Assembly: GCA_913047675.1 (NCBI GenBank)
Contig: CAJWTO010000002.1
Coordinates: forward strand, 6,833-70,832
Length of the DNA stretch: 64,000 nucleotides
Direction: 5' to 3'
DNA from: an uncultured Pseudomonadota bacterium
GTDB lineage: Bacteria; Pseudomonadota; Gammaproteobacteria; Ga0077536
Shown: positions 1-64,000 of the stretch, piece by piece
How the letters are laid out: every line of letters begins with the position of its first letter
Numbering within the stretch: the stretch's first letter is position 1
The notes under the pieces: model-generated
The model's database searches: none
The model's input: the letters and a program-made list of their open reading frames with translations, nothing else
Told to the model about the DNA's origin: nothing
Position numbers and translations under genes: made by a program

Positions 1-14
1 TTGAAAATGAGAAG

Positions 15-251
15 GTGATTATTACCGAATGGAAATTTTCTCCAGGAGCTGAGACAGGATGGCATGTGCATGAACATGATTATGTAGTAGTACCATTAAC
101 CACTGGCCGGCTTTTGTTGGAAACCTCAAACGGAGAATTGTCAGCAGATCTAGTTGTTGGCCAATCCTATAGTCGCGAAGTTGGTACTGAACATAATGTT
201 ATAAATGACAATGAATTCGATTTATCATTTGTTGAAATAGAGCTAAAGTGA
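15..251 (+). CDS. cupin domain protein (78 aa)
   Basis: The short beta-barrel-like sequence has a WHVHEHDYVVV motif typical of cupin_2 proteins. It has a GTG start preceded by GAGAAGG. Confidence 0.55.
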   Translation: MIITEWKFSPGAETGWHVHEHDYVVVPLTTGRLLLETSNGELSADLVVGQSYSREVGTEHNVINDNEFDLSFVEIELK

Positions 252-281
252 AAAATTTAACCTTACGATTTAGGTATTCTG

Positions 282-635
282 ATGTACACAACTGAAACAC
301 TTATAGATAAACATGAGTTGTGGTTTGATACAGGAGATATGTTAAACGGCAGTTTGTACGTGAGTACATGCGACTCAGATATACTAGATCGTGTGATAAG
401 TATGTTCCGTAAGTCTGGCCTATGGTCTGACGCTCCCGAGAGCCAAGTTCTTGCAACTCAGAAAGAGGCGTATAAAGCCCAGTTAATTTTTGTGGCTGCT
501 ATTGAGTACCGTGTCGTTGAAGAAAAACTTTTGCTAGTCAGATTCAATCATCCTAAATATCCTTCGAGTACAGAGCGATGGCGCAGCTGGTCAAACGCTT
601 GTGACAGTGCTTTTGAGCGGATTTTAAATGATTAG
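282..635 (+). CDS. hypothetical protein (117 aa)
   Basis: It is an intact ORF in the gap between flanking genes. I recognised no family for it. Confidence 0.35.
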   Translation: MYTTETLIDKHELWFDTGDMLNGSLYVSTCDSDILDRVISMFRKSGLWSDAPESQVLATQKEAYKAQLIFVAAIEYRVVEEKLLLVRFNHPKYPSSTERWRSWSNACDSAFERILND

Positions 636-1014
636 ATTACCCTCGTATTTGTTTTTTGTATGCCTATTTTCTTTATTTGGCTGCAGCTTAGGCGAGGAGA
701 CTTTATTTCAAGAATACCCATCACCCGATGGCCTTTATAGCATGCGGGTGACCGTTACTGAGCCCAGAATGCCGTTAGGTCCACTATACGTGACCGCTTA
801 TCTTATAAAAACTTCGGAAACCGAAAAAGCAAAAAAGATCTTTCATAGTAAATTGGAAAATGATGGTGTTCCTTTCACCGCCACAAATATTGCTGTCAGG
901 TGGATGAGTCAGAAAACAGCGTTGGTTTGCTTGAGGGCGACAGATCTGCCGGATCACGGTTTTTATATGGAACTCGACGAATCGCTCGAGTTGTCATTGC
1001 TTGACGATTGTTAG
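628..1014 (+). CDS. putative lipoprotein
   Basis: The N-terminal hydrophobic signal is followed by an LFGC lipobox. It overlaps the upstream ORF by 8 nt. Confidence 0.45.
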   Translation: MIRLPSYLFFVCLFSLFGCSLGEETLFQEYPSPDGLYSMRVTVTEPRMPLGPLYVTAYLIKTSETEKAKKIFHSKLENDGVPFTATNIAVRWMSQKTALVCLRATDLPDHGFYMELDESLELSLLDDC

Positions 1015-1044
1015 TCTTCTATTTTCGGTTTATCAAGGTGTGAC

Positions 1045-1860
1045 TTGAGTTCTAGCATGTATTTGGAGCAACTAGTCTTAGAGATCGAACATTCTGTTCT
1101 AGCTCGTTTAGAAAGTACGAAACCATTTGTGGTTGGTTTCTCAGGCGCGCAGGGCTCTGGGAAAAGTACGATATGTAGTAATTTACAAAACAATTTAGTT
1201 AAGCGAGGTTTAGTAACTTTAACTTTGGGATTAGACGACTTTTATCTAGAAAATAGCGAGCGATTAGCGTTAGGCAAAGAAGTACATCCACTTTGTTCAG
1301 TGAGAGGAGTGCCTGGAACACATGATGTAAAATACCTTAAAGCTACTTTATCGGCGCTGATAAAGGCAGATGGGGGCTCTAAAATATGTTGGCCCTCGTT
1401 TTCCAAAGCGTCTGACGATAGGCATGGGCAAAATCAGTTTTATTACCATGAGGGACATGTCGATGTCATTTTATTGGAAGGCTGGTGTGTAGGCGCACGT
1501 TCAAGCTTTGTTCAAAGCTTGGCAGAAAATGAATGGGAGTTTGAGCACGATCCCCGTTGTTGTTGGAAGGAGTGGACAAAAAATGCTGCAATACAATATG
1601 AGTCAATATGGCAAGAAATTGATTTTGCAGTGATGTTGTTTCAGAGCTCTTTTGAGCGAGTGATTGATGCCCGATGGCGACAGGAAATGGATCTTTTAAA
1701 AAGATCCGGTGAGAGTCAGTTTCAATCAAGGTCGGATGTTGTTGAGTTCTGTCAGCATTATCGCAGTTGGACGAGAGGAATGTGTATGCACTTCCCAAGT
1801 TTAGCAGACTTAGTGTTTGATTGTTTGGATGGCTATTCTTACGTGACTCGAAAAACTTGA
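1045..1860 (+). CDS. P-loop kinase, glycerate-3-kinase-like (uridine kinase/PRK superfamily)
   Basis: It has a Walker A motif VVGFSGAQGSGKSTI near the N-terminus. The layout resembles GLYK-type kinases. Confidence 0.4.
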   Translation: MSSSMYLEQLVLEIEHSVLARLESTKPFVVGFSGAQGSGKSTICSNLQNNLVKRGLVTLTLGLDDFYLENSERLALGKEVHPLCSVRGVPGTHDVKYLKATLSALIKADGGSKICWPSFSKASDDRHGQNQFYYHEGHVDVILLEGWCVGARSSFVQSLAENEWEFEHDPRCCWKEWTKNAAIQYESIWQEIDFAVMLFQSSFERVIDARWRQEMDLLKRSGESQFQSRSDVVEFCQHYRSWTRGMCMHFPSLADLVFDCLDGYSYVTRKT

Positions 1861-1896
1861 GCGCTCCCTAAATAGTGCTTCCCATGTTATTATTTT

Positions 1897-2610
1897 TCAA
1901 TCATCTTTCACTATATTGACTCTATATAGTTTGTGACCACTTTTTAAATATTTCAGCTCGAAATTTGAAATAGGATGCTTTGGCAGCCAACTATGAACCT
2001 CAACTTTTTTGTTCAAGAAGTATTGTGTTACCCACGCAAATTCTAGAGCATATATTTTCCAATTAGTGCGTAGCTCCAGATTCTGGCTTGAGGAAAGCAG
2101 ATAAGGCATTATTGGATGCGCATGCCACCGCCGCATAAGTTGCTCCTGTTTGGGCCATGGATTTGGATAGAGAAGATACTGTTTTTTTATATTCCATTTG
2201 TGTCGGTAAGCATATAGCCATATTTCTGGGAGATTTGCGCGGAGGAATATTAGGTTTTCGGGTAAAGGGGAGTATTTTTTGGCTTTACTTAAGCGGTGAC
2301 TACTTTTGTCGATAGCAACGATTGTATGATCGGTTAGTTTTTTGGCTAGTCGGATCGCACTCTCCCCAGTTCCACAACCACAATCCATAACAAGTGGTTT
2401 CGCGCTTCGTTCGATTTGCTCTTGTGTCGCCTTTAATATTCGTGTTGTCTCAGCCCCAATTGGATTTTGATATTTTAGTAGGTCTTTATGCTTATTAGAA
2501 ACACGCGCGAGATTTGGGTGTATGGACTGCTGATTACTCAATACCTTCTTTGAGAGATTATCCTCCACCGAATATAACATTCTCGGCTTCAAAAATAGGT
2601 CCATCCACAC
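1897..2610 (-). CDS. SAM-dependent methyltransferase, TrmB-like (tRNA guanine-N7 MTase family)
   Basis: It has the SAM motif MDCGCGTGE and a YPNPWPKQ motif that resembles the TrmB FPDPWxK motif. The N-terminus overlaps the neighbouring gene, so the true start may be internal. Confidence 0.45.
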   Translation of the reverse strand: MWMDLFLKPRMLYSVEDNLSKKVLSNQQSIHPNLARVSNKHKDLLKYQNPIGAETTRILKATQEQIERSAKPLVMDCGCGTGESAIRLAKKLTDHTIVAIDKSSHRLSKAKKYSPLPENLIFLRANLPEIWLYAYRHKWNIKKQYLLYPNPWPKQEQLMRRWHAHPIMPYLLSSSQNLELRTNWKIYALEFAWVTQYFLNKKVEVHSWLPKHPISNFELKYLKSGHKLYRVNIVKDD

Positions 2611-3463
2611 ATACTCGCTTCATAGCCTTACCTTCGGGTGTACTGATTTCGATGGCGCAACCAGCACAGCCCCCGACCGCGCAGGCCATATGTTCTTCAA
2701 GCGATATTTGACAAGGGAGATCATACTCGGAGGCTATACTTTGCACTACTTTAAGCATGGCTGTAGGCCCGCAGGCGAACAATTCAATATCATTTTGTTC
2801 ACTGGAAGAAAGTATGGCGAATTTGGCAAGATCTGTGACGAACCCATCGAAACAACCCGCGTAGCCTTGATTACTGGCTAACCGCGAACAGATGCCCCAG
2901 TCTTCTAGCAACGGCATCGCCGCAATAGCATCGCTTGGTACACGAGTTGTCATGATTTGGGAGGGCTTCAACGGGAATGGAAACGGGATCTCAGAGCCCA
3001 TTAGAACTAGTGGCTCTAGGTTCGACTGTCTTTTCATATTCTCGGCTAAGTAGACCATCGGCGGAATTCCCACACCTCCACCGATCAAAATAGGTTTTTT
3101 TCTATAGCCTGATAGTTTGAAAGGCGTTCCAATTGGACCCATGATACTGATAATGGCTCCTACTTGTTGCTTGGCGAGAAGATCGGTGCCTTTCCCCACA
3201 GTTTTAAATAGGAACTCAATCCAGCCCTCTCTTGGAGAGGCCCGCATAATTGACATAGGGCGGCGCATCGATAGCTCGTTACTACATTTTACGTGGACGA
3301 AGTTTCCTGGTTCAGAGCCGGTAACGATTTCTGGACACTGTACCCGCATCACATGTTGTTCGCCCTCGAAGCTCTGCGTTGCTAATATTTTACCGTCACA
3401 GATCTTAATTTTTCCTCGATGGGCATGATTATGGTTTACGACTTGATTCACGTTGGATTCCAT
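2558..3463 (-). CDS. PyrK-like FAD/NAD(P)-binding oxidoreductase with C-terminal 2Fe-2S cluster
   Basis: It has a ferredoxin-reductase-like fold. The C-terminal cysteine cluster is CAVGGCAGCA...C. It lies downstream of pyrB-pyrC'. Confidence 0.5.
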   Translation of the reverse strand: MESNVNQVVNHNHAHRGKIKICDGKILATQSFEGEQHVMRVQCPEIVTGSEPGNFVHVKCSNELSMRRPMSIMRASPREGWIEFLFKTVGKGTDLLAKQQVGAIISIMGPIGTPFKLSGYRKKPILIGGGVGIPPMVYLAENMKRQSNLEPLVLMGSEIPFPFPLKPSQIMTTRVPSDAIAAMPLLEDWGICSRLASNQGYAGCFDGFVTDLAKFAILSSSEQNDIELFACGPTAMLKVVQSIASEYDLPCQISLEEHMACAVGGCAGCAIEISTPEGKAMKRVCVDGPIFEAENVIFGGG

Positions 3464-3483
3464 TTTTTGAGGACTATTGAAAC

Positions 3484-4761
3484 TTATGACCTAGAATAAA
3501 TGATCTGGCCATCTGCAATCGTATGAGTCACTTTTCCTGTCATTTCGCGATTTAAAAAGGGAGTATTTTTACCACGACTGATGATGTTGTTGGAGTGACT
3601 GGTCCAGATTAGGTTAGGATCAAACACGCAGATATCTGCCACATCACCAACTGTAATACCATTATCACCTTTACCCAGAGCCTTTCCGGGTGCGGAGCTA
3701 ACCAAGTCGATAGCTCTACTTTCAGTTAGTTGACCATTTCTTACTAGCGCCCATAATAACGACAAAAAAGTATCGTATGATGAAATACCGGGTTCACTTG
3801 ATGAAAAAGTAGTCGCTTTGGAATCAGCATCTTGAGGCTCATGATGCGGAGAGATTGCGTCAACCTGCCCTTTTTTCAAGCCATTAATAAGCGCGTTCTT
3901 GTCTTTTCGACTGCGTAGGGGTGGCCTTACATGATAATTAGAATCGTAGTCGCTTATATCCTGGTCGCATAGGTTTACGTGCGAAATACTTACATCGCAA
4001 CTCACTGGCAGACCTTTTTGTCGAGCATCGGAGATATATTTGACCGATCTTCCTGCTGATAAAGCTTGGAAGTGGATTTTAGCACCCGTTTGTTCCACTA
4101 ATATTAGAACTTTACTCAGAGCGATTAGCTCTGCCGAGGATGGAATTCCAACGAGGCCTTTTTTAGTGCTGACCAATCCATCATGCATCGATCCGCCTTT
4201 AGCTAGCCATGGGTCTTCACAACTCATAAATACTGTCAAATCGATGGATGCAGCATATTCTAGAGAATTTTTGAGGACGACTGTATCCTGTATCGCTTCC
4301 CGAGCGTTTGACACCCCTACACAGCCTATTTCACGCAGAGCACTCATTTCCGCCAAAACTTGTCCTTTGAGGCCCTCCGTTAACGCCCCAATACAATATA
4401 TTTTGGGCGTCGCGATCCCGCGTGCGCGCTCTTTGATTAATTCTACTACCGCAGGCGTATCGATGACGGGATTAGTTTTAGGCATGCAGCATATACTTGT
4501 AAATCCTCCAGCCGCTGCGGCTTTAGCCTCACTAGCAATAGTTGCTTTGTGCTCGTATCCCGGTTCTTGCAAGTACGAGCCCAAGTCTATAAATCCTGGG
4601 CAGACTATTTGGTTCGTAGCATCAATAACTTTTTTAGCGATAAAGCCAGCTGGTTTTTTACCAGTGCTTATAATTTTTTTACCGTCAATCCAAACATCGG
4701 AAACTTTATCGTATTTCGTGGAAGGGTTGATTACTCGACCATTTTTTATACAGATTTTCAC
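3484..4761 (-). CDS. pyrC: dihydroorotase-like protein PyrC' (likely non-catalytic ATCase partner)
   Basis: It has the dihydroorotase fold. The N-terminal metal-binding DxHxH is replaced by IDLGSYLQEPG. It overlaps the pyrB stop by 1 nt, as in Pseudomonas pyrB-pyrC'. Confidence 0.75.
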   Translation of the reverse strand: MKICIKNGRVINPSTKYDKVSDVWIDGKKIISTGKKPAGFIAKKVIDATNQIVCPGFIDLGSYLQEPGYEHKATIASEAKAAAAGGFTSICCMPKTNPVIDTPAVVELIKERARGIATPKIYCIGALTEGLKGQVLAEMSALREIGCVGVSNAREAIQDTVVLKNSLEYAASIDLTVFMSCEDPWLAKGGSMHDGLVSTKKGLVGIPSSAELIALSKVLILVEQTGAKIHFQALSAGRSVKYISDARQKGLPVSCDVSISHVNLCDQDISDYDSNYHVRPPLRSRKDKNALINGLKKGQVDAISPHHEPQDADSKATTFSSSEPGISSYDTFLSLLWALVRNGQLTESRAIDLVSSAPGKALGKGDNGITVGDVADICVFDPNLIWTSHSNNIISRGKNTPFLNREMTGKVTHTIADGQIIYSRS

Positions 4762-5723
4762 TATGTTACAGACGCCCCCATAGTCAGAGACATTACTGCC
4801 ATACGAACCGCGATACCATGGGTAACTTGCTGTAGGATGACAGATTCGGGTGAATCAGCTACCTTAGAATCAATTTCGACGCCTCGATTGATAGGGCCAG
4901 GGTGCATTACAATGACGTCACTTTTGGCTGAGCGTAATTTTTCTTTGGTTAGCCCAAAGGTATTAAAAAATTCACGTCCACTAGGTAATAGCGCACTGCG
5001 CATCCTTTCCTGTTGCAATCTGAGCATGATTATCACGTCAGCTTTATCAATGCCGCTTTCGAGAGAGTTAAATGTACGTACGCCGAGTTTTTCAACTGCT
5101 GTCGGAATTAAGGTTTTGGGGCCGACAAGTCGTATTTCGGGAACACCCAGTATTTGAAGCGCATGGATTTCGGATCGCGCAACTCTGGAATGTGCGATAT
5201 CACCAACGATGGCAACCCTCAGTTGGTCAAATGTTTTTTTATGTTTGCGGATAGTAAACATATCTAACATCGCTTGAGTTGGGTGAGAGTGGCTTCCATC
5301 GCCAGCATTTATCACGCTAATATTTTGCGCAACTTGACGAGCAATGAATTCAGCGGCCCCACTATCCTGGTGTCTGACGACGAACATGTCGGCTTGCATA
5401 GCTTCCAAAGTTTTCAGAGTATCAGATAAGGATTCTCCCTTCTTTGTGGCGCTCGATTCAAGATTGATATTCATCACATCTGCAGATAGTCGCTTCGCCG
5501 CAAGTTCAAATGTGGTCCTTGTCCTGGTACTCGATTCGAAAAAAAGATTGACGACCGTCTTACCTCGCAAGATTGGGACTTTTTTCGAGGAACGTTCACC
5601 TACGCTAGTGAAGGTTTCAGCATGGTCCAGTATTGTTGTTATAAGATCTTTCGAAAGACCATCTATGGAGAGGAAGTGTTTTAATTTGCCAGTCTGATCT
5701 AATTGGATATTTTGCGAGCCCAT
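4761..5723 (-). CDS. pyrB: aspartate carbamoyltransferase catalytic subunit
   Basis: The STRTR carbamoyl-phosphate motif and the HPGP motif are both present. Confidence 0.9.
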
Positions 5724-5790
5724 TAGATCAACACCGGCCCGAAATGTTTTTGGCTACTTTCTTTAAAGCGAATATATGACGCTCTTTTTT

Positions 5791-6303
5791 TCAAGAATTT
5801 TTGCTCATCTCAAGTCGCAAAGGGTTTGGTCCGCGTAGTTTAACATGTTCTTCTTCTTTTAGTGAGATTGATGCGCCACATATATCTGGGGCGATGGGCA
5901 ACTCTCTCCCATTGCGGTCGACTAATACGACTAGGCTAATCGATAAAGGTCGGCCATAATCGAAAAGCTCGTTCATCGCAGCTCTGATGGTTCTACCAGT
6001 ATGTAGGATATCGTCGACTAAGATCACGTGCTTATCATTTATATCGAAAGGAATTTGTGAGGGTTCTACTGTTGGATGCACTCCGAGTTTACTAAAATCG
6101 TCTCTATAAAAGGCTATATTAAGCTCTCCGATGACACTTGAAAGGCGGAGATCTTTACAAATGCGTTGCGCCAACCAAACCCCTCCGGTATGAATTCCTA
6201 CGAAACAGGTCTTCGACGAAGATAGTCCATCTAATAAAACATTGGTTTGTCTGGCGATACTTTCTATGAGTTCTTCAGTATCTAGTACTGGTTCATTCTT
6301 CAT
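5791..6303 (-). CDS. pyrR: bifunctional pyrimidine operon regulator / uracil phosphoribosyltransferase PyrR
   Basis: It has the PRPP-binding motif VILVDDILHTGRT. It is 170 aa long and sits upstream of pyrB. Confidence 0.85.
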   Translation of the reverse strand: MKNEPVLDTEELIESIARQTNVLLDGLSSSKTCFVGIHTGGVWLAQRICKDLRLSSVIGELNIAFYRDDFSKLGVHPTVEPSQIPFDINDKHVILVDDILHTGRTIRAAMNELFDYGRPLSISLVVLVDRNGRELPIAPDICGASISLKEEEHVKLRGPNPLRLEMSKNS

Positions 6304-6305
6304 AA

Positions 6306-6710
6306 CTATTTGACCGACAGCTCCTGAAGCCAGGTTTCTAGAATCAGCTTTGCAGCAACCGCGTCTAATCCTGCGCGATCAACCTCTTGTTCATAGTTTA
6401 CCGCAGCTCTGGAGGAAAGTCTTTCATCTATAAACTCAACGGGAAGTCGATACCGACCTGTAAGTTGACGAGAAAATCTCTCGATCTCTCGTGTTAGGTT
6501 GTGTTCGTGTCCACTTTTTAAGCTTGGGCGTCCCAATACAAATATATCTGGAGACCATTCTTTGACTAAAATCGTAATAGGGTTCCAATTAATTTTTTTA
6601 TTCGTCGTCGTTATAGTTTTTATAGCGCTCGCACTTCCCGTCAAAGTTTGACCAACTGCGATCCCTATTCGTTTTTCTCCATAATCGAAACTTAACGCTA
6701 TTTTAATCAT
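6306..6710 (-). CDS. ruvX: Holliday junction resolvase-like protein RuvX/YqgF
   Basis: The N-terminus LSFDYGEKRIGIAVG is typical of YqgF. It is 134 aa long. Confidence 0.85.
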   Translation of the reverse strand: MIKIALSFDYGEKRIGIAVGQTLTGSASAIKTITTTNKKINWNPITILVKEWSPDIFVLGRPSLKSGHEHNLTREIERFSRQLTGRYRLPVEFIDERLSSRAAVNYEQEVDRAGLDAVAAKLILETWLQELSVK

Positions 6711-6789
6711 ACGAAGATCTCTTATTGAGCCGTGAAAATATCTCTTTGCTCATTGGTGGTACTCGATATCACTATTAAAGTAGTCAAAC

Positions 6790-7584
6790 CTATTGGGTCG
6801 AAAAATTCTGATCATTGACAAATTTCCACGTTCGAGTGACATGCAATATATCTACCTCGTTTTTAATAGAAGTTGGAAACGGCGCAAAAGGTGCTGCTAA
6901 TTTGACTATTTCGATGGCTGCTTCATCGAGTACATTATGTCCTGATGAGCGGCGGATATTGATTTCTTTGACTGTGCCGTCTTGTCGTAAAGAAACATCG
7001 AGTGATAGGTTTCCGGATAACTCTTTTTCTCTAGCCTTATTTGGATAATTCATATTTCCGATTCGCTCTACTTTAGCGCGCCAGGCTTCCATGTAGGCGG
7101 CATATTTGTAGTCTTTAGTGTTTACACTGATATATTTGTGTCGTACTTTTGGTTCGTCTGACTCCAACTCACTTTGTATTTCGCCCGTTGAACTTGCCAT
7201 AGCCAAGGCACGATTGATTAGTTGTTTGGCATTGGGAACCAGTGCGCTTTTTTTTGCAATGGGTATTTTAAATGACGGAGTTTCTTGGTTCTTGCTGTGA
7301 TTTATTTCTTCAGACGATGGGATAGACTTTAGCGCAGGCACAGGCTTGATGCTGACATCTTCTTTTAGGAGCTTTTGCCCTTGCGGTTCATCAACATGCT
7401 CTCGCACAAGGTTTACTTGAATTGGGGATGGTGACCGCCTAGCAGTCTCGGTTATCGTAGGGTTTATCCCAATGGTTAGCATCGCATGAAAAATGAAAGC
7501 GATTACCAAGGTAAAAGTAAGTCTGTTGCCGGTACTCGCTTCAGTAGTTCGGCTGATAGAGGTATCGTATTTACTTAATTGCAT
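6790..7584 (-). CDS. TonB family C-terminal domain protein
   Basis: It has an N-terminal TM helix, a Pro-rich middle region and a TonB_C-like C-terminal domain. Its position between gshB and ruvX matches Pseudomonas. Confidence 0.55.
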   Translation of the reverse strand: MQLSKYDTSISRTTEASTGNRLTFTLVIAFIFHAMLTIGINPTITETARRSPSPIQVNLVREHVDEPQGQKLLKEDVSIKPVPALKSIPSSEEINHSKNQETPSFKIPIAKKSALVPNAKQLINRALAMASSTGEIQSELESDEPKVRHKYISVNTKDYKYAAYMEAWRAKVERIGNMNYPNKAREKELSGNLSLDVSLRQDGTVKEINIRRSSGHNVLDEAAIEIVKLAAPFAPFPTSIKNEVDILHVTRTWKFVNDQNFSTQ

Positions 7585-7594
7585 TTATGGGACT

Positions 7595-8551
7595 TCAGAC
7601 CTGTAAATGACTTTTTAGCGCTTCCATAAATATGGTGCCTACACTTTTATCCAAATTAAGGTCGATTTCACGAGCGCAGGTTGGACTAGTTACGTTTATC
7701 TCAGTTAATCGGTCGCCTATTATATCCAAGCCAACGAACAGTAACCCTCGCTGAACAAGCTCTTCAGATACACGCTTACATATTTTTAGGTCACTTTCTG
7801 ATAATGGCTGGGGTACTCCGCGACCTCCAGCTGCTAAGTTGCCTCTTAGCTCGCCAGCTGCGGGTATTCTCGCAAGAGAAAATGGGATAGGTTTACCATT
7901 GACCATTAGGACTCGTTTGTCGCCTTCTAGGATAGCTGGCAGGTACTTTTGGGCCATACAATAATTACTTTCAAGCTTTGTTAGCGTTTCAAATATTACC
8001 CCTGCGTTAGAGTCATCAGGCTTAATTCGAAAAACCGAGGTACCTCCCATACCATCTAGCGGTTTGACGACGATATCGTTATGAAGCTCTAGGAATCCTC
8101 TTAGCTGGTTGTGGCTTCGAGTAACTAATGTGGGAGGACACAGTTCTGGAAACCATGCCGTGAATAGTTTTTCGTTACAGTCTCGTATTGATCTAGGGTT
8201 GTTGACTACAAAAGCACCCTGTGACTGAGCTAGCTCTAAAATGTAGGTCGCGAAAACGTACTCCATGTCAAAGGGAGGATCTTTACGCATAATTATACAA
8301 TCGATATCTGATAATTTGGTGCTACTAGGCCCGTCGTCTAAGAACTCAAACCATTTGTCATTAGAGTCGAATAGCTTAATCATTCGGGTATCAGCTAAGG
8401 CTGAACCGTCTAACACGGATAGATGCGATAACTCCATATAGAGAATTTCAAACTCAAACTCTTGGGCAGCCAGCAGTAGTGCTAGCGTCGTATCCTTATA
8501 GGGTTTGATGCTCGATATCGGGTCCATAATAACCCCAAGACGTTTTTTCAT
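7595..8551 (-). CDS. gshB: glutathione synthetase
   Basis: It has an ATP-grasp fold and prokaryotic GshB-like sequence along its full length. Confidence 0.85.
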   Translation of the reverse strand: MKKRLGVIMDPISSIKPYKDTTLALLLAAQEFEFEILYMELSHLSVLDGSALADTRMIKLFDSNDKWFEFLDDGPSSTKLSDIDCIIMRKDPPFDMEYVFATYILELAQSQGAFVVNNPRSIRDCNEKLFTAWFPELCPPTLVTRSHNQLRGFLELHNDIVVKPLDGMGGTSVFRIKPDDSNAGVIFETLTKLESNYCMAQKYLPAILEGDKRVLMVNGKPIPFSLARIPAAGELRGNLAAGGRGVPQPLSESDLKICKRVSEELVQRGLLFVGLDIIGDRLTEINVTSPTCAREIDLNLDKSVGTIFMEALKSHLQV

Positions 8552-8711
8552 AGTAGTAGCTCTAAGTACTTTTTGTGGTGTCTATGTCAGTCGATATCAT
8601 TCATTATAAGAGATTCAATTTCGCGACTGATCAAATTTTGAATTAACATGTGCGTTATTATGTACAAAATTAAATCCATTATAGGCATTTTTTGCACAAG
8701 GATATCACGAC

Positions 8712-9635
8712 TTGAATGATCAGTTTCTAATACGGATTGCTACTAGGACTAGCCAGTTAGCTATTTGGCAAAGCAATCTGGTGGCATCGTTACTTAGGGA
8801 GCGTCAACCAGAGGTTCAGGTGGAACTAGTTAAAGTAGTTACCGAGGGAGATCGTAAAATTGACACCCCATTATCCAAGATTGGGGGAAAATCTCTATTT
8901 ATCAAAGAATTAGAAGTTGCCATGTTGGATGGGCGAGCAGATATCGCAGTTCATTCTATGAAAGATATTCCTAACCAATTGCCCGATCAGTTTTCTATTA
9001 TGGCCATATTAAAACGCGAAGATTTCCGAGACGTTCTATTGTCTCAAGAGGGATATACCCTCGCAAACCTTCCAGTAGGTGCGGTAGTTGGCACATCAAG
9101 TCTCCGACGAAAAAGCCAATTATTGTCGCTTCGGCCGGATCTATTGATTCGAGACCTGCGTGGAAATGTGCCAACCCGAGTTGCGAAACAAAAGAACGGT
9201 GATTTTGACGCTATAGTACTGGCATCGGCTGGGCTTAGGCGTTTAGGGCTATATGACTCTGCGGCCTATGGCTTGAGTGTTGGTGAGGTAATGCCCGCGG
9301 TTGGTCAGGGCGCCATAGGCATAGAGGCGCTCACAAAGGACCAAAACTTGCGAAACCTCGTCAGAGGTTTAAATAACGATTTATCTGCGCAGGAGGTTTT
9401 TGCCGAACGAGCCTTTAGCCGGTATTTAAACGGTAGTTGTCAGTCCGCGATAGGAGCTCTCGCTCAGACCCAAGGGGCAGACTTGATGCTAGAGGGCATA
9501 GTAGCTTCTCCCGATGGTAGGCAAATTATTCGTAAAAATACATGTGGCTCACTTCGGGACCCTGAAGAAGTTGGAAACAAGTTGGGACGATTGATGCGTG
9601 AAGCTGGGGCCGACGAGTTACTAAAATTGAGTTAA
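8712..9635 (+). CDS. hemC: hydroxymethylbilane synthase (porphobilinogen deaminase)
   Basis: It has the IRIATRxSxLA N-terminus and the conserved dipyrromethane cofactor region. Confidence 0.9.
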   Translation: MNDQFLIRIATRTSQLAIWQSNLVASLLRERQPEVQVELVKVVTEGDRKIDTPLSKIGGKSLFIKELEVAMLDGRADIAVHSMKDIPNQLPDQFSIMAILKREDFRDVLLSQEGYTLANLPVGAVVGTSSLRRKSQLLSLRPDLLIRDLRGNVPTRVAKQKNGDFDAIVLASAGLRRLGLYDSAAYGLSVGEVMPAVGQGAIGIEALTKDQNLRNLVRGLNNDLSAQEVFAERAFSRYLNGSCQSAIGALAQTQGADLMLEGIVASPDGRQIIRKNTCGSLRDPEEVGNKLGRLMREAGADELLKLS

Positions 9636-9646
9636 TTGATTTATAA

Positions 9647-10426
9647 ATGGGCAAGTTGCGTATGTTGCATAATCTTTCCGTTTTAGTTACTCGCCCTACC
9701 GAAACCAGCGAGGCTCTGGCGTCGGCACTTCGCTTGGTAAATGCGTTACCAGTGGTGACGCCAATGATTGAAATTATGGAAATTGGCCATAAGTCGATTG
9801 GTGTAATAAAAAACGATTTCGATTGTGTTGTCTTTGTGAGTAAAAATGCAGTACGCTTCGGCCTTCCAGTAGTTCGCGAAAGTAGCATTTCTTTAAAAGG
9901 TAAAACAATTTTTGCGATCGGGCCAAGAACTGCCCAAGCCTTGGTGGATGCTGGGATAAAGCATCCAATCACACCGGATAAAATTTATAATTCTGAAGGC
10001 TTACTCGACAGCTCTGCCTTTAAAGAAGTGATTTCGGATAAAAAGAGAGTTTTAGTATTTCGAGCTACGAAAGGTCGCGAGCTCTTAGCCTCCACCCTGC
10101 GAGAAACCGGTTGTAAGGTCGATTATTGTGAATGTTATATCCGACGAATATCAGAGGAGCGGATAGGACCACAACTCACACGAGCAGGCATTAGCACTCC
10201 AGATGTGATTCTAGTTACTAGCGGGGCAATTTTGTCTGCTATTCTTAGGAAGATCAAAGAAGAACGGTTACTAGGTTTGTATGACGCCCAGACTCTAGTT
10301 TTGGGGGAAAGATTGGCAGGTAAAGTACAAGAGGGTGGCTTTACTAAACCATCTTTAGTTGTTGATCAATTAACCAATAGCGCCATTATTGCTTGCTTAG
10401 CAACGTGGATGAAACGAAGAAATTGA
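9647..10426 (+). CDS. hemD: uroporphyrinogen-III synthase
   Basis: It directly follows hemC. The N-terminus VLVTRP is typical of HemD. Confidence 0.7.
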   Translation: MGKLRMLHNLSVLVTRPTETSEALASALRLVNALPVVTPMIEIMEIGHKSIGVIKNDFDCVVFVSKNAVRFGLPVVRESSISLKGKTIFAIGPRTAQALVDAGIKHPITPDKIYNSEGLLDSSAFKEVISDKKRVLVFRATKGRELLASTLRETGCKVDYCECYIRRISEERIGPQLTRAGISTPDVILVTSGAILSAILRKIKEERLLGLYDAQTLVLGERLAGKVQEGGFTKPSLVVDQLTNSAIIACLATWMKRRN

Positions 10427-10492
10427 TATTCATTTAACTAAATTGCTTTATCATCGATTTAAATATTTTGCATACAGAAGAGTAATGACCAC

Positions 10493-12226
10493 ATGTTAGG
10501 CCTCGAATCGAAAAGTTGGCAGACTTATAAACGCCTGATTACACATGTTGTTCCTCACTGGAAGATTTTTGCTCTCTCTGTTGTATCCATGTTTTTACTG
10601 GCGTCGACTGAGTGGGTTTTGCCCGCATTATTAAAACCGATAATCGATTCTGACTTCGACTTGTCTGCACCAGATAAGTTAATGCTGATCCCAATATTGT
10701 TAGTGTGCCTATTTCTTTTCCGTGGGCTACTCAGTTATTCAGCAACTGTGGCGCTCAACTGGGTTGCTCAGAGAGTGATTTATGACATTCGCACCAAGAT
10801 GTTCGATGTCCTTATTAGATTACCGGTGACTTATTTTGATAAACGTAGTTCTGGAGTGTTGATTTCCAAATTTACGTTCGACGTAACGCAGGTAGCGGAT
10901 GCGGCAACGAAAGTTATCACGGTGTTGGTGAAAGACTTTACCGTAGTAATTGTATTGTTAGCGTATCTCACTTTTTTGAATTGGCGACTCGCGATCATGC
11001 TATTAATTTTTGGCCCTATTATCGCGATAGTAATTAAAAGCGTCTCTAAGCGTATGAGGCTGATGAGCCACCGCTTACAAGAGTCGGTGGGCGAGTTAAA
11101 TAATTCTGTGTCTGAGTCTATTAGAGGGCAACGGGAGATTAAGCTTTTTAATAGTTATTACCATGAACAAGGTCGGTTTTCTCATGCCGCCAACCAAGCA
11201 CGTAAATTTCAGATGAAAGTTATAAGAACGAGCGCCATGATAGTCCCAGTAATTCAGCTGATTGTTGCGTCGGCAGTAGCTGTTCTTATTGCGATCGCGT
11301 TAAGAGAGCAGGCGGTTTCCGGAATGACAAAAGGTGATTTTGTCGCATTTTTTACAGCGACCGCCCTACTCTTACCTCCGATCAAGCGTTTAGCTGGAGT
11401 TAATGAATTTTTGCAACGAGGTATTGCAGCGGCTGAATCAGTTTTTATTTTGCTTGATACTCCAATTGAAATTGATACTAGTGCAAAAACTATCCGATTC
11501 GATGGAGCGATAGAGTTTTCAAATGTTTATTTAACTTATGATGACAAGGAAGTTTTATTCGATATTTCTATGAGCGTTCGGCCAGGCGAAACATGGGCGA
11601 TTGTTGGCCGTTCGGGTGCGGGCAAAACAAGTATTGTGAATCTTTTGCCGCGTTTTTACTCTCCTACTAAGGGAACCATACATGTCGATGGAAAAGACCT
11701 TAGTTCTTATAGCTTAGAGTGCGTAAGACATAATATGAGTTATGTTAGTCAAAATATCGTTTTGTTTAATGATACGATTTACAACAACATTGCGTACGGA
11801 TCCCACACAGCCTTCTCACCCGATCAGATAGTTACTGCCGCTGAAAGAGCGCAAGTAAGTGTTTTTTCTGACCTGTTGCCTGACGGCTTAGATACCATTG
11901 TTGGCGATAATGGTGTTCGTCTGTCTGGCGGACAGCGACAGCGTATTGCTATAGCTCGCGCCTTTCTTAAAGATGCGCCAATATTAATCATGGACGAGGC
12001 CACTGCAGCGCTAGATAACAAGTCTGAGCGTTTGGTACAAACTGCGCTCAAGAGCCTTAAAAGTGGTCGTACTACTTTTATAGTTGCTCATCGCCTATCA
12101 ACTATTGTGGAGGCTGATCAAATTATGGTGGTAGACAATGGTCGCGTTAGTGGTATTGGTACGCATGACGAAATGCTCGCCGATAACACTTTATATTCGC
12201 AACTCTACAGTGCAGGGTTTAATTAG
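10493..12226 (+). CDS. msbA: lipid A export ABC transporter ATP-binding/permease MsbA
   Basis: It has six N-terminal TM helices plus an ABC domain. The Walker A is GRSGAGKTS, the signature is LSGGQRQR and the Walker B is ILIMDEAT. Confidence 0.8.
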   Translation: MLGLESKSWQTYKRLITHVVPHWKIFALSVVSMFLLASTEWVLPALLKPIIDSDFDLSAPDKLMLIPILLVCLFLFRGLLSYSATVALNWVAQRVIYDIRTKMFDVLIRLPVTYFDKRSSGVLISKFTFDVTQVADAATKVITVLVKDFTVVIVLLAYLTFLNWRLAIMLLIFGPIIAIVIKSVSKRMRLMSHRLQESVGELNNSVSESIRGQREIKLFNSYYHEQGRFSHAANQARKFQMKVIRTSAMIVPVIQLIVASAVAVLIAIALREQAVSGMTKGDFVAFFTATALLLPPIKRLAGVNEFLQRGIAAAESVFILLDTPIEIDTSAKTIRFDGAIEFSNVYLTYDDKEVLFDISMSVRPGETWAIVGRSGAGKTSIVNLLPRFYSPTKGTIHVDGKDLSSYSLECVRHNMSYVSQNIVLFNDTIYNNIAYGSHTAFSPDQIVTAAERAQVSVFSDLLPDGLDTIVGDNGVRLSGGQRQRIAIARAFLKDAPILIMDEATAALDNKSERLVQTALKSLKSGRTTFIVAHRLSTIVEADQIMVVDNGRVSGIGTHDEMLADNTLYSQLYSAGFN

Positions 12227-12267
12227 TCTTCCGGATTTCGGTATGCCTCGTTATTACGCGGATACCT

Positions 12268-13647
12268 TTAATTGCCTGCAACGGTCATTTCTTTTATTAA
12301 AATAGAACCTATTTGCACAGAGTTATTTGTTTCGGCGTCGTTGCTGATAGCAACTATATCTGCAAGCATTTCTAATAGATTTCCTGCAATAGTGACTTCT
12401 TCTACGGGGTGACTAATTTCCCCGTTGTCTATGAGAAACCCCGTCGCTCCCCTAGAATAGTCACCAGTCACGTTGTTGACCCCGAAGCCCATTAATTCAG
12501 TTACTAGTAGTCCTTTTGAGATAGGAGAAATCATTTGAGCAAGACTTTGGTCATTGTGGTTTATACGGATATTGGTGACCCCTCCAGAATTACCAGTAGG
12601 TTCCATGTCCAGCTTTCTCGCAGAATAGCCGTCTAAAATATAATGGGCGATTTCTCCGTTAGTAACAATTTCTTTGTTGTACGTCGTTACACCTTCTGAA
12701 TCGTAATTGGTACTAGCTAGTCCTCCAATGATGTGCGGTTTTTCACTAATAGACACAAAGCTTGGTAGAATTTTTTTCCCGAGGCTGTCATTTAAGAATG
12801 ACGTTTTTTCATACTGTGACTTCCCGGAAAGAGCCGACAGTAAGTGACCGATAAGCCCAGGGGCCACCCGAGAGGAGAATACTATCGGCAGTCGTTGCGT
12901 GGAGATCTTTTTAGCACCGAGCTTTTGTTCGGTGCGAGTTGCTGCCATAGCACCAATGTGATCGGCACTCTCCAACAGTTCGGGATCTCTATTGCTCGAA
13001 TAATAGTATCCTTTTTGCATTTTTCCTGATGTGTCGCTTGCAATCATTATCGAGCTTATACTGTTCTGAGTTGCACAATAGGCTTGATTAAAACCGTCTG
13101 TAGTTGCGTAAGCGCGACTACCTCTTGATTTGCTGATAGTCACGCCGTCGGACTGTTGTTTTGCCGTAGCTTTGGATAGTCCTACTGACTCTACTTGTTT
13201 CGCTAAATCAATTAGTTGCTCAGTTTCGACGGGCCAAGGATTGTCTAGGCCTAGTTCCTTAAACTCATCACATAAATAGCTTTTTTTAATCAATCCCGCA
13301 TATTTATCAGACTCCCCGTGAGCGGCGATGATTTTCGCTGCTTTGACAGTCTTTTTAAGCGCCTCATCAGAAAAATCAGAGGTTGTGGCACTGCCTTTGC
13401 GGCCATTATCATAGAGGGTGATAGCTAAACTTTGCTTTTGCTGGTTTTCTACACTTTCGCAGACATTTTCTCGCACCGTGATTTCGAGCCCGTCCGCTGC
13501 AGACACAGATACTTCTGCTTCTTTCACATCTTCTTGGGATGAAATATCGAGTATTTTTTCTGCTATCGTTTGAAGTTTGTTAGGAGAATAAAATACGTCA
13601 TTTTTGGTAGAAGTCATATATGGTATCGTAACCTTTTTCTGCAGCAA
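12268..13647 (-). CDS. pmbA: metalloprotease PmbA/TldE (TldD/PmbA family)
   Basis: It has TldD/PmbA family sequence with the HGxSH-like region AAHGESDK... The length is about 450 aa. Confidence 0.7.
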   Translation of the reverse strand: MLQKKVTIPYMTSTKNDVFYSPNKLQTIAEKILDISSQEDVKEAEVSVSAADGLEITVRENVCESVENQQKQSLAITLYDNGRKGSATTSDFSDEALKKTVKAAKIIAAHGESDKYAGLIKKSYLCDEFKELGLDNPWPVETEQLIDLAKQVESVGLSKATAKQQSDGVTISKSRGSRAYATTDGFNQAYCATQNSISSIMIASDTSGKMQKGYYYSSNRDPELLESADHIGAMAATRTEQKLGAKKISTQRLPIVFSSRVAPGLIGHLLSALSGKSQYEKTSFLNDSLGKKILPSFVSISEKPHIIGGLASTNYDSEGVTTYNKEIVTNGEIAHYILDGYSARKLDMEPTGNSGGVTNIRINHNDQSLAQMISPISKGLLVTELMGFGVNNVTGDYSRGATGFLIDNGEISHPVEEVTIAGNLLEMLADIVAISNDAETNNSVQIGSILIKEMTVAGN

Positions 13648-13721
13648 GCACTAAACGTTGGTTTTTATTATAAGCAATTATTTGGCCCCCAGTGCTCTAG
13701 ATACAAATTTTAAGTACTAAT

Positions 13722-15881
13722 ATGGAACATAGCGTAATTTTAGATGGACTGAATGCTCGGCAGTCTGATGCGGTCACTTCTAATTCTCCACATGTCCTTG
13801 TGTTGGCGGGTGCAGGGAGTGGTAAAACAAAAGTCTTGGTGCATCGAGTGGCCTGGTACTTAGAAACAGGACAAGCGTTGCCTTCAAGCGTGTTAGCGGT
13901 GACCTTCACTAATAAGGCTGCTACAGAGATGAGACACCGAATTCGGAATCTGACTGATTCAGATACTGACTCAATGTGGGTTGGTACTTTTCATAATATT
14001 GCACACCGTATATTACGGCATCATTGGAAAGAAGCGGGTTTGAAACAAAGATTTCAGATAATTGACTCCGATGATCAATTGAGGCTAATCAAACGACTAA
14101 TTAAAGACAGTGGTTTTAAAGATGAAGAAGTTGCCCCCAAAGAAGCGCAGTGGTTTATCAATAATCGTAAAGATAGAGGTGAGCGACCAGAACAAATAGA
14201 CGACTATGCCGATCAAAATTTCTTGAACATGGTCAAAGTTTATAAACTATATGAGCAGGCATGCCAACGAGCCGGTTTAGTCGATTTTGCTGAATTGTTG
14301 TTGAGCGCTAATGATTTATGGCGGAAGTGTCCTGCACTACTAGCGCAATACCGTCGACGTTTCCGACATATATTAGTCGACGAATTTCAGGACACGAACG
14401 CTATCCAATATGCATGGTTGAGGCAGTTAGCTGGATCAGATGGACATTTGTTTGCGGTTGGAGATGATGATCAGTCTATTTATAGCTGGAGGGGAGCGCA
14501 GGTCGAAAACATGCAGAAGTTTCGTGACCATTTCACCCAGCACCATATGGTGCGATTGGAGCAGAACTATCGATCAACCAGTAATATATTAGACTGTGCC
14601 AATTCTCTCATCAGCTATAACCCCTCAAGAATAGGCAAGGAACTTTGGACAGATGGAGCTAAGGGAGAGCCAGTATCGCTTTACTCCGGCTACAATGATC
14701 TAGACGAGTCTCGCTTTGTGGCGGACAGAGTCTCGCAATGGTTCGATAGTGGGTATCGATTATCAGAGTGCGCTATTCTTTATCGCGTCAGCGCGCAGTC
14801 TAGAGTGCTGGAAGATGCCCTAAGGCAGACAGACATACCTTATCGAGTTTACGGCGGCTTTCGGTTCTATGAGAGAGCAGAAATTAAAGATGCCTTAGCC
14901 TACGTAAGACTTGTTAATTCCCGCGCGGACGATGCCGCGCTTGAACGCATCGTCAATTTGCCATCAAGAGGCATAGGCTTACGAAGTCTTGAGCAGGTTC
15001 GTTTGATTGCCCGTGAACGAGATTGTACCTTGTGGTCTGCGATCGCAAGCATCATCGAAGATAAATCAATTTCGGCTCGGGCTATTGGTGCGCTTAAAAG
15101 TTTTGTTCAGTTGATTGATCAAATGACCGTTTTATCGCGTGACGAAAGTTTGGCACCATTATTAGAAAATATAATTTCTCTTAGTGGTTTGGAAGATCAC
15201 TATAAGAAAGAAAAAGGCGAGAGAGGTTTTGATAGGATTGAAAACCTTAACGAATTAATTGCTGCGGCTGAAGATTTTTCAGGTCAATCTACCGATGAAG
15301 ATATGTCACTATTAGACGCCTTTTTGGCGCATGCGGCCTTAGAGTCTGGTGAAGGTCAAGTGGATGAAAACGAAGACGGTGTTCAGTTAATGACTTTGCA
15401 TTCGGCGAAAGGGTTGGAATTTCCGTTAGTTTTCATCGTTGGTGTAGAAGAGGGATTATTCCCTCACCAGAGATCTGTGGATGATCCACTGCAGTTAGAG
15501 GAAGAACGGCGATTATGTTATGTGGGTATTACCCGTGCTATGAAAAAATTGATCATAACGAATGCTGAATCGAGACGTCTACACGGAAGCGAGTATTATC
15601 CTAGGCCGTCCCGCTTTTTGAACGAGCTTCCGGAAGAAGCGCTAGAAAATATTAGAGTTGGCGGTAGTTTTTATAGTACTCATGACCGATATAGTACCGA
15701 TGTCGAAGATACTTCGGAGAGCGAATATAATCTAGGCTGTACTGTAAGACACAAAACTTTCGGAGAAGGTACGGTTCTGCAAGTTGAAGGACGAGGTGAT
15801 CAAGCACGGTTGCAGGTCAATTTTGTAGCTAATGGCTCAAAATGGTTGGTAGCTGGTTATGCGGGGTTGGAAAAAATATGA
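13722..15881 (+). CDS. uvrD: DNA helicase II UvrD (UvrD/Rep superfamily 1 helicase)
   Basis: The Walker A is AGAGSGKT. It has the SF1 helicase motifs. Its 719 aa length fits UvrD better than Rep. Confidence 0.7.
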   Translation: MEHSVILDGLNARQSDAVTSNSPHVLVLAGAGSGKTKVLVHRVAWYLETGQALPSSVLAVTFTNKAATEMRHRIRNLTDSDTDSMWVGTFHNIAHRILRHHWKEAGLKQRFQIIDSDDQLRLIKRLIKDSGFKDEEVAPKEAQWFINNRKDRGERPEQIDDYADQNFLNMVKVYKLYEQACQRAGLVDFAELLLSANDLWRKCPALLAQYRRRFRHILVDEFQDTNAIQYAWLRQLAGSDGHLFAVGDDDQSIYSWRGAQVENMQKFRDHFTQHHMVRLEQNYRSTSNILDCANSLISYNPSRIGKELWTDGAKGEPVSLYSGYNDLDESRFVADRVSQWFDSGYRLSECAILYRVSAQSRVLEDALRQTDIPYRVYGGFRFYERAEIKDALAYVRLVNSRADDAALERIVNLPSRGIGLRSLEQVRLIARERDCTLWSAIASIIEDKSISARAIGALKSFVQLIDQMTVLSRDESLAPLLENIISLSGLEDHYKKEKGERGFDRIENLNELIAAAEDFSGQSTDEDMSLLDAFLAHAALESGEGQVDENEDGVQLMTLHSAKGLEFPLVFIVGVEEGLFPHQRSVDDPLQLEEERRLCYVGITRAMKKLIITNAESRRLHGSEYYPRPSRFLNELPEEALENIRVGGSFYSTHDRYSTDVEDTSESEYNLGCTVRHKTFGEGTVLQVEGRGDQARLQVNFVANGSKWLVAGYAGLEKI

Positions 15882-15903
15882 AGTGGGCAGGTTAGTTATT
15901 CTA

Positions 15904-17007
15904 ATGAAAAAAATTAAGTTTGGATTAAATATCGCGGTAATTATTTTTGTCATTATCGGATTATCGGGTTGTTTAACAGACAATGAAGTTAGTAGCTCCG
16001 TTAGATCGGAGGAGAAATTTCAGTGGAAGTTAGTGACTGCTTGGCCTCCGAATTTGCCTATAAATCATGACACTGTGGAAAAATTTGCTGAAGATATCGC
16101 TACCATGAGTCAGGGACGCCTTAAAATCACTGTGTATGCCGGTGGTGAGTTGATACCCGCTTTACAAACGTTCGATGCTGTATCACAAGGTTCGGTTGAG
16201 ATGGGTCATGGTGCCGCGTATTACTGGGCGGGTAAGATCCCTGAAGCACAGTTTTTCAGTACGGTGCCTTTTGGTATGACGCAAAACGGGGCCTGGGCTT
16301 GGATATATGGTGGTGACGGTTTAGATTTGTGGCAAGAATTATATAAACCGTTTGGAGTAGTCCCATTTCCTTTGGGCAACACCGGTATCCAGATGGGCGG
16401 GTGGTTCAACACAAAAATTGAAAAAATTGATGATCTGAAAGGTCTAAAGATGCGGATCCCTGGCCTAGGCGGCAAAGTATTAGCTAAGGCAGGAGGTAAT
16501 CCCGTTCTCTATGATGCATCCGAGGTGTACAGTGCGCTTGAGAGAGGTGTGATAGATGCTACAGAATGGGTGGGTCCCCTACATGATGTTCGTATGGGCT
16601 TAGATAGGGCGGCAAAATATTACTACTTTCCCGGATGGCATGAGCCCGGCACCCAGTTAGAGTTGATAATTAATGAGGAGGCTTGGAATTCTCTGCCTGA
16701 AGACTTGAAGGTTATTGTCAAAGCGGCGGCAGCCTCGGCGAGCTTATATATGTTCGGGCAATCTGAAGTATTAAATGCTGAGGCGTTTAATCTACTAAAA
16801 GAAAAGCAGCATGTTGAGATATTAGAGTTTCCACCGCAAGTCCTGTCTTATTTGGCAGGTTTTACCGAGGAGGTAATGCTGGAAGAGGCTTCGAATAATG
16901 AGAACTTCGACAAAGTACTAAAGTCGTACCAGAAATTTAGAGACAAGCGAAAGGACTTTGAGCTAGTGACTGATCGCGCTTATAAGAAAGCTCTAGAAGA
17001 TCGATAG
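15904..17007 (+). CDS. TRAP transporter substrate-binding protein (DctP family), lipoprotein
   Basis: It has the family-typical GAAYYWAGKIPEAQFF region. It starts with a signal peptide and lipobox (LSGC). No dctQ/dctM genes are adjacent. Confidence 0.6.
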   Translation: MKKIKFGLNIAVIIFVIIGLSGCLTDNEVSSSVRSEEKFQWKLVTAWPPNLPINHDTVEKFAEDIATMSQGRLKITVYAGGELIPALQTFDAVSQGSVEMGHGAAYYWAGKIPEAQFFSTVPFGMTQNGAWAWIYGGDGLDLWQELYKPFGVVPFPLGNTGIQMGGWFNTKIEKIDDLKGLKMRIPGLGGKVLAKAGGNPVLYDASEVYSALERGVIDATEWVGPLHDVRMGLDRAAKYYYFPGWHEPGTQLELIINEEAWNSLPEDLKVIVKAAAASASLYMFGQSEVLNAEAFNLLKEKQHVEILEFPPQVLSYLAGFTEEVMLEEASNNENFDKVLKSYQKFRDKRKDFELVTDRAYKKALEDR

Positions 17008-17044
17008 AAACCGATTAAATGCTTGTTCTGAGTAAGGCACCGAT

Positions 17045-17707
17045 CTAAATTGTAAATTTTCCTTTCATCATAGAATAGTGGCCTGGAAAGCTGCAAAAAA
17101 ACGTATAATTTACACCACTTTGGAATGGGCTAAGATCCAGAGTTATAGAAGAGCTTTCTCCACCTCCAATGAGTTGAGTTTGTCCTAAAATAAGTTCACT
17201 GTCCGGAAGATACCCATTCTCGGCTCCATTTGCCATGTCGATGGTTGATATAAGGCTACTGAAGTCCGATTCGGCAACAAAAACGATATTGTGACCCATA
17301 ATGTTTGCAGGGAGATTTCCAGTATGGTTGAGGGTCAACTTGAGCTCCGAGCAGGAGGAGTCAACTTTGAGCTCAGTGATATCGAACTGCATGGTGTCTG
17401 TCGCATTAACGATGGCCTCGCACTTCCCCAGTGCGACTTTTGGCTGGGATCCGGTAGAACCTTCATTAGTATTGTTCGGCGCAGCCGTTGAATTTTGATC
17501 GCTATTTAAGGCTATCACGTTATCACTGGTATTGAGCGTGCCTACGGGCTGTATTCTTTCCGCGACAACGGCGCCATGTTCTTGCGTTTTTTGAAAGTCA
17601 TTATCCACGATTATGGCGAGTACATAAGCGCCTAAGCCAACTACTACTAGCCCAGCTAAAACTAGGGAGAAATTTCTAACAAATACGTCGTCTTCTTGAT
17701 CGCTCAT
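17045..17707 (-). CDS. azu: azurin (cupredoxin) with N-terminal membrane anchor and Ser/Thr/Asn-rich linker
   Basis: The C-terminal 128 aa align with P. aeruginosa azurin, including the Cu ligands (GHN...FFCSFPGHYSMMKG). The N-terminus has a TM helix and a linker of about 60 aa. Confidence 0.75.
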   Translation of the reverse strand: MSDQEDDVFVRNFSLVLAGLVVVGLGAYVLAIIVDNDFQKTQEHGAVVAERIQPVGTLNTSDNVIALNSDQNSTAAPNNTNEGSTGSQPKVALGKCEAIVNATDTMQFDITELKVDSSCSELKLTLNHTGNLPANIMGHNIVFVAESDFSSLISTIDMANGAENGYLPDSELILGQTQLIGGGESSSITLDLSPFQSGVNYTFFCSFPGHYSMMKGKFTI

Positions 17708-17931
17708 AGGGTGCTCTCATCAAGTTGTATGCTTTTAGGTTAAGCATAATGGTTTTTGCAAATATCTTGGAGAGCTATTATAGCGTAAAACGCGCTCTAC
17801 TCTAGAGCGAGTTGTATAAATATTTATTATATTTCGGGTGAAAGTTCACTCAGACTGTCCCCGGATAGGAAGTTTTCGCATGTTGGTACAGGGGGATGAC
17901 ATTTCAATCTATAGCCAATAGATCATAACTC

Positions 17932-17960
17932 AAAAAAAAGCCCCTTTAACAAGGGGCTTT
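17932..17960 (-). terminator. rho-independent terminator downstream of pstS
   Basis: The GC hairpin AAAGCCCCTT-GTTA-AAGGGGCTTT is followed by a T8 run on the minus strand. Confidence 0.7.
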
Positions 17961-17976
17961 ATAAGCTGTGGCATTT

Positions 17977-18942
17977 TTAATTTGCCAGTATTCCGTCCAT
18001 GTATTTACTAGCGACTTTAGCCGGTACCGGAATATAACCATCTTTTATGACTACTTCCTGTCCTTCTTTGCTTAGTACCATTTTCATGAACGCTCTCTCC
18101 AGAGGAGGTAACGGGTTGTTGGGTTGCTTGTTAACGTAGACATACAAGAATCTCGCCAACGGATAAGTACCATTGATGGCGTTATCAGAAGTAGGCTCGA
18201 CCAATCCAGCTTTTTTAGATAGAGCGATTGCTCGAACCCCCGAAGTTCTATAGCCGATACCGCTATAACCTATGCCGTTAAGTGATTTGGTTATGCCTTG
18301 AACAACTGAGGCGGAGCCAGGTTGCTCATTGACTGAGTCCTTGAAGTCTCCTTTGCAGAGGGCTTTCTTTTTAAAGTAGCCGTAAGTTCCGGAAACACTA
18401 TTTCGACCATAAATTTGAATGGCTCTATCTCTCCAGCTACCAGACAATCCTATATCTCCCCATGTTTTTATATCGGAGGAACCACCACACTTTCTTGTGG
18501 CTGAAAAGATGGCGTCAGCTTGTTTAATAGACATACCCTTAATCGGGTTGTCCTTGTGGACAAATATCGCTAGAGAATCTATCGCTACGGGCACTGCGGT
18601 TGGCTTGTAGCCGTATTTTTTCTCAAACGCGGCTAATTCTTTCGACTTCATTTTTCGGCTCATCGGCCCAAGATTTGACGTTGCCTCAGTAAGCGCTGGC
18701 GGCGCAGTGGACGAACCTGCAGCTTGGATCTGGATATTCACATTTGGGTAGAATAGCCGAAAGCTTTCAGCCCATAGTGTCATGAGGTTTGCGAGCGTAT
18801 CTGAACCGACGCTGTTAAGGTTACCAGAAACACCGCTCTCTTTTTGATAGTTTTTTATACCAGCATCGACTTCTACGCCGCTAGCGGTACCGGAAAAAAT
18901 AAGTGCTAATAAAGCACCGGAGAGAAGACGTTTAAACATCAC
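17977..18942 (-). CDS. pstS: phosphate ABC transporter substrate-binding protein PstS
   Basis: It has a signal peptide and PstS-family sequence. No pstCAB is adjacent. Confidence 0.7.
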
Positions 18943-19103
18943 TAATAACCTCCTAAGGGCTAAAAACTAGAATTTACAACATAATGAACAAATTGCATTT
19001 TGCCGATGCTTCATGACAGTTTGATGAACTGACTGACCGACAGTCTGTTTGTTATCTAGAATCAACTAACCGTATGGCACTCGAGAGCCACGGATGTATG
19101 TAT

Positions 19104-19736
19104 TTATTTTTTAGTCGCCAGGTGATCGACGACGTTCAACAAGTTTTCAAATGATCCCGTGTTCCGTACGCTTGTCCTGTATTGTCCGTTGACGATCATC
19201 GAAGGCACTCCGCCGATACCTGAGGCTCGTGTTAGTGACATTGCCTTGCGCACACTGACGTCTATTTCGAAGGAATGATAAACTTCATCGAATACATCTT
19301 CGTCAACACCATGATTCACAAAGAATGCGCCTATTTGTTTTTCTGTATAAATTTTTTCTTTTTTAACGTGTAATGCATTGAATAGTTTCGGATGAATGCT
19401 ATCGAGGATTCCGAGTTTTTTTGCGGTGTAAAATGCACGTGCGTGAGGTGCCCATTTTCGGTCGAAAACAGCAGGTATTTGATCAAACTGAATTTCAGGG
19501 TTGATATTTTTTTTCCATACGCCTAGAGCAGGTTCAAAGTCGAAGCAGTGACCACAACCGTACCAAAAAAACTCAACAATTTTGGTTTCAGAAGGAGGTC
19601 GGGAAGCATGTACTGGCGGGGTTATGTTGAAATAGTGGGTTCCTTCAACCCACTTCGATTCTGTTTTTTCGGCATGTGCGACAAAGCATCCAATTGCCAA
19701 GCCGATGGCAATTAAGAACTTGATTCGATATACCAA
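19104..19736 (-). CDS. dsbA: thiol:disulfide interchange protein DsbA
   Basis: It has a signal peptide and the CGHC active site in FFWYGCGHCFDFEP. Confidence 0.85.
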   Translation of the reverse strand: MVYRIKFLIAIGLAIGCFVAHAEKTESKWVEGTHYFNITPPVHASRPPSETKIVEFFWYGCGHCFDFEPALGVWKKNINPEIQFDQIPAVFDRKWAPHARAFYTAKKLGILDSIHPKLFNALHVKKEKIYTEKQIGAFFVNHGVDEDVFDEVYHSFEIDVSVRKAMSLTRASGIGGVPSMIVNGQYRTSVRNTGSFENLLNVVDHLATKK

Positions 19737-19758
19737 TTAAGCCGAACCTGTTGTGATA

Positions 19759-20373
19759 CTAGTGCAATGCAGAGACATATTTGGATAGCTGTGTAATTTC
19801 TTCATCAGATAATTTAGCAGCAATAGAGCGCATCATCATTTGTTGATCGGTATCTCTAGTTCGATCGCGATAACTCAGTAATTGACCCTCGGTATAGTCT
19901 GCGTGCTGACCTCTTAGCGCTGGGTATTTAGCTGCTGGATTGCCGGCGCCATTAGGACCGTGACATGACATACAAGCGGGTATTCCTCTTGATTTATCGC
20001 CCCCACGATAGATCTTCTCCGCGACAACACTTTCTTCATCCGATGTGAAATAAATTTTAGGCGATTGCTTGGCAAAATAATCAGCGATTTCTATCATATC
20101 GATATCACTCAAATTTGCTGCCATTGGAGACATTAGCCCATTTTGCCGGCTTCCTGATTTATAAGCTTGTAATTGTTTTACGATATAGTCCGCCCCTTGT
20201 CCCGCCAAGCTAGGCCATGCCGGATTGATACTATTCCCATCTACGCCGTGGCAAGCGCCACATACAGCAGCTTTTTGCTCGCCATTAGCGAAAGCCCCTA
20301 GAGATAAAAGTAACGTTACTGTCAGTAACAACTGTTGGCAGAATATCCTATGACACATCAATACAGCTCTCAA
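19759..20373 (-). CDS. cc4: cytochrome c4 (dihaem)
   Basis: It has two CxxCH motifs (CGACH and CMSCH) and a signal peptide. The cc4-dsbA arrangement matches Pseudomonas. Confidence 0.85.
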   Translation of the reverse strand: MRAVLMCHRIFCQQLLLTVTLLLSLGAFANGEQKAAVCGACHGVDGNSINPAWPSLAGQGADYIVKQLQAYKSGSRQNGLMSPMAANLSDIDMIEIADYFAKQSPKIYFTSDEESVVAEKIYRGGDKSRGIPACMSCHGPNGAGNPAAKYPALRGQHADYTEGQLLSYRDRTRDTDQQMMMRSIAAKLSDEEITQLSKYVSALH

Positions 20374-20521
20374 TTAATAAATTTTATAATTCTATTATAT
20401 ACGTTTGCCTGCGTTGGATCTTCAAAAAAAAACATTTTTTAGGATGGTATTATAAAATCTTTATCCTAATTGGAGCAGGGAAATTAGCAAAAAGCAGACT
20501 TTTTCAGAAGCTCGCGGTTTA

Positions 20522-21118
20522 ATGCAGCGAGCTTCTTTCTTGTTAAGTGTGCCCAAATGCACCATGCTTCCAGAAGACGTCGGTCGAGAGGTGGCATTTG
20601 CTGGACGGTCGAATAGCGGCAAATCCAGCTCGTTAAATGTGCTCTGTGGTCAGAAAAACTTAGCTAGAACCAGTCGAACACCAGGGCGGACTCAACATTT
20701 GGTGGTGTTTGGTTTGGCGTCAAGTCGCAGGCTTGTAGATTTACCTGGCTTTGGTTACGCGAAGGTATCGAAAACGCTTCGTAGCCACTGGGAGAAAGAA
20801 TTGCCCGAATACCTAGAGCGCCGGGCTTCCCTGGCCGGTCTATTTTTAGTTATGGATTGCCGGCACCCCTTTAAACCTCAAGAAGAAGTTCTAACTAATT
20901 GGTGCGCTAATTGTGGCGTCCCTATGCATATATTGATTAATAAGATTGATAAGTTAGGTAAGAGTCAAAGAGCTAGAGTATTGTCTGAGGTCAGCCAACG
21001 AATAAAAGATTTGGGGACAGATAATATTACCGCGCAGCTTTTTTCTGCAGCAAAACATATCGGGAGTGAGGAAGCGTGGACGGTCTTAGCCGATTGGTTT
21101 TCAGATGAACCAAAATGA
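20522..21118 (+). CDS. engB: ribosome biogenesis GTP-binding protein EngB/YihA
   Basis: It has the G1 motif GRSNSGKSS and is divergent from cc4, as in Pseudomonas. Confidence 0.85.
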   Translation: MQRASFLLSVPKCTMLPEDVGREVAFAGRSNSGKSSSLNVLCGQKNLARTSRTPGRTQHLVVFGLASSRRLVDLPGFGYAKVSKTLRSHWEKELPEYLERRASLAGLFLVMDCRHPFKPQEEVLTNWCANCGVPMHILINKIDKLGKSQRARVLSEVSQRIKDLGTDNITAQLFSAAKHIGSEEAWTVLADWFSDEPK

Positions 21119-21172
21119 CGATAGCGATCGTCTAGAATGACTTTTTATCCTAGTGAAAAGTAACTTGAGGTT

Positions 21173-21430
21173 CTATTTTTCGCCCGCACCCATGCCGTAA
21201 CGTTTTCTGAACTTGTCTACGCGACCTGCAGTGTCTACTATTTTTTGTGTGCCGGTATAAAACGGATGCGAAGCAGAGGAGACATCAAGCGGGTAGTAGG
21301 GATAGGTATTCCCATCTGTCCATTCCTTAGTTTGATCAGTTTTAAGCGTGGAGCCGACCAAGAAGTACTTATCCACGCTAGTGTCATGAAATAGGACTTG
21401 CTTGTATTCTGGATGTATTTCTTCTTTCAT
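21173..21430 (-). CDS. rpmE2: 50S ribosomal protein L31 type B (zinc-independent paralogue)
   Basis: It aligns closely with E. coli YkgM ([32 protein letters not shown]). It lacks the CxxC zinc ribbon. Confidence 0.8.
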
Positions 21431-21571
21431 CGATATCTGCTCTGAGATCCATTTCTCTTTAGGGAGGGAGAGTTTAGATTCCTACGGTTTTTATTGCAAC
21501 TATTTATCCTATAAATTTAGGAACTCAGCCAAAAGCATGCCTTCTAGATAGACGTGATTTGATTCTTTGTA

Positions 21572-22342
21572 CTAGTTAAGCGCCAATTCAAGGACCACTG
21601 GAGCATGATCTGAAGGCTTTTCCCATCCTCTTGGAGTGGTATCTATAGCACTACTCTTCAAGTTTTTTTGCATCGCAATAGAGGCTAATATCAGATCGAT
21701 TCTGAGTCCTCGATTTCTAGGGAATCCACCCGCTCTATAGTCCCACCATGAAAAGGTACTATCGGCCTGTGAGAACTCGCGGAAAGTGTCTACTAAGCCT
21801 AGAGCCTTAATACTTTCTAGAAGATTACGCTCTTGAGCGCTGCACAATATTTTATCTCGCCACAATTCTGGATCGTGCACATCTTCATCATCTGGAGCAA
21901 TGTTAAAGTCTCCTAGCAGAATTAGGTTGTTTTTTTCTTGTGCTAGGCGCGTTAGCCAGGTCTTTAAGGCAGTCAACCATTTGATTTTATATTCAAATTT
22001 ATCTGATCCGACCGCCGAGCCATTAGGGACATACACGTTAATTATGGTGGTGTTTTCATCGCCAGCACAAAGCAAGCGGCACTGGTTATCTTCGAAGTCG
22101 GGGATCCCCATTTCTAAGAGTCGCATTTTTTGCCGAGACAAAATAGCCACACCATTATAAGATTTTTGACCCTTAAATAGGCAGTTGTATCCCATCTCAG
22201 AGATCTCGGTAACGGGAAAGTCTGCATCTTGAACCTTAGTTTCTTGCAGCGCCAAAATATCGACTTGATTTGTACTTAGCCAGGTTCTTAAATGGTCTAA
22301 TCTAGCTCTGATCGAATTTACATTCCAGCTTGCTATTTTCAA
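21572..22342 (-). CDS. xthA: exodeoxyribonuclease III
   Basis: The N-terminus MKIASWNVNSIRARL and the EEP nuclease motifs are present. Confidence 0.85.
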   Translation of the reverse strand: MKIASWNVNSIRARLDHLRTWLSTNQVDILALQETKVQDADFPVTEISEMGYNCLFKGQKSYNGVAILSRQKMRLLEMGIPDFEDNQCRLLCAGDENTTIINVYVPNGSAVGSDKFEYKIKWLTALKTWLTRLAQEKNNLILLGDFNIAPDDEDVHDPELWRDKILCSAQERNLLESIKALGLVDTFREFSQADSTFSWWDYRAGGFPRNRGLRIDLILASIAMQKNLKSSAIDTTPRGWEKPSDHAPVVLELALN

Positions 22343-22364
22343 AATTTACTTCCTAATTAGTTGT

Positions 22365-23162
22365 TTAGATACGAAATCCACCGTGACGTCGTCGATTGGA
22401 ATAGTCCAGGAGGTACGCACCTATGACTGCCCCAAAGACAATGAGGGCAGCCATACTGGCTAAAACCCATAGCCAATAGTGTTTAATTATTGAGACAGGA
22501 TTGGAGTTATCGTCAGATATCGGTTGCTTCTTTATAACTTGGTCATCAATCGAGCTTTTAAGATCTGTCAGTCGCTTTTCTAGTTTTTGGTAGTCCAGCA
22601 GAGGCACAGTATCTTCAGACGTTATGTCCGCCGACGCACACTTAATTTCAAGTTCTTCGCTCAACCGCTCGTTTTTTTTCTCTAGAATAGATGCACGTGA
22701 TTCACACTGTTTTACCCTAGGGAGTACTTGAGCAAGCTTTGTTTTCAGTCGAGTATTATTTTTCTTCAAATCATTTGTCTTAGTGTTTACGTCATCAGTA
22801 GTCGCATGATCTTCTTTTGGAACGTTAGTGGCATTTTGTTGGAGAACATTTTGGTTATTTTTTTCTGAAAGATCTTTTAGGAGCATTGCGGCAGGTTTAT
22901 TTTTCATGAGGTAGTTTTTATCAATCCATCCCTGCACTCCTGAGTCGTCAATTACCAGCGACATTAGTTCCGTTTCCCGTACGATCTCTAATTTGTCTCC
23001 AGTTGTGAGGATCTTCAAAATTTTGCTATTAAGGTCTTGACTCGCATAAATACCCACGCGCATTTTATCCGTTACATATGCGGTCTCGCCCGATACGTTA
23101 CCGTGCCAAAAAATTATGAGAAGACCTATCGGAAGAAAGTTTCTAACGTGCAAGAAAGTCAT
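22365..23162 (-). CDS. SH3-domain membrane protein (YgiM/TIGR04211-like)
   Basis: It has a signal peptide, an SH3b-like region, a long coiled-coil and a C-terminal TM helix. The start was chosen at MTFLHV (internal Met of the longer ORF). Confidence 0.45.
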   Translation of the reverse strand: MTFLHVRNFLPIGLLIIFWHGNVSGETAYVTDKMRVGIYASQDLNSKILKILTTGDKLEIVRETELMSLVIDDSGVQGWIDKNYLMKNKPAAMLLKDLSEKNNQNVLQQNATNVPKEDHATTDDVNTKTNDLKKNNTRLKTKLAQVLPRVKQCESRASILEKKNERLSEELEIKCASADITSEDTVPLLDYQKLEKRLTDLKSSIDDQVIKKQPISDDNSNPVSIIKHYWLWVLASMAALIVFGAVIGAYLLDYSNRRRHGGFRI

Positions 23163-23291
23163 GGAAATATGTTTTATGATTTTTAGAAAGATTTTAAAAG
23201 TAATTTTTAGGCTGTTAATACTAGCACAGTTAATTTGTTGTGAGTCGAGCACGCGCGCTGAATGAAAATGTTCTTTTGCTAACTAATGATA

Positions 23292-24032
23292 TTAGCCGCA
23301 CTCAGGACATTTGGGATCTTTTTGAAATTTCATGGTTTGCCATTCCATTGTCAGAGCGTCTAGAAGTAAAAGTCGGCCATCGAGTGCTTCTCCTATTCCC
23401 ATCAGGATTTTCAGCACCTCGAGTGCTTGTATGCTCCCAATAATGCCTAAGAGTGGTGATATAACGCCAGTGTCAACGCAATTCTCTATAATATTTATTC
23501 CGTCTGAATAGAGACACCGATAGCAGGGACTGACGCCTTTGATTGCCTGGAAAACTGATACTTGCCCTTCAAATCTTATGGCTGCACCTGATATAAGCGG
23601 AATGGAATGCTTAACGCTAAAGTGATTGATTTGAAATCGCGATTCGAAATTGTCGGTTGCGTCTACGATTGCATCGACGTTTGGGAAAAGACTATCGAAT
23701 CCAGATTCGTCGAGTTTTTCGTTAACTAGGTTAACTTTTGTGTTGGGGTTTAAAGAGTGAATTTGATTTCCAGCAGATTTTACTTTTTTACGACCTAAAT
23801 CTTCTGTGGAGTGGATGATTTGTCTCTGAAGATTGGAGAGTTCCACAACATCGTGATCGACCAGCGTTATTTGCCCTACACCAGCTGCAGCGAGGTACAT
23901 AGCAATTGGCGACCCTAGACCACCGAGCCCCATAATGACTACATGAGAGCGTGCCAGCTTATTTTGTCCGTTGATGTCTACTTCGGGCAAAAGGATCTGG
24001 CGACTGTACCTGAGTAGTAATTCATCATCCAT
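23292..24032 (-). CDS. moeB: molybdopterin-synthase adenylyltransferase MoeB (ThiF family)
   Basis: It has the GLGGLGS nucleotide-binding motif and the C-terminal CxxC...CxxC. Confidence 0.7.
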   Translation of the reverse strand: MDDELLLRYSRQILLPEVDINGQNKLARSHVVIMGLGGLGSPIAMYLAAAGVGQITLVDHDVVELSNLQRQIIHSTEDLGRKKVKSAGNQIHSLNPNTKVNLVNEKLDESGFDSLFPNVDAIVDATDNFESRFQINHFSVKHSIPLISGAAIRFEGQVSVFQAIKGVSPCYRCLYSDGINIIENCVDTGVISPLLGIIGSIQALEVLKILMGIGEALDGRLLLLDALTMEWQTMKFQKDPKCPECG

Positions 24033-24075
24033 TAAACTGGCCTTTTTAGTTTAAGCTTGTAATTTTTAATACGTT

Positions 24076-24936
24076 TTAAGTGTCAATACAAATCTTTTGA
24101 CCATAAGTGACACGATCGAGCCCCGCCAAGTCCGGTCGGGTTGATATATTTACAAATTTATTTTTAAGAAAACTTCTAACAACACGGTTTTTTTGTGCGA
24201 ATCCGTGCTCCACTAACAAAAACCCCCCTGGTTTCAAGCACTGCTTAGCGCCCTGAATGAGTTTGTTGATTTCGGACATACCTTTGTCTTGAGCATAGAG
24301 AGCTGCAGTTGGTTCGAATGAGGTTGAGAGGCTCATGAGGTGGGTATCATGAGCGTCGACATAGGGAGGATTTGTGATAATCATATCTAAACTATTGATA
24401 CAAATAGCTTTTAACCAGTCATCACGGACTAACTCGATGTGATTCACGTCTAGTTTGTCGAAATTTCTTTTCGCCACAGCGAGCGCTGCGGTCGATGTGT
24501 CAGTCGCAACTATTTTTGCGCTGGGGTTTTCTTTAGCATATGCGGCGGCAATAGCGCCACTACCGGTGCCAGCATCGGCGACTGTAAGAGCTTTTTGGAA
24601 TAGGCCACTCAATTCTTTGGCGATTTCGACTAACAGCTCAGTTTCCGGCCTCGGGATTAAAACATCTTTAGTCACAATAATAGGTAGAGACCAGAATTCT
24701 GAACACCCCGTGATATAGGGAATAGGGACACCTTTTAATCTTTTCTCCACATACCCTATATATCTTTGTTCTTGAGCTTTGGTAACCAATGCTGATGAAT
24801 CTGTGTAGAGCTTAGTTCTGGGAATTGATAGCACATGTGCCAGCAATATCTCAGAGTCTAGTCGCGCACTAGGTTGTTTTCGAAAAATCTCCGCACCTTT
24901 CCGAAGAACTGCAGAGACCGATGAATGATTAGTCAT
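24076..24936 (-). CDS. prmC: release factor glutamine methyltransferase PrmC/HemK
   Basis: It has the NPPY motif (ITNPPYVD) and sits immediately downstream of prfA. Confidence 0.8.
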   Translation of the reverse strand: MTNHSSVSAVLRKGAEIFRKQPSARLDSEILLAHVLSIPRTKLYTDSSALVTKAQEQRYIGYVEKRLKGVPIPYITGCSEFWSLPIIVTKDVLIPRPETELLVEIAKELSGLFQKALTVADAGTGSGAIAAAYAKENPSAKIVATDTSTAALAVAKRNFDKLDVNHIELVRDDWLKAICINSLDMIITNPPYVDAHDTHLMSLSTSFEPTAALYAQDKGMSEINKLIQGAKQCLKPGGFLLVEHGFAQKNRVVRSFLKNKFVNISTRPDLAGLDRVTYGQKICIDT

Positions 24937-24938
24937 CT

Positions 24939-26024
24939 TTAATCAGTTTGAGATTGAGCGACAAGCTCTGCTTGGTGCTCAGTCATCAGAGGTCCCACCA
25001 GAAGTTCTAGATCTCCAACCAAAATATCGTCTAGTTTATACAAAGTGAGATTTATCCGATGATCAGTAACGCGTCCCTGTGGGTAGTTATATGTCCGTAT
25101 TCGCTCTGATCTGTCGCCACTCCCAACGAGTTTCTTGCGAGTGGAAGCTTGTTCTATCTCGATACGATCCTGCTCCGCCTGGAGTAGTTTAGACTTGAGA
25201 ATAGTCATGGCTCGTGCTTTATTTTTATGTTGCGAACGCTCGTCTTGACACTCTACCACCATGTTAGTCGCTAAGTGAGTGATACGAATCGCTGAATCAG
25301 TTTTGTTGACGTGCTGACCTCCTGCGCCTGATGCCCGGAACGTATCAATTCGTATCTCACTAGGATTGATTTCTACTTCTTCAGCTTCGGTTACTTCCGG
25401 CATTACGGCGACTGTACACGCAGAAGTATGTATTCGGCCCTGCGACTCCGTTTCGGGTACTCTTTGTACTCTATGCGCACCTGATTCAAATTTTAATTTC
25501 GAGTAGGCGCCCTTACCTCTAATAAGTAAAATTACTTCCTTGAATCCACCCACTTCGGACTCGCTAGAGCTAACGATTTCGGTTTGCCATTTTTGCCCGT
25601 CAGAAAATCGGAGGTACATTCTCATAAGGTTACCTACAAAAATTGCGGCCTCGTCTCCTCCTGTTCCCGCTCTTATTTCCAAAAATACATTGGCGTCGTC
25701 TTTGGGGTCTTTAGGGATTAATAGTTGCTGTATTTGTTTTTCTAATTTATCGATTAGAGTTTTTGAGTCAGAGACTTCTTCATTCGCTAAATCGCGTATT
25801 TCCGGATCCGATTCTTTTGTTAGCTCTATGGCGGTTAATAATTGATGGTTGGCATTTTTATACTCTTCGTAGCAGGCTACGATGGGTGTAACATCGGAAT
25901 GTTCTTTCGAGAGTTCCCGATATTGTTTTTGATTATTTAGAACTTCTGGACTAGAAAGTAGCGCTTCAATTTCTATTTTGCGATCAAGTAGACTTTCTAA
26001 TTTTTGAGTAAGTGAGTCTTTCAC
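24939..26024 (-). CDS. prfA: peptide chain release factor 1
   Basis: It has the GGQ motif ([11 protein letters not shown]) and the PxT-type recognition region. It overlaps the hemA stop by 4 nt. Confidence 0.9.
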
Positions 26025-27283
26025 GACTGCTTATCCTCTTGATCTAAACCTAATATCTCTCGGGCCAACTTTAGTGTTTCCGAGTTGTCATTAGCGGCTT
26101 TTAACGCCACCGTTGGATGGTGGAGAAGTTTATTTGTTAACGTATTAGCAAGACGCTCAATTACTGCCTTGGGGTCTGCTCCACTATTCAAATTGTCTAT
26201 TGCATCGTCAAGTATTTTATTTTTTACATCCTGTCCATAGTTCCGGTAATCTTTTATGGCATTAGAGACGGATTGCGACTTGGACCAGTGCATGTAGTCT
26301 TGCACCTGTAAATAAATCATTTCTTCGGCGATAGCGGCTGCATCTTTCCGGACGTTGAGATTTGATAATACTACTGACTGCAGGTCATCAATGGTGTATA
26401 GGTAGATGCTATCTAGAGTGCTAGTTTCAGGATCTACATCCCTCGGTACCGCTAAATCAACTATAAACATTGGTTCCTTATTTCTATCATTTAGTGCTAG
26501 TGCGACCATAGATTTTGTAAGGATCGGTTCCGTGCTCCCGGTACAGGTTATGACAATGTCTGCTTCAGTTAAGAATTTTGGTAGCGTACTAATAGCAATA
26601 GCATCCCCATTGTAACCAGCAGCAAGCTTGCGTGCGTTTTGAAGAGTTCTGTTGGCAACAATGAGTTTTTGTAAACCGCTGCTTTTTAGATGATTTGCAA
26701 CCAGTGTTGCAGTGTCGCCAGAGCCAATTAAAATTGCACATTTCGAGCTCAAATCTCCATGGATTTGTTCGGCTAGCTTTGCTGCGGTGTATGCGACTGA
26801 GACAGGACTACTGCCTATTTCTGTCTCAGAGCGAATTAGTTTCGCCGATGAAAAAGAAAATTGCATAAGCCGGTTTAAAAATTTCCCTACAGTATTGGCG
26901 GAAGTTGCTTTTTTATAAGCTTCCTTAAGTTGCCCCAATATCTGAGGCTCCCCTAGCACCATAGAATCTAAGCCACTGGCAACACGAAGGATATGTCTTA
27001 CAGCGCGCTCTCCAGTGTACTTATAGATATGGTTCTTAATTTCATCGCGTTCAATATTCTTAGTTGAAGAGAGCCAATTCATGAGATCGGTAATTACGCC
27101 TTCCTCTTCATAACAGTAGAGCTCAGTTCTATTGCATGTCGATAAAATCATTGACTCAGATATTCCTGGTGACGACTTTAGTCCCCGTAGAGCATCTGTC
27201 ATAAGGACATCATCGAAAACAAGCTTTTCTCTGATGGACAGAGGGGCAGTTTTATGACTCAGGCCTAGTACGATGAATGACAT
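26021..27283 (-). CDS. hemA: glutamyl-tRNA reductase
   Basis: It has HemA-family sequence with the HLxRVAxGLDS region. Confidence 0.9.
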
Positions 27284-27504
27284 AATATATAGCTATCGTG
27301 GAAATTTTTTTCTTTTTGACGGTGGTTTTTTGGTGTGATTTGAGATTGTCAGGCTTTTAATCTTTTTATTTATTATAGAGCAATCTAGACTTTTCTACCT
27401 ACTGCTACGAAAATTTCTTTTAAGATTGTATTGTGACGCGATGGTCGGCGATGATACCTTGATAGTGCATTAAAAACGTACAATTACTGAGGTTTTGACA
27501 ATAA

Positions 27505-28146
27505 ATGACGCTTAAGCTTGATAGGCTCGAGGTTGGGCTCCGAATTTTACTTATCGCTTGTTCTTGTATGATTCTGCATTCATGCTCAATTATCAGCAGT
27601 GCCGACCGGCAACCGAAGGTCTTGCAGCTAAAGTCTACGGAAAATCACGAAGCGAAGGTTGTCGCTTTAGCCGATTGGACGGCTCGGGCACGGATATCGG
27701 TGCAGACGAGTGAGGATTCCTTTAGCGCAGATTTGATTTGGACTCAAATTGGCGCCGCGTATAATCTAAGGCTGTCAGGTCCTTTTGGCAGCGGTGCGCT
27801 GACCATCCGTGGCAATAATAGCCAGGTAATTTTACTGACTTCTGATGGCCAATCTTTCTTGGCAGGTACGCCTGAGGAGTTGATGCTGGCGCAACTAGGT
27901 TGGAGTGTTCCTTTGTCGCAATTACGCTACTGGCTAGTGGGTATTCCAGATCGAAGTAGCCGGGACAATCTGACGGTCGAGTTAACAGATAAAGTAGGTA
28001 GGTACGCTAGTTTTTCTCAATTTGACTGCGAGGTTATCTACAAAGATTACTATGACGATCGAGATCCTAATGTACCTAGGAAGTTGTTAATTGGCTGCGA
28101 AGATCTTAAGTCGCGGATAGTCATAAAAAAATGGGAGATACGATAA
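27505..28146 (+). CDS. lolB: outer membrane lipoprotein LolB
   Basis: It has a lipoprotein signal (LHSCS). It is about 210 aa and sits upstream of ispE, the conserved arrangement. Confidence 0.7.
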   Translation: MTLKLDRLEVGLRILLIACSCMILHSCSIISSADRQPKVLQLKSTENHEAKVVALADWTARARISVQTSEDSFSADLIWTQIGAAYNLRLSGPFGSGALTIRGNNSQVILLTSDGQSFLAGTPEELMLAQLGWSVPLSQLRYWLVGIPDRSSRDNLTVELTDKVGRYASFSQFDCEVIYKDYYDDRDPNVPRKLLIGCEDLKSRIVIKKWEIR

Positions 28147-29010
28147 TTGGGCATATCTAAGGGCTGGCCGGCTCCTGCTAAAATTAATCTTTTTCTGCAA
28201 ATAAACGGAAGACGCGAGGATGGCTATCATAATTTACAAACTATTTTTCAATTTATTAATGTTTGCGATCAGATTGACTTCCAAATAAGGGATGACGGAA
28301 TAATTGAGAGAGACTCTGATCTGGCTGGCGTTTCTAGTGAGGATGATTTAACCGTCAAGGCGGCAAAGTTGTTAAGAGAGCATGTTCAAGGCTCGAAAGG
28401 TGCAACAATTACGGTGCACAAGCGTATTCCAATGGGTGCTGGATTAGGCGGAGGGAGTTCCAATGCCGCGACCGTGTTAGTTGCCTTGAATTTTCTCTGG
28501 GGGCTTAATTTGCCCGAAAGCGATCTGGTTGCTTTAGGGCTTAGACTAGGTGCTGATGTACCTATCTTTGTGAGAGGAAAAAGTGCTTGGGCAGAAGGGA
28601 TCGGGGAGAAATTGTCTCCCTTTTCTCCGGAAGTAGGACCTATTTTTGTTATTATTCCTAACTGCAAGGTGCCGACACAGGAGATATTTAACGATCCTTT
28701 GTTGACACGAGATACTGACGCCATCAAAATGCATGAATTTTCTATAGCTAGCAGTCGGAATGATTGTGAGTTGGTTACTCGTCGCTTATACCCTAGCGTC
28801 GGAGATGCGCTTGATTGGCTTGGCCACTATCGCCCAGCTAGAATGAGCGGAACTGGATCAAGCGTCTTTGCATTTTTTGAGTGCCGTGAAGAGTTGCAGG
28901 TTGTGAAGCGATCTCTTCCAAGTGATTGGATTGGTTTTGCGGCGGAGCGAGAGAATTACTCTCCTTTGTTGAAGAAAATTGATAAAGAGTCCAAAGTTTT
29001 GAAGGGCTAA
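28147..29010 (+). CDS. ispE: 4-diphosphocytidyl-2-C-methyl-D-erythritol kinase
   Basis: It has the GHMP kinase motif PMGAGLGGGSSNAA. Confidence 0.85.
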   Translation: MGISKGWPAPAKINLFLQINGRREDGYHNLQTIFQFINVCDQIDFQIRDDGIIERDSDLAGVSSEDDLTVKAAKLLREHVQGSKGATITVHKRIPMGAGLGGGSSNAATVLVALNFLWGLNLPESDLVALGLRLGADVPIFVRGKSAWAEGIGEKLSPFSPEVGPIFVIIPNCKVPTQEIFNDPLLTRDTDAIKMHEFSIASSRNDCELVTRRLYPSVGDALDWLGHYRPARMSGTGSSVFAFFECREELQVVKRSLPSDWIGFAAERENYSPLLKKIDKESKVLKG

Positions 29011-29022
29011 TAGTAGAAGTTT

Positions 29023-29097
29023 TGGGGTGTCGCCAAGTGGTAAGGCACTGGGTTTTGATCCCAGCATTCCCAGGTTCGAATCCTGGCACCCCAGCCA
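29023..29097 (+). tRNA. tRNA-Gln (anticodon TTG)
   Basis: The cloverleaf has a 7-bp acceptor stem (TGGGGTG/CACCCCA). The anticodon loop TTTTGAT carries TTG. The T-arm is CCAGG-TTCGAAT-CCTGG, with discriminator G and encoded CCA. It sits between ispE and prs, as in Pseudomonas. Confidence 0.85.
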
Positions 29098-29208
29098 TAT
29101 TTTGGCAGGCGATAGGTTTATCGCCATTAACGTGGGATAATCCATAAGTGAGGCCCTGCTTTCGAACTTTCTGTCGGACACTCTTGATGCGATGAGGCGC
29201 TTAAACAG

Positions 29209-30162
29209 ATGATTGATGACTCCCTGATGTTGTGTACCGGAAATGCGAATCCCGCACTAGCCGCGTCTATTGCTAAGCATCTTCAAGTGCCACTCGGGAA
29301 AGTAGTGGTCGGTGCCTTTAGTGATGGCGAAACCATGGTCGAGGTGGCAGAAAATGTTCGTGGTCGAGATGCGATAGTTATTCAATCAACCTGCGCGCCA
29401 ACGAACGATAATTTTATGGAGCTACTCATAATGGTAGATGCTTTGCGGCGGGCTTCTGCGCAAAGCATCACAGCGGTCGTGCCGTATCTCGGCTATGCGC
29501 GCCAAGATCGCAGACCTCGCTCGGCGAGGGTGCCGGTTACCGCTAAGGTGGTTGCTAACATGATAACGCATGTTGGTACTACTAGATTTTTAACGGTGGA
29601 CTTGCATGCTGAGCAAATACAGGGTTTTTTCGATATCCCAATGGATAATGTATACGCTTCGCCGGTGTTGCTCGGGGACATATGGAAGCACGAGTATGAA
29701 GATTTGATGGTCGTATCGCCCGATGTCGGCGGTGTTGTGAGAGCGCGAGCCATCGCGCGACGTCTGGATAATGCCGATTTAGCCATAATAGATAAAAGAC
29801 GGCCTAAAGCAAATGAATCTAGAGTCATGAATATTATTGGTGATGTTGCTAATCGGACTTGTGTCATGGTTGATGATATGGTCGATACAGCTGGAACTCT
29901 CTGTAGCGCGGCGTCCGCATTAAAAGAAAGCGGAGCTAAAAAAGTGGTTGCTTACTGTACGCATCCAGTGTTGTCAGGTAATGCCATAGAAAAAATTTGT
30001 GGGTCTCCTTTAGATGAGTTGGTGGTGACGGATACCATTCCGTTGTCGCAACAGGCGCGAGATTCAGGTAAGATCCGGCAGTTATCTGTGTCAGGATTAT
30101 TAGCCGAAAGTATTCGTCGGATTAATTCGAGCCAATCTTTGAGCTCAATGTTTGTTGATTAG
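29209..30162 (+). CDS. prs: ribose-phosphate pyrophosphokinase
   Basis: It aligns almost end to end with E. coli Prs. The true start may be the Met at 29227. Confidence 0.9.
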
Positions 30163-30234
30163 TATATTGAGTGTGAGTCCGTCTGGTCGCGGGCGGGCAC
30201 CGCTCAATTTTGTGTTATTTATTGGAGATTAGAA

Positions 30235-30921
30235 ATGGATGAATTCACTTTAGTCGCGGAAAGTCGCGGTGATATGGGCAAGGGTGCGAGCCGCCGCCTG
30301 CGTAAGTCAGAAATAGTTCCGGCTATAGTTTATGGGGCGAAGAAAGCGGCTTTGTCGATACAACTCAAACATTCGGATGTGTTGAAGTCGTCTTCGCAAG
30401 AATCTTTTTATTCTCAGATCTTAGATCTTTCTATAGATGGAAAGGTTGAGAGGGTGGTTTTGAAGGATATGCAGCGGCACCCTTATAAACCATTCGTCAT
30501 GCACATGGACTTTCAGAGAGTGGATGAGTCCGCTGCGCTGACTATCCGTATTCCGGTACACTTTTTAAATGAAGAGGATTGTATCGGCGTTAAGCAGGAA
30601 GGCGGAGTGATTGCGCGTTTAATGACAGAAATTGAAATCACGTGTTTGCCCAAGGACCTGCCGGAGTCCATAGAAGTAGATGTAGCTAATTTGAGTGTGG
30701 GTGATGCTGTGCATCTCGCTGATTTGGTATTGCCTGATGGTGTTGAGATCACCTCGATAACAAGTGGTGGGGACGGTGCCGCGGCCATAGTTCAGGTGGC
30801 GATGCCTAGAATGGTCGAAGAAGAGGAAGAACCTGATAGCGAAGAGGTTGACGGCGAGGATGAGGCTTCAGATGGAGAAGATACTGCGACCGAAGATCCT
30901 GACACAGATTCTTCAGAGTAA
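30235..30921 (+). CDS. rplY: 50S ribosomal protein L25 / general stress protein Ctc
   Basis: It has an L25 N-domain plus an acidic C-terminal extension. It follows prs and precedes pth. Confidence 0.8.
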   Translation: MDEFTLVAESRGDMGKGASRRLRKSEIVPAIVYGAKKAALSIQLKHSDVLKSSSQESFYSQILDLSIDGKVERVVLKDMQRHPYKPFVMHMDFQRVDESAALTIRIPVHFLNEEDCIGVKQEGGVIARLMTEIEITCLPKDLPESIEVDVANLSVGDAVHLADLVLPDGVEITSITSGGDGAAAIVQVAMPRMVEEEEEPDSEEVDGEDEASDGEDTATEDPDTDSSE

Positions 30922-30960
30922 TCTTGGGTAGAAAGTACTCAGCGTTGGTTGTAGGCGGCG

Positions 30961-31545
30961 ATGACTGGCGGTAATGAAATTCGGTTAGTCGTGGGACTGG
31001 GAAATCCTGAAGAAAGTCAGCAAAACGATCGACATAATGTCGGTTTTTGGCTTTTGGATGGATGGGCTTGTAAAAACCAAGCTCCACTGAGTCCTAGTGC
31101 ACGACACACTGGAATCTCGGGCAAATGTCCAAACGGTGTAAGCTTTTTGAAGCCAACGACTTATATGAACCTGAGCGGACAAAGTGTGGCGTCTTACGCT
31201 AACTATTATGGTCTCGAAGCTAAAAAGATCCTCGTTGCTCACGATGATTTGGATTTAAGTGCGGGCTGCGTCCGCCTTAAATATGGTGGTGGTCATGGTG
31301 GACATAATGGGCTTAGAAGTATTACCCAAAGTCTTGGATCAGACGCATATTATAGAGTTCGAATAGGAATAGGCCGACCTGAGCCAGGTCGCGATGTCAG
31401 TAGCTTTGTTTTAGGAAAACCCAGCTCCAAAGAGCGGTTGATCATCTCTTCTCGTATAGATGATGTTTTGGCGCTGTCCGATGAAATTTTATCTGGTTCC
31501 TTTGAGAGCGCTATGAACGTTTTGAATCGACGAGATAATAATTAA
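30961..31545 (+). CDS. pth: peptidyl-tRNA hydrolase
   Basis: It has Pth-family sequence (LVVGLGNPE, HNGLRS). Confidence 0.85.
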   Translation: MTGGNEIRLVVGLGNPEESQQNDRHNVGFWLLDGWACKNQAPLSPSARHTGISGKCPNGVSFLKPTTYMNLSGQSVASYANYYGLEAKKILVAHDDLDLSAGCVRLKYGGGHGGHNGLRSITQSLGSDAYYRVRIGIGRPEPGRDVSSFVLGKPSSKERLIISSRIDDVLALSDEILSGSFESAMNVLNRRDNN

Positions 31546-31560
31546 TGTGAGTGATATTTA

Positions 31561-32658
31561 ATGGGTTTTAAGTGTGGAATTGTGGGGTTGCCGAATGTTG
31601 GTAAGTCATCCTTATTTAATGCGCTTACCAGCGCTGAAATTGCGGCCGAGAATTACCCATTTTGCACCATAGAACCTAATGTCGGTATAGTTTCTGTACC
31701 CGACGAGAGATTAACTCACATAGCCTCGATAGCAAGTTCAAAAAAAGTCATTCCTTCTACTATGGAATTTGTCGATATTGCTGGATTAGTTGAAGGAGCG
31801 TCTAAAGGCGAAGGCTTGGGGAATAAATTCTTGGCGCATATCAGAGAAACGCATGCGATTGCGCACGTCGTTCGCTGCTTTGAAGATGATAATGTTACGC
31901 ATGTTTCAGGGCGGATTGATGCCATCGCGGATATCGATATTATTGAGACGGAGTTATTGCTTGCTGACTTGGAAGTATGCGAGCGTGGCTTGGAAAGGGC
32001 AGAAAAGCAAGCGAAATCCGGCGACAAGGAACAGCGTCAGCGTGTCGAGTGCTTCACTGTACTTTTGCAGAACTTAGAAAACGGTGTCGCTATCCGCGCG
32101 GCGAATCTTACTGTTACTGATCCTGCCCTAATATTAGCTAAAGAGCTTTCTCTATTAACCGTGAAGCCCATGCTTTTTATAGCGAATGTTTCGGAAGATC
32201 AATTGCAACACAGCCCCCAAGTAACGCTGGTAGCAGCTCACGCTAATGAGATCGGAGCCGAATGTATTTTTCTTTGTGCAGAGATAGAAGCGGAAATAGC
32301 CGCGTTACCAGAGTCTGATAGAGATGAGTTTTTGAAAGACTTGGGAATTGAGGAGTCTGGTTTAGATAAAGTGATTCGGGCTGGATATCGTCTATTGGGC
32401 TTGCAGAGCTTTTTCACAGCGGGACCAAAAGAGAGCCGAGCATGGACCGTAAAGCAAGGCGCTTTAGCCCCTCAGGCTGCTGGTGTTATACATACTGATT
32501 TTGAGAGAGGTTTCATTAGAGCAGAAGTTATTGGTTATCAAGACTATATAGAATGTGAGGGAGAGCCTAAGGCAAGAGAGGTTGGCAAGTTAAGGGTCGA
32601 AGGAAAAGAGTATCTTGTAAAAGATGGTGACGTCATGCATTTTCGTTTTAATGTCTAG
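31561..32658 (+). CDS. ychF: redox-regulated ATPase YchF
   Basis: It has the G1 motif GLPNVGKSS and a C-terminal TGS domain. Confidence 0.9.
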   Translation: MGFKCGIVGLPNVGKSSLFNALTSAEIAAENYPFCTIEPNVGIVSVPDERLTHIASIASSKKVIPSTMEFVDIAGLVEGASKGEGLGNKFLAHIRETHAIAHVVRCFEDDNVTHVSGRIDAIADIDIIETELLLADLEVCERGLERAEKQAKSGDKEQRQRVECFTVLLQNLENGVAIRAANLTVTDPALILAKELSLLTVKPMLFIANVSEDQLQHSPQVTLVAAHANEIGAECIFLCAEIEAEIAALPESDRDEFLKDLGIEESGLDKVIRAGYRLLGLQSFFTAGPKESRAWTVKQGALAPQAAGVIHTDFERGFIRAEVIGYQDYIECEGEPKAREVGKLRVEGKEYLVKDGDVMHFRFNV

Positions 32659-32691
32659 TACTTTGATTTATTCGTAGCGCCCCACCGTGGT

Positions 32692-33084
32692 CTAATTTTC
32701 AAAAGAGGCTCTTAGTATTTCAGTATCTAAGTATTCAGTTACCGCCGTAATTTTATCGCCAGACCATTTGTATACCCAGCAGTAGGTATTATTATATGTG
32801 CCGCCAGATATAGTTTTTGATTCGCCCCTGCCTTGGCAAACGAGATAGTCACCTTCCGAAATTAGGTTGTCCACGAATATATGAAGATGACCGTCAAGTA
32901 GCTCGGACAATGGACCGAGAAGTCGCCCGGTGACTTCCTCCATTCCTTTATACAGTCCAGAGAATTTTGTGTCTCCAATTATTCGCCACTGAACGCTGTC
33001 GTCAAATAACCCCATTAACGGCCCTGAATCACCATTGGCTAACGCGTTAAACCCAGCCGTAATTAGTTCTTTGTGCTTGTTCAT
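32692..33084 (-). CDS. NTF2-like / SnoaL-like domain protein
   Basis: It is about 130 aa with an NTF2-like alpha+beta cone pattern. It sits at the distal end of the minus-strand operon. Confidence 0.4.
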   Translation of the reverse strand: MNKHKELITAGFNALANGDSGPLMGLFDDSVQWRIIGDTKFSGLYKGMEEVTGRLLGPLSELLDGHLHIFVDNLISEGDYLVCQGRGESKTISGGTYNNTYCWVYKWSGDKITAVTEYLDTEILRASFEN

Positions 33085-33117
33085 TACTACTCCTTTAGTG
33101 TACTGACGTGTACTAAG

Positions 33118-34290
33118 CTAAATTTTTAATTCTTCTGTTACTAATTGTACAAAATAGCTTGCTCCCACCGGTATGATTTCATCATTAAAATCATAATGTG
33201 CACTATGTAGCATACACCCTCCTTCTCCTGGCCCGTTACCAAGGAACGCATAGCATCCGGGTTTTTCTTGCAGCATATAACCAAAATCTTCAGAGCCGGT
33301 TACCATTTCTACGTTAGCGTTTACTGATTCGTTTCCGCATACTGACCGTGCAGCTTTTGCTGCCAGCTCTGTTTCTGCTGAGGAGTTAACTGTCGGGGGA
33401 AATCGCTTTTCATACCACCAATTGAAATCGCAATTACTCGCGGTACAAATCCCTGAAGTTATTTCTTTCATACGTTGTTCTATCAATTTTTGAACGTTAG
33501 GCGTGAAGCTCCGAACGGTACCTTTTAGTACGATCTCTTTGGGAACCACGGCCCAGGCATCTCCAGCATGAAATTGAGTGACTGATACCACTGCGGTATC
33601 GGTAGGGCTGAGATTTCTAGATACGATATTTTGTAACGCGAGTACTACTTGGGAACCAACTGGGATAGGATCAATCACTAAGTGGGGCAACGCGGCGTGG
33701 CCACCTTTACCAATAATTTTTATTTCAAACACATCCATTGCAGCCATTATTGGACCACTACGCATTGCAATTTCACCAATCGGAAGGCCGGGCCAGTTAT
33801 GAATCGCGTAGACTGACTCCATGGGAAAATCTTCAAATAGCCCATCATCTATCATGGCCTTGGCACCAGCTTCCCCTTCTTCGGCAGGTTGGAAGATAAA
33901 ATGCACGATACCGTCAAAATTTCTATTTTTAGAAAGATATTCAGCAGCGGCAAGGAGTGTTGCCGAATGACCATCATGTCCGCATGCGTGCATTATTCCC
34001 GCATGCTTTGACTTGTGTGCGAAAGTATTTAGCTCGTTTATTGGCAACGCGTCCATGTCAGCTCGAAGCCCGATTGAACGATCGCTATTTCCCGATCTTA
34101 TAGTTCCGACTAATCCGGTTTTGCCTAACCCGCGGACGATCGGAATACCAAAACTCTCTAGTTTTTCAGCAATAAAGTTAGAGGTTTCGTTTTCTTTATA
34201 GGCGAGTTCGGGTATCGAGTGCAGTTGTTTACGCCAGCCCATGTATTTTGAATTATTTTCCGTGATTTCTTTTATTACAGTCATAGACAA
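33118..34290 (-). CDS. M20 family amidohydrolase (hippurate hydrolase / aminoacylase-like)
   Basis: It has the metal-binding motif MHACGHDGH and an M20D-family layout. Confidence 0.75.
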   Translation of the reverse strand: MSMTVIKEITENNSKYMGWRKQLHSIPELAYKENETSNFIAEKLESFGIPIVRGLGKTGLVGTIRSGNSDRSIGLRADMDALPINELNTFAHKSKHAGIMHACGHDGHSATLLAAAEYLSKNRNFDGIVHFIFQPAEEGEAGAKAMIDDGLFEDFPMESVYAIHNWPGLPIGEIAMRSGPIMAAMDVFEIKIIGKGGHAALPHLVIDPIPVGSQVVLALQNIVSRNLSPTDTAVVSVTQFHAGDAWAVVPKEIVLKGTVRSFTPNVQKLIEQRMKEITSGICTASNCDFNWWYEKRFPPTVNSSAETELAAKAARSVCGNESVNANVEMVTGSEDFGYMLQEKPGCYAFLGNGPGEGGCMLHSAHYDFNDEIIPVGASYFVQLVTEELKI

Positions 34291-34340
34291 ATACCATAGG
34301 CTAAAATTAGCTGATGTGCCAATATTTTGAGAGCTTTAAA

Positions 34341-35114
34341 CTAAGTTTGGTAATAACCGAACGCGTTCCATCCGCCATCGATTATCAGCGTTTCACCGGT
34401 CATGAAGTTCGCATCTTCGCTAGCAACAAAATTTACTGCATTAGCAACATCTGCGCCTGTTCCTAGCCTTCTTTGCGGGGTTCGCCTTTCTAGGTCAGAT
34501 AGTTTTAATTTCCCCTCTCGAGCAAGCTGATCAATTAACTCGGTCCTAATGTAGCCAGGTGAAATACAATTTACGCGAATACCAAATCGTGCCCATTCTA
34601 TAGCCATGACTTTTGTCATTTGATCAACGGCAGCCTTCGAGGCACAGTAACCTAGCGTGGCTGGAAAGGCATTTTGACCAAGAATAGAGCCGATGTTAAT
34701 GATACATCCACCTCCATTTTCTTTCATTTGATGCGCCACTGCTTGGGAGCACAAAAAAATAGATTTACAGTTGATATCCATGTGGATGTCCCAGTTTTCT
34801 TCACTCATTTCCATGGTCAGCATAGGTTTTGAGATCCCCGCATTGTTAACAAGTATGTCAACGGAACCATAGTTTTGATGAATTAAAGCAAACGAGTCTT
34901 TAACCATATCCGGATCTTCTACTCGGCACCCGATAGACATCCCTTGGCCACCTGCCGCTTCAATGTCTGCTACGGTAGTATCTGCATTTTCGGCAATCGT
35001 CGCGGTACAGACTACTCGGGCGCCCTGGCTGGCTAATGATAAAGCAATTGATTTGCCGATTCCTCGGCTCGCGCCGGTTACAACAGCTACTTTACCAATG
35101 AATTTTTTTGACAC
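34341..35114 (-). CDS. SDR family oxidoreductase
   Basis: It has the cofactor motif TGASRGIGKS and the catalytic YxxxK (YCASK). Confidence 0.8.
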   Translation of the reverse strand: MSKKFIGKVAVVTGASRGIGKSIALSLASQGARVVCTATIAENADTTVADIEAAGGQGMSIGCRVEDPDMVKDSFALIHQNYGSVDILVNNAGISKPMLTMEMSEENWDIHMDINCKSIFLCSQAVAHQMKENGGGCIINIGSILGQNAFPATLGYCASKAAVDQMTKVMAIEWARFGIRVNCISPGYIRTELIDQLAREGKLKLSDLERRTPQRRLGTGADVANAVNFVASEDANFMTGETLIIDGGWNAFGYYQT

Positions 35115-35144
35115 GTTACAAAGTTCCTTTATGTCCCAGTGGTT

Positions 35145-35876
35145 TTAGTAAGTCCAGTTTTCGGAGTAGGGCCGGATCTCAATTTCGTTACTCCAAGCAG
35201 ATTTTGGTTGCTCGTGCGTCCACCAATAGGTCTCTGCAACATCATCTACATTACTAGTTTTATCAATCTCAAATTCGTCGCCCATCCATTGTCGAACATC
35301 AGGTACATCTAACTCACAGTCCAGCCGAACGTGAGTCACATGTACGCCGTTTTTGCCGTAGGCTTTGGCTAAGCTCTGCGAGAGACCACGTAGACCAAAT
35401 TTGCCGATTGCGTACAGGGGGTTTGTACCGGATCCGCGGAAGGCCGCTGTTGCACTGGAGAATATTATATTTCCGCTTGATTTGGTTAGCATATCAGGGA
35501 GCACAGATTTAGCTGCTGCGAATGCACCTACCACTTCAAGATTTAATATAGATTCAACGTCGTTATAGGACATGTCTAGCGGGTCATTAGGGGCATAGCC
35601 ACCTCTTACGTTGTATATCAGAGTAGTAATATCGCCTTTGTTCAGGATAATTTTTTTTAGGGTGTCTTCTAATTCCTTTGGCTTGGTGGCATCCGCTTGA
35701 TAATACTCATGTGCTAGCTCTGGCGCTGCTTCTTGAGCTGCGATAAGTGCTGCTGAGCCACCTTCCTCCGATCGAGTGATTAGCGCTAGCGTGTAGCCTC
35801 CTTTGGCAAAACGTCGGGCCAGGGCCTGTCCTAACCCTTGGCCTGCGCCAATAATCGCACATATTTTATTTTTCAT
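35145..35876 (-). CDS. SDR family oxidoreductase
   Basis: It has the Rossmann motif IGAGQGLG and the catalytic YAIGK. It overlaps the MFS gene by 4 nt. Confidence 0.65.
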   Translation of the reverse strand: MKNKICAIIGAGQGLGQALARRFAKGGYTLALITRSEEGGSAALIAAQEAAPELAHEYYQADATKPKELEDTLKKIILNKGDITTLIYNVRGGYAPNDPLDMSYNDVESILNLEVVGAFAAAKSVLPDMLTKSSGNIIFSSATAAFRGSGTNPLYAIGKFGLRGLSQSLAKAYGKNGVHVTHVRLDCELDVPDVRQWMGDEFEIDKTSNVDDVAETYWWTHEQPKSAWSNEIEIRPYSENWTY

Positions 35877-37120
35877 ACTCGCCCTTTGCTGATTTTTTTG
35901 ATTAAAATAATAGTAGTAAGTAATCCAGTTAGCGATAACAAGGTTAGCAGAGAAAAATAATACGTATAACCCTGAGCCCCTGGAAATGCATCTAGGATCC
36001 TGCCCGCTAATGGCGAAAAAAATATGTCAGGGCTATACCCTATCACTGATATTATCCCGACAGTAGTTCCAGTCAATCTAGTGGGAGTCTGGGTTTCTGC
36101 TAAAAGCGCGAAGTAAACGCCCCGTAATGCAAACACTGTGAGAAAAGTGATCATAAGTGTGACAAATATAATGTTGGCTAGAGCGATTTGTCCGTTCATA
36201 ATGACATTGCCGATGTAGCCGCCTGATGACAATAGAAATGACCATTTTATAACACTACTCGCTAGAAACCGATCAGCTAGAAATCCCGCAAGCACGGCTG
36301 CCACTGGTCTCAGGAACGCCATGTATGCCATGAATTTTGCGGATTCTATTTCACTTAGTCTCAAGACTTCGTGCACGTAAAGACCATAATTATCAAGACC
36401 TTTATAACCGCAGTATGCGCAGAAGATAATTAATGCTTTTAGCCAAACTACTGGTCTACTTAGCACAGTCAGCAGAGTATTCTTCGGCATTGAATCAGGG
36501 ACATTGCCCCTGCTTTGAGTTGGGAGACATATAAGAACAAGTAGTGCCGCCATAGCGGTTGCTAGGCTGTAGGAGAGGATAACAATGGTCAGGGCTGATT
36601 TTCTTTCAGCCACTTCAATGAGATCTGTCGGTGGGAGTGCGCTAGAGAAAAGCCACACCCCGACACTTGCAAAGATAGCTGCTATCAGACCACGCCCACC
36701 GTCTAAAAAGCCGAAAGCTTTTCCCTGTGAAGTATCTCCTCCCCAGGCTCTTGTGGCTCGCATTAAGCCAGCCCAAAATAAGAATATGGTGGTAAATCCC
36801 CAGTACCCATAGAGAATACCAAGATTGAAAGTATCGGGTATGCTAGAAAAATAGATTCCTCCTAGGGCTGTTAAAATCAGGGACACTATGATGAGGTATT
36901 TAGGATCGAAGCGATCGGCCAGAATCCCGCCCGGGAAGTAAGCTAGGATTGCCGTTATTCCGTACACGGCAAAGATATCTCCAAGAGCAGTATTTGTTAG
37001 ACTAAATGCTTCAAGCAAGGAAGGTCGGAAGTAGCGTGGAACATGGAATGGCAGGCTGAATATTAGCTCACCGGCTATAATTAGAGAGATAAGTGCCCAA
37101 AAACGTCGCTGTTTACTCAT
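35873..37120 (-). CDS. MFS transporter
   Basis: It has 12 predicted hydrophobic segments across 415 aa. Confidence 0.65.
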   Translation of the reverse strand: MSKQRRFWALISLIIAGELIFSLPFHVPRYFRPSLLEAFSLTNTALGDIFAVYGITAILAYFPGGILADRFDPKYLIIVSLILTALGGIYFSSIPDTFNLGILYGYWGFTTIFLFWAGLMRATRAWGGDTSQGKAFGFLDGGRGLIAAIFASVGVWLFSSALPPTDLIEVAERKSALTIVILSYSLATAMAALLVLICLPTQSRGNVPDSMPKNTLLTVLSRPVVWLKALIIFCAYCGYKGLDNYGLYVHEVLRLSEIESAKFMAYMAFLRPVAAVLAGFLADRFLASSVIKWSFLLSSGGYIGNVIMNGQIALANIIFVTLMITFLTVFALRGVYFALLAETQTPTRLTGTTVGIISVIGYSPDIFFSPLAGRILDAFPGAQGYTYYFSLLTLLSLTGLLTTIILIKKISKGRV

Positions 37121-37147
37121 TCTATTGTTAATTTGTGTAAATCGGGA

Positions 37148-37564
37148 CTAGCTCGTATGAATCAGTCCCGGATGCGCTTGTTTAAGGAGAGTAGCTGCCT
37201 CACGTGCTTCACTTTCAGTAGCAAAGACCCTGTCTTTGAAAAGAATTACGGGTACGTTCGGATCGACGCAAAGTTGGCCTACTGCGTACTGTCCTTTTTT
37301 TGGAGATAAGACTATATACCAGCCGGTAACTGGCCCAGGTTTATAGCCATTAAGTTTGTACAAAAGTTTTGCAAAGTCGGCGTAGGGACCGCTAGGGTCA
37401 ATCGTTTCAAGATGCTCAGTACTGCCGAATTCGGCTGTTTCTTCCCATTGCCATGGAAGAGCTCCCTCGACATTGCTACCCATCGACTCTTGTCCTCTAA
37501 GTGCTGGGTGGAGCCACCAATAGTGATCTCGTTCCAGTTCGACCTCTTTTTCTTCTTCTCTCAA
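37148..37564 (-). CDS. hypothetical protein (138 aa), translationally coupled to the DMFase-like large subunit
   Basis: It has a 4-nt ATGA-type overlap with the upstream large-subunit gene. I recognised no family for it. Confidence 0.4.
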   Translation of the reverse strand: MREEEKEVELERDHYWWLHPALRGQESMGSNVEGALPWQWEETAEFGSTEHLETIDPSGPYADFAKLLYKLNGYKPGPVTGWYIVLSPKKGQYAVGQLCVDPNVPVILFKDRVFATESEAREAATLLKQAHPGLIHTS

Positions 37565-39969
37565 GGCAGCGCCCCTGCTTTTAAGAATCCGTTTAGAACG
37601 TTCTGCATAATTTGCGAAACGTTGTTTTTATAATCATTGTGCTGCAAAGAACCACACCATGACATCGAACCTACCGAAAATACAGCGCCATCATTGGGTG
37701 TTTTATAGTAGACGATATCGGCGCGCGTCCAAGGATTATTGTCGCCAGTACCTCCTTGAGTATAGCCTCTCGCATTGAATGTCGATTCTTCCGTAACAGA
37801 CACAAAAATATCATTATGTCCCTCAGAGTGAGCGAGAAGGTAGGCTCTATTTGGAGTCCCTAGTTCTAAATCATACCGGTCAAGTTCCAATCCTGCAGCA
37901 CCTCCGCCGACAAGACCAAAATTACCGATGACTTCGTCCGACCCGATCCCTTTCATTATCCATTTACATTCAGGTAGCTCACTATCGGGAGCTCTGCGAT
38001 AGTATGACGAGTAGGTTAATCCAAACGAGGTAAAAGTGACGCCTAATAATTTACTCATCGCTCGACCTCTCACTCGCCAGAGTCCGCCATGCTTTCCGTC
38101 GAAAGCATTGCAGTACTCTCCTGGATTAATAGTCCATGCGCGAGTTCCATTATCGCCTTTTCTAACTTCCACGATATTTGGGTTGTCAGGATGCGGCACA
38201 GTGATCCAATAAAAGCCGTTAGCAGCTAAATATAAGAATCTTCCTCCCTGTAGTTGATAGTCATGATAAGCATCCATTTGCTCTTCAGAGATATATTCCG
38301 GATGATGTCCTGTTAATACGATTGGATAACGGTTTAAAAGATCTACGCCTTCTCTCTGAACGTCTTCGTCTGTATAGATGTCGACGTCATAATCGAGTTC
38401 GTGTAGCCAATCAACTAAATGCAGATCGGCATTAAACTGCCAAATGGATGGTGATAGTACATGCAGATACTTTGGTCGCATATTAAGGATTGGGCGAAGT
38501 CTTGACGATACATTGACGCCCCAGCCATCGCGATAGGATGCATAGGTACCAAGCCCGTAACCTCTTTCTTGATTTAGAAGTAAATCACCTGGCTGCAGCA
38601 GAGGCACTTGCCCTGTTAGCAATTGCGCCACGACAGAGTTTACGCTGAGATTATCGTTGGCGTAAGCCATGTAACTATGAGTCGGCATAATGAGTGCAAT
38701 TTTTGCCGTGGTAGTTCCTTTGGGCGGTCTGACAAAAAACGGGATATAGTCTTCGTATTCAGGTGTTGATTGGCCTTTTACTCTTAAGCGAGCAGCGTAA
38801 ACACCGCTAACCATCCTATCAGGAATTTTCATAGTGAAACTAGGTCGCCAACGAGCATCGTCAACGGTCTCATCATGAAAGTGAATAGCTCCGTATTCTT
38901 GTGGCCCGTGGATAAAACTCATGAAGTGTGAGGACCAGTTGTGTCCCGGTGTACCTCGCACGGGCAAGTTAATTGCCACTCCATGTAGTCTATGAGGCCC
39001 CATATCTACGATGTGCGTAGAGGCCGCATTATCACGTATATTCGCGCTAAAATCCCATGCAGCAACTACGCTCTCTCTAAGCTCTGTTGGAATAGCTTCC
39101 ATTCTTGGGGCACCCATTATCAGCTCGATTTCGGCTCTGCTTAAGGCGCGGTTAGTTATACGTGGTCGATCTATTTTACCGTTATATTTTTGAGTATGCT
39201 CTGGAATAGCCCATGGCTCGGCGAGCTGGCCATAGTGCGCACCTGAAACAGTTCGTCCACAGTCGGGGTCCTTTGCACTAGAGGCCATCATAAATGGCGC
39301 TGAAGTTATTTTTGCCGGCCCATTTTTTACTTTAAAATTTTTCTCCGCCTCAGTATCTGACCGAGGATGCAGCATGCTCGGTCCATGACCTCCGTTAGTA
39401 GCAGTTAAGTAAGGCACCTGGCAGATAAAGCCTTTGCCGTTACTCGCGTCATAACTGACCATGACCTTGTACCAGACTTTCCGCATCATTGCCTTTTTGG
39501 TGCTAAAGGTTTCTATTTTTCCTCGACCTTTTCCAATTTTAAATTCCAGCGCCCCTGCGTCGTTAATAAATAGCCCGTATCCTACTTTTTTGGAGTCGTC
39601 CCACTTTCCTAACAGAGCTTGTTCTCCAACCGCGACACCCTCTGTATCAACAACCGGCGTTGTAGGATAGATATAGGCACACATAGTCAGACTTTCTAAA
39701 TCAAATAGCTCACTTTGAGGGCCTAAAATATAGCTACCCGCCATAAGTGGCTGATTTGCCCCTTTGTACTTTCCGTTGACGCTCGTACGAAATACTTTTT
39801 CTTTGAATCCAGGACCTTCAGGGTTGGTGTCGCCGTTGATTAGTCTAACAATATCTGATTGATACGGTTCACCAAATTCACTATGAACGTAGAAGGTGAT
39901 TTCATCTCCAGGCTCCACCGAGCATTGATCAGAATACCCCGTAATACGCAACATTGAATTTTGTTTCAT
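37561..39969 (-). CDS. N,N-dimethylformamidase large (beta) subunit family protein, paralogue 1
   Basis: It is 802 aa, preceded by a 140-aa small-subunit-like gene. It aligns along its full length with the 755-aa paralogue at 51790-54057. Shared blocks include SSRLRPILNMRPKY, FGLVGGGAAGLELDR and YGAIHFHD. The SD GGGAG lies upstream of the ATG. Confidence 0.55.
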   Translation of the reverse strand: MKQNSMLRITGYSDQCSVEPGDEITFYVHSEFGEPYQSDIVRLINGDTNPEGPGFKEKVFRTSVNGKYKGANQPLMAGSYILGPQSELFDLESLTMCAYIYPTTPVVDTEGVAVGEQALLGKWDDSKKVGYGLFINDAGALEFKIGKGRGKIETFSTKKAMMRKVWYKVMVSYDASNGKGFICQVPYLTATNGGHGPSMLHPRSDTEAEKNFKVKNGPAKITSAPFMMASSAKDPDCGRTVSGAHYGQLAEPWAIPEHTQKYNGKIDRPRITNRALSRAEIELIMGAPRMEAIPTELRESVVAAWDFSANIRDNAASTHIVDMGPHRLHGVAINLPVRGTPGHNWSSHFMSFIHGPQEYGAIHFHDETVDDARWRPSFTMKIPDRMVSGVYAARLRVKGQSTPEYEDYIPFFVRPPKGTTTAKIALIMPTHSYMAYANDNLSVNSVVAQLLTGQVPLLQPGDLLLNQERGYGLGTYASYRDGWGVNVSSRLRPILNMRPKYLHVLSPSIWQFNADLHLVDWLHELDYDVDIYTDEDVQREGVDLLNRYPIVLTGHHPEYISEEQMDAYHDYQLQGGRFLYLAANGFYWITVPHPDNPNIVEVRKGDNGTRAWTINPGEYCNAFDGKHGGLWRVRGRAMSKLLGVTFTSFGLTYSSYYRRAPDSELPECKWIMKGIGSDEVIGNFGLVGGGAAGLELDRYDLELGTPNRAYLLAHSEGHNDIFVSVTEESTFNARGYTQGGTGDNNPWTRADIVYYKTPNDGAVFSVGSMSWCGSLQHNDYKNNVSQIMQNVLNGFLKAGALP

Positions 39970-39992
39970 TTACTTGCTCCCTACTTTATTTT

Positions 39993-40415
39993 TTACATGC
40001 GTATTTCGTAATGAGCGCACAGTGATTTTAGTCTTTTACAGAAGATCGCATGCTCTGCGTCTTCTCTCGTACTATATTTTTCTTTAGTGATTTTTACCGC
40101 ATCACCTCGCGCTCCAGGCAGCACCCCGATTGAGTATTCTTTCCAAGGAATGGTTTCCACAATGGTATGTTTCCCCTTTTGTGGGAACATTCTCAACTTG
40201 TCGACTAACTTTTTTAATACGGGGCTCTGCAAAGGCGGTGGTGTTCCAGGTTGAGTCGCTCCACCTCTTGGAAATTGACGATGTTCTGCTATCAGCGCAT
40301 TACGTTTGTCTTTATCTTTCAGGTGCTCCAGGACATACATTCGCATGTCATAATCGTCTACAGCAGTCAGCGCGTAATTTTGCTGGAGTGCAGTTAATGT
40401 TTTGTTTTGAGCCAT
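39993..40415 (-). CDS. N,N-dimethylformamidase small (alpha) subunit-like protein, paralogue 1
   Basis: It is 140 aa and lies 23 nt upstream of the large subunit. It is homologous to the 108-aa ORF at 54116-54442 (FCKRLKSL vs FRKRWKSL tails). Confidence 0.45.
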   Translation of the reverse strand: MAQNKTLTALQQNYALTAVDDYDMRMYVLEHLKDKDKRNALIAEHRQFPRGGATQPGTPPPLQSPVLKKLVDKLRMFPQKGKHTIVETIPWKEYSIGVLPGARGDAVKITKEKYSTREDAEHAIFCKRLKSLCAHYEIRM

Positions 40416-40583
40416 TAGCCGTTACCTTGAATTTGTTTATCTTTGATAGGGGAAATTAAGCTTTTAATACAATAGCTACCATCACATCATTTTTTTTCAT
40501 TCATGTAAATGCGAATAGTGATTGAAATACCAACGAATGCAAATTAAAGGTAAAATAATCGAAAAATTTTATGGGAAAAGTTT

Positions 40584-41795
40584 ATGTACGCGAATATTAC
40601 AGCATCGACGGATGAATTAAAGCTTCAGTTAGAACAGTTCATGGGACAGCACGTTTATCCTAACGAGCATCGGTATCACGAAGAATTATCAGGCCTCGAA
40701 GATAGATTTTCTACTATCCCTCTTGTTGAAGAGCTAAAGACTTTAGCCAAAGAACAGGGTTTGTGGAACCTATTTATGCCAAAGGACCATGGCGGACTAA
40801 GCAATGCAGAATATGCGCCACTTGCCGAAATCATGGGTCGTGTTTATTGGAGCTCAGAAGTATTTAATTGTAATGCTCCGGATACAGGAAATATGGAGGT
40901 TTTTATAAAATATGCTACAGAACAGCAAAAAGCTGACTGGTTGCAGCCTCTCTTAGCCGGAGAAATACGTTCCTCTTTTGCTATGACCGAGCCGGATGTT
41001 GCCTCAAGCGATGCTACTAACGTACAAACCTCAATTGTGCGTGACGGTGATGAGTATGTGATTAATGGTTTAAAGTGGTTTATCACTGGTGCCATGTTCG
41101 AGAGGACCAAAATCTTTATCGTCATGGGGAAAACCGATCCAGAGAATCCTAATCGACATCTGCAACAGAGCCAAATTTTAGTTCCTAAAGATACTGATGG
41201 ACTCGTTATAACAAGACCGTTAACCACATTAGGCTACGATGATGCGCCTCAGGGGCATGCTGAGGTTAGGTTTGATAATGTGCGAGTTCCGGTCGAAAAT
41301 ATTTTACTTGGTGAGGGGCGGGGATTCGAGATCGCTCAAGGTCGACTGGGGCCTGGAAGGATCCATCATTGCATGCGACTAATTGGTGGCGCACAGAGGG
41401 CTCTAGAGCTTGCCTGTAAGCGAACAGTCTCCCGTTCGACTTTTGGTAAAACACTCTCTCAGCATCAATCAATTAGAGAAGATATCGCCAAGTCATTTTG
41501 TGAAATAGAACAGGCACGATTACTAACGATGAAAACGGCCGCTAAGATGGATGAACTAGGTGCGAAAAGCGCGATGGATTTTATAGCGGCGGCAAAAATC
41601 ACGGTACCTCTTATGGCACAAACTGTCATCGATCGATGCATGCAAATACACGGTGCCGGAGGCTTGACGGGTGATTATTGCATGGCGGAGGCTTTTAACT
41701 ACGCGAGATGGTGCCGACAGGCGGATGGTCCTGATCAAGTTCATATGATGGCGTTAGGCAAACAAATTATTAACCGCTACGCTTCCGACCACTGA
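40584..41795 (+). CDS. acyl-CoA dehydrogenase family protein
   Basis: It is ACAD-like over all three domains (403 aa). It is divergent from the DMFase-like locus 1. Confidence 0.8.
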
Positions 41796-41841
41796 TTGGA
41801 GCTTTTTTGATAAGTAGTGGTTCTAAATTTAGGTTATGCCT

Positions 41842-42354
41842 TTAGGATAACTCTGCAGAAAAACGTTTCCCGTTTTTAACGTAGCCTTCAGCGGATGCGG
41901 TGAGATTTGCTATTTGGGTCGCCGATAGTTCTCGAGCGACTTTCCCAGGCGAGCCAAGCACAAGGCTACCATCAGGTATCGTTTTCCCTTCAGTGATCAG
42001 GGCTCCTGCGCCGATCAGGCAGTTTTTTCCAATTGTAGCACCGTTCAAAATAACAGCATTTATTCCTATCAGCGAGTTATCCCCAATAGTGCATCCATGC
42101 AGCATGACTTTATGTCCTATAGTGCAATTAGACCCAATTGTTAAAGGGCAACCTGGATCGGTATGCAAAACCGATAAATCCTGCACATTGGAATTTTTTC
42201 CGATAGTGATGAGGTCATTATCGCCCCGTATAACAACCCCGAACCAGATGCTCGCATTATGTTTTAAGCGGACATTTCCAATAACAGACGCATCTGGCGC
42301 TATAAAACAGGCTCCTTCGTCTTGAACGTTGTTACTTCCCAAACTGTAAATCAT
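41842..42354 (-). CDS. gamma carbonic anhydrase family / hexapeptide-repeat protein (PaaY/CaiE-like)
   Basis: It has left-handed beta-helix hexapeptide repeats. Its N-terminus matches the gamma-CA family. Confidence 0.7.
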
Positions 42355-42471
42355 GCCCTAGCTCCGCTTAGAAATGTGAAAACGAGACGATACCTTTATT
42401 ACATTAATAAAGACAAGTCCAAAATGTAAATTGTTAGATAGTTTGTTTCATCTCTAGTAATGTGTGTAGCC

Positions 42472-43641
42472 ATGAGTAATAGGGGATTAACCTTTTTTGA
42501 TACGGCGATCGGTTGGTGTGGCTTAGCCTGGGACGGCAACAATATTTTGGGTTTCCAGTTACCTGAGGCGACCAAAGAGCTCACTGAAAAAAAAATGCGA
42601 GGTCAGTACCCAAATCTCGTTGGGGATGTAGTCCCAAGTAGGTTAATAGCCAATCTTTGTCGTGATGTGCTGTCGCACGTCGAGGGTAGGGCTCAGGATT
42701 TTTCCGCGATAAGTATAGACATATCGACGTTAACTCCTTTTAGTAAAAGAGTGTATGAATTTACCAGAGCGATCCCAGCAGGGAAAACGATTTCTTACGG
42801 AGAGTTGGCCAAGAGGATTGGTAGTCCTAATTCGGCGCGAGCAGTTGGTCGCGCACTGGGAGCTAACCCTATACCTTTGCTTGTTCCTTGCCATCGTGTG
42901 ATAGCAGCTAATGGGGCTCTGACCGGATTTAGTGCTACTGGTGGAGTGGAGCTGAAAGCACATCTTTTAGAGATTGAGCGTATGAGTTCGGAACACAGCG
43001 GAGGGTTTGTATATTGTCCTCGGCGTGCCGCCGGCTATTTGAAAACTCGAGACGAATATTTAGGACATTTTATTGATCAAATCGGTATGCCAAGTTTAAC
43101 AATACGCAAAACCTCAACAATTTTTGCCGCACTTACACGTACTATAGTAGGTCAGCAGTTGAGTACTAAGGCAGCAGCGACAATTTTCGAACGTTTTTGT
43201 CGCATATTACCTCGGGGTCTGAGCGGTCTGACGCCCCAAAATTATTTATCGATAAACGAGACTGAGCTTCGCAGCGTGGGTTTGTCTCGAAATAAAGTAG
43301 CAGCAATAGGGGATCTAGCGGAGAAAACTTTATCGAAGAGAGTACCCGGCTTGGCAGCATTAAGAAGGATGGACGATGCACAGGTAGTGGAGGTTTTGTC
43401 GAATGTTAAGGGCATAGGGAAGTGGACCGCAGAAATGGTTTTAATGTTTCGTCTCGGTCGTCCTGACGTTTTATCTGTTGATGATCTCGGCTTGAGGTTG
43501 GGCCACGCGATCTTGGTGAGTAGTGGTCGAGAGACTGATAGAAAGACTTTACGCGATTATGGGGAACGGTGGCGGCCGTATCGCAGTATCGCTAGCTGGT
43601 ATCTATGGCGAATTCTGGATTTGTCACGTAGTAAAAAATAA
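42472..43641 (+). CDS. fusion protein: methylated-DNA-protein-cysteine methyltransferase (Ogt) + DNA-3-methyladenine glycosylase II-like (HhH-GPD)
   Basis: The N-terminal half carries the MGMT active site PCHRVI. The C-terminal half has the HhH-GPD motif GIGKWTAEMVLMFRLGRPDVLSVDD. An alternative start lies at 42460. Confidence 0.65.
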   Translation: MSNRGLTFFDTAIGWCGLAWDGNNILGFQLPEATKELTEKKMRGQYPNLVGDVVPSRLIANLCRDVLSHVEGRAQDFSAISIDISTLTPFSKRVYEFTRAIPAGKTISYGELAKRIGSPNSARAVGRALGANPIPLLVPCHRVIAANGALTGFSATGGVELKAHLLEIERMSSEHSGGFVYCPRRAAGYLKTRDEYLGHFIDQIGMPSLTIRKTSTIFAALTRTIVGQQLSTKAAATIFERFCRILPRGLSGLTPQNYLSINETELRSVGLSRNKVAAIGDLAEKTLSKRVPGLAALRRMDDAQVVEVLSNVKGIGKWTAEMVLMFRLGRPDVLSVDDLGLRLGHAILVSSGRETDRKTLRDYGERWRPYRSIASWYLWRILDLSRSKK

Positions 43642-43673
43642 TTGCGGTGTTTTTCTGAGGAGCTATTACTATT

Positions 43674-45080
43674 TTATAAGTCTGGTCGCATTGTGTGCCA
43701 TTCGGTCAGATCTTCATAGCCCGCGGCCGCTCTTATGATGGATGATTCATCACCTAATTTCCCAATAAATTGCATAGCAGTAGGCATTCCAGAAGCGTCA
43801 AAGCCATTTGGTACGGTAATGCTGGGATGACCTGAAAAGTTTGTGGGTGCGGCAAATCGTACCAATGGTGCTATATCTTCTATCGCAGCTACTTGCTGCG
43901 GCGGATAATCCGATTGAGGACCTGCTAATCCAGGCATGGCAGGACAAACAAGTACGTCTACTGTCTCTAAGAGTTCATTGATTAACGCTCGTGTAGCTTG
44001 TCTTTGTTTACATGCTTTCGCATACTCTTTCGCACTTACTTGTAGGCCATGTTCTAGAAGTGAGCGGAAAACTGGACCGTAATCATCGGCTTTTTCTGGG
44101 AACAAACCTTCATGCCCACACAAAGCATCAACTGAGCATATTGTCATCCAATGATCGGCGGCTTCGACGATTTCTGGCCGATTAATTTCTATAATTTGAG
44201 AGCCTTCATGTCTCATTAGCTCAACTGCAGTGGCTGTGGCTTGAAACATTTGAGGGTCGCAGTCGGTAGATGAATATTGCTGATCAAACCCTACGGTGAT
44301 GCCCCTTAAGCCTTGATTCGCGGCGGATAAATAGTCGCTACTTTTATCGGAACGGGTCGATCCATCACGTGAGTCGCGCCCCTCAAGTATCTCTAGAACC
44401 ATCGCTGCGTCACGTACGCTACGAGCCATAGGGCCAATATGATCCAGTGTGTCAGATAATGGGAAAACGCCATATCTGCTTATTTTTCCAAAAGTAGGCT
44501 TGATACCTACGACCCCGCAGGCTGCTGAAGGGAACCGAATTGATCCACCGGTATCAGTTCCGAGGCTGGCAAAGCAAAGGGAGGCCCCAGTCGCGCTTCC
44601 TGAACCACTGGAAGAAACTCCTGACCAATGTTCAATGTTCCACGGATTATTCGGAGGCCTATAGTCAGGATGGTAACCATAGAGGGCAAATTCGGTTAGA
44701 TTGAGTTTCCCTAATATCACGGCGCCCGCGCTTTTAAGTTTTTCGACCACCGTGGCGTCGTGTTCTGGTTTGAACTTTTTTCGTATTGTCGAAGCGCAAG
44801 TTGTTTCTATTCCAGTAACATTGACAAGGTCTTTGAGTGCGATAGGAACTCCATGAAGTGGTCCTCGATACAATCCTTTTTTGATTTCTGATTCGGCCTG
44901 AGTTGCTCCTGTAAGAGCGAGTTCGTCTGATATTGAGATGTAACTATTAAGTTTTTTATCTATCTTATACACTCTGTCCAGCATTGCCTCTGTTAATGCA
45001 ACGGGTGATATTTCTTTGCTTTGGATGAGCGGAGCTATAGTTTCGATAGTTTGAGTTAGTAAGTCGGATTCGATAGTCAT
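43674..45080 (-). CDS. amidase (amidase-signature family)
   Basis: It has the AS-family motif GTDTGGSIRFPSAACGVVGIKPTFG. Confidence 0.8.
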   Translation of the reverse strand: MTIESDLLTQTIETIAPLIQSKEISPVALTEAMLDRVYKIDKKLNSYISISDELALTGATQAESEIKKGLYRGPLHGVPIALKDLVNVTGIETTCASTIRKKFKPEHDATVVEKLKSAGAVILGKLNLTEFALYGYHPDYRPPNNPWNIEHWSGVSSSGSGSATGASLCFASLGTDTGGSIRFPSAACGVVGIKPTFGKISRYGVFPLSDTLDHIGPMARSVRDAAMVLEILEGRDSRDGSTRSDKSSDYLSAANQGLRGITVGFDQQYSSTDCDPQMFQATATAVELMRHEGSQIIEINRPEIVEAADHWMTICSVDALCGHEGLFPEKADDYGPVFRSLLEHGLQVSAKEYAKACKQRQATRALINELLETVDVLVCPAMPGLAGPQSDYPPQQVAAIEDIAPLVRFAAPTNFSGHPSITVPNGFDASGMPTAMQFIGKLGDESSIIRAAAGYEDLTEWHTMRPDL

Positions 45081-45109
45081 TTCGCTTTCCCTAGATTCTT
45101 GATAACTGC

Positions 45110-45373
45110 TTAATCGGGTCTTTTAAGTTTAAAAAAATACCAGTAAATATTACTTTTGTCATAAATAGTCTCAGCATAATATTTTTCTTCAGCCAGGTAT
45201 TGGTGCGTTTCGACAATATTTTTTTCAATAAGTTTATCCAGCGCCGCTTTAACTTCAGCGGGAGAAGTTTCGATCCCCATTGCTGTAGATTGTTTTACCG
45301 CATAAGTATTTATGTGATCAAAAGTACTATAGGGTTTTTGCAGAGCGTCTTTTATCCACAGTGTGACCAGCAT
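45110..45373 (-). CDS. hypothetical protein (87 aa)
   Basis: It is a small ORF 4 nt downstream of the SelW-like gene stop. I recognised no family for it. Confidence 0.35.
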   Translation of the reverse strand: MLVTLWIKDALQKPYSTFDHINTYAVKQSTAMGIETSPAEVKAALDKLIEKNIVETHQYLAEEKYYAETIYDKSNIYWYFFKLKRPD

Positions 45374-45377
45374 CGTA

Positions 45378-45599
45378 TTAGACTTCTTTGGCCATAGCTC
45401 GCACCTCAGTCTCTGTCGGAAACCTTCCGCTTAGCTTTTTAGAAAAGATCATTTTATCTGGTTTACTTATCTCAAAAACACCACCGGCGCCTTCCAGCAG
45501 GATAACTTCAATTTTTTCGTATTCCAGTAGCAGCGATCTCACACGGAGTGCTTCGGGCTTATAGTTTCACTGCACGCAGTATTTGATACTAATGTTCAT
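45378..45599 (-). CDS. SelW-like (Rdx family) selenoprotein with in-frame UGA (Sec) in a CxxU motif
   Basis: It is not in the ORF track. Translation with TGA read as U gives MNISIKYCVQUNYKPEALRVRSLLLEYEKIEVILLEGAGGVFEISKPDKMIFSKKLSGRFPTETEVRAMAKEV. This aligns with SelW: YCGAUGYK vs YCVQUNYK, and GFFEV...KLIHSKKKGDG vs GVFEI...KMIFSKKLSG. The ATG overlaps the cinA stop as ATGA. Confidence 0.7.
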
Positions 45600-46825
45600 T
45601 TTTTAATTATCTCGAGTCGTAGAGCATTTAAGAGACTGATAACACTAAATTGTCGGACTCTCTCGTAATCGCCGGGTAATTTCACCAGTTCCACTCGCTC
45701 ACCCTTCGAGTCCGCAATACCTAAAAATGTTTGCCCAGCTGAACTTTTCCCTGGTAAATCATGTTCTCCAGTTGTGGCTAGGCCAATATCACTTCCAAAA
45801 AATTCTCGCGTCGCTTTAGCGAGATTTTTCGCGCCTTCTTGGGTCCCGATGAGATCGTCTTCTAGGCCTAGTATATGTTTTCGGGCCTTAGAGGATCTGG
45901 GCACCAAGCCTCCAACAAATACTTCTCCGAAAGGATCTTTACTTGATAGCCGAGTACTTGCGATCCCTCCACTAGTGACCTCTGTCACGGACATTGTTAA
46001 GTTGTATTGTTTCAGTAGTTTGATGACAACCGATTCCATAGTTTCGTCATCACTTCCAAATATACTATTTCCAAGTAAGTTTCTGACAATAACTTCTTCT
46101 TTCTCGATAGTACTCAAAACTGAGGCTTCAGTTTCGCCTTTAGCGGTGATCCGTACCTTAAGCCCTTCTATGCCGCTAGCGAGAAACGCTAGCGTAGGAT
46201 TCCCTTTTTCATCCAGCTGCTCGATCCTGTCAGACAGGATCTCTGCTAGACGACTTTCGCTGTGCCCCCAAGTCTTCAAAACTTTACTTTTAATAATGGC
46301 TTTCGTTCCTGAGCGTTTTAGTAGGTCAGGTAGAATGGCTGACTCCATCATCTGATGCATTTCATAAGGCACACCTGGTACAGCGTATATCACTTGATTA
46401 CCAATAGGACACATCAGCCCGGGTGCGGTACCAGGTTGTTTCGGGATCGCAACAGCCCCCTTCGGGATCTTTGCCTGACTTAAGTTATTATCCGGCATCG
46501 CTCTTCCGCGAGATTCGAACATATTTCTGATTATTGCAGCAATATCAGCATCAAATTCGAGTTTCACGCCCATCACTTCGGCTATGGCGTCTCTAGTTAT
46601 ATCGTCTTGGGTCGGTCCGAGACCACCGCAGCATATCACGGCATCACTTCTGTTCAGTGCAGTTTTCAGCGCACCTACTATACGGTCATGATTATCCCCT
46701 ACTTTCGTTTGGTGTAGCGAGTCGATCCCAATTTGAGCCAGATGGTCTCCGATCCACGATGAGTTAGTATCTACAATTTGGCCTAGAAGGAGTTCTGTTC
46801 CTATGGCGACAACTTCGCAACGCAT
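45596..46825 (-). CDS. cinA: CinA family protein (MocF-like N-domain + NMN deamidase PncC-like C-domain)
   Basis: It has the CinA N-terminal molybdopterin-binding-like domain and the C-terminal CinA domain. It is 409 aa. Confidence 0.75.
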   Translation of the reverse strand: MRCEVVAIGTELLLGQIVDTNSSWIGDHLAQIGIDSLHQTKVGDNHDRIVGALKTALNRSDAVICCGGLGPTQDDITRDAIAEVMGVKLEFDADIAAIIRNMFESRGRAMPDNNLSQAKIPKGAVAIPKQPGTAPGLMCPIGNQVIYAVPGVPYEMHQMMESAILPDLLKRSGTKAIIKSKVLKTWGHSESRLAEILSDRIEQLDEKGNPTLAFLASGIEGLKVRITAKGETEASVLSTIEKEEVIVRNLLGNSIFGSDDETMESVVIKLLKQYNLTMSVTEVTSGGIASTRLSSKDPFGEVFVGGLVPRSSKARKHILGLEDDLIGTQEGAKNLAKATREFFGSDIGLATTGEHDLPGKSSAGQTFLGIADSKGERVELVKLPGDYERVRQFSVISLLNALRLEIIKK

Positions 46826-46946
46826 ACTTTATTAACCTTAAATAATTAAAATTTTTACTACAGATTCAATGTTATATTTAGAATGAGAATATTAGATTTA
46901 TAGCTAGATTAATATAGCAGTAACCATTTTTTCGGAGTGATAGCAA

Positions 46947-47906
46947 TTGCGTTTTAGTATAGTTGGATGCGGGGCATTGGGAACCATACTCGGTGCTCAC
47001 TTATTAGGGGCAGGCCACGAAGTCAATGTCCGAGTGAGAGGGATGCGATTAAAACAAATAGAGACTAATGGTCTCTGCGTAAACGGCCTGAGGCAATTTT
47101 CGGGGCTTGGTTGTGGAAGCTTGACCATTAATATGCCGGTTAAAGAAGATATCTTGGTTTATGCTGTTAAGACTTACCACTTTGAGCAAGCATTTTCTGA
47201 TGTGGGCAGCTCCAACCCTTTGGCAGTATTTTCCCTAGCTAATGGCGTTGAGAAGACCCGTCTTTTAAAAAATCGTTACTCGGAGTCAAGTGTCCTAGGG
47301 TGTATGGCAAATTTCAGTGGGGAGCTGGGGAGTGATGGGGTCGCTAATTTTACCCGCAATGTTGCGGTCTATATTGGAGGTTCATCGGTACATGTGAGAA
47401 GCATAGTTGAAACTATTAATAGCGCCGGGATAAATACAATTTCTAGTGATAAAATAGAAACCGAAGAATGGTCTAAATTTGTTGGTTGGGTCGCTTTATT
47501 AGTCACCTCTGTGATTGCACGGGCAGATACTGGAGCTACATTAGCTAATCCTTATTTGGCTCAAATTGCGGCGACTATAATTTATGAATCTAGCTTAATA
47601 GCTTTGAAGCAGGGAGTTACGCTTATTGACCGTGCGCCATTTCCTGTAGCAACTATCTCTTCGGTATCACTAGCGGATGCAACGCGTGCGGTGATAAAAA
47701 TAGGGGAAGATTTTATTCGCGAAGCTCCAGGCCATCGCATGTCAGCGGTCCAAGATTTAGCTTTTGGTAGAGAGTTAGAAGTGGAAGAGACGTTAGGATT
47801 TTTGTGCAAAGAAGCTGTATCGTTCGGATTAGATTGTCCCTGTCTGCAGATGTCGTACAATATAGTCTCGGGTGTTAATCATATTCAAAAATCGTTGAAG
47901 AATTAG
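46947..47906 (+). CDS. 2-dehydropantoate 2-reductase family (ApbA/PanE-like) oxidoreductase
   Basis: It has the N-terminal Rossmann motif IVGCGALGTILGAHL and a KPR-like C-domain. Confidence 0.55.
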   Translation: MRFSIVGCGALGTILGAHLLGAGHEVNVRVRGMRLKQIETNGLCVNGLRQFSGLGCGSLTINMPVKEDILVYAVKTYHFEQAFSDVGSSNPLAVFSLANGVEKTRLLKNRYSESSVLGCMANFSGELGSDGVANFTRNVAVYIGGSSVHVRSIVETINSAGINTISSDKIETEEWSKFVGWVALLVTSVIARADTGATLANPYLAQIAATIIYESSLIALKQGVTLIDRAPFPVATISSVSLADATRAVIKIGEDFIREAPGHRMSAVQDLAFGRELEVEETLGFLCKEAVSFGLDCPCLQMSYNIVSGVNHIQKSLKN

Positions 47907-47926
47907 CAGAGGAGTTATTTTACCTC

Positions 47927-48805
47927 ATGATTGAGTCGGCCCCAGGACCCACGTCACATCGTTTTTTATCGCAAAGACTCAGGCTGCATTATGTAGACTG
48001 GGGCAATTCTGATTTAGAGCCTTTATTAATGATTCATGGTGGTCGAGATCACTGCCGTAATTGGGATTGGATCGCGCACTCTTTGAGGGAAAAATGGCAT
48101 ATCATTGCGCCAGATTTACGTGGGCATGGTGATAGTGATTGGTCTCCTGATGGGCATTACGATATGGCAAGTTATGTCTACGACCTAGCCCAGCTTATTC
48201 ATCAGAAGGGCTTGGCGCCGGTCACAATTCTAGCGCATTCACTTGGTGGAAATATCGCGCTTCGGTATGCTGGACTATACCCTGAAACGGTTAAATCTAT
48301 CGTTGCAATTGAAGGGCTTGGGTGGCCCCCGAAAGTCCTAGCAGAGCGAGCAAAAAAAACCTTTGATGAAAGGTTGAGAGATTGGATAGAAGAGAAAAGA
48401 AGTTTCGCCGGGAGGCTTCCTAGACGCTATCAGTCAATTGAAGAAGCACTAGGGCGAATGCAGGGAGAAAATAAGCATTTATCTCCAGAACAGGCTTATC
48501 ACTTAACAGTGCATGGGACGGTGCAAAATGAGGATGGCACTTATTCTTGGAAATTTGATAATTATGTCAGAAATTGGCCAGCCTATGACATGCCGACTGA
48601 CGAGCTGCAGGCGCTTTGGGCCAAGATCAAATGTCCTACTCTCTTGGTGTATGGTGAAGAAAGTTGGGCGTCTAGCCCGGAGGATGACGGAAGAATTAAA
48701 TTTTTTTCTAATGCCAAGGTCCAAGGATTTGCAGATGCTGGTCACTGGGTTCATCATGACCAACTACAACTATTTTTAGATACATTGAATAAGTTTTGGG
48801 ATTAG
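47927..48805 (+). CDS. alpha/beta hydrolase
   Basis: It has the nucleophile elbow AHSLGG and an HGGxDH-like oxyanion region. Confidence 0.7.
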   Translation: MIESAPGPTSHRFLSQRLRLHYVDWGNSDLEPLLMIHGGRDHCRNWDWIAHSLREKWHIIAPDLRGHGDSDWSPDGHYDMASYVYDLAQLIHQKGLAPVTILAHSLGGNIALRYAGLYPETVKSIVAIEGLGWPPKVLAERAKKTFDERLRDWIEEKRSFAGRLPRRYQSIEEALGRMQGENKHLSPEQAYHLTVHGTVQNEDGTYSWKFDNYVRNWPAYDMPTDELQALWAKIKCPTLLVYGEESWASSPEDDGRIKFFSNAKVQGFADAGHWVHHDQLQLFLDTLNKFWD

Positions 48806-48830
48806 CCTTACAGCATAGCTTTTGAGTTGT

Positions 48831-49667
48831 TTAAAATAAATTTTCCAAGCATCCTGATACCTCTTTTAGTTTGGCGAGATGCTGGTTTGGCGATAAGTCG
48901 CCGCCCAGCGTTCGGATGCAAAGATGAGATAGGCCTATCTCATTCCAATTTTTGACGCGATCTTTCCATTCAGCTTCTCGAGGTCCGACCACAGCTACTC
49001 CAGCCTCTTTTCCTATCTCGAGAGGATTCCGGCCTGCAGCAGATGCGCAGCAAATGATTTTTTCATTTAACTTAGGAAACTCTTCTGGAGTGCATAAGAC
49101 AAACCAACCGTTAGATTGAGTGGCAATCCGGTTTATTACTGCGCCATTTGGAGACGCCTTAGCCCCAATCCACATAGGTATTGGTCTTTGCACCGGCAAG
49201 GGGTTGAGACCAGTGTCTGAGATGGAGTGCCACTCGCCATTAAAGGTAACTTGATCTTGTGTCCAAAGTGCTTTTAATAAGCGCATCTGCTCGTCACAAC
49301 GCTTTCCCCGATTTTTGAAGTCTTCGCCTAAGAAAGTATACTCTTCTTCGCTGCCTCCAACTCCTATTCCTAGTCTGAGCCTTCCCCCGGAAAGGATATC
49401 TATTTCTGCTGCTTGCTTAGCGACTAAGACAGTCTGTCGTGCCGGCAATATAATAACGGAAGGAACTAGCTCGATTGATTCGGTAATGCCGGCAAGATAA
49501 GCCATTAGGGTAAGTGGTTCGTGAAGGTGTTTGTTTCCAGGCCTCAAGATCTGGTCTGGAATGCGGAGGTGATTGTAGCCAAGCTGCTCTGCCATCTGAC
49601 AAAAATCTTTGATAGCTATGATATCATTTTTGAGCTCCCTTACTGGGAGGGATACACCTATTTTCAT
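48831..49667 (-). CDS. LLM-class flavin-dependent oxidoreductase
   Basis: It has a luciferase-like monooxygenase TIM-barrel pattern. It overlaps the formamidase gene by 4 nt. Confidence 0.6.
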   Translation of the reverse strand: MKIGVSLPVRELKNDIIAIKDFCQMAEQLGYNHLRIPDQILRPGNKHLHEPLTLMAYLAGITESIELVPSVIILPARQTVLVAKQAAEIDILSGGRLRLGIGVGGSEEEYTFLGEDFKNRGKRCDEQMRLLKALWTQDQVTFNGEWHSISDTGLNPLPVQRPIPMWIGAKASPNGAVINRIATQSNGWFVLCTPEEFPKLNEKIICCASAAGRNPLEIGKEAGVAVVGPREAEWKDRVKNWNEIGLSHLCIRTLGGDLSPNQHLAKLKEVSGCLENLF

Positions 49668-50674
49668 CTGTTTACCTTAGTAGGAGAATTAATGGCATCG
49701 AACAATCTACTTTTGGGATACTCTGCGCCTACAACGTGTTGAATGGTCTGGAGACGCACCATTTGGTAAGTTCGGATCCTAAATGCAGGGTCACAGGACA
49801 TGCGAATATACAGGTCTTTTGGCGGCACCTCATATTCATCTGCCAGCCATTGCATTAAGTTATCTGTCGCGTCGTAGACAGCATGTTCCATTGGTAAATT
49901 AATACCTATCGCTACTATACTTTCAGGTTTTTCTATTCTGACACAGGGTAGGCGCTTGTTAGAAATTACTCTACAGGATAGTTGGACTGTGGATCTAGTC
50001 TCATCCGCAATTCCGGTAAATTCTGTATCGCCCTGCCCGCCGTGCACATCGCCTATATAGAGGAGACCACCTTCATTATAAGAGTTCAGATAAATAGTAT
50101 GACCGGCACAAACATCTCTACAGTCAATATTGCCACCGAACGGGCCTTGCCCAAGTACTGAGGTAAACACCTCGCGTTCGGGTGCGGTGGCTAATGTGCC
50201 CACAAAGGGTTCAAGAGGCCAGCTCAGATTTTCTGAGTATTTGGCTGTCCCATCTCTGGTAAACCCACTTGGGCCTTTGAGGTGTTCTATCACCTGAACA
50301 TGACCTTCGGTACAGTCATGATAGCGGAGCGAGTCGCCTAGAGGGCCAATCTTCGGTAAGATGCCGGAGAATCCGTAACGCCACGGATCCACCCAGTCAA
50401 TATCTACTGCGACAACATCGCCTGAGTGACACCCCTTAATAAAAATGGGACCGACAACCGGATTGAATAGGCCGGGGGTTGCATCTGCCAACTCAGAAAA
50501 GTGCGTACCACTAAACCCTTGGATAGTTGGATCATCGGAATCATCTGATATCATGCCAGAAAGAGCATCGTCGGTTTCGATTTGAAAAGTTTCGCCCGAT
50601 TCCACATGGAGGCACGGCTCATCGCGATTATCGAAAGCATATTTTTGGACCTGTCCTCTTTTTAAAATCTTCAT
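49664..50674 (-). CDS. acetamidase/formamidase family protein (FmdA/AmdA)
   Basis: It is FmdA_AmdA-like over its length. The start was chosen at the ATG preceded by the SD AAGGGGA rather than the upstream TTG at 50728. Confidence 0.6.
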   Translation of the reverse strand: MKILKRGQVQKYAFDNRDEPCLHVESGETFQIETDDALSGMISDDSDDPTIQGFSGTHFSELADATPGLFNPVVGPIFIKGCHSGDVVAVDIDWVDPWRYGFSGILPKIGPLGDSLRYHDCTEGHVQVIEHLKGPSGFTRDGTAKYSENLSWPLEPFVGTLATAPEREVFTSVLGQGPFGGNIDCRDVCAGHTIYLNSYNEGGLLYIGDVHGGQGDTEFTGIADETRSTVQLSCRVISNKRLPCVRIEKPESIVAIGINLPMEHAVYDATDNLMQWLADEYEVPPKDLYIRMSCDPAFRIRTYQMVRLQTIQHVVGAEYPKSRLFDAINSPTKVNR

Positions 50675-50785
50675 GAGCTCATTCCCCTTATTAATATCTG
50701 TCGAAATTGCGACTAATTTGTAAACCAACTTTAATATTCAATGAATTTTAATACAATAAGTGTCGACTGAAGCTAAGACAAGCGG

Positions 50786-51310
50786 GTGCAGATTGATATG
50801 TGGGAATACGATGGGTCCTCGAGGCCGCCTTTTGCTGACGAGCCCAATATTCAACAGGAGTCTGTTTGGGATTATCCAAGACCTCCGCGGATTGAATGCT
50901 CGGTTAAGCTGGTTCGTGTAGCGTCGAGTGCTGGATTGATTGCGGAAACGTTATCTGCTCTGAGAGTTATCGAGACAGCTTCGCCCCCCGTTTACTATCT
51001 ACCGCACTCATCTATTGACCGGACTTTTTTACGGAAAATCGAACACTCTTCATGGTGTGAATGGAAAGGATCAGCTAGCTATTTAGTATACACAGGCGGT
51101 GAGATAGAGGTGATAGCGGGTTGGTCTTACGAAGACCCATCGGACGGTTTTGAATTGCTAAAAGGTTATGTTTCTTTTTATCCGGGAGTTTTAAATTGCT
51201 TTTTGGATAAGGAGCTAGTTCAGGCTCAGCCTGGCAAATTTTATGGTGGTTGGGTTACGAAGGATATTTTAGGTCCGATGAAAGGTGGACCGGGCACCAG
51301 TCATTGGTAA
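50786..51310 (+). CDS. DUF427 domain protein
   Basis: It has the YPRPP and CxWKGxAxY pattern typical of DUF427. It is divergent from the formamidase gene. Confidence 0.5.
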   Translation: MQIDMWEYDGSSRPPFADEPNIQQESVWDYPRPPRIECSVKLVRVASSAGLIAETLSALRVIETASPPVYYLPHSSIDRTFLRKIEHSSWCEWKGSASYLVYTGGEIEVIAGWSYEDPSDGFELLKGYVSFYPGVLNCFLDKELVQAQPGKFYGGWVTKDILGPMKGGPGTSHW

Positions 51311-51367
51311 ATATATTTTATTTAGACTATAGCGTATGCTTTTGGACAATAGTGTGTTCAGGAAGGA

Positions 51368-51398
51368 TAAAAAAAACCGGACTATGAAGTCCGGTTTT
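51368..51398. terminator. bidirectional rho-independent terminator hairpin
   Basis: The sequence is A8-CCGGACT-ATGA-AGTCCGG-T5. It follows the DUF427 gene. Confidence 0.7.
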
Positions 51399-51590
51399 TA
51401 GGGAGACCTGAATAAATTGAAGGGGAGGTCAAGTTATCCAAGTACTTCTAAAAGCGTTGAAGGGGAGGTTCAAGCATCTCTTAGATGTATGTACTTTAAC
51501 TTTCTAGATGTTGCGCCGCAACATGCTAAATTGAAAATGAGTATTTCTATTATGGAAAGGCGTCTGCTCTAAAATGGAACAGCCTGCACC

Positions 51591-51624
51591 AAAAAAAAGC
51601 CGGAACATAGAGATCCGGCTTTTT
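51591..51624. terminator. bidirectional rho-independent terminator hairpin
   Basis: The sequence is A8-GCCGGA-(9 nt loop)-TCCGGC-T5. On the minus strand it would terminate the DMFase-like locus 2 transcript. Confidence 0.65.
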
Positions 51625-51789
51625 GGGAGGTCCCAGAATTAGCTTCGAGGGGAGATCGAATTACTAACAGGGAAACGTATTATATAAGTAATATGATGCG
51701 TCGCAACATACAAAATAGAACAAGTGTCTTTCCAAATTGTACTAGCTGAGTCTCCGAAATAGAAAAACTAATTTTACTGTGAAGTAATT

Positions 51790-54057
51790 TTAGTCGGTTA
51801 TGGGGCCATCTGTTACAAATCGATCCAATACATTTTTGGTTATTTTAGAGACATTATTTTTGTAACTATTATGCGAAAGCGAGCCCGGCCATGCAATGGA
51901 GCTAGTTGAGAATACGCCTCCCCCGTTGTTAGTCTCGTAAAATACTAGATCAGCTCTTATCAGTGGGTTTTCCTGTCCACCAAGCCCTGGATAGTTAATT
52001 AGTAGCTCTTCACAAACAAGTAGATAAAGATCGGTATGGTCTTCGGACGAAGCGAGCACGTAAGCATTTGGATGTGTGCCTAAGCTCACATCAGCTCTAT
52101 CTAATTCAAGCCCGGCTGCACCGCCTCCGACGAGTCCAAAGTCTCCAATTTTTTCGTCAGGTCGTACTCCTGACATTATCCATTTGACAGGTTTTTTAAA
52201 GCTATCCGGTTTTCGAGTATAAAATGAAGAAATATCAAAACCCTGTGCGGTAAACCCCGAACCGACGATTTTTTGTGGCGCGCGGCCATTTCTTCGCCAG
52301 AGGCCGCCATATTCCCCAGTAAAAGAATGATAATACTCTCCAGTTTGTGCCTCCCAACCTCGAATGCCTCCTTCAGCTCTTCGTACCTCAATGATTCCGT
52401 CCGCCTCCTCGTGAAAGGCAATACGCCAATACCAACCATTTGCGCCAAGATACATCAGACGACCACCTCTATCCTGGTAGGTAGCCATTGCGTCCCACAT
52501 CTCTTTTGAATGATATTCAGGATGTGATGAGGATAGCACAACTTTGTATCGCTCCAGACAGTCCACCCCTTCATAGTGCAGTTCTTCATCTGTGATCACG
52601 TCATAGTCATATTTCATTGCTTCAAGCCAATTTATAATGTGTGTATCCGCATTAAATTGCCAGAGGGTGGACCCTTTCCCGCCAAGCCAGCTTTTATACT
52701 TTGGACGCATATTTAGTATAGGTCGCAAACGGGACGAATAGCACACTCCGGATCCATCAGTATGTACGTCGTAACAGCTAGGACCATACTCTCGATGTTC
52801 GTTCCTGTAGAGATCTTGGTGTTGATGTTCGACCAACCGTCCGGCTAGTAATTGAGCAATAGGTGCATCTGTCCCCATATGCTCATTGGCATAGGCCATA
52901 TAGCTGGCTGTGGGCAGTAGAAAACAGATTTTGGCTGTAGCCTTCCCTTTAGGAGGTAGAACGGCAAATGGTACATAGTCTTCTTCTTCTAGGTTGTTAC
53001 CGCATCGTAGCCTGGCAGCATATAACCCACTTTTCAGACTTTTTGGGATTTTAAGTGTAACGTCTATCTCCCATCCTGCGTCATGAACATCGTCGTCATG
53101 AAAGTGTATCGCACCATATTGGTTTGGCGCATGGCTCCAGTTCATTTCGTCGCCATTCCAATTCCATCCAGTCATTCCCCGAACCGGCATGTTGACGAGC
53201 TTTCCGTTGATGCGATTACCAGATACATCAGAAACATTCATAGATTTAATATTTTTAGAAAAGTCCCACGCGGCTAAAACATCTATTGCCATTAAGCTTT
53301 GATTTTGACGGTATTTTAGTTGCTCTATTTCCATGGGGTTTAGAGCTCTAGAAGCAATAGCGGGACTATCTATTTTGCCGTTGAAGTGATTCTGACAAAC
53401 AGTTCTATTTTTATCGAACTTTAGGAAGTTGGCGCCTATAGTTGCGACTCGTGCACAGTTTTTCATCCCGCGATTACGGACTGTATATTTCTTCTTAGCC
53501 GAGTCATTAATTTTTGCGTGATTATGCAATGCTTCTTGCGTTAAGGACACGCTTTTTGTTTTTGCATCGTAAGTAGCGCTTACGAAGTACCAGTTCCTGG
53601 GTAAGAAACTTTTTCCTGTAGAGAATTCTTCCAGTTTACCTTTCCCAAATCCGAGCGTTAGCGTTAGACCGCAGTTTTGCGACCCAAGCGAAAGGTAGGC
53701 GCCGTTTGAATCCCGTTGGGACCAATTCCCTATAATAGTCTGCTTATTGTTTTCTGGTATTGTTGGCCAAATAAACGCCTGTAATGTGAAGCTTTCTAGA
53801 GAATTAAAGTGTTCACTTTCTTCCAATTGTATAAAGGAACCTGCATGGATAACCTGCCGTCTCCCCGGGTAGGTCCCATTTGCTTTTGTTTTGATCGGAT
53901 GTTCTTTATATCCTGGCCCGTCGGGATTTAGATCGCCGCATATCAGTTTGACGAAGTCGGCCTTAAAAGAGTTAGCCCGGCAGTTAACCATGAAGTTAAT
54001 TGATTCTTCAGGTGCGACACTAGTTCGGTCTGCGTAAGCAGTTATTTTCATCGTCAT
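51790..54057 (-). CDS. N,N-dimethylformamidase large (beta) subunit family protein, paralogue 2
   Basis: It is 755 aa and colinear with the 802-aa paralogue. It is preceded by a small-subunit-like gene. Confidence 0.55.
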   Translation of the reverse strand: MTMKITAYADRTSVAPEESINFMVNCRANSFKADFVKLICGDLNPDGPGYKEHPIKTKANGTYPGRRQVIHAGSFIQLEESEHFNSLESFTLQAFIWPTIPENNKQTIIGNWSQRDSNGAYLSLGSQNCGLTLTLGFGKGKLEEFSTGKSFLPRNWYFVSATYDAKTKSVSLTQEALHNHAKINDSAKKKYTVRNRGMKNCARVATIGANFLKFDKNRTVCQNHFNGKIDSPAIASRALNPMEIEQLKYRQNQSLMAIDVLAAWDFSKNIKSMNVSDVSGNRINGKLVNMPVRGMTGWNWNGDEMNWSHAPNQYGAIHFHDDDVHDAGWEIDVTLKIPKSLKSGLYAARLRCGNNLEEEDYVPFAVLPPKGKATAKICFLLPTASYMAYANEHMGTDAPIAQLLAGRLVEHQHQDLYRNEHREYGPSCYDVHTDGSGVCYSSRLRPILNMRPKYKSWLGGKGSTLWQFNADTHIINWLEAMKYDYDVITDEELHYEGVDCLERYKVVLSSSHPEYHSKEMWDAMATYQDRGGRLMYLGANGWYWRIAFHEEADGIIEVRRAEGGIRGWEAQTGEYYHSFTGEYGGLWRRNGRAPQKIVGSGFTAQGFDISSFYTRKPDSFKKPVKWIMSGVRPDEKIGDFGLVGGGAAGLELDRADVSLGTHPNAYVLASSEDHTDLYLLVCEELLINYPGLGGQENPLIRADLVFYETNNGGGVFSTSSIAWPGSLSHNSYKNNVSKITKNVLDRFVTDGPITD

Positions 54058-54115
54058 TTTAAAAGGCCCCCATTATTTTTTACTGAATAAACCCCAACGG
54101 TCTCAATTAAGTGGT

Positions 54116-54442
54116 TTAAGGTTTGAGTGTCTCTCCCGTTAAAGACTTCCATCTTTTTCGGAAAATATACCACTCGGCATCGGATTGACTGCTGAAGGTT
54201 TTTGGTAATTTCACTACCTGCTTCCCAGCCACTCCGGATGTCTTAGCAAGTTGCCAAAGTCGATTGGGTTTAATGACTAGCAGACAGAATTTATCTTTCA
54301 TGGGGATACCACGAAATTTATTGAGAAGTCGTTGCAGCTCCGGACTGTGGTGACCGATTGGATTCCGTTTAAACTCGGCTATAAGCTCCCTGTCATTAGA
54401 GGACGATATAAATTTTTCTCCAGGATTTTTTCCCATTTCCAT
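54116..54442 (-). CDS. N,N-dimethylformamidase small (alpha) subunit-like protein, paralogue 2
   Basis: It is 108 aa and lies 58 nt upstream of large subunit 2. It is homologous to the C-terminal 70 aa of ORF 39993-40415. Confidence 0.45.
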   Translation of the reverse strand: MEMGKNPGEKFISSSNDRELIAEFKRNPIGHHSPELQRLLNKFRGIPMKDKFCLLVIKPNRLWQLAKTSGVAGKQVVKLPKTFSSQSDAEWYIFRKRWKSLTGETLKP

Positions 54443-54597
54443 ACTCCCCGAATATCACACAAGTAATTTTCAAAAGATTAATCCTAGCCTGTTCGGCACC
54501 TCGCCGCACGTGATTTATTAATTAAACGATCGATTACAATGCGACTTTAGCTTATCAAGGTTGCACAGAGCAGCTGAAGCAGCCGAGATATACTTAT

Positions 54598-55941
54598 TTA
54601 CATAGAAAACTGACAACCGGTTTTGGCCACTACGTCGTCCAGGCTAACTCCAGCATGGAGTTCTAATAGCTTTAGTCCTTGTCCATCCGGCAAGACTTCA
54701 AATACACATAGATCCGTGATGATCAGATCTACGACATTCTTTCCGGTGACAGGCAGGGAACATTCGTCTAGTATTTTTGGGCTGCCGTCTTTAGCAGTAT
54801 GCTCGAGAAGTACTACTACCCGTTTTACGCCTGACACCAGGTCCATAGCACCCCCAGGACCCTTGATCATTTTCCCGGGAACCATGAAATTAGCCAGATC
54901 TCCATTTGCGCCCACTTCTAGGCCGCCTAAAATCGAGATATCAACGTGGCCGCCTCTGATCATTGCAAAGGATTCCGCGCTAGAAAAAAAACTTGCACCA
55001 GTGTTGGCTGATATAGTCTGTTTCCCAGCATTGATTAAATCTGCGTCAATTTCACTTTGTTCGGGGAAAGGACCTATACCCAACAGACCATTTTCAGACT
55101 GCAAAGTAATATCAATATTTTCAGGGACGTGATTAGCAACTAGCGTAGGTATACCTATCCCTAGGTTGACATAAAAACCATCTTTTAGCTCTTTAGCAGC
55201 TCTTTGTGCCATTAGCTCACGTCCAACCGATACGCCTTTAGTATCTGATTCAGCTGTAGTGGGGAATTCGATACGTTTCTCGTAATTGTGTCCCTGAAAA
55301 ATTCGGTTAACATAGATCCCGGGTGTGTGAATTTGGTCAGGATCAAGCTCGCCCACCCCTACCAATTCTTCCACTTCTGCCACACAGATCTTTCCGCAAG
55401 TGGCAATCATCGGATTGAAGTTTCTCGCTGTCTTCCTATAGACTAAGTTGCCTTCAGGATCACCTTTCCACGCTTTCACAATAGAGACATCTGCCTTTAT
55501 TCCTGTCTCCATTACATAATCAGTCCCATCAAAAACCTTTGTTTCCTTTCCCTCAGCCAGCTTGGTACCCGCAGCGGTTCGCGTAAAAAAACCTGGGATT
55601 CCCGCTCCCCCAGCTCTGAGTCGTTCGGCTAAAGTTCCTTGAGGGTTTAGTTCTAGCTCTAGCTCCCCAGCTAATACTTGTCTTTCAAATTCCTTATTTT
55701 CGCCAACATATGACGCAATGACTTTCTTAACCTGTCGATTTTTTAGGAGAAGGCCCATGCCAAAGTCGTCTACTCCAGCGTTATTACCTACAATAGTGAT
55801 ATTCTTAATATTTGAATTTACAACTGCTGCGATTAAATTTTCTGGAATACCGCACAGACCAAACCCACCGGCTGCTATCGTTAGATCGTCAGTTAGCACA
55901 CCAGCTAGAGCTTTTTCAGCATCCTCATATGTCTTTTTCAT
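54598..55941 (-). CDS. fused 3-oxoacid CoA-transferase (subunit A+B in one polypeptide)
   Basis: The N-terminal half has the ScoA-like GGFGLCGIPE motif. The C-terminal half has the ScoB-like LGIGIPT region and the SENG catalytic Glu motif. Confidence 0.75.
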   Translation of the reverse strand: MKKTYEDAEKALAGVLTDDLTIAAGGFGLCGIPENLIAAVVNSNIKNITIVGNNAGVDDFGMGLLLKNRQVKKVIASYVGENKEFERQVLAGELELELNPQGTLAERLRAGGAGIPGFFTRTAAGTKLAEGKETKVFDGTDYVMETGIKADVSIVKAWKGDPEGNLVYRKTARNFNPMIATCGKICVAEVEELVGVGELDPDQIHTPGIYVNRIFQGHNYEKRIEFPTTAESDTKGVSVGRELMAQRAAKELKDGFYVNLGIGIPTLVANHVPENIDITLQSENGLLGIGPFPEQSEIDADLINAGKQTISANTGASFFSSAESFAMIRGGHVDISILGGLEVGANGDLANFMVPGKMIKGPGGAMDLVSGVKRVVVLLEHTAKDGSPKILDECSLPVTGKNVVDLIITDLCVFEVLPDGQGLKLLELHAGVSLDDVVAKTGCQFSM

Positions 55942-56158
55942 TGGACTCTATATCCTCTTTAAAGGTGACGTATTAATTATTTTGCTCGACAGATAGTATT
56001 ATAGATCCGAAGCATCCTTACTGTATAACAAAGAGAATTTGTTTGTGACGCTTACGGTAGGGGCGTATTGGATTTTTGGACCGTGAAATTCGATGACTAG
56101 AGGTAGGTGAAATTAGATTCGGTACCCAGAAAAATTCTGGGCACCGAATAGAGTGATG

Positions 56159-57532
56159 TTAACGCCCTTCTGTTAGGTAGTTAACGTCGTGGGTACGCTT
56201 AACTTTCTTGATTGTAGTGTCAGGATAACTAACCCCCCGACATGGAACTAATGTCCCTCGATTATTTTGTTTATCAATCACATTGATGCTTTGAAAGCTT
56301 AAAACACGAGTGCCAGGATTAGTGACGTCGCCCTTAAATTTTTCTCTTTGTGCGGCGTACTGTGAATCTTCTGTCCAGCTTTTTTGAATCTGCCAGATCT
56401 TCCAAAGTTCGCCCGCTTTATCGAAAGCATTCGCATACAACGCTTCGGTAGACTGACGGTCCATATAAATGAATTTCGTTGAGTAAGGATGATTAGCTCT
56501 TCCAGGATACATTCTCAAGACATCCACTTTACGCAGGGCCCAATCATCTTTTGGCGCCCAGCCATTCGGCCCGTAAAACACGGTATCAGTATGTTTGGAT
56601 CGAATTACTGCTAGCAGATTTGCAGTACCCACATATTCCCAAGTGTGCTCCATTGGGCGACCGTTAAATCCATAAAAATCCTCTAGTGTATGGTCGGTGC
56701 CTAATAGTGAATCTGATTTAACTTCTACTGAAATACGACGTACTCTTCTGAGACTTGGTATGTAAGCCCATGAATCATCCGCTTTCATTACGTCGTCATA
56801 ACGAAGGATTAAAAATGCCGTACCTGCGATGTCAAACGGAGAAGTGAATCCCGTATATTCACGAAAATTTGTATTTTTCGCAAAGCCTTTTCCGTTGTTC
56901 ATCCGATAACCGGACTCAGGTAAGTCGGCTCTATGCGACATGATAACTCGCTGGTAAGGACCGGCTAGTACACGCTCAAACGTGCCACCACCAGTGTAAT
57001 ATTCTGAATATTTTCCACCTGAGGTCGACATTACTTCATGCTTGGCATGGTCTCCACCTTTGCGAACCCACACCCAGTGAACATCGTTGATTTTTAGCCC
57101 ATCATTGTTCCATCTGAAAGTCCAGTTCCAAACTTGTTTCCAGCCGTCATCTTTACTTCCTGCAGTAAAATTTTCTGGGTCAAAGGGCATTCCGGCTTGA
57201 TAATTACCAATCGCACCATTATCGGCGAGAGTAGCGGTCCCATAGTATTTTTTCGTAGCGGTTTGGAATGCTTCCGCGGGGCTTAAATCGCCAGCATCTT
57301 TTATGGTCATTTCCATACCAGGGAAAATTAGATCATCTTGTTGTTCTTCTGGTATGAAGGGACGAATTAGATCAGCTTTGTCATAGGTGATGACATCACC
57401 TTCAACGAACTGAGGTTGGGCCTCTTGATTCGCTTTTATCCATGCTATATGGTCTTCAGCGGTAAACGCACTTGCCGACATTGATGTGATAACACCCATC
57501 GCAAATAGCGCTAATGTGCTTATTCTAAACAT
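56159..57532 (-). CDS. secreted hypothetical protein (457 aa, signal peptide)
   Basis: It has an N-terminal signal peptide ending ASAF. I could not assign a family; it may be DUF1329 or DUF1214-like. Confidence 0.4.
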   Translation of the reverse strand: MFRISTLALFAMGVITSMSASAFTAEDHIAWIKANQEAQPQFVEGDVITYDKADLIRPFIPEEQQDDLIFPGMEMTIKDAGDLSPAEAFQTATKKYYGTATLADNGAIGNYQAGMPFDPENFTAGSKDDGWKQVWNWTFRWNNDGLKINDVHWVWVRKGGDHAKHEVMSTSGGKYSEYYTGGGTFERVLAGPYQRVIMSHRADLPESGYRMNNGKGFAKNTNFREYTGFTSPFDIAGTAFLILRYDDVMKADDSWAYIPSLRRVRRISVEVKSDSLLGTDHTLEDFYGFNGRPMEHTWEYVGTANLLAVIRSKHTDTVFYGPNGWAPKDDWALRKVDVLRMYPGRANHPYSTKFIYMDRQSTEALYANAFDKAGELWKIWQIQKSWTEDSQYAAQREKFKGDVTNPGTRVLSFQSINVIDKQNNRGTLVPCRGVSYPDTTIKKVKRTHDVNYLTEGR

Positions 57533-57659
57533 TAGGTTTATTCCTTTGTATTATAATTTCACTCGATAGAACACCTCCCCTTGTCTACCTTACTTTTACG
57601 GAAATAATCCTACTATTTTTAGCGTGAACTAGATGTGAAGATTCATCCTGGCAAGATAC

Positions 57660-58079
57660 TTATGTGTAATCAGCAGTAATCCACTTTTCAGGCCTCATCA
57701 CCAGTACGACAGATTTTTCGGGTGATCTTTCATTTAGGTAATCAGTACCTGCAACGTCCCCCATATAACGGTAAACCATTTTTGACAGGTCGATTAGATC
57801 ATCACACGGTCTAATGTCGACTATGGGTCCTTGCACGCTGACATGCTTATAGGGGAGGGTTGCTTTTTGAACACATATTGAAAATCGCATGGCTAATTTC
57901 AAGAGCTTAAGTTTTTTAGAACTCTCTTTGACTATAATAGTAATTCCGATATTTGGATCAAAACTGTACCAGAGAGGGACAATCCTCGGGGAACGTTTCT
58001 TTTCGTCAATACCAACAATCCCTACCTGCACTTCCGACAGAAAACTCTCTCTTTCAGAAATTGACATTCTTTTCGGCAT
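57660..58079 (-). CDS. pyridoxamine 5'-phosphate oxidase family (FMN-binding split barrel) protein
   Basis: It is 139 aa with a PPOX-class pattern (RIVPLWYSFDP). Confidence 0.5.
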   Translation of the reverse strand: MPKRMSISERESFLSEVQVGIVGIDEKKRSPRIVPLWYSFDPNIGITIIVKESSKKLKLLKLAMRFSICVQKATLPYKHVSVQGPIVDIRPCDDLIDLSKMVYRYMGDVAGTDYLNERSPEKSVVLVMRPEKWITADYT

Positions 58080-58084
58080 AAAAG

Positions 58085-58762
58085 CTAATTACCGAGCTTA
58101 GATTCTTTTCGCTCTTGCGCTGTCGGTAGGTTCGCCAGCCTCTGCATCTCTGAGGTTGAAAGTAGGTTAGGATCCTCTAACATTTCGATAAACATATCCG
58201 TGCAGTCATATCCCCAGAATACAGTTTTGTTGTAAACAAAGCTCGGAATTCCATAGACCCCATCCTCTATGGCCTTCTCGGTATTTATTTTTAGCGCCTC
58301 TTTGACAGATTTGGAGGAGATTGCCGAGTCAGGGTCACTTACTTCAAGTCTCTGGCATAATATTAGAAACCCCTCATCTGTGTGCACGTCTCCTCCTTCT
58401 CCCCATGTATAGTCAAAAATTGTTTCAACCACTTCGTGAGAGGCTCCCAGACTTATAGCGAGTCTGAGTAGCTTTAGGGGGTTGAACGGATGCGCCGGAG
58501 GTGTTTTGAATGCGACGCCTAATTTCTGCGCATACCAGTCGCAGTATTGATATGTTTGGCGCCTTTTCTCTGGTACTTCTGCGGGTCCTTTTGTTTCCCA
58601 ATGTGCTAGAAGTCCAGCATATAATATCGGGTATAGTGAGATTTCAAGCGACTCGGGTAATTTATGAAAATGTTTGAATTGTAGGTACGCGTAGGGCGAA
58701 ATAAAGTCAAAATACCAGTTTGTTTTGTCGAGCATAATTATTCTCGTTATTTTTTTGTTCAT
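58085..58762 (-). CDS. 2-hydroxychromene-2-carboxylate isomerase family protein (DsbA-like thioredoxin fold)
   Basis: The N-terminus YFDFISPYAYLQ is typical of the HCCA isomerase / DsbA-like family. Confidence 0.6.
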   Translation of the reverse strand: MNKKITRIIMLDKTNWYFDFISPYAYLQFKHFHKLPESLEISLYPILYAGLLAHWETKGPAEVPEKRRQTYQYCDWYAQKLGVAFKTPPAHPFNPLKLLRLAISLGASHEVVETIFDYTWGEGGDVHTDEGFLILCQRLEVSDPDSAISSKSVKEALKINTEKAIEDGVYGIPSFVYNKTVFWGYDCTDMFIEMLEDPNLLSTSEMQRLANLPTAQERKESKLGN

Positions 58763-58838
58763 AGTATCTTATTTCTTTGATTTTCTATAAAAGGATGTGT
58801 GAATATTAGCTTCGTACCTTGTTGGTGCTTAGCTGAGA

Positions 58839-59714
58839 TTGAAACGGCAATTTATGAATTTAAGACATCAATTTATATTAGTTGGATTTATTTTGGCTGC
58901 CGTTAGCGGCAACTGTTCTTCCAGCGATCGAGTGGGTGACTTAACCTCTTTTGTGTCGCTTAGCATGCCCCGTTCCGGCGCCGTGAGTCCCTTAGCCATT
59001 TTACTTCCAGGTTGTCTGAACTGGCATCCGCATCATACTCGTTGGAAAAAAAGATTATTAAAACAGGGTTATGCAGTTTTATATTTAGATAGCTTTGCGG
59101 CTAGGGGTATAACGAAAAAAAGCGTTATGAGAACCCAGGTTTGCACTGGTAGTCTTATGCCCGGCTACGATCGAGCAACAGACTTAGTTAAAATTTTGCC
59201 AAATATTTGGGCGCGATCAGATATCGATGAAACTAAAACTATTTTAATGGGTTGGTCGCATGGCGGTTGGTCTGTCTCTGATTTTTTGACTATGGTAGCT
59301 ACTAACCGCGGAAAAAATGATCTCGATTTGAGAGCTGATAATTTTAAGGCGGCATTTTTGTTTTATCCGTATTGTGGAATTGGCACTCTAGCCGACGCCG
59401 GAAGGTTTCCTCCTAGTACGAAAGTCTTATTATTTCACGGTTTAGAGGATCGCATTACAAAGGCGCGAGAGTGTCGTCTCCAAGCGAAGTCGATTGCGCG
59501 GAAAGGGGGTGATGTTGAGTTTATAGGTTTTAGTGGCGCGCGACATTGGTTTGATAACCATACTGAGTTGGTGTACGACAGAGTTGCAACTCTTCAAGCC
59601 CGTGAATTGATAGATGCTGAGCTGGAGTTAGTCAAATTCTCTAGGACTGATGCTCCCTCATTTAATGGTTCCTCTCCTGATCTAATACAGCTTTATGATG
59701 GAGTTTTCCAATAA
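58839..59714 (+). CDS. dienelactone hydrolase family / alpha-beta hydrolase (secreted)
   Basis: It has a signal peptide. It has a GWSHGG nucleophile elbow and a C-terminal His region. Confidence 0.5.
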   Translation: MKRQFMNLRHQFILVGFILAAVSGNCSSSDRVGDLTSFVSLSMPRSGAVSPLAILLPGCLNWHPHHTRWKKRLLKQGYAVLYLDSFAARGITKKSVMRTQVCTGSLMPGYDRATDLVKILPNIWARSDIDETKTILMGWSHGGWSVSDFLTMVATNRGKNDLDLRADNFKAAFLFYPYCGIGTLADAGRFPPSTKVLLFHGLEDRITKARECRLQAKSIARKGGDVEFIGFSGARHWFDNHTELVYDRVATLQARELIDAELELVKFSRTDAPSFNGSSPDLIQLYDGVFQ

Positions 59715-59733
59715 ACGTGACAGGAGGAATTAA

Positions 59734-60510
59734 ATGGCGTTAATTATAAAAGAATTTGGCCGAGTCAGGCTGATCGAATTTAATAGACCCGAACAAAGCA
59801 ATGCTTTTAATTGTCAGCAATTTGTTGAAACGCGTGAAGCATTAAGTGCGGCTCAACTTGATTCAAATATTGCCGTAGTGGTGTTGACCGGCGCAGGCAA
59901 TGCGTTCTCTGCAGGGGCTGATTTGGAGGATATGAGACGAAAGACTAAAGGCACTGAAGAGCCTACCGATTTCCCTGAATTCTTAGACGTATTAGCGGCG
60001 TTTAACAAGCCCCTGGTAGCCGCTGTTAATGGTGTGGGAATCGGTATTGGGATGACGCTGCTGGCTTATTGTGATTTAGTTCTGATTTCTGAAAAAGCTC
60101 GACTGCGTGCACCGTTCCCCCAGTTAGGCTTAGCGCCTGAAGCAGGGAGTAGTGGCCTTTTTCCACAGCAGGTTGGTTGGCAAAATGCGGCATACGTACT
60201 GATGTCAGGTGATTGGCTCACCAGCGACGAGGCGGTGCAGTTGGGTTTTGCCTGGCGCTCACTAGCACCAGAAGAATTAATGGATGAGGCAATGAAGATT
60301 GCGGCGAAGATAGCTGCCAACCCGATTTCATCTTTAGTCGAAACCAAAGCGCTCATGTTAGAATCAGGCAAGTATGAGGTAGGGCGCCGTGCGCACAGCA
60401 GAGAGGTCAAGGCATACACCAGACTTATGGGCTCCCCGGCTAACCGAGAGGCAATAGATGCGTTTTTTGATAAAAGGATGCCCGATTTCACGAAGATTGA
60501 TGGCTGCTAG
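59734..60510 (+). CDS. enoyl-CoA hydratase/isomerase family protein
   Basis: It has the crotonase fold with GAGNAFSAGADL. Confidence 0.8.
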   Translation: MALIIKEFGRVRLIEFNRPEQSNAFNCQQFVETREALSAAQLDSNIAVVVLTGAGNAFSAGADLEDMRRKTKGTEEPTDFPEFLDVLAAFNKPLVAAVNGVGIGIGMTLLAYCDLVLISEKARLRAPFPQLGLAPEAGSSGLFPQQVGWQNAAYVLMSGDWLTSDEAVQLGFAWRSLAPEELMDEAMKIAAKIAANPISSLVETKALMLESGKYEVGRRAHSREVKAYTRLMGSPANREAIDAFFDKRMPDFTKIDGC

Positions 60511-60582
60511 TTCTTGGTGAGACTCATAAAGACAATTCGATGCACGTTTGCCGAAAAATATCCAATATGCTAGAAACTAACT

Positions 60583-61197
60583 ATGCCTAAATTAGTCTTT
60601 TTGATTTCCGTGGTTTTATTTGTTTCGTCCTGTGTGACACCCCCACCAAATAACCAGGGTAACCTGTGTGCCGTATTTGACCAATATCCCAAATGGTACG
60701 ATTATGCAGCGGCTGCACAAGAAAAATGGGGTACCCCCAAGCAAACGTTGATGGCCTTTGTTAAGCAGGAATCGAGTTATCGGAGTCATGCTAAGCCTCC
60801 ATTCAAGTGGTTTCTAGTTATTCCACTAGGTAGAGGATCCTCGGCTAAAGGCTATGCTCAGGCACAGAATCCTGTTTGGAGTGAGTACGAGAATGAACGT
60901 GGTGCACTGTTTAGAGGACGAACTGACATGAAGGATGCGTTAGATTTTATTGGTTGGTACAACCATCGTACTAACAAAAGACTGGGGATCTCAAAATGGA
61001 ATCCGAAAGAAATGTATCTCGCTTACCACGAGGGACATGGGGGATATAGGAGCGGAAGCTATAATAAAAAACCGCAGCTCTTGAAAGTAGCAGATAAGGT
61101 CGCCAAGACCTCTGATGCGTACGGTACTCAGCTGGCAACATGTGAGGCGCGACTTAGATGCAGGCAGTGGTATAAGTTTTGGCCGTTTTGTTCATAG
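60583..61197 (+). CDS. lipoprotein, possible lytic transglycosylase-like (SLT-like) domain
   Basis: It has a lipoprotein signal (VSSC). It has an ES motif in FVKQESSYRSH and a GYAQ segment resembling the SLT catalytic region. Confidence 0.35.
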   Translation: MPKLVFLISVVLFVSSCVTPPPNNQGNLCAVFDQYPKWYDYAAAAQEKWGTPKQTLMAFVKQESSYRSHAKPPFKWFLVIPLGRGSSAKGYAQAQNPVWSEYENERGALFRGRTDMKDALDFIGWYNHRTNKRLGISKWNPKEMYLAYHEGHGGYRSGSYNKKPQLLKVADKVAKTSDAYGTQLATCEARLRCRQWYKFWPFCS

Positions 61198-61234
61198 ACT
61201 GAATTTTTTTTGAATACTATGTTTTAAAGAATGT

Positions 61235-61726
61235 TTATGCGTCGAAACCCCTCCCTGAGTAGTCGCTTGCCGGCCCGCCCCCCTGAGGCCCGAGTCTTCC
61301 AGAGTCACCAAAATGACCCTTGCCGGGGACAAAGTTGAACTCGACCCGTATGCCATCGGGATCTTCAAACAGGAATGAATAGTAGCCTTCTGCCCAGCCA
61401 CCTAGTTCCGGTGTGCGAATAATTTTTGGTTTAAGTTCTTCGATTACAAATTGATAGATGTCATCGACATCTTGCTCACTGCGCGCCCGAAAGCATAAGT
61501 GATGCAGACCAACTGAATATTGATCAAAAGATCTTTTATCTTTCCCTTCCGGCACTCCTACCACCATTATCCCGGTGCGGCTTCCGATGCAGTAGACTGT
61601 ATCTGCATTCTTCACAAGAGTTTCCATTTCCAAGAAGTGGCACAGCTTTTCCCAAAATGGAATACATAGTTGGGGCGTATTTACCGTAAGTTGTATGTGC
61701 GCAATCCCATTTACTGGTACGGTCAT
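61235..61726 (-). CDS. VOC (glyoxalase/bleomycin-resistance/dioxygenase) family protein
   Basis: It has beta-alpha-beta-beta-beta modules. It has an unusual Gly-rich C-terminal tail. Confidence 0.5.
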   Translation of the reverse strand: MTVPVNGIAHIQLTVNTPQLCIPFWEKLCHFLEMETLVKNADTVYCIGSRTGIMVVGVPEGKDKRSFDQYSVGLHHLCFRARSEQDVDDIYQFVIEELKPKIIRTPELGGWAEGYYSFLFEDPDGIRVEFNFVPGKGHFGDSGRLGPQGGGPASDYSGRGFDA

Positions 61727-61892
61727 TTCTCATCCTAAATTACTTTATAGCTATGAATTTTAACAGATTTTTTACGATCTCGGTTAACACTCATTGTGTC
61801 AAGTTTCCGGACAAATGGCTAAATATCTTGTTTTTTGTATGTGAACTAGGATAGGTTCAAACAGTATTTAAAAGCATTAGCGGGGAGCTCGT

Positions 61893-63065
61893 ATGTTTTT
61901 GAAGGAAAAGAACGCGAGTGCGTTTAATGAGCTAGATGTAATTGGCAGATTGTCAAAGCATTATTATCAACAGCTACTGCGGCGCGCGGGAATTACTATC
62001 GGCGGTAATGAGCCGTGGGATATTCAGATCCGAGACGCTCGTTTTTGGAGGAAAGTTGGGCTTTTTGGAACATTAGGTTTTGGTGAGGCCTATATGGATG
62101 GTTGGTGGGATGCGTCTAGAGTGGACCAACTTGTTTATCGATTAGCTAGGTTACGAATTGAACAAAATGTCCTAAATCTCCCAAAGTTATTATGTGGCTT
62201 GGCCGCAAAATTCAAGAACTTGCAGAGCATTAGCCGTTCTAAATTAGTCGCCCTGCAGCACTACGATCTAGATAACGATTTGTACAGAGATATGCTCGGT
62301 GAGCGTATGGTTTATACTTGTGCTTTTTGGAAAGATTCCCGAGATCTAAATATTGCGCAGGAGAAGAAGCTAGAATTAGTCTGCGACAAACTAGGAATTA
62401 AAGAGGGTATGCACGTACTCGACATAGGTTGTGGCTGGGGTAGTTTCGCTGAGTACGCCGCCCAAGTTCGCAAGGTCAAAGTGACTGGTGTCACCATATC
62501 TCGTGAGCAAGGACTCATTGCGAGAGAAAGATGTGCGGAGTTACCTGTCGATATCAGGATACAGGACTATCGAGCTTTAGAGGACCAAGAAAAATTTGAC
62601 CGAATAGTATCGCTTGGTATGTTCGAACACGTCGGTCGGAAAAACTATAAATCTTATATGAGATATATTCGACAGCATCTTAATATAGATGGGCTGGCTC
62701 TTATTCAGACTATCGGGTTGAGTTATAAGACGAACGGAATTGATCCGTGGGTCGCAAAATATATTTTTCCTAATAGCGAGGTTCCCACAATCGCTAGAAT
62801 TTCGACCGCCATAGAAGGCACGCTGAAGCTTGAAGATTGGCACAACTTTGGCGCAGACTACGATAAGACTCTTCTTGCTTGGCAAGAGAATTTTGTCGAG
62901 TCTTGGGAGAAGTACTCTAGTAAGCACGATCAACGATTTTACAGACTTTGGAATTATTACCTTTTGATGTTTGCAGGGCTTTTTAGAGCCCGTAATCTAG
63001 ATTTGTGGCAACTAGTTTTGAGCCCAAACGGGGTAGATGGAGGATATAGCCGACCTGCGTCTTAA
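61893..63065 (+). CDS. cfa: cyclopropane-fatty-acyl-phospholipid synthase
   Basis: It has the SAM motif VLDIGCGWG and is CFA-synthase-like over 390 aa. Confidence 0.85.
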   Translation: MFLKEKNASAFNELDVIGRLSKHYYQQLLRRAGITIGGNEPWDIQIRDARFWRKVGLFGTLGFGEAYMDGWWDASRVDQLVYRLARLRIEQNVLNLPKLLCGLAAKFKNLQSISRSKLVALQHYDLDNDLYRDMLGERMVYTCAFWKDSRDLNIAQEKKLELVCDKLGIKEGMHVLDIGCGWGSFAEYAAQVRKVKVTGVTISREQGLIARERCAELPVDIRIQDYRALEDQEKFDRIVSLGMFEHVGRKNYKSYMRYIRQHLNIDGLALIQTIGLSYKTNGIDPWVAKYIFPNSEVPTIARISTAIEGTLKLEDWHNFGADYDKTLLAWQENFVESWEKYSSKHDQRFYRLWNYYLLMFAGLFRARNLDLWQLVLSPNGVDGGYSRPAS

Positions 63066-63129
63066 AGGAAATTAGCTAAGCCCCTTAGGAGGGTGCCGCC
63101 AAAAACTGGCGACACCTATACCGACTAAG

Positions 63130-64000
63130 CTATGCAGCAGGATTAAGTACAGCTTTTAATTCGAGAAACTCCTCAAATCCAAATTCTCCCCATTCCCTGC
63201 CATTCCCAGACTGTTTATACCCACCGAAAGGTGCACTTAAGTTAAGCCCTGCCCCATTTATATGGACGTTGCCCGCCCGCAATTGAGACGCAACACTTTG
63301 CACCTGGCTTTCATCTTTTCCCGACACATACGCGGACAAGCCGTAGTCCGTGTCGTTTGCCATTTTAATGACCTCTTCATCACTTTCGTAAGGCAGCATA
63401 CAAAGCACTGGCCCGAAAATTTCTTCCCGAGCAATGGTCATATCATTGGTTACGTCTGAAAAAATAGTAGGTTTGACATAGTAACCCTTATCTATACCTT
63501 CTGGCAGCCCTGTCCCTCCTGTAACAAGCGTCGCGCCTTCATCGATTCCTTTTTGAATCAACGCTTGAATTTTGTCGAATTGAACCTTGCTCACGACGGG
63601 GCCGATGGTGGAATCCTGCATATTTGGGTCGCCGACATTGGTCGCTTCGGCGGCTTGTTTCGCCACCATAACTGCTTCTTCTTTCCTGTCAGCAGGAACA
63701 AACATCCGACTTGGAGCATTACACGATTGACCTGAATTCAGGAACATACCTTCAACATCTCGCTTAACGGCTACTTCTAAATCAGCATCTCCGAGCATTA
63801 TATTAGGAGACTTTCCACCTAATTCTTGCGTTACTCGTTTAACGGTATCGGCAGATGATTTAGCTACCTGTATCCCAGCTCTGGTAGAACCAGTGAAAGA
63901 CATCATATCTATATCTGGATGACTAGACATCGCTTCTCCGACCGTAGGTCCATCGCCATTTACCATATTAAACACACCTTTGGGCACACCGGCATCGTGT
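63130..64000 (-). CDS. aldehyde dehydrogenase (C-terminal part; the N-terminus lies beyond the window end)
   Basis: It has the ELGGKSP motif and the catalytic Cys in GQSCNAPSR. The ORF runs off the window. Confidence 0.8.
   Translation of the reverse strand, partial: HDAGVPKGVFNMVNGDGPTVGEAMSSHPDIDMMSFTGSTRAGIQVAKSSADTVKRVTQELGGKSPNIMLGDADLEVAVKRDVEGMFLNSGQSCNAPSRMFVPADRKEEAVMVAKQAAEATNVGDPNMQDSTIGPVVSKVQFDKIQALIQKGIDEGATLVTGGTGLPEGIDKGYYVKPTIFSDVTNDMTIAREEIFGPVLCMLPYESDEEVIKMANDTDYGLSAYVSGKDESQVQSVASQLRAGNVHINGAGLNLSAPFGGYKQSGNGREWGEFGFEEFLELKAVLNPAA

Follow-up and report, generated by a model that had tools for sequence, protein, structure and literature searches.

Two divergent N,N-dimethylformamidase-family modules, one with a conserved third gene, in an open-ocean gammaproteobacterium

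Two modules in a 64-kb window

The stretch of DNA analysed here (64,000 nucleotides; hereafter referred to as the window) comes from an uncultured gammaproteobacterium of the open ocean, and carries two modules whose genes resemble those for the small (α) and large (β) subunits of N,N-dimethylformamidase (DMFase). The first-pass annotation placed two small–large gene pairs 12 kb apart; all four open reading frames (ORFs) are present where it reported them, all on the minus strand, and the two large-subunit genes lie 11.8 kb apart. The modules and the genes discussed with them are as follows.

39993–40415, minus strand: small1, DMFase α-type small subunit of module 1, 140 aa
37561–39969, minus strand: large1, DMFase β-type catalytic subunit of module 1, 802 aa
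37148–37564, minus strand: X (α′), conserved third gene of module 1, 138 aa, predicted divergent small-subunit paralogue
35873–37120, minus strand: MFS transporter (PF07690), 27 bp downstream of X
35145–35876, minus strand: SDR oxidoreductase, 243 aa (adh_short), overlapping the MFS gene by 4 bp
34341–35114, minus strand: SDR oxidoreductase, 257 aa (adh_short_C2, E = 4e-65)
33118–34290, minus strand: M20D amidohydrolase, 390 aa (Peptidase_M20 and M20_dimer)
32692–33084, minus strand: SnoaL-like small protein (PF12680, E = 3e-6), ending the co-oriented run
54116–54442, minus strand: small2, DMFase α-type small subunit of module 2, N-terminally short, 108 aa
51790–54057, minus strand: large2, DMFase β-type catalytic subunit of module 2, 755 aa
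51372–51399, minus strand: terminator-like hairpin (12-bp stem and T run), closing module 2
43674–45080, minus strand: amidase-signature enzyme (PF01425, E = 2e-109), in a transcription unit separate from the modules
48831–50728, minus strand: FmdA/AmdA-like protein (49664–50728) and LLM oxidoreductase (48831–49667), overlapping by 4 bp

Module 1 had been described as a two-gene pair, a layout that overlooks X; it is a three-gene unit and thus departs from the two-gene α2β2 type, to which module 2 conforms. No third gene follows large2, as the interval 51310–51790 holds only ORFs of at most 51 aa, and module 2 is, to judge from its genes, a classic two-gene α–β enzyme. The first-pass annotation is silent on the 138-aa ORF at 37148–37564, though this ORF sets the start coordinate of the region that it reported.

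An Rfam scan of the window detected no riboswitch or small RNA, a single tRNA being the sole match, and scans for σ70 promoters and terminators stayed at chance level except for the hairpin after large2. The σ54 promoter pattern TGGCAC-N5-TTGCW matched 28 times against 28.8 expected, with no match in the two regions upstream of the modules, and thus gives no sign of NtrC control.

Large subunits and their catalytic residues

The DMFase large-subunit family was defined by the PF20254 DMFA2_C domain together with an N-terminal LamG-like domain (KEGG K03418). Both window proteins far exceed the DMFA2_C cut-off of 27 bits (large1, 292 bits, E = 1.5e-86; large2, 330 bits, E = 4.6e-98), and large1 also has a LamG domain; NCBIfam contains no equivalog for either protein. 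Both align over their full length with the Paracoccus DMFase large subunit (PDB 6LVB chain A), large1 at E = 1e-166 and large2 at E = 3.5e-183, covering residues 5–756 and 5–758 of the enzyme. The DMFA2_C domain, the end-to-end colinearity and the two-Tyr-one-carboxylate iron ligands place both proteins in the family, and the α/β membership proposed from the first reading is thus borne out by matches to both chains of 6LVB.

The catalytic residues of DMFase, Y399, Y440, H519, E521 and N547, whose roles have been described (PMC7686228), correspond to Y436, Y476, H556, E558 and N584 of large1 and to Y389, Y429, H512, E514 and N540 of large2, so that both proteins possess the two Tyr and one Glu proposed as iron ligands. 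We aligned 26 large1-type and 23 large2-type sequences, counting the window protein in each set. All five residues are invariant among the large2-type sequences, and all except N547, which is replaced by Asp in 3 of the 26, among the large1-type sequences. These residues are family-wide and uninformative on the substrate, because N-acetyl-β-phenylalanine acylase has the same set. The pocket-gating residue F693 of DMFase was considered as a predictor of specificity and dropped, since two alignment methods differ by one column in this loop: MAFFT pairs F693 with an invariant Phe of the large1-type proteins, whereas HMMER places it one column off. Large2-type proteins have an aliphatic residue at the gate position. 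Large1-type proteins may keep the gating Phe, in which case module 1 could conceivably act on small formamides.

Small subunits and the third gene of module 1

Although no model in local Pfam and NCBIfam searches matches small1, small2 or X, both small ORFs are homologous to the DMFase α subunit, as the first-pass annotation had proposed. Small1 matches PDB 6LVB chain B across residues 40–134 (E = 2.2e-6) and scores 215 bits against the Small1-family HMM, and an orthologue 99% identical to it bears a precomputed match to PF26354 (DMF_alpha). As a single sequence, small2 matches 6LVB chain B weakly (E = 0.045); a profile of its family, built from 29 orthologues, gives E = 1.6e-12 over positions 31–129, and small2 orthologues likewise bear precomputed PF26354 matches. 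The two small subunits share 32% identity over approximately 95 residues (E = 2e-11); the C-terminal 70 aa that they were said to share are thus part of a similarity extending across the C-terminal two thirds, which falls short of identity.

X is a conserved third gene that had gone unremarked. Of 93 Small1-type loci, 72 have it directly beside the large-subunit gene; none of the 62 Small2-only loci contains it. Its start codon overlaps the stop codon of the large-subunit gene by 4 nt in the window, and 19 of 52 large–X pairs show this overlap. Comparison of X with the α families using hhalign gave 96.1% and 97.7%, and a 122-aa homologue in another locus has a precomputed PF26354 match; a Foldseek search of the PDB with the X model returned no match at E ≤ 0.001. 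X is α-like, and these profile comparisons suggest that it is a divergent paralogue of the small subunit that retains only the C-terminal α-β-β-β-α core and has an N-terminal WW-HP-RG motif of its own.

X is most likely a physical subunit of the complex, a reading that goes beyond adjacency, which in itself is no proof. An alternative is that X shares ancestry with the small subunit and serves as a non-stoichiometric accessory factor, such as an assembly or iron-insertion chaperone, a regulator or an inhibitor. The loss of all but the C-terminal core, the distinct N-terminal motif and the presence of a true α subunit of the small1 type alongside X in every case would suit such a role, as would a Small1-type subclade of 21 loci that lacks X, which indicates that X is dispensable for this type of β subunit. 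However, translational coupling through a 4-nt overlap, such as that between X and the catalytic subunit, typically marks partners of one complex, and five two-module genomes carry a separate α, β and X for each module, which argues that X co-evolves with its own β subunit and is not a shared factor. We thus consider an accessory role unlikely and retain X as a probable second small subunit.

Two old subfamilies

Large1 and large2 are 43% identical end to end (604 bits, E = 0.0), which puts a figure on the pairwise similarity noted before, and the blocks SSRLRPILNMRPKY, FGLVGGGAAGLELDR, YGAIHFHD and YAARLR are indeed identical in their alignment. Their identities to DMFase (6LVB chain A) are 38% and 40%, respectively, against 55–98% to their own orthologues, which at 55% or more also occur in other phyla; neither module is therefore orthologous to the characterized enzyme. 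Median identities are 68% within the large1-type group, 62% within the large2-type group and 47% between the two groups, and each group has a median of 42–43% to DMFase. By these identities, the two types are separate, old subfamilies. A recent tandem duplication is ruled out by the identity matrix, and the 'duplication' invoked in the first-pass annotation is neither local nor recent; of its suggestion that a duplication may mean two substrate specificities, the different specificities are plausible and the origin is unsupported. The presence of two modules is in itself ordinary, because about 23% of carrier genomes are multi-copy. About 4.5% of complete prokaryotic genomes carry genes of the DMFase family, frequently in more than one copy (10.1101/2021.03.18.435917).

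Comparison with characterized relatives

The DMFase of Paracoccus sp. and Methylobacterium (DmfA1/DmfA2; 6LVB, 6LVC and 6LVV) resembles the window modules in its small–large gene pair, in the three domains and end-to-end alignment of its large subunit, in the small-subunit fold and in the Fe(III) site of two Tyr and one Glu with His519 and Asn547. The window modules differ in that small2 lacks approximately the first 30 residues of the N-terminal helix region of the α subunit, module 1 has the additional α-like gene X, and their host lives in the open ocean, no dimethylamine pathway being found near the modules.

N-acetyl-(R)-β-phenylalanine acylase (8HUY, 8I59 and 8I5A) falls into the same fold family as the large subunits (E = 1e-121 and 2e-147) and has identical Tyr/Tyr/His/Glu/Asn residues; identity to 8HUY is 34–41%. 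Its deposited entries contain one protein and no small-subunit chain, whereas each window module has a small subunit, so that neither module is of the acylase type, either in composition or in closeness of relationship. The activity of this acylase indicates that the family hydrolyses N-acyl amines beyond formamides. The acetamiprid amidase AceAB of Pigmentiphaga sp. D-2 is, by its description, a two-subunit α/β relative of DMFase, as the window modules are, and differs in its xenobiotic substrate and, from module 1, in its two-gene architecture. AceAB does not hydrolyse DMF (PMC11573777) and so offers a precedent for specificities that diverge between family members.

A named relative of module 1 is a gene annotated 'N,N-dimethylformamidase' in the flotillin-associated rhodopsin (FAR) cluster of SAR11, HIMB59 and Pseudothioglobus (PMC10308929), a cluster that is conserved in SAR11 and Pseudothioglobus. 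Its product is 57–58% identical to large1, and these relatives also have X and a Small1-type α subunit, in the order β–α′–α or α–β–α′; no rhodopsin, flotillin or SSF symporter genes lie beside module 1 in the window. In the accessible text of the same report, the gene is named by annotation only and neither small subunits nor a third gene are mentioned.

These comparisons bear on whether both modules encode genuine N,N-dimethylformamidases (EC 3.5.1.56), converting DMF or N-methylformamide into dimethylamine and formate. The strong full-length similarity to a solved enzyme, the intact iron site, the label 'N,N-dimethylformamidase' given to many homologues by JGI and NCBI, and the gating Phe possibly kept in large1-type proteins would all fit. 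Yet identity to DMFase is just 38–40%, each module has a large orthologue group of its own, and close relatives of DMFase act on other substrates, as AceAB and β-phenylalanine acylase do. A link to dimethylamine or methylamine oxidation is typical of known DMF degraders, without being strictly defining, and no dimethylamine or methylamine catabolic genes were found among the annotated ORFs of the 64-kb window. Moreover, DMF is described as a synthetic solvent that is not known in nature (10.1101/2019.12.17.879908), whereas SAR11, Pseudothioglobus and similar open-ocean genomes commonly carry these genes (PMC10308929). We therefore regard genuine DMFase activity of both modules as highly improbable, in line with the first-pass view that DMF itself is not the substrate; both modules probably act on natural N-substituted amides.

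Gene neighbourhood

The MFS, SDR, SDR, M20D and SnoaL-like genes share the orientation of module 1 and follow it at short spacing. The MFS gene is probably in the same operon as X, and module 1 is probably co-transcribed with the whole run. This arrangement follows module 1 solely among relatives with a large subunit of 76% identity or more (10–11 of 87 loci, including 9 near-identical relatives). The M20D protein exceeds the cut-off of TIGR01891 'amidohydrolase' (359 bits) and falls below those of DoeB2 and CpsA.

The neighbours listed in the first-pass annotation are present, namely the amidase-signature enzyme, the M20 protein, two SDRs, the MFS transporter, an acyl-CoA dehydrogenase, a fused CoA-transferase, an enoyl-CoA hydratase and the LLM oxidoreductase. 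Its 'FmdA/AmdA formamidase' is a member of that family (PF03069, 75 bits), albeit a distant one, scoring 40 bits against an NCBIfam FmdA cut-off of 500, and the amidase-signature enzyme falls under every NCBIfam equivalog cut-off. From these genes a single pathway for an N-acyl or N-formyl amide was proposed, in which the stretch from 32.7 to 60.5 kb, with both DMFase-like enzymes, the amidase, the FmdA-like protein, the M20 protein, the SDRs, the acyl-CoA dehydrogenase, the CoA-transferase and the enoyl-CoA hydratase, would serve one substrate family. The set is kept in 11 loci of relatives with 76–100% identical large subunits, and a related amidase also adjoins large2-type modules in two other loci. 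Synteny among near relatives is, however, expected from shared descent alone, and the FmdA/AmdA-like and LLM pair adjoins module 2 only where the relative is close. The genes are spread over both strands and form at least eight transcription units; interleaved with them are a γ-CA-like protein and CinA, PanE and Ada/AlkA, which set the amidase, FmdA-like and LLM genes apart, the amidase genes outside the modules thus being scattered among housekeeping genes. Beyond the close lineage, none of the proposed set stays with either module. The 'amide-catabolism neighbourhood' is thus not one conserved unit, and a single pathway appears doubtful.

Outside this lineage, the modules lie next to quite different genes: Liv/Urt-type or Pot-type ABC importers, ammonium transporters, glutamine synthetase (GS)-like and GATase genes (in some cases with PhyH), a Na+/solute symporter in a flotillin–rhodopsin cluster, IclR with a class IV aminotransferase, and MTTB. 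The importers, ammonium transporters, GS-like genes and symporter are evidence for a nitrogen-scavenging setting, all transporter and GS matches being below equivalog cut-offs. In the cultured Roseobacter weihaiensis H9, for example, a small–large–X unit occurs together with a Liv/Urt-like ABC transporter and Amt. An attempt to derive the substrate from gene context failed, as the neighbours vary by lineage.

Proposed enzymes and their significance

The best overall explanation, to which we assign a probability of roughly 0.6, is that the window encodes two different iron amidases of the DmfA1/DmfA2 family, module 1 with an α′ subunit, for distinct natural amides. Module 1 is likely an α–β–α′ iron amidohydrolase composed of small1, large1 and X. 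[quoted passage not shown] In module 1, X appears to be a divergent copy of the small subunit's C-terminal half, and its translation is coupled to that of β; it would most likely join the complex as a second small subunit, where it might alter the shape of the entrance or the oligomer, and hence the specificity. The substrates of the two modules are very probably natural N-substituted amides, different for each and used as nitrogen or carbon sources, and in this lineage the MFS importer, the SDRs, the M20D aminoacylase-type hydrolase and the SnoaL-like protein may import the substrate of module 1 and process its products.

To our knowledge, the substrates assigned to the family are only a synthetic solvent, an insecticide and an N-acetyl-β-amino acid, and we know of none of these as a marine substrate. 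The recognition that the marine genes fall into distinct subfamilies, one with three genes to express, should aid the search for natural substrates. The Paracoccus large subunit is inactive without its small subunit (PMC7686228), so omitting X could yield false negatives in heterologous expression. 'DmfA' of Alphaproteobacteria and Gammaproteobacteria has been detected in metaproteomes of the open Pacific, with other hydrolases grouped as ammonia-producing (PMC9477243), which likewise speaks for a nitrogen-scavenging setting. More tentatively, the large1-type proteins, including that of the FAR cluster, might constitute an unrecognized α–β–α′ class in which α′ sets specificity for an abundant marine N-substituted amide; if so, dissolved organic nitrogen would be remineralized through this class by a significant route that has yet to be assigned.

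Two DMFase-family modules

The window carries two modules related to N,N-dimethylformamidase (DMFase):

37148–37564, minus strand: X, third gene of module 1, 138 aa
37561–39969, minus strand: large1, 802 aa
39993–40415, minus strand: small1, 140 aa
51790–54057, minus strand: large2, 755 aa
54116–54442, minus strand: small2, 108 aa

The four open reading frames that the first-pass annotation had described as two small-plus-large pairs are all present on the minus strand. Large1 and large2 align end to end with 43% identity (604 bits, E 0.0), the shared blocks quoted earlier are identical in this alignment, and small1 and small2 share 32% identity across ~95 residues (E 2e-11), confirming that the two-pair observation is real and far beyond chance. 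A tblastn search with all neighbourhood proteins as queries detected no third large-subunit copy in the window.

The assignment to the DMFase α/β family also holds. Both large proteins match Pfam DMFA2_C (E 1.5e-86 for large1 and 4.6e-98 for large2), preceded by a LamG-like domain, and match the entire large (β) subunit of the Paracoccus enzyme (PDB 6LVB, chain A; E 1e-166 and 3.5e-183, respectively); N-acetyl-(R)-β-phenylalanine acylase (β-Phe acylase; PDB 8HUY) is matched by both, more weakly. Small1 matches the small (α) subunit, 6LVB chain B (E 2e-6), and small2 does so marginally as a single sequence (E 0.045). A profile of 29 small2 orthologues matches residues 31–129 of chain B (E 1.6e-12), which indicates that small2 is a true α subunit without roughly the first 30 residues.

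In Paracoccus DMFase, Fe(III) is liganded by Y399, Y440 and E521, and H519 and N547 are essential (PMC7686228). The equivalents are Y436, Y476, E558, H556 and N584 in large1, and Y389, Y429, E514, H512 and N540 in large2, all five being conserved. These five residues are invariant among 26 large1-type and 23 large2-type sequences (counts that include the window proteins), save for three aspartates at the asparagine position. They are equally kept in β-Phe acylase, and thus mark the chemistry of the family rather than DMF specificity. Judged from these alignments, both enzymes belong to the DMFase fold family, each with an intact 2-Tyr-1-Glu/His/Asn site and a cognate α for its β.

Amino acid identity between large subunits
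large1 versus DMFase: 38%
large2 versus DMFase: 40%
large1 versus large2: 43%
within the large1-type group: median 68%
within the large2-type group: median 62%
large1-type versus large2-type group: median 47%
either group versus DMFase: median 42–43%
either group versus β-Phe acylase: median 36–39%

The duplication proposed in the first-pass annotation is not recent: large1 and large2 are 43% identical, versus 55–99% to their own relatives, which comprise >100 database clusters for each protein in Gammaproteobacteria, Alphaproteobacteria, Binatia, Deltaproteobacteria and other groups. These identities indicate that modules 1 and 2 are members of two old subfamilies, merely co-resident. In a published survey, 4.5% of complete genomes carried homologues of the large-subunit gene (K03418), 22.7% of these carriers had several copies, and same-genome copies were often nearer to those of other genomes (10.1101/2021.03.18.435917); the presence of two DMFase-family modules is an ordinary situation for such a widespread family.

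A conserved third gene

The first-pass finding began at the coordinate of X, which it left undiscussed. The TTG start of X overlaps the TGA stop of large1 (TTGA), and this 4-nt overlap recurs in 19 of 52 large–X pairs. X has no match in Pfam, NCBIfam or PDB sequences, and its homologues, which form only 34 clusters at 50% identity among 1.84 billion representatives, are 'hypothetical protein' in every source giving a name. Profile–profile comparison matches the X family to the two small-subunit families at 96.1% (E 3.7e-9) and 97.7% (E 1.6e-12), over 58–60 columns corresponding to the C-terminal helix-strand-strand-strand-helix core. Furthermore, precomputed Pfam data place PF26354 (DMF_alpha) on a 122-aa X homologue at L004, a relative's locus.

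By tblastn, 43 of 87 loci have X next to the large gene, among them every locus with a large subunit at least 66% identical to large1. An HMM census of Small1-type, Small2-type and X genes at 157 fetched loci found Small1-type with X at 71, Small2-type alone at 62, Small1-type alone at 21 (a Binatia/alphaproteobacterial subclade, ~62% identity) and X alone at two, both truncated. X never lies beside a Small2-type module in these 157 loci, and all three genes occur together only in the window. The order is α-β-X, or β-X-α in some lineages, and two-module genomes, tandem or divergent, have their own α, β and X in each module (L004, L013, L021, L025 and L059). From these profile matches and distributions, we concluded that X is probably a divergent small-subunit paralogue and that its presence is a hallmark of large1/small1-type modules. 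No third gene accompanies module 2, where only ORFs of at most 51 aa lie between large2 and a strong terminator-like hairpin (51372–51399; 12-bp stem plus T runs).

What the analysis adds to the two-module observation is this conserved α-like third gene, which defines a variant of DMFase architecture with three genes, common to abundant marine lineages. We found no mention of the variant in the searchable literature (open-access papers and preprints), an absence that is not proof of novelty.

Two DMFase-like modules lie side by side or divergently at L004 (6192–12876), L013, L017, L019, L021, L025, L030 and L059, one being ~70–79% and the other ~57–59% identical to large1. The L004 pair directly follows prs-rplY-pth-ychF, the chromosomal position of module 1 in the window. 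Small1-type loci lacking X even by HMM (L031–L046, L048, L054 and L066) are mostly from Binatia and Alphaproteobacteria, ~62% identical to large1; the X-less Binatia loci examined have genes for LLM oxidoreductases, an alpha/beta hydrolase and an enoyl-CoA hydratase on their flanks, along with an AS amidase in most.

Predicted mechanism and substrates

Work on Paracoccus DMFase established that amides are hydrolysed by Fe(III) catalysis, that the large subunit has no activity by itself, and that the α subunit both gives stability to domains II and III and contributes to the substrate entrance (PMC7686228). Both window enzymes would likewise cleave an amide C–N bond, with a carboxylate and either an amine or ammonia as products. 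X would probably enter the module 1 complex as a second small subunit, altering the entrance or the oligomeric state, and the lineage's MFS importer, SDRs and M20D hydrolase may import the substrate and process the products.

In agreement with the first-pass reading, DMF is an unlikely substrate, because identity to DMFase is low (38–40%), because the acetamiprid amidase AceAB of Pigmentiphaga sp. D-2 is closely related to DMFase and inactive on DMF (PMC11573777), because β-Phe acylase has the same site, because DMF is described as synthetic and unknown in nature and DMFase itself takes only DMF, NMF, NEF and formamide (10.1101/2019.12.17.879908), and because no dimethylamine or methylamine genes lie near the modules. 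In MAFFT alignments, the pocket-gating F693 of DMFase aligns with an invariant F731 in large1-type proteins and with aliphatic residues in large2-type proteins, HMMER placing this loop one column away. The gate may be retained in large1-type proteins, and small formamides may thus serve as module 1 substrates.

Gene context in other genomes

Module 1 is found with the MFS, SDR, SDR and M20 genes only where large-subunit identity is at least 76% (10–11 of 87 loci, including 9 near-identical relatives), and the context already differs at L013, a 79% relative. Module 2 neighbours persist only to ~76% identity (L088–L091 and L102).

Beyond these relatives, large1-type modules occur with Liv/Urt-like ABC importers plus an ammonium transporter, flotillin and a two-component system (L005, L022, L026 and L029); with two GS-like genes, a PhyH dioxygenase and a class I amidotransferase (L017, L019, L030, L058 and L062); or in a rhodopsin, flotillin, alpha/beta-hydrolase, MBL and Na+/solute-symporter cluster (L072–L087) hosted by SAR11, Pseudothioglobus and Arenicellales. 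The last is the published FArhodopsin cluster (PMC10308929); at least in part of that source, its DMFase-like gene is mentioned by annotation only. Large2-type modules have as neighbours ABC importers of Pot-like or Liv-like type (joined at some loci by an AS amidase), IclR plus a class IV aminotransferase, or a methyltransferase of the MTTB family. The theme common to these contexts is uptake of small nitrogenous solutes, and no single substrate emerges across large1-type and large2-type loci.

The order β-X-α is found in flotillin-associated rhodopsin clusters (L072, L074, L077, L079–L081, L084 and L085; about 10000–13200 in each), and most of these loci, though not L077 or L084, have a Na+/solute symporter of ~650 aa ahead of the large gene. 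L022 is from a cultured isolate, Roseobacter weihaiensis strain H9 (NZ_JACNMO010000003.1), which makes it a practical choice for genetics; its small-large-X module (69% identity) adjoins genes for flotillin, a Liv/Urt-like ABC transporter, ammonium transport and a two-component system. Six MAG records whose titles name Klebsiella pneumoniae, Klebsiella sp. or Enterobacteriaceae (L015, L043, L050, L053, L055 and L067) hold environmental-type loci, and these labels look unreliable; L067, the one record read, is on the same contig as L004 and is visibly G+C-rich.

Surroundings in the window

Module 1 heads a co-oriented run (small1, large1, X, MFS, SDR, SDR, M20D and SnoaL; 40415 down to 32692, gaps of −4 to 50 bp). 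Other features are:

8.7–32.7 kb (annotated part of the upstream region): housekeeping genes hemCD, uvrD, hemA-prfA-prmC, lolB-ispE, tRNA, prs-rplY-pth-ychF
43674–45080: AS amidase, a unit separate from the module 1 run
48831–50728: FmdA-like/LLM pair, a separate unit, genes overlapping by 4 bp

The earlier 'amide island' reading finds little support, as the amidase and FmdA-like/LLM genes are spread over separate units on both strands and linkage is restricted to close relatives; ACAD, a hexapeptide protein, Ada/AlkA, CinA, PanE, an alpha/beta hydrolase and DUF427 are interleaved. Window G+C is flat (0.41–0.46) and thus gives no compositional island signal. The proposed FmdA/AmdA formamidase stands only as an FmdA-like protein, its score of 40 bits being far under the formamidase equivalog cut-off of 500.

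The window matches a MAG from an uncultured marine gammaproteobacterium (CALJHG010000003.1), in which the large subunit shows 100% identity to large1. The tRNA gene (29023–29094, between ispE and prs) is the sole Rfam match in the window; the 480-bp non-coding gap at 51310–51790, between the convergent DUF427 gene and large2, contains the hairpin and matches no Rfam family. The FmdA-like/LLM pair stays beside the large2 module in L088–L091 and L102, and its LLM protein scores above the TIGR03619 'F420-dependent' subfamily cut-off, unexpected in a gammaproteobacterium. In the 515-bp amidase–CinA gap (45081–45595), an 87-aa gene without a Pfam match is called in relatives (L001, 4600–4863). Two further proteins are encoded upstream of the CoA-transferase and module 2 and are kept in close relatives only: one of 139 aa whose PPOX-class (TIGR03618-like) match is weak (57660–58079), and a DUF1329/LolA-like protein (56159–57532).

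Follow-up and report, generated by a model that had tools for sequence, protein, structure and literature searches.

The window, that is the whole stretch of 64,000 nucleotides analysed here, very probably holds on its minus strand a genuine gene for a SelW-like (Rdx) protein of thioredoxin fold with a Cys8-x-x-Sec11 motif, in which an in-frame UGA is recoded to selenocysteine. The gene stands second in a string of four, behind cinA and ahead of a small conserved gene, orf87, and an amidase gene (Table 1).

Table 1 Features of the SelW-like gene and of its neighbours (positions are those of the window).
Feature	Position	Strand	Remark
CinA-family gene (cinA, NMN deamidase-related)	45596..46825	-	Pfam MoCF_biosynth, CinA_KH and CinA; TIGR00200 284 bits vs 243
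SelW-like (Rdx family) selenoprotein gene (selW)	45378..45599	-	73 codons including one Sec codon, plus TAA stop
Cys8 codon TGC, resolving Cys of CxxU	45576..45578	-	C invariant in all homologues
In-frame TGA, read as selenocysteine (U11 of CxxU)	45567..45569	-	column conservation in relatives
Putative SECIS apical hairpin CUC-CGUGU-GAG, 3 bp and 5-nt loop	45538..45548	-	register of the family hairpin
Possible extended SECIS (tentative)	45529..45552	-	lower stem AGCA 45552-45549 / UGCU 45532-45529, 5-nt 3′ bulge
orf87	45110..45373	-	conserved protein, starts 4 nt after the selW stop
Amidase-signature enzyme, last of the four-gene string	43674..45080	-	Pfam Amidase 366.8 bits

Reading frame, family and predicted fold

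An earlier note on this DNA had read a 73-aa SelW/Rdx frame on the minus strand through the TGA at 45569-45567. We re-read the sequence and recovered the same frame of 73 sense codons, from ATG 45599-45597 to TAA 45380-45378, with this single in-frame TGA. The gene reads MNISIKYCVQ-U-NYKPEALRVRSLLLEYEKIEVILLEGAGGVFEISKPDKMIFSKKLSGRFPTETEVRAMAKEV, starting as MNISIKYCVQ[TGA]NYKPEALRVR and ending in AMAKEV, and its product of 73 residues has a mass of about 8 kDa. The same note had described the six-frame list as empty between cinA and the 87-aa ORF, which turned out to be wrong: the list contains a 54-aa ORF from GTG 45542 to 45378, corresponding to the C-terminal three quarters of the SelW-like gene. 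Public pipelines call either this fragment (entries P0002-P0005) or nothing, and the 54-aa ORF bears at JGI the label 'selT/selW/selH-like putative selenoprotein'. Ordinary gene finders miss or shorten the gene because its TGA, a stop codon for them, would encode selenocysteine. We observed also that in public collections the Sec residue of SelW-like proteins is widely stored as Trp, giving a CxxW motif (P0001 and P0006-P0031; 67 of the 89 motif-bearing representatives), and that other public entries are 50-60-aa fragments starting after the UGA, a systematic annotation artefact.

With U replaced by C, the protein matched the Pfam family Rdx (PF10262) over residues 2-67 of 73, a match that spans the TGA, with 56.2 bits for a cut-off of 22.6 (E = 4e-15), and the NCBIfam model TIGR02174 (CXXU_selWTH) with 52.0 bits, above the curated cut-off of 34.2. 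The best-scoring NCBIfam model was NF041051 (SelTWH_Campy), with 78.4 bits over residues 3-69; as this score falls short of the equivalog cut-off (88), the gene is placed only in the subfamily, outside the NF041051 equivalog. The AlphaFold model, for which P0001 (the database copy, carrying W in place of U) and an 18-sequence alignment were used, was confident (pLDDT 92.2, pTM 0.81). It exhibited the predicted topology b1-[CxxU]-a1-b2-b3-b4-a2 (E2-8, motif 8-11, H14-24, E31-37, E42-46, E49-53, H63-71) and superimposed on the structures 2FA8, 2OBK, 2OKA, 2OJL, 2P0G and 3DEX with TM scores of 0.87-0.91 and rmsd values of 1.2-1.4 Å. Weaker structural matches were obtained with MIEN1 (2LJK) and mouse SelW (2NPB), at TM 0.68-0.70, followed by thioredoxins. 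The closest solved sequences are bacterial 'SelW-related' structural-genomics proteins, and the CxxC motif of 3DEX and 2FA8 aligns on C8/U11. HMM scores above cut-offs, sequence matches to solved structures and fold all agree with the membership in the SelW/Rdx family that had been proposed, and a thiol-oxidoreductase-type function of the protein would be expected.

Conservation of the TGA codon

The codon in the U column was followed in relatives by scans of different design. A genome scan, restricted to one genome per species and anchored on the peptide MNISI[EK]YC on the 5′ side of U, showed TGA in 76 of 76 loci. These loci represent about a dozen lineages, among them Gamma-, Alpha- and Deltaproteobacteria/Desulfobacterota, Calditrichota, Planctomycetota, Chloroflexota, Zixibacteria, Marinimicrobia, Gemmatimonadota and Actinomycetota, and MNISI[EK]YC..U is conserved across phyla in them. 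In a U-blind metagenome scan, whose query begins after U so that the codon itself is invisible to the scan, TGA was present in all 25 loci of the NYKPEALRV clade, and the YCTQCRW sister clade carried a Cys codon in the U column in 23 loci (17 TGC and 6 TGT). TGA occupies the U column in L001-L013 too, and the smaller comparisons gave it in 7/7 and 6/6 loci.

At the protein level, an exhaustive search of representatives gave in the U column 67 W (TGA read under code 4), 20 C, 1 S and 1 G. A word-indexed protein search returned a full-length 73-aa entry and homologues of 75-80 aa (41-46% identity), with 'W' in the U column. The DNA behind the W-bearing entries has TGA, and translation under table 11 does not reproduce the query from these loci. 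As the underlying DNA shows TGA, the W is an artefact of gene callers that apply code 4 to short, low-GC contigs.

The position given to the TGA, exactly at the second redox residue of CxxU, was borne out by the Cys homologues that align there: 3DEX and 2FA8, the 20 CxxC representatives and the 23 TGC/TGT loci. Cys orthologues at the U column, which the earlier note had proposed to look for, were thus found in the YCTQCRW clade and among the representatives. A frameshift at this column was never seen in relatives, the TGA being conserved in orthologues and in distant homologues.

The part of the gene upstream of and around the TGA behaves as coding sequence. The Cys8 codon is TGC in the window and TGT in L007-L014, and since this change is synonymous the 5′ part is translated; over codons 12-23, five close lineages exhibited only synonymous differences. 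The dN/dS of the SelW-like gene was 0.16-0.27 in comparison with L093 and with the repaired L034 sequence, at a pS of 0.3-0.5; the value of 0.86 against the very close L014 comes from only about 10 substitutions and is uninformative. The gene is intact in L090 and L140-L145; L090 and five of the six further assemblies (same population, other samples) encode an identical protein.

The putative SECIS hairpin and the alternative readings

In the standard bacterial route, the UGA would be recoded to selenocysteine through a SECIS hairpin located in the coding sequence immediately 3′ of it, which would recruit SelB and Sec-tRNA(Sec); here the apical loop would be CGUGU at 45545-41. The family hairpin, some 15 nt downstream of the UGA, lies at nt 19-35 (numbered from the U of UGA), with the consensus GCCGCC-AGUCU-GGCGGC and variants such as GCUUCC...GGAAGC and GCGGCA...UGCCGC. 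In an ungapped alignment of 75 sequences, 88.6% of the cells were paired, compared to 21-49% when the 3′ arm was slid. Covariation was marked, with 57 cells changed on both sides and an observed score reached by 0 of 500 shuffles, and loop G26 was invariant in the 75 sequences. A clean hairpin of 6-8 bp with a GUU loop was seen in the SelW-like genes of L001-L006 and L013.

The earlier note had proposed CUC-CGUGU-GAG, 3′ of the UGA, as the SECIS candidate. Its location, register and loop are supported, but its stem is atypically weak and fails the strict bSECIS pattern. The loop C25-G26-U27-G28-U29 (45545-45541) stands in the family register, and the window forms four of the seven family pairs, namely G19-C35 followed by C.U and A.A mismatches and then CUC/GAG. 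The energy in the canonical register is -0.7 kcal/mol for the window (-0.7 to -1.2 for the window, L014 and L034) compared to a median of -9.3, and these three are among the four weakest of 79 loci. The local MFE of the three, -4.5 to -5.3 kcal/mol, is likewise among the weakest, for a family median of -10.4. If a 5-nt bulge is allowed, 7 bp form in the window element; the folds with the AGCA/UGCU lower stem reach only -3.2 to -4.1 kcal/mol (lower stem -3.2, rival fold -4.1). Substitutions of L034, L093 and L112 within this extended element fall on unpaired positions or keep the pairing. Just 3′ of the putative SECIS, position 45528 (gene nt 72) is A in the window (CUA, Leu) and G (CUG) in the near-identical assemblies compared at this site (L014, L090, L091 and L140-L145), a synonymous variant.

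The window element was compared with the bSECIS constraints given in PMC13188914 (Fig. 2), which include an upper stem of 4-16 bp and an MFE of -7.5 kcal/mol or lower. It passes for loop size (5 nt), for the loop G and the following U (G at the second loop position) and for the UGA-loop spacing of 21 nt; it fails for the upper stem, CUC/GAG having only 3 contiguous bp. The MFE is marginal: the values were -7.0 kcal/mol over 60 nt, -8.1 over 68 nt and -3 to -4.5 for the local hairpin, and the 68-nt fold was not better than shuffles (z = +0.43), so that thermodynamics alone neither supports nor refutes a SECIS here. The strict pattern search yielded no hairpin for the window or for L014, L034, L090, L093, L112 and L095. 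It was passed by 88 of 100 Sec forms and also by 17 of 20 Cys-form controls, and because of these controls the structural criteria are of low specificity in GC-rich genes. The Cys-form YCTQCRW clade (L106-L139, about 65% GC), which has no need for a SECIS, folds at a median of -9.9 kcal/mol. As GC-rich Cys forms fold as well as Sec forms, the SECIS argument is based on covariation and register rather than energy. It is accepted in published reviews that some genuine bSECIS elements fall outside the model (PMC13188914).

The loop was examined further in the NYKPEALRV subclade. Among 19 distinct sequences, CUC-CGU-GUG (nt 22-30; CUCCGUGUG) never varies, across contig GC contents of 37-72% and protein identities to the window down to about 33%, and the third positions of the four preceding codons vary freely. 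On these sequence grounds, the apex of the putative SECIS is under RNA-level constraint. Most members of the subclade keep the pairs 20-34 and 21-33, the latter covarying as C-G, A-U and U-A; the close clade of the window is alone in lacking both. In the window's clade only C24-G30 and U23-A31 are universal, the close relatives being too similar to probe the lower stem. RNAalifold gave no consensus helix for the NYKPEALRV subclade, and none of the three lower stems compared (altA, altB and altC) was established. An Rfam search of the region gave no match at gathering or permissive thresholds; to our knowledge, the bacterial SECIS is not a curated Rfam family. We would propose, tentatively and with some doubt, that the clade of the window carries either a minimal non-canonical bSECIS (a 3-bp stem with the invariant CUCCGUGUGAG, read mainly by sequence by a lineage-specific SelB) or a selenoprotein gene whose SECIS is beginning to erode and which is beginning to be lost, two independent lesions being already present in a sister population. 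In either case, the clade would lend itself to testing the least structure with which a bacterial SECIS can work.

The weak stem bears also on whether the gene still functions. The family assignment could be right and selenocysteine no longer, or poorly, inserted, with the SECIS stem eroded and/or the Sec machinery lost and the gene drifting towards loss. No other hairpin of the family is as weak, and none in the close clade passes the strict stem rule. Two assemblies of a sister population, L034 and L112, which share 98% identity with one another and about 90% with the window, carry different lesions in selW with cinA, orf87 and amidase intact: L034 (10001-10218) has lost 1 nt from an A5/A6 run, which puts the last 20 codons out of frame, and in L112 (3968-4100) an in-frame deletion of 87 nt removes GGVFEI...GRFPTE, the conserved core. 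These lesions may reflect either decay of the gene in the sister population or errors of assembly, the homopolymer run of L034 being compatible with the latter. Protein-level constraint is looser in selW than in its neighbours (ratio of 0.2-0.9 compared to 0.1), with a pN 3-4 times that of the flanking genes. Such a decay also fits with the Sec machinery genes being missing from the window: the scan of its 64 kb (Pfam scans of about 56 ORFs for selA, selB and selD) revealed no selA, selB, selD or tRNA-Sec, a result that is uninformative for about 2% of a genome. Equally uninformative for a sample of this size, the window contains no TGA-interrupted selenoprotein frame besides the SelW-like gene. 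The only other long TGA-interrupted frame, a YqgF/RuvX-like one at 6306-6842 (minus strand), was rejected as a spurious upstream extension, the real start lying after the TGA.

Against such a decay, all three other lineages and at least eight independent assemblies from the population of the window retain an intact start codon, TGA, CxxU motif and reading frame. The invariance of the loop nucleotides, the dN/dS and the synonymous-only changes of codons 12-23 given above, and the published exceptions to the bSECIS model speak against it too. Decay keeps some weight because of the weak stem and the sister-population lesions, and we consider it unlikely.

The remaining readings concern the TGA itself. 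The real product could be the 54-aa ORF starting at GTG 45542, with the upstream 19 codons and the TGA non-coding; this is what gene callers deliver (P0002-P0005). Such a protein would have neither strand b1 nor the redox motif, but both the Pfam match and the fold extend over residues 2-67, MNISI[EK]YC..U is retained across phyla, the GTG is not conserved as a start in homologues, and the upstream changes are synonymous or conservative, so that we hold this reading for very improbable. The TGA could instead be a sense codon, Trp or Gly under genetic code 4 or 25, as the W at the U column of P0001 and of 67 representative proteins would have it, but the DNA has TGA there, phyla with the standard code have the same TGA, and the W is the artefact of gene callers on short contigs described above. 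In the window TGA is an ordinary stop: of the 52 ORFs with 200 aa or more, 12 end in it, among them cinA, where it stands at the conserved C-terminus. Finally, one substitution suffices to turn TGC or TGT into TGA, by sequencing error or by a recent nonsense mutation of a Cys codon that would leave a plain pseudogene; the same TGA in more than 100 independent loci and assemblies speaks against it. The comparative TGA data and the use of TGA as an ordinary stop therefore exclude a reassigned code, a nonsense pseudogene and a sequencing error, for which we see practically no chance.

With the TGA read as a selenocysteine codon, the gene implies Sec decoding in the source organism, whose genome should therefore hold selABCD and where selenocysteine would actually be inserted.

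Gene string and neighbourhood

The order cinA-selW-orf87-amidase was found in all close relatives (L007-L012, L014, L034, L090-L093, L112 and L140-L145) and again in L095-L097 and L102, where CinA is 72-73%, SelW 45-50%, orf87 42-46% and the amidase 67% identical to the proteins of the window. The junctions are tight, with an ATGA overlap between cinA and selW in the close clade and in L102, 7 nt in L095, and a gap of 4-15 nt between selW and orf87. In the window, the cinA stop TGA is at 45598-45596 and is overlapped by the selW ATG, orf87 starts at 45373, 4 nt past the TAA, and the amidase gene follows orf87 after 29 nt. The operon-like order of cinA, selenoprotein, hypothetical protein and amidase suggested in the earlier note was therefore recovered, overlap and spacings included, with tight junctions kept down to 72% CinA identity. 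The four genes would be transcribed together, and selW is probably coupled translationally to cinA through the ATGA overlap. A promoter and terminator scan gave consensus-level matches only; a terminator-like hairpin inside the coding sequence (45500-45481) was dismissed, as it is disrupted in L014.

The orf87 product had no Pfam or NCBIfam family match, and its gene directly follows selW in all syntenic loci; it is possibly a functional partner of the SelW-like protein. The amidase (43674-45080) scored below every NCBIfam equivalog cut-off. Other members of the SelW-like family have other neighbours, for example an upstream AhpC/Prx gene in the low-GC group: on marine contigs of 33-34% GC (L001-L006 and L013; 41-46% identity), the SelW-like gene lies directly downstream of an AhpC-TSA/Redoxin (peroxiredoxin-like) gene.

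The rest of the window is an ordinary gammaproteobacterial chromosome, with hemA-prfA-prmC, lolB-ispE-tRNA-Gln-prs-rplY-pth-ychF, pyrB, gshB and hemCD. We noted in addition two paralogous N,N-dimethylformamidase-like pairs on the minus strand (37561-40415 and 51790-54442), in each of which a small DMF_alpha ORF (39993-40415 and 54116-54442) accompanies a large DMFA2_C subunit (802 and 755 aa). A formamidase gene (FmdA_AmdA, 49664-50728, minus strand) and the amidase gene of the string lie near these pairs. The DMF pairs, the formamidase and the amidase form a neighbourhood of amide and C1-compound catabolism around the selenoprotein gene.

Over 43674-46825, the comparison of the window with L014 gave a mosaic. 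cinA was 87.8% identical at the nucleotide level (pS 0.37), and selW was 95.4%, orf87 98.5% and the amidase gene 96.8% identical (pS 0.10), a pattern that suggests a recombination boundary at or near the cinA/selW junction.

Relation to known selenoproteins

Of the prokaryotic selenoprotein families in marine metagenomes, that of the SelW-like CxxU proteins is the most abundant, with 48 members in the Sargasso Sea and 427 Sec compared to 56 Cys forms in GOS (PMC1088965, PMC2398784). Earlier work has described sister genomes that lost SelW-like genes (PMC1794560), and the bacterial and eukaryotic SelW selenoproteins probably evolved Sec independently (PMC1088965). The gene of the window adds a gammaproteobacterial, cinA-linked member to this commonest marine selenoprotein family, and it restores a real 8-kDa redox protein that is missing or truncated in every public gene call for an abundant marine population. 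The points of interest are its clade-specific minimal SECIS, the cinA-linked gene string and the lesions in the sister population. The weak SECIS stem, together with a loop whose conservation is perfect, gives a concrete if modest indication of what a bacterial SECIS minimally requires, and the neighbouring CinA NMN-deamidase-like protein, orf87 and amidase provide a context for the function of SelW-like proteins.

Among solved structures, the Cys Rdx proteins 2FA8 (Atu0228), 2OBK, 2OKA, 2OJL, 2P0G (V. cholerae SelW-related) and 3DEX (SAV_2001) share the fold and have CxxC on C8/U11; they differ in having Cys for Sec and no SECIS, are about 24-31% identical to the protein of the window and are about 10-30 residues longer. 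Mammalian SelW (2NPB) and MIEN1 (2LJK) share the thioredoxin-like b-a-b-b-b-a fold with CxxU or CxxC after strand 1, and the eukaryotic SECIS, unlike the bacterial hairpin, is located in the 3′ UTR and has an unrelated structure. Within NCBIfam, the Campylobacter-type SelT/SelW/SelH (seleno)protein model NF041051 gives the best score, yet one below its equivalog cut-off. Compared with the bSECISearch consensus, the window shares the 5-nt loop with G second and then U and the 21-nt spacing, and differs by a stem of 3 and not at least 4 bp.

The nearest known system is that of the bacterial SelW-like selenoproteins (TIGR02174, 'SelT/SelW/SelH family protein'; PMC1088965, PMC2398784), with which the gene shares the HMM family, the CxxU motif with UGA second, the small size, the marine origin and a SECIS that follows immediately on the 3′ side of the UGA and has a G in its small apical loop. 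Nothing fundamental differs from these marine proteins. What sets the gene apart is the 'NYKPEALRV' subclade with its invariant CUCCGUGUG apex, the 3-bp stem in the close clade and the embedding in the conserved cinA-selW-orf87-amidase string. The SelW-like gene is thus a real, new and ordinary member of an already well-known family.
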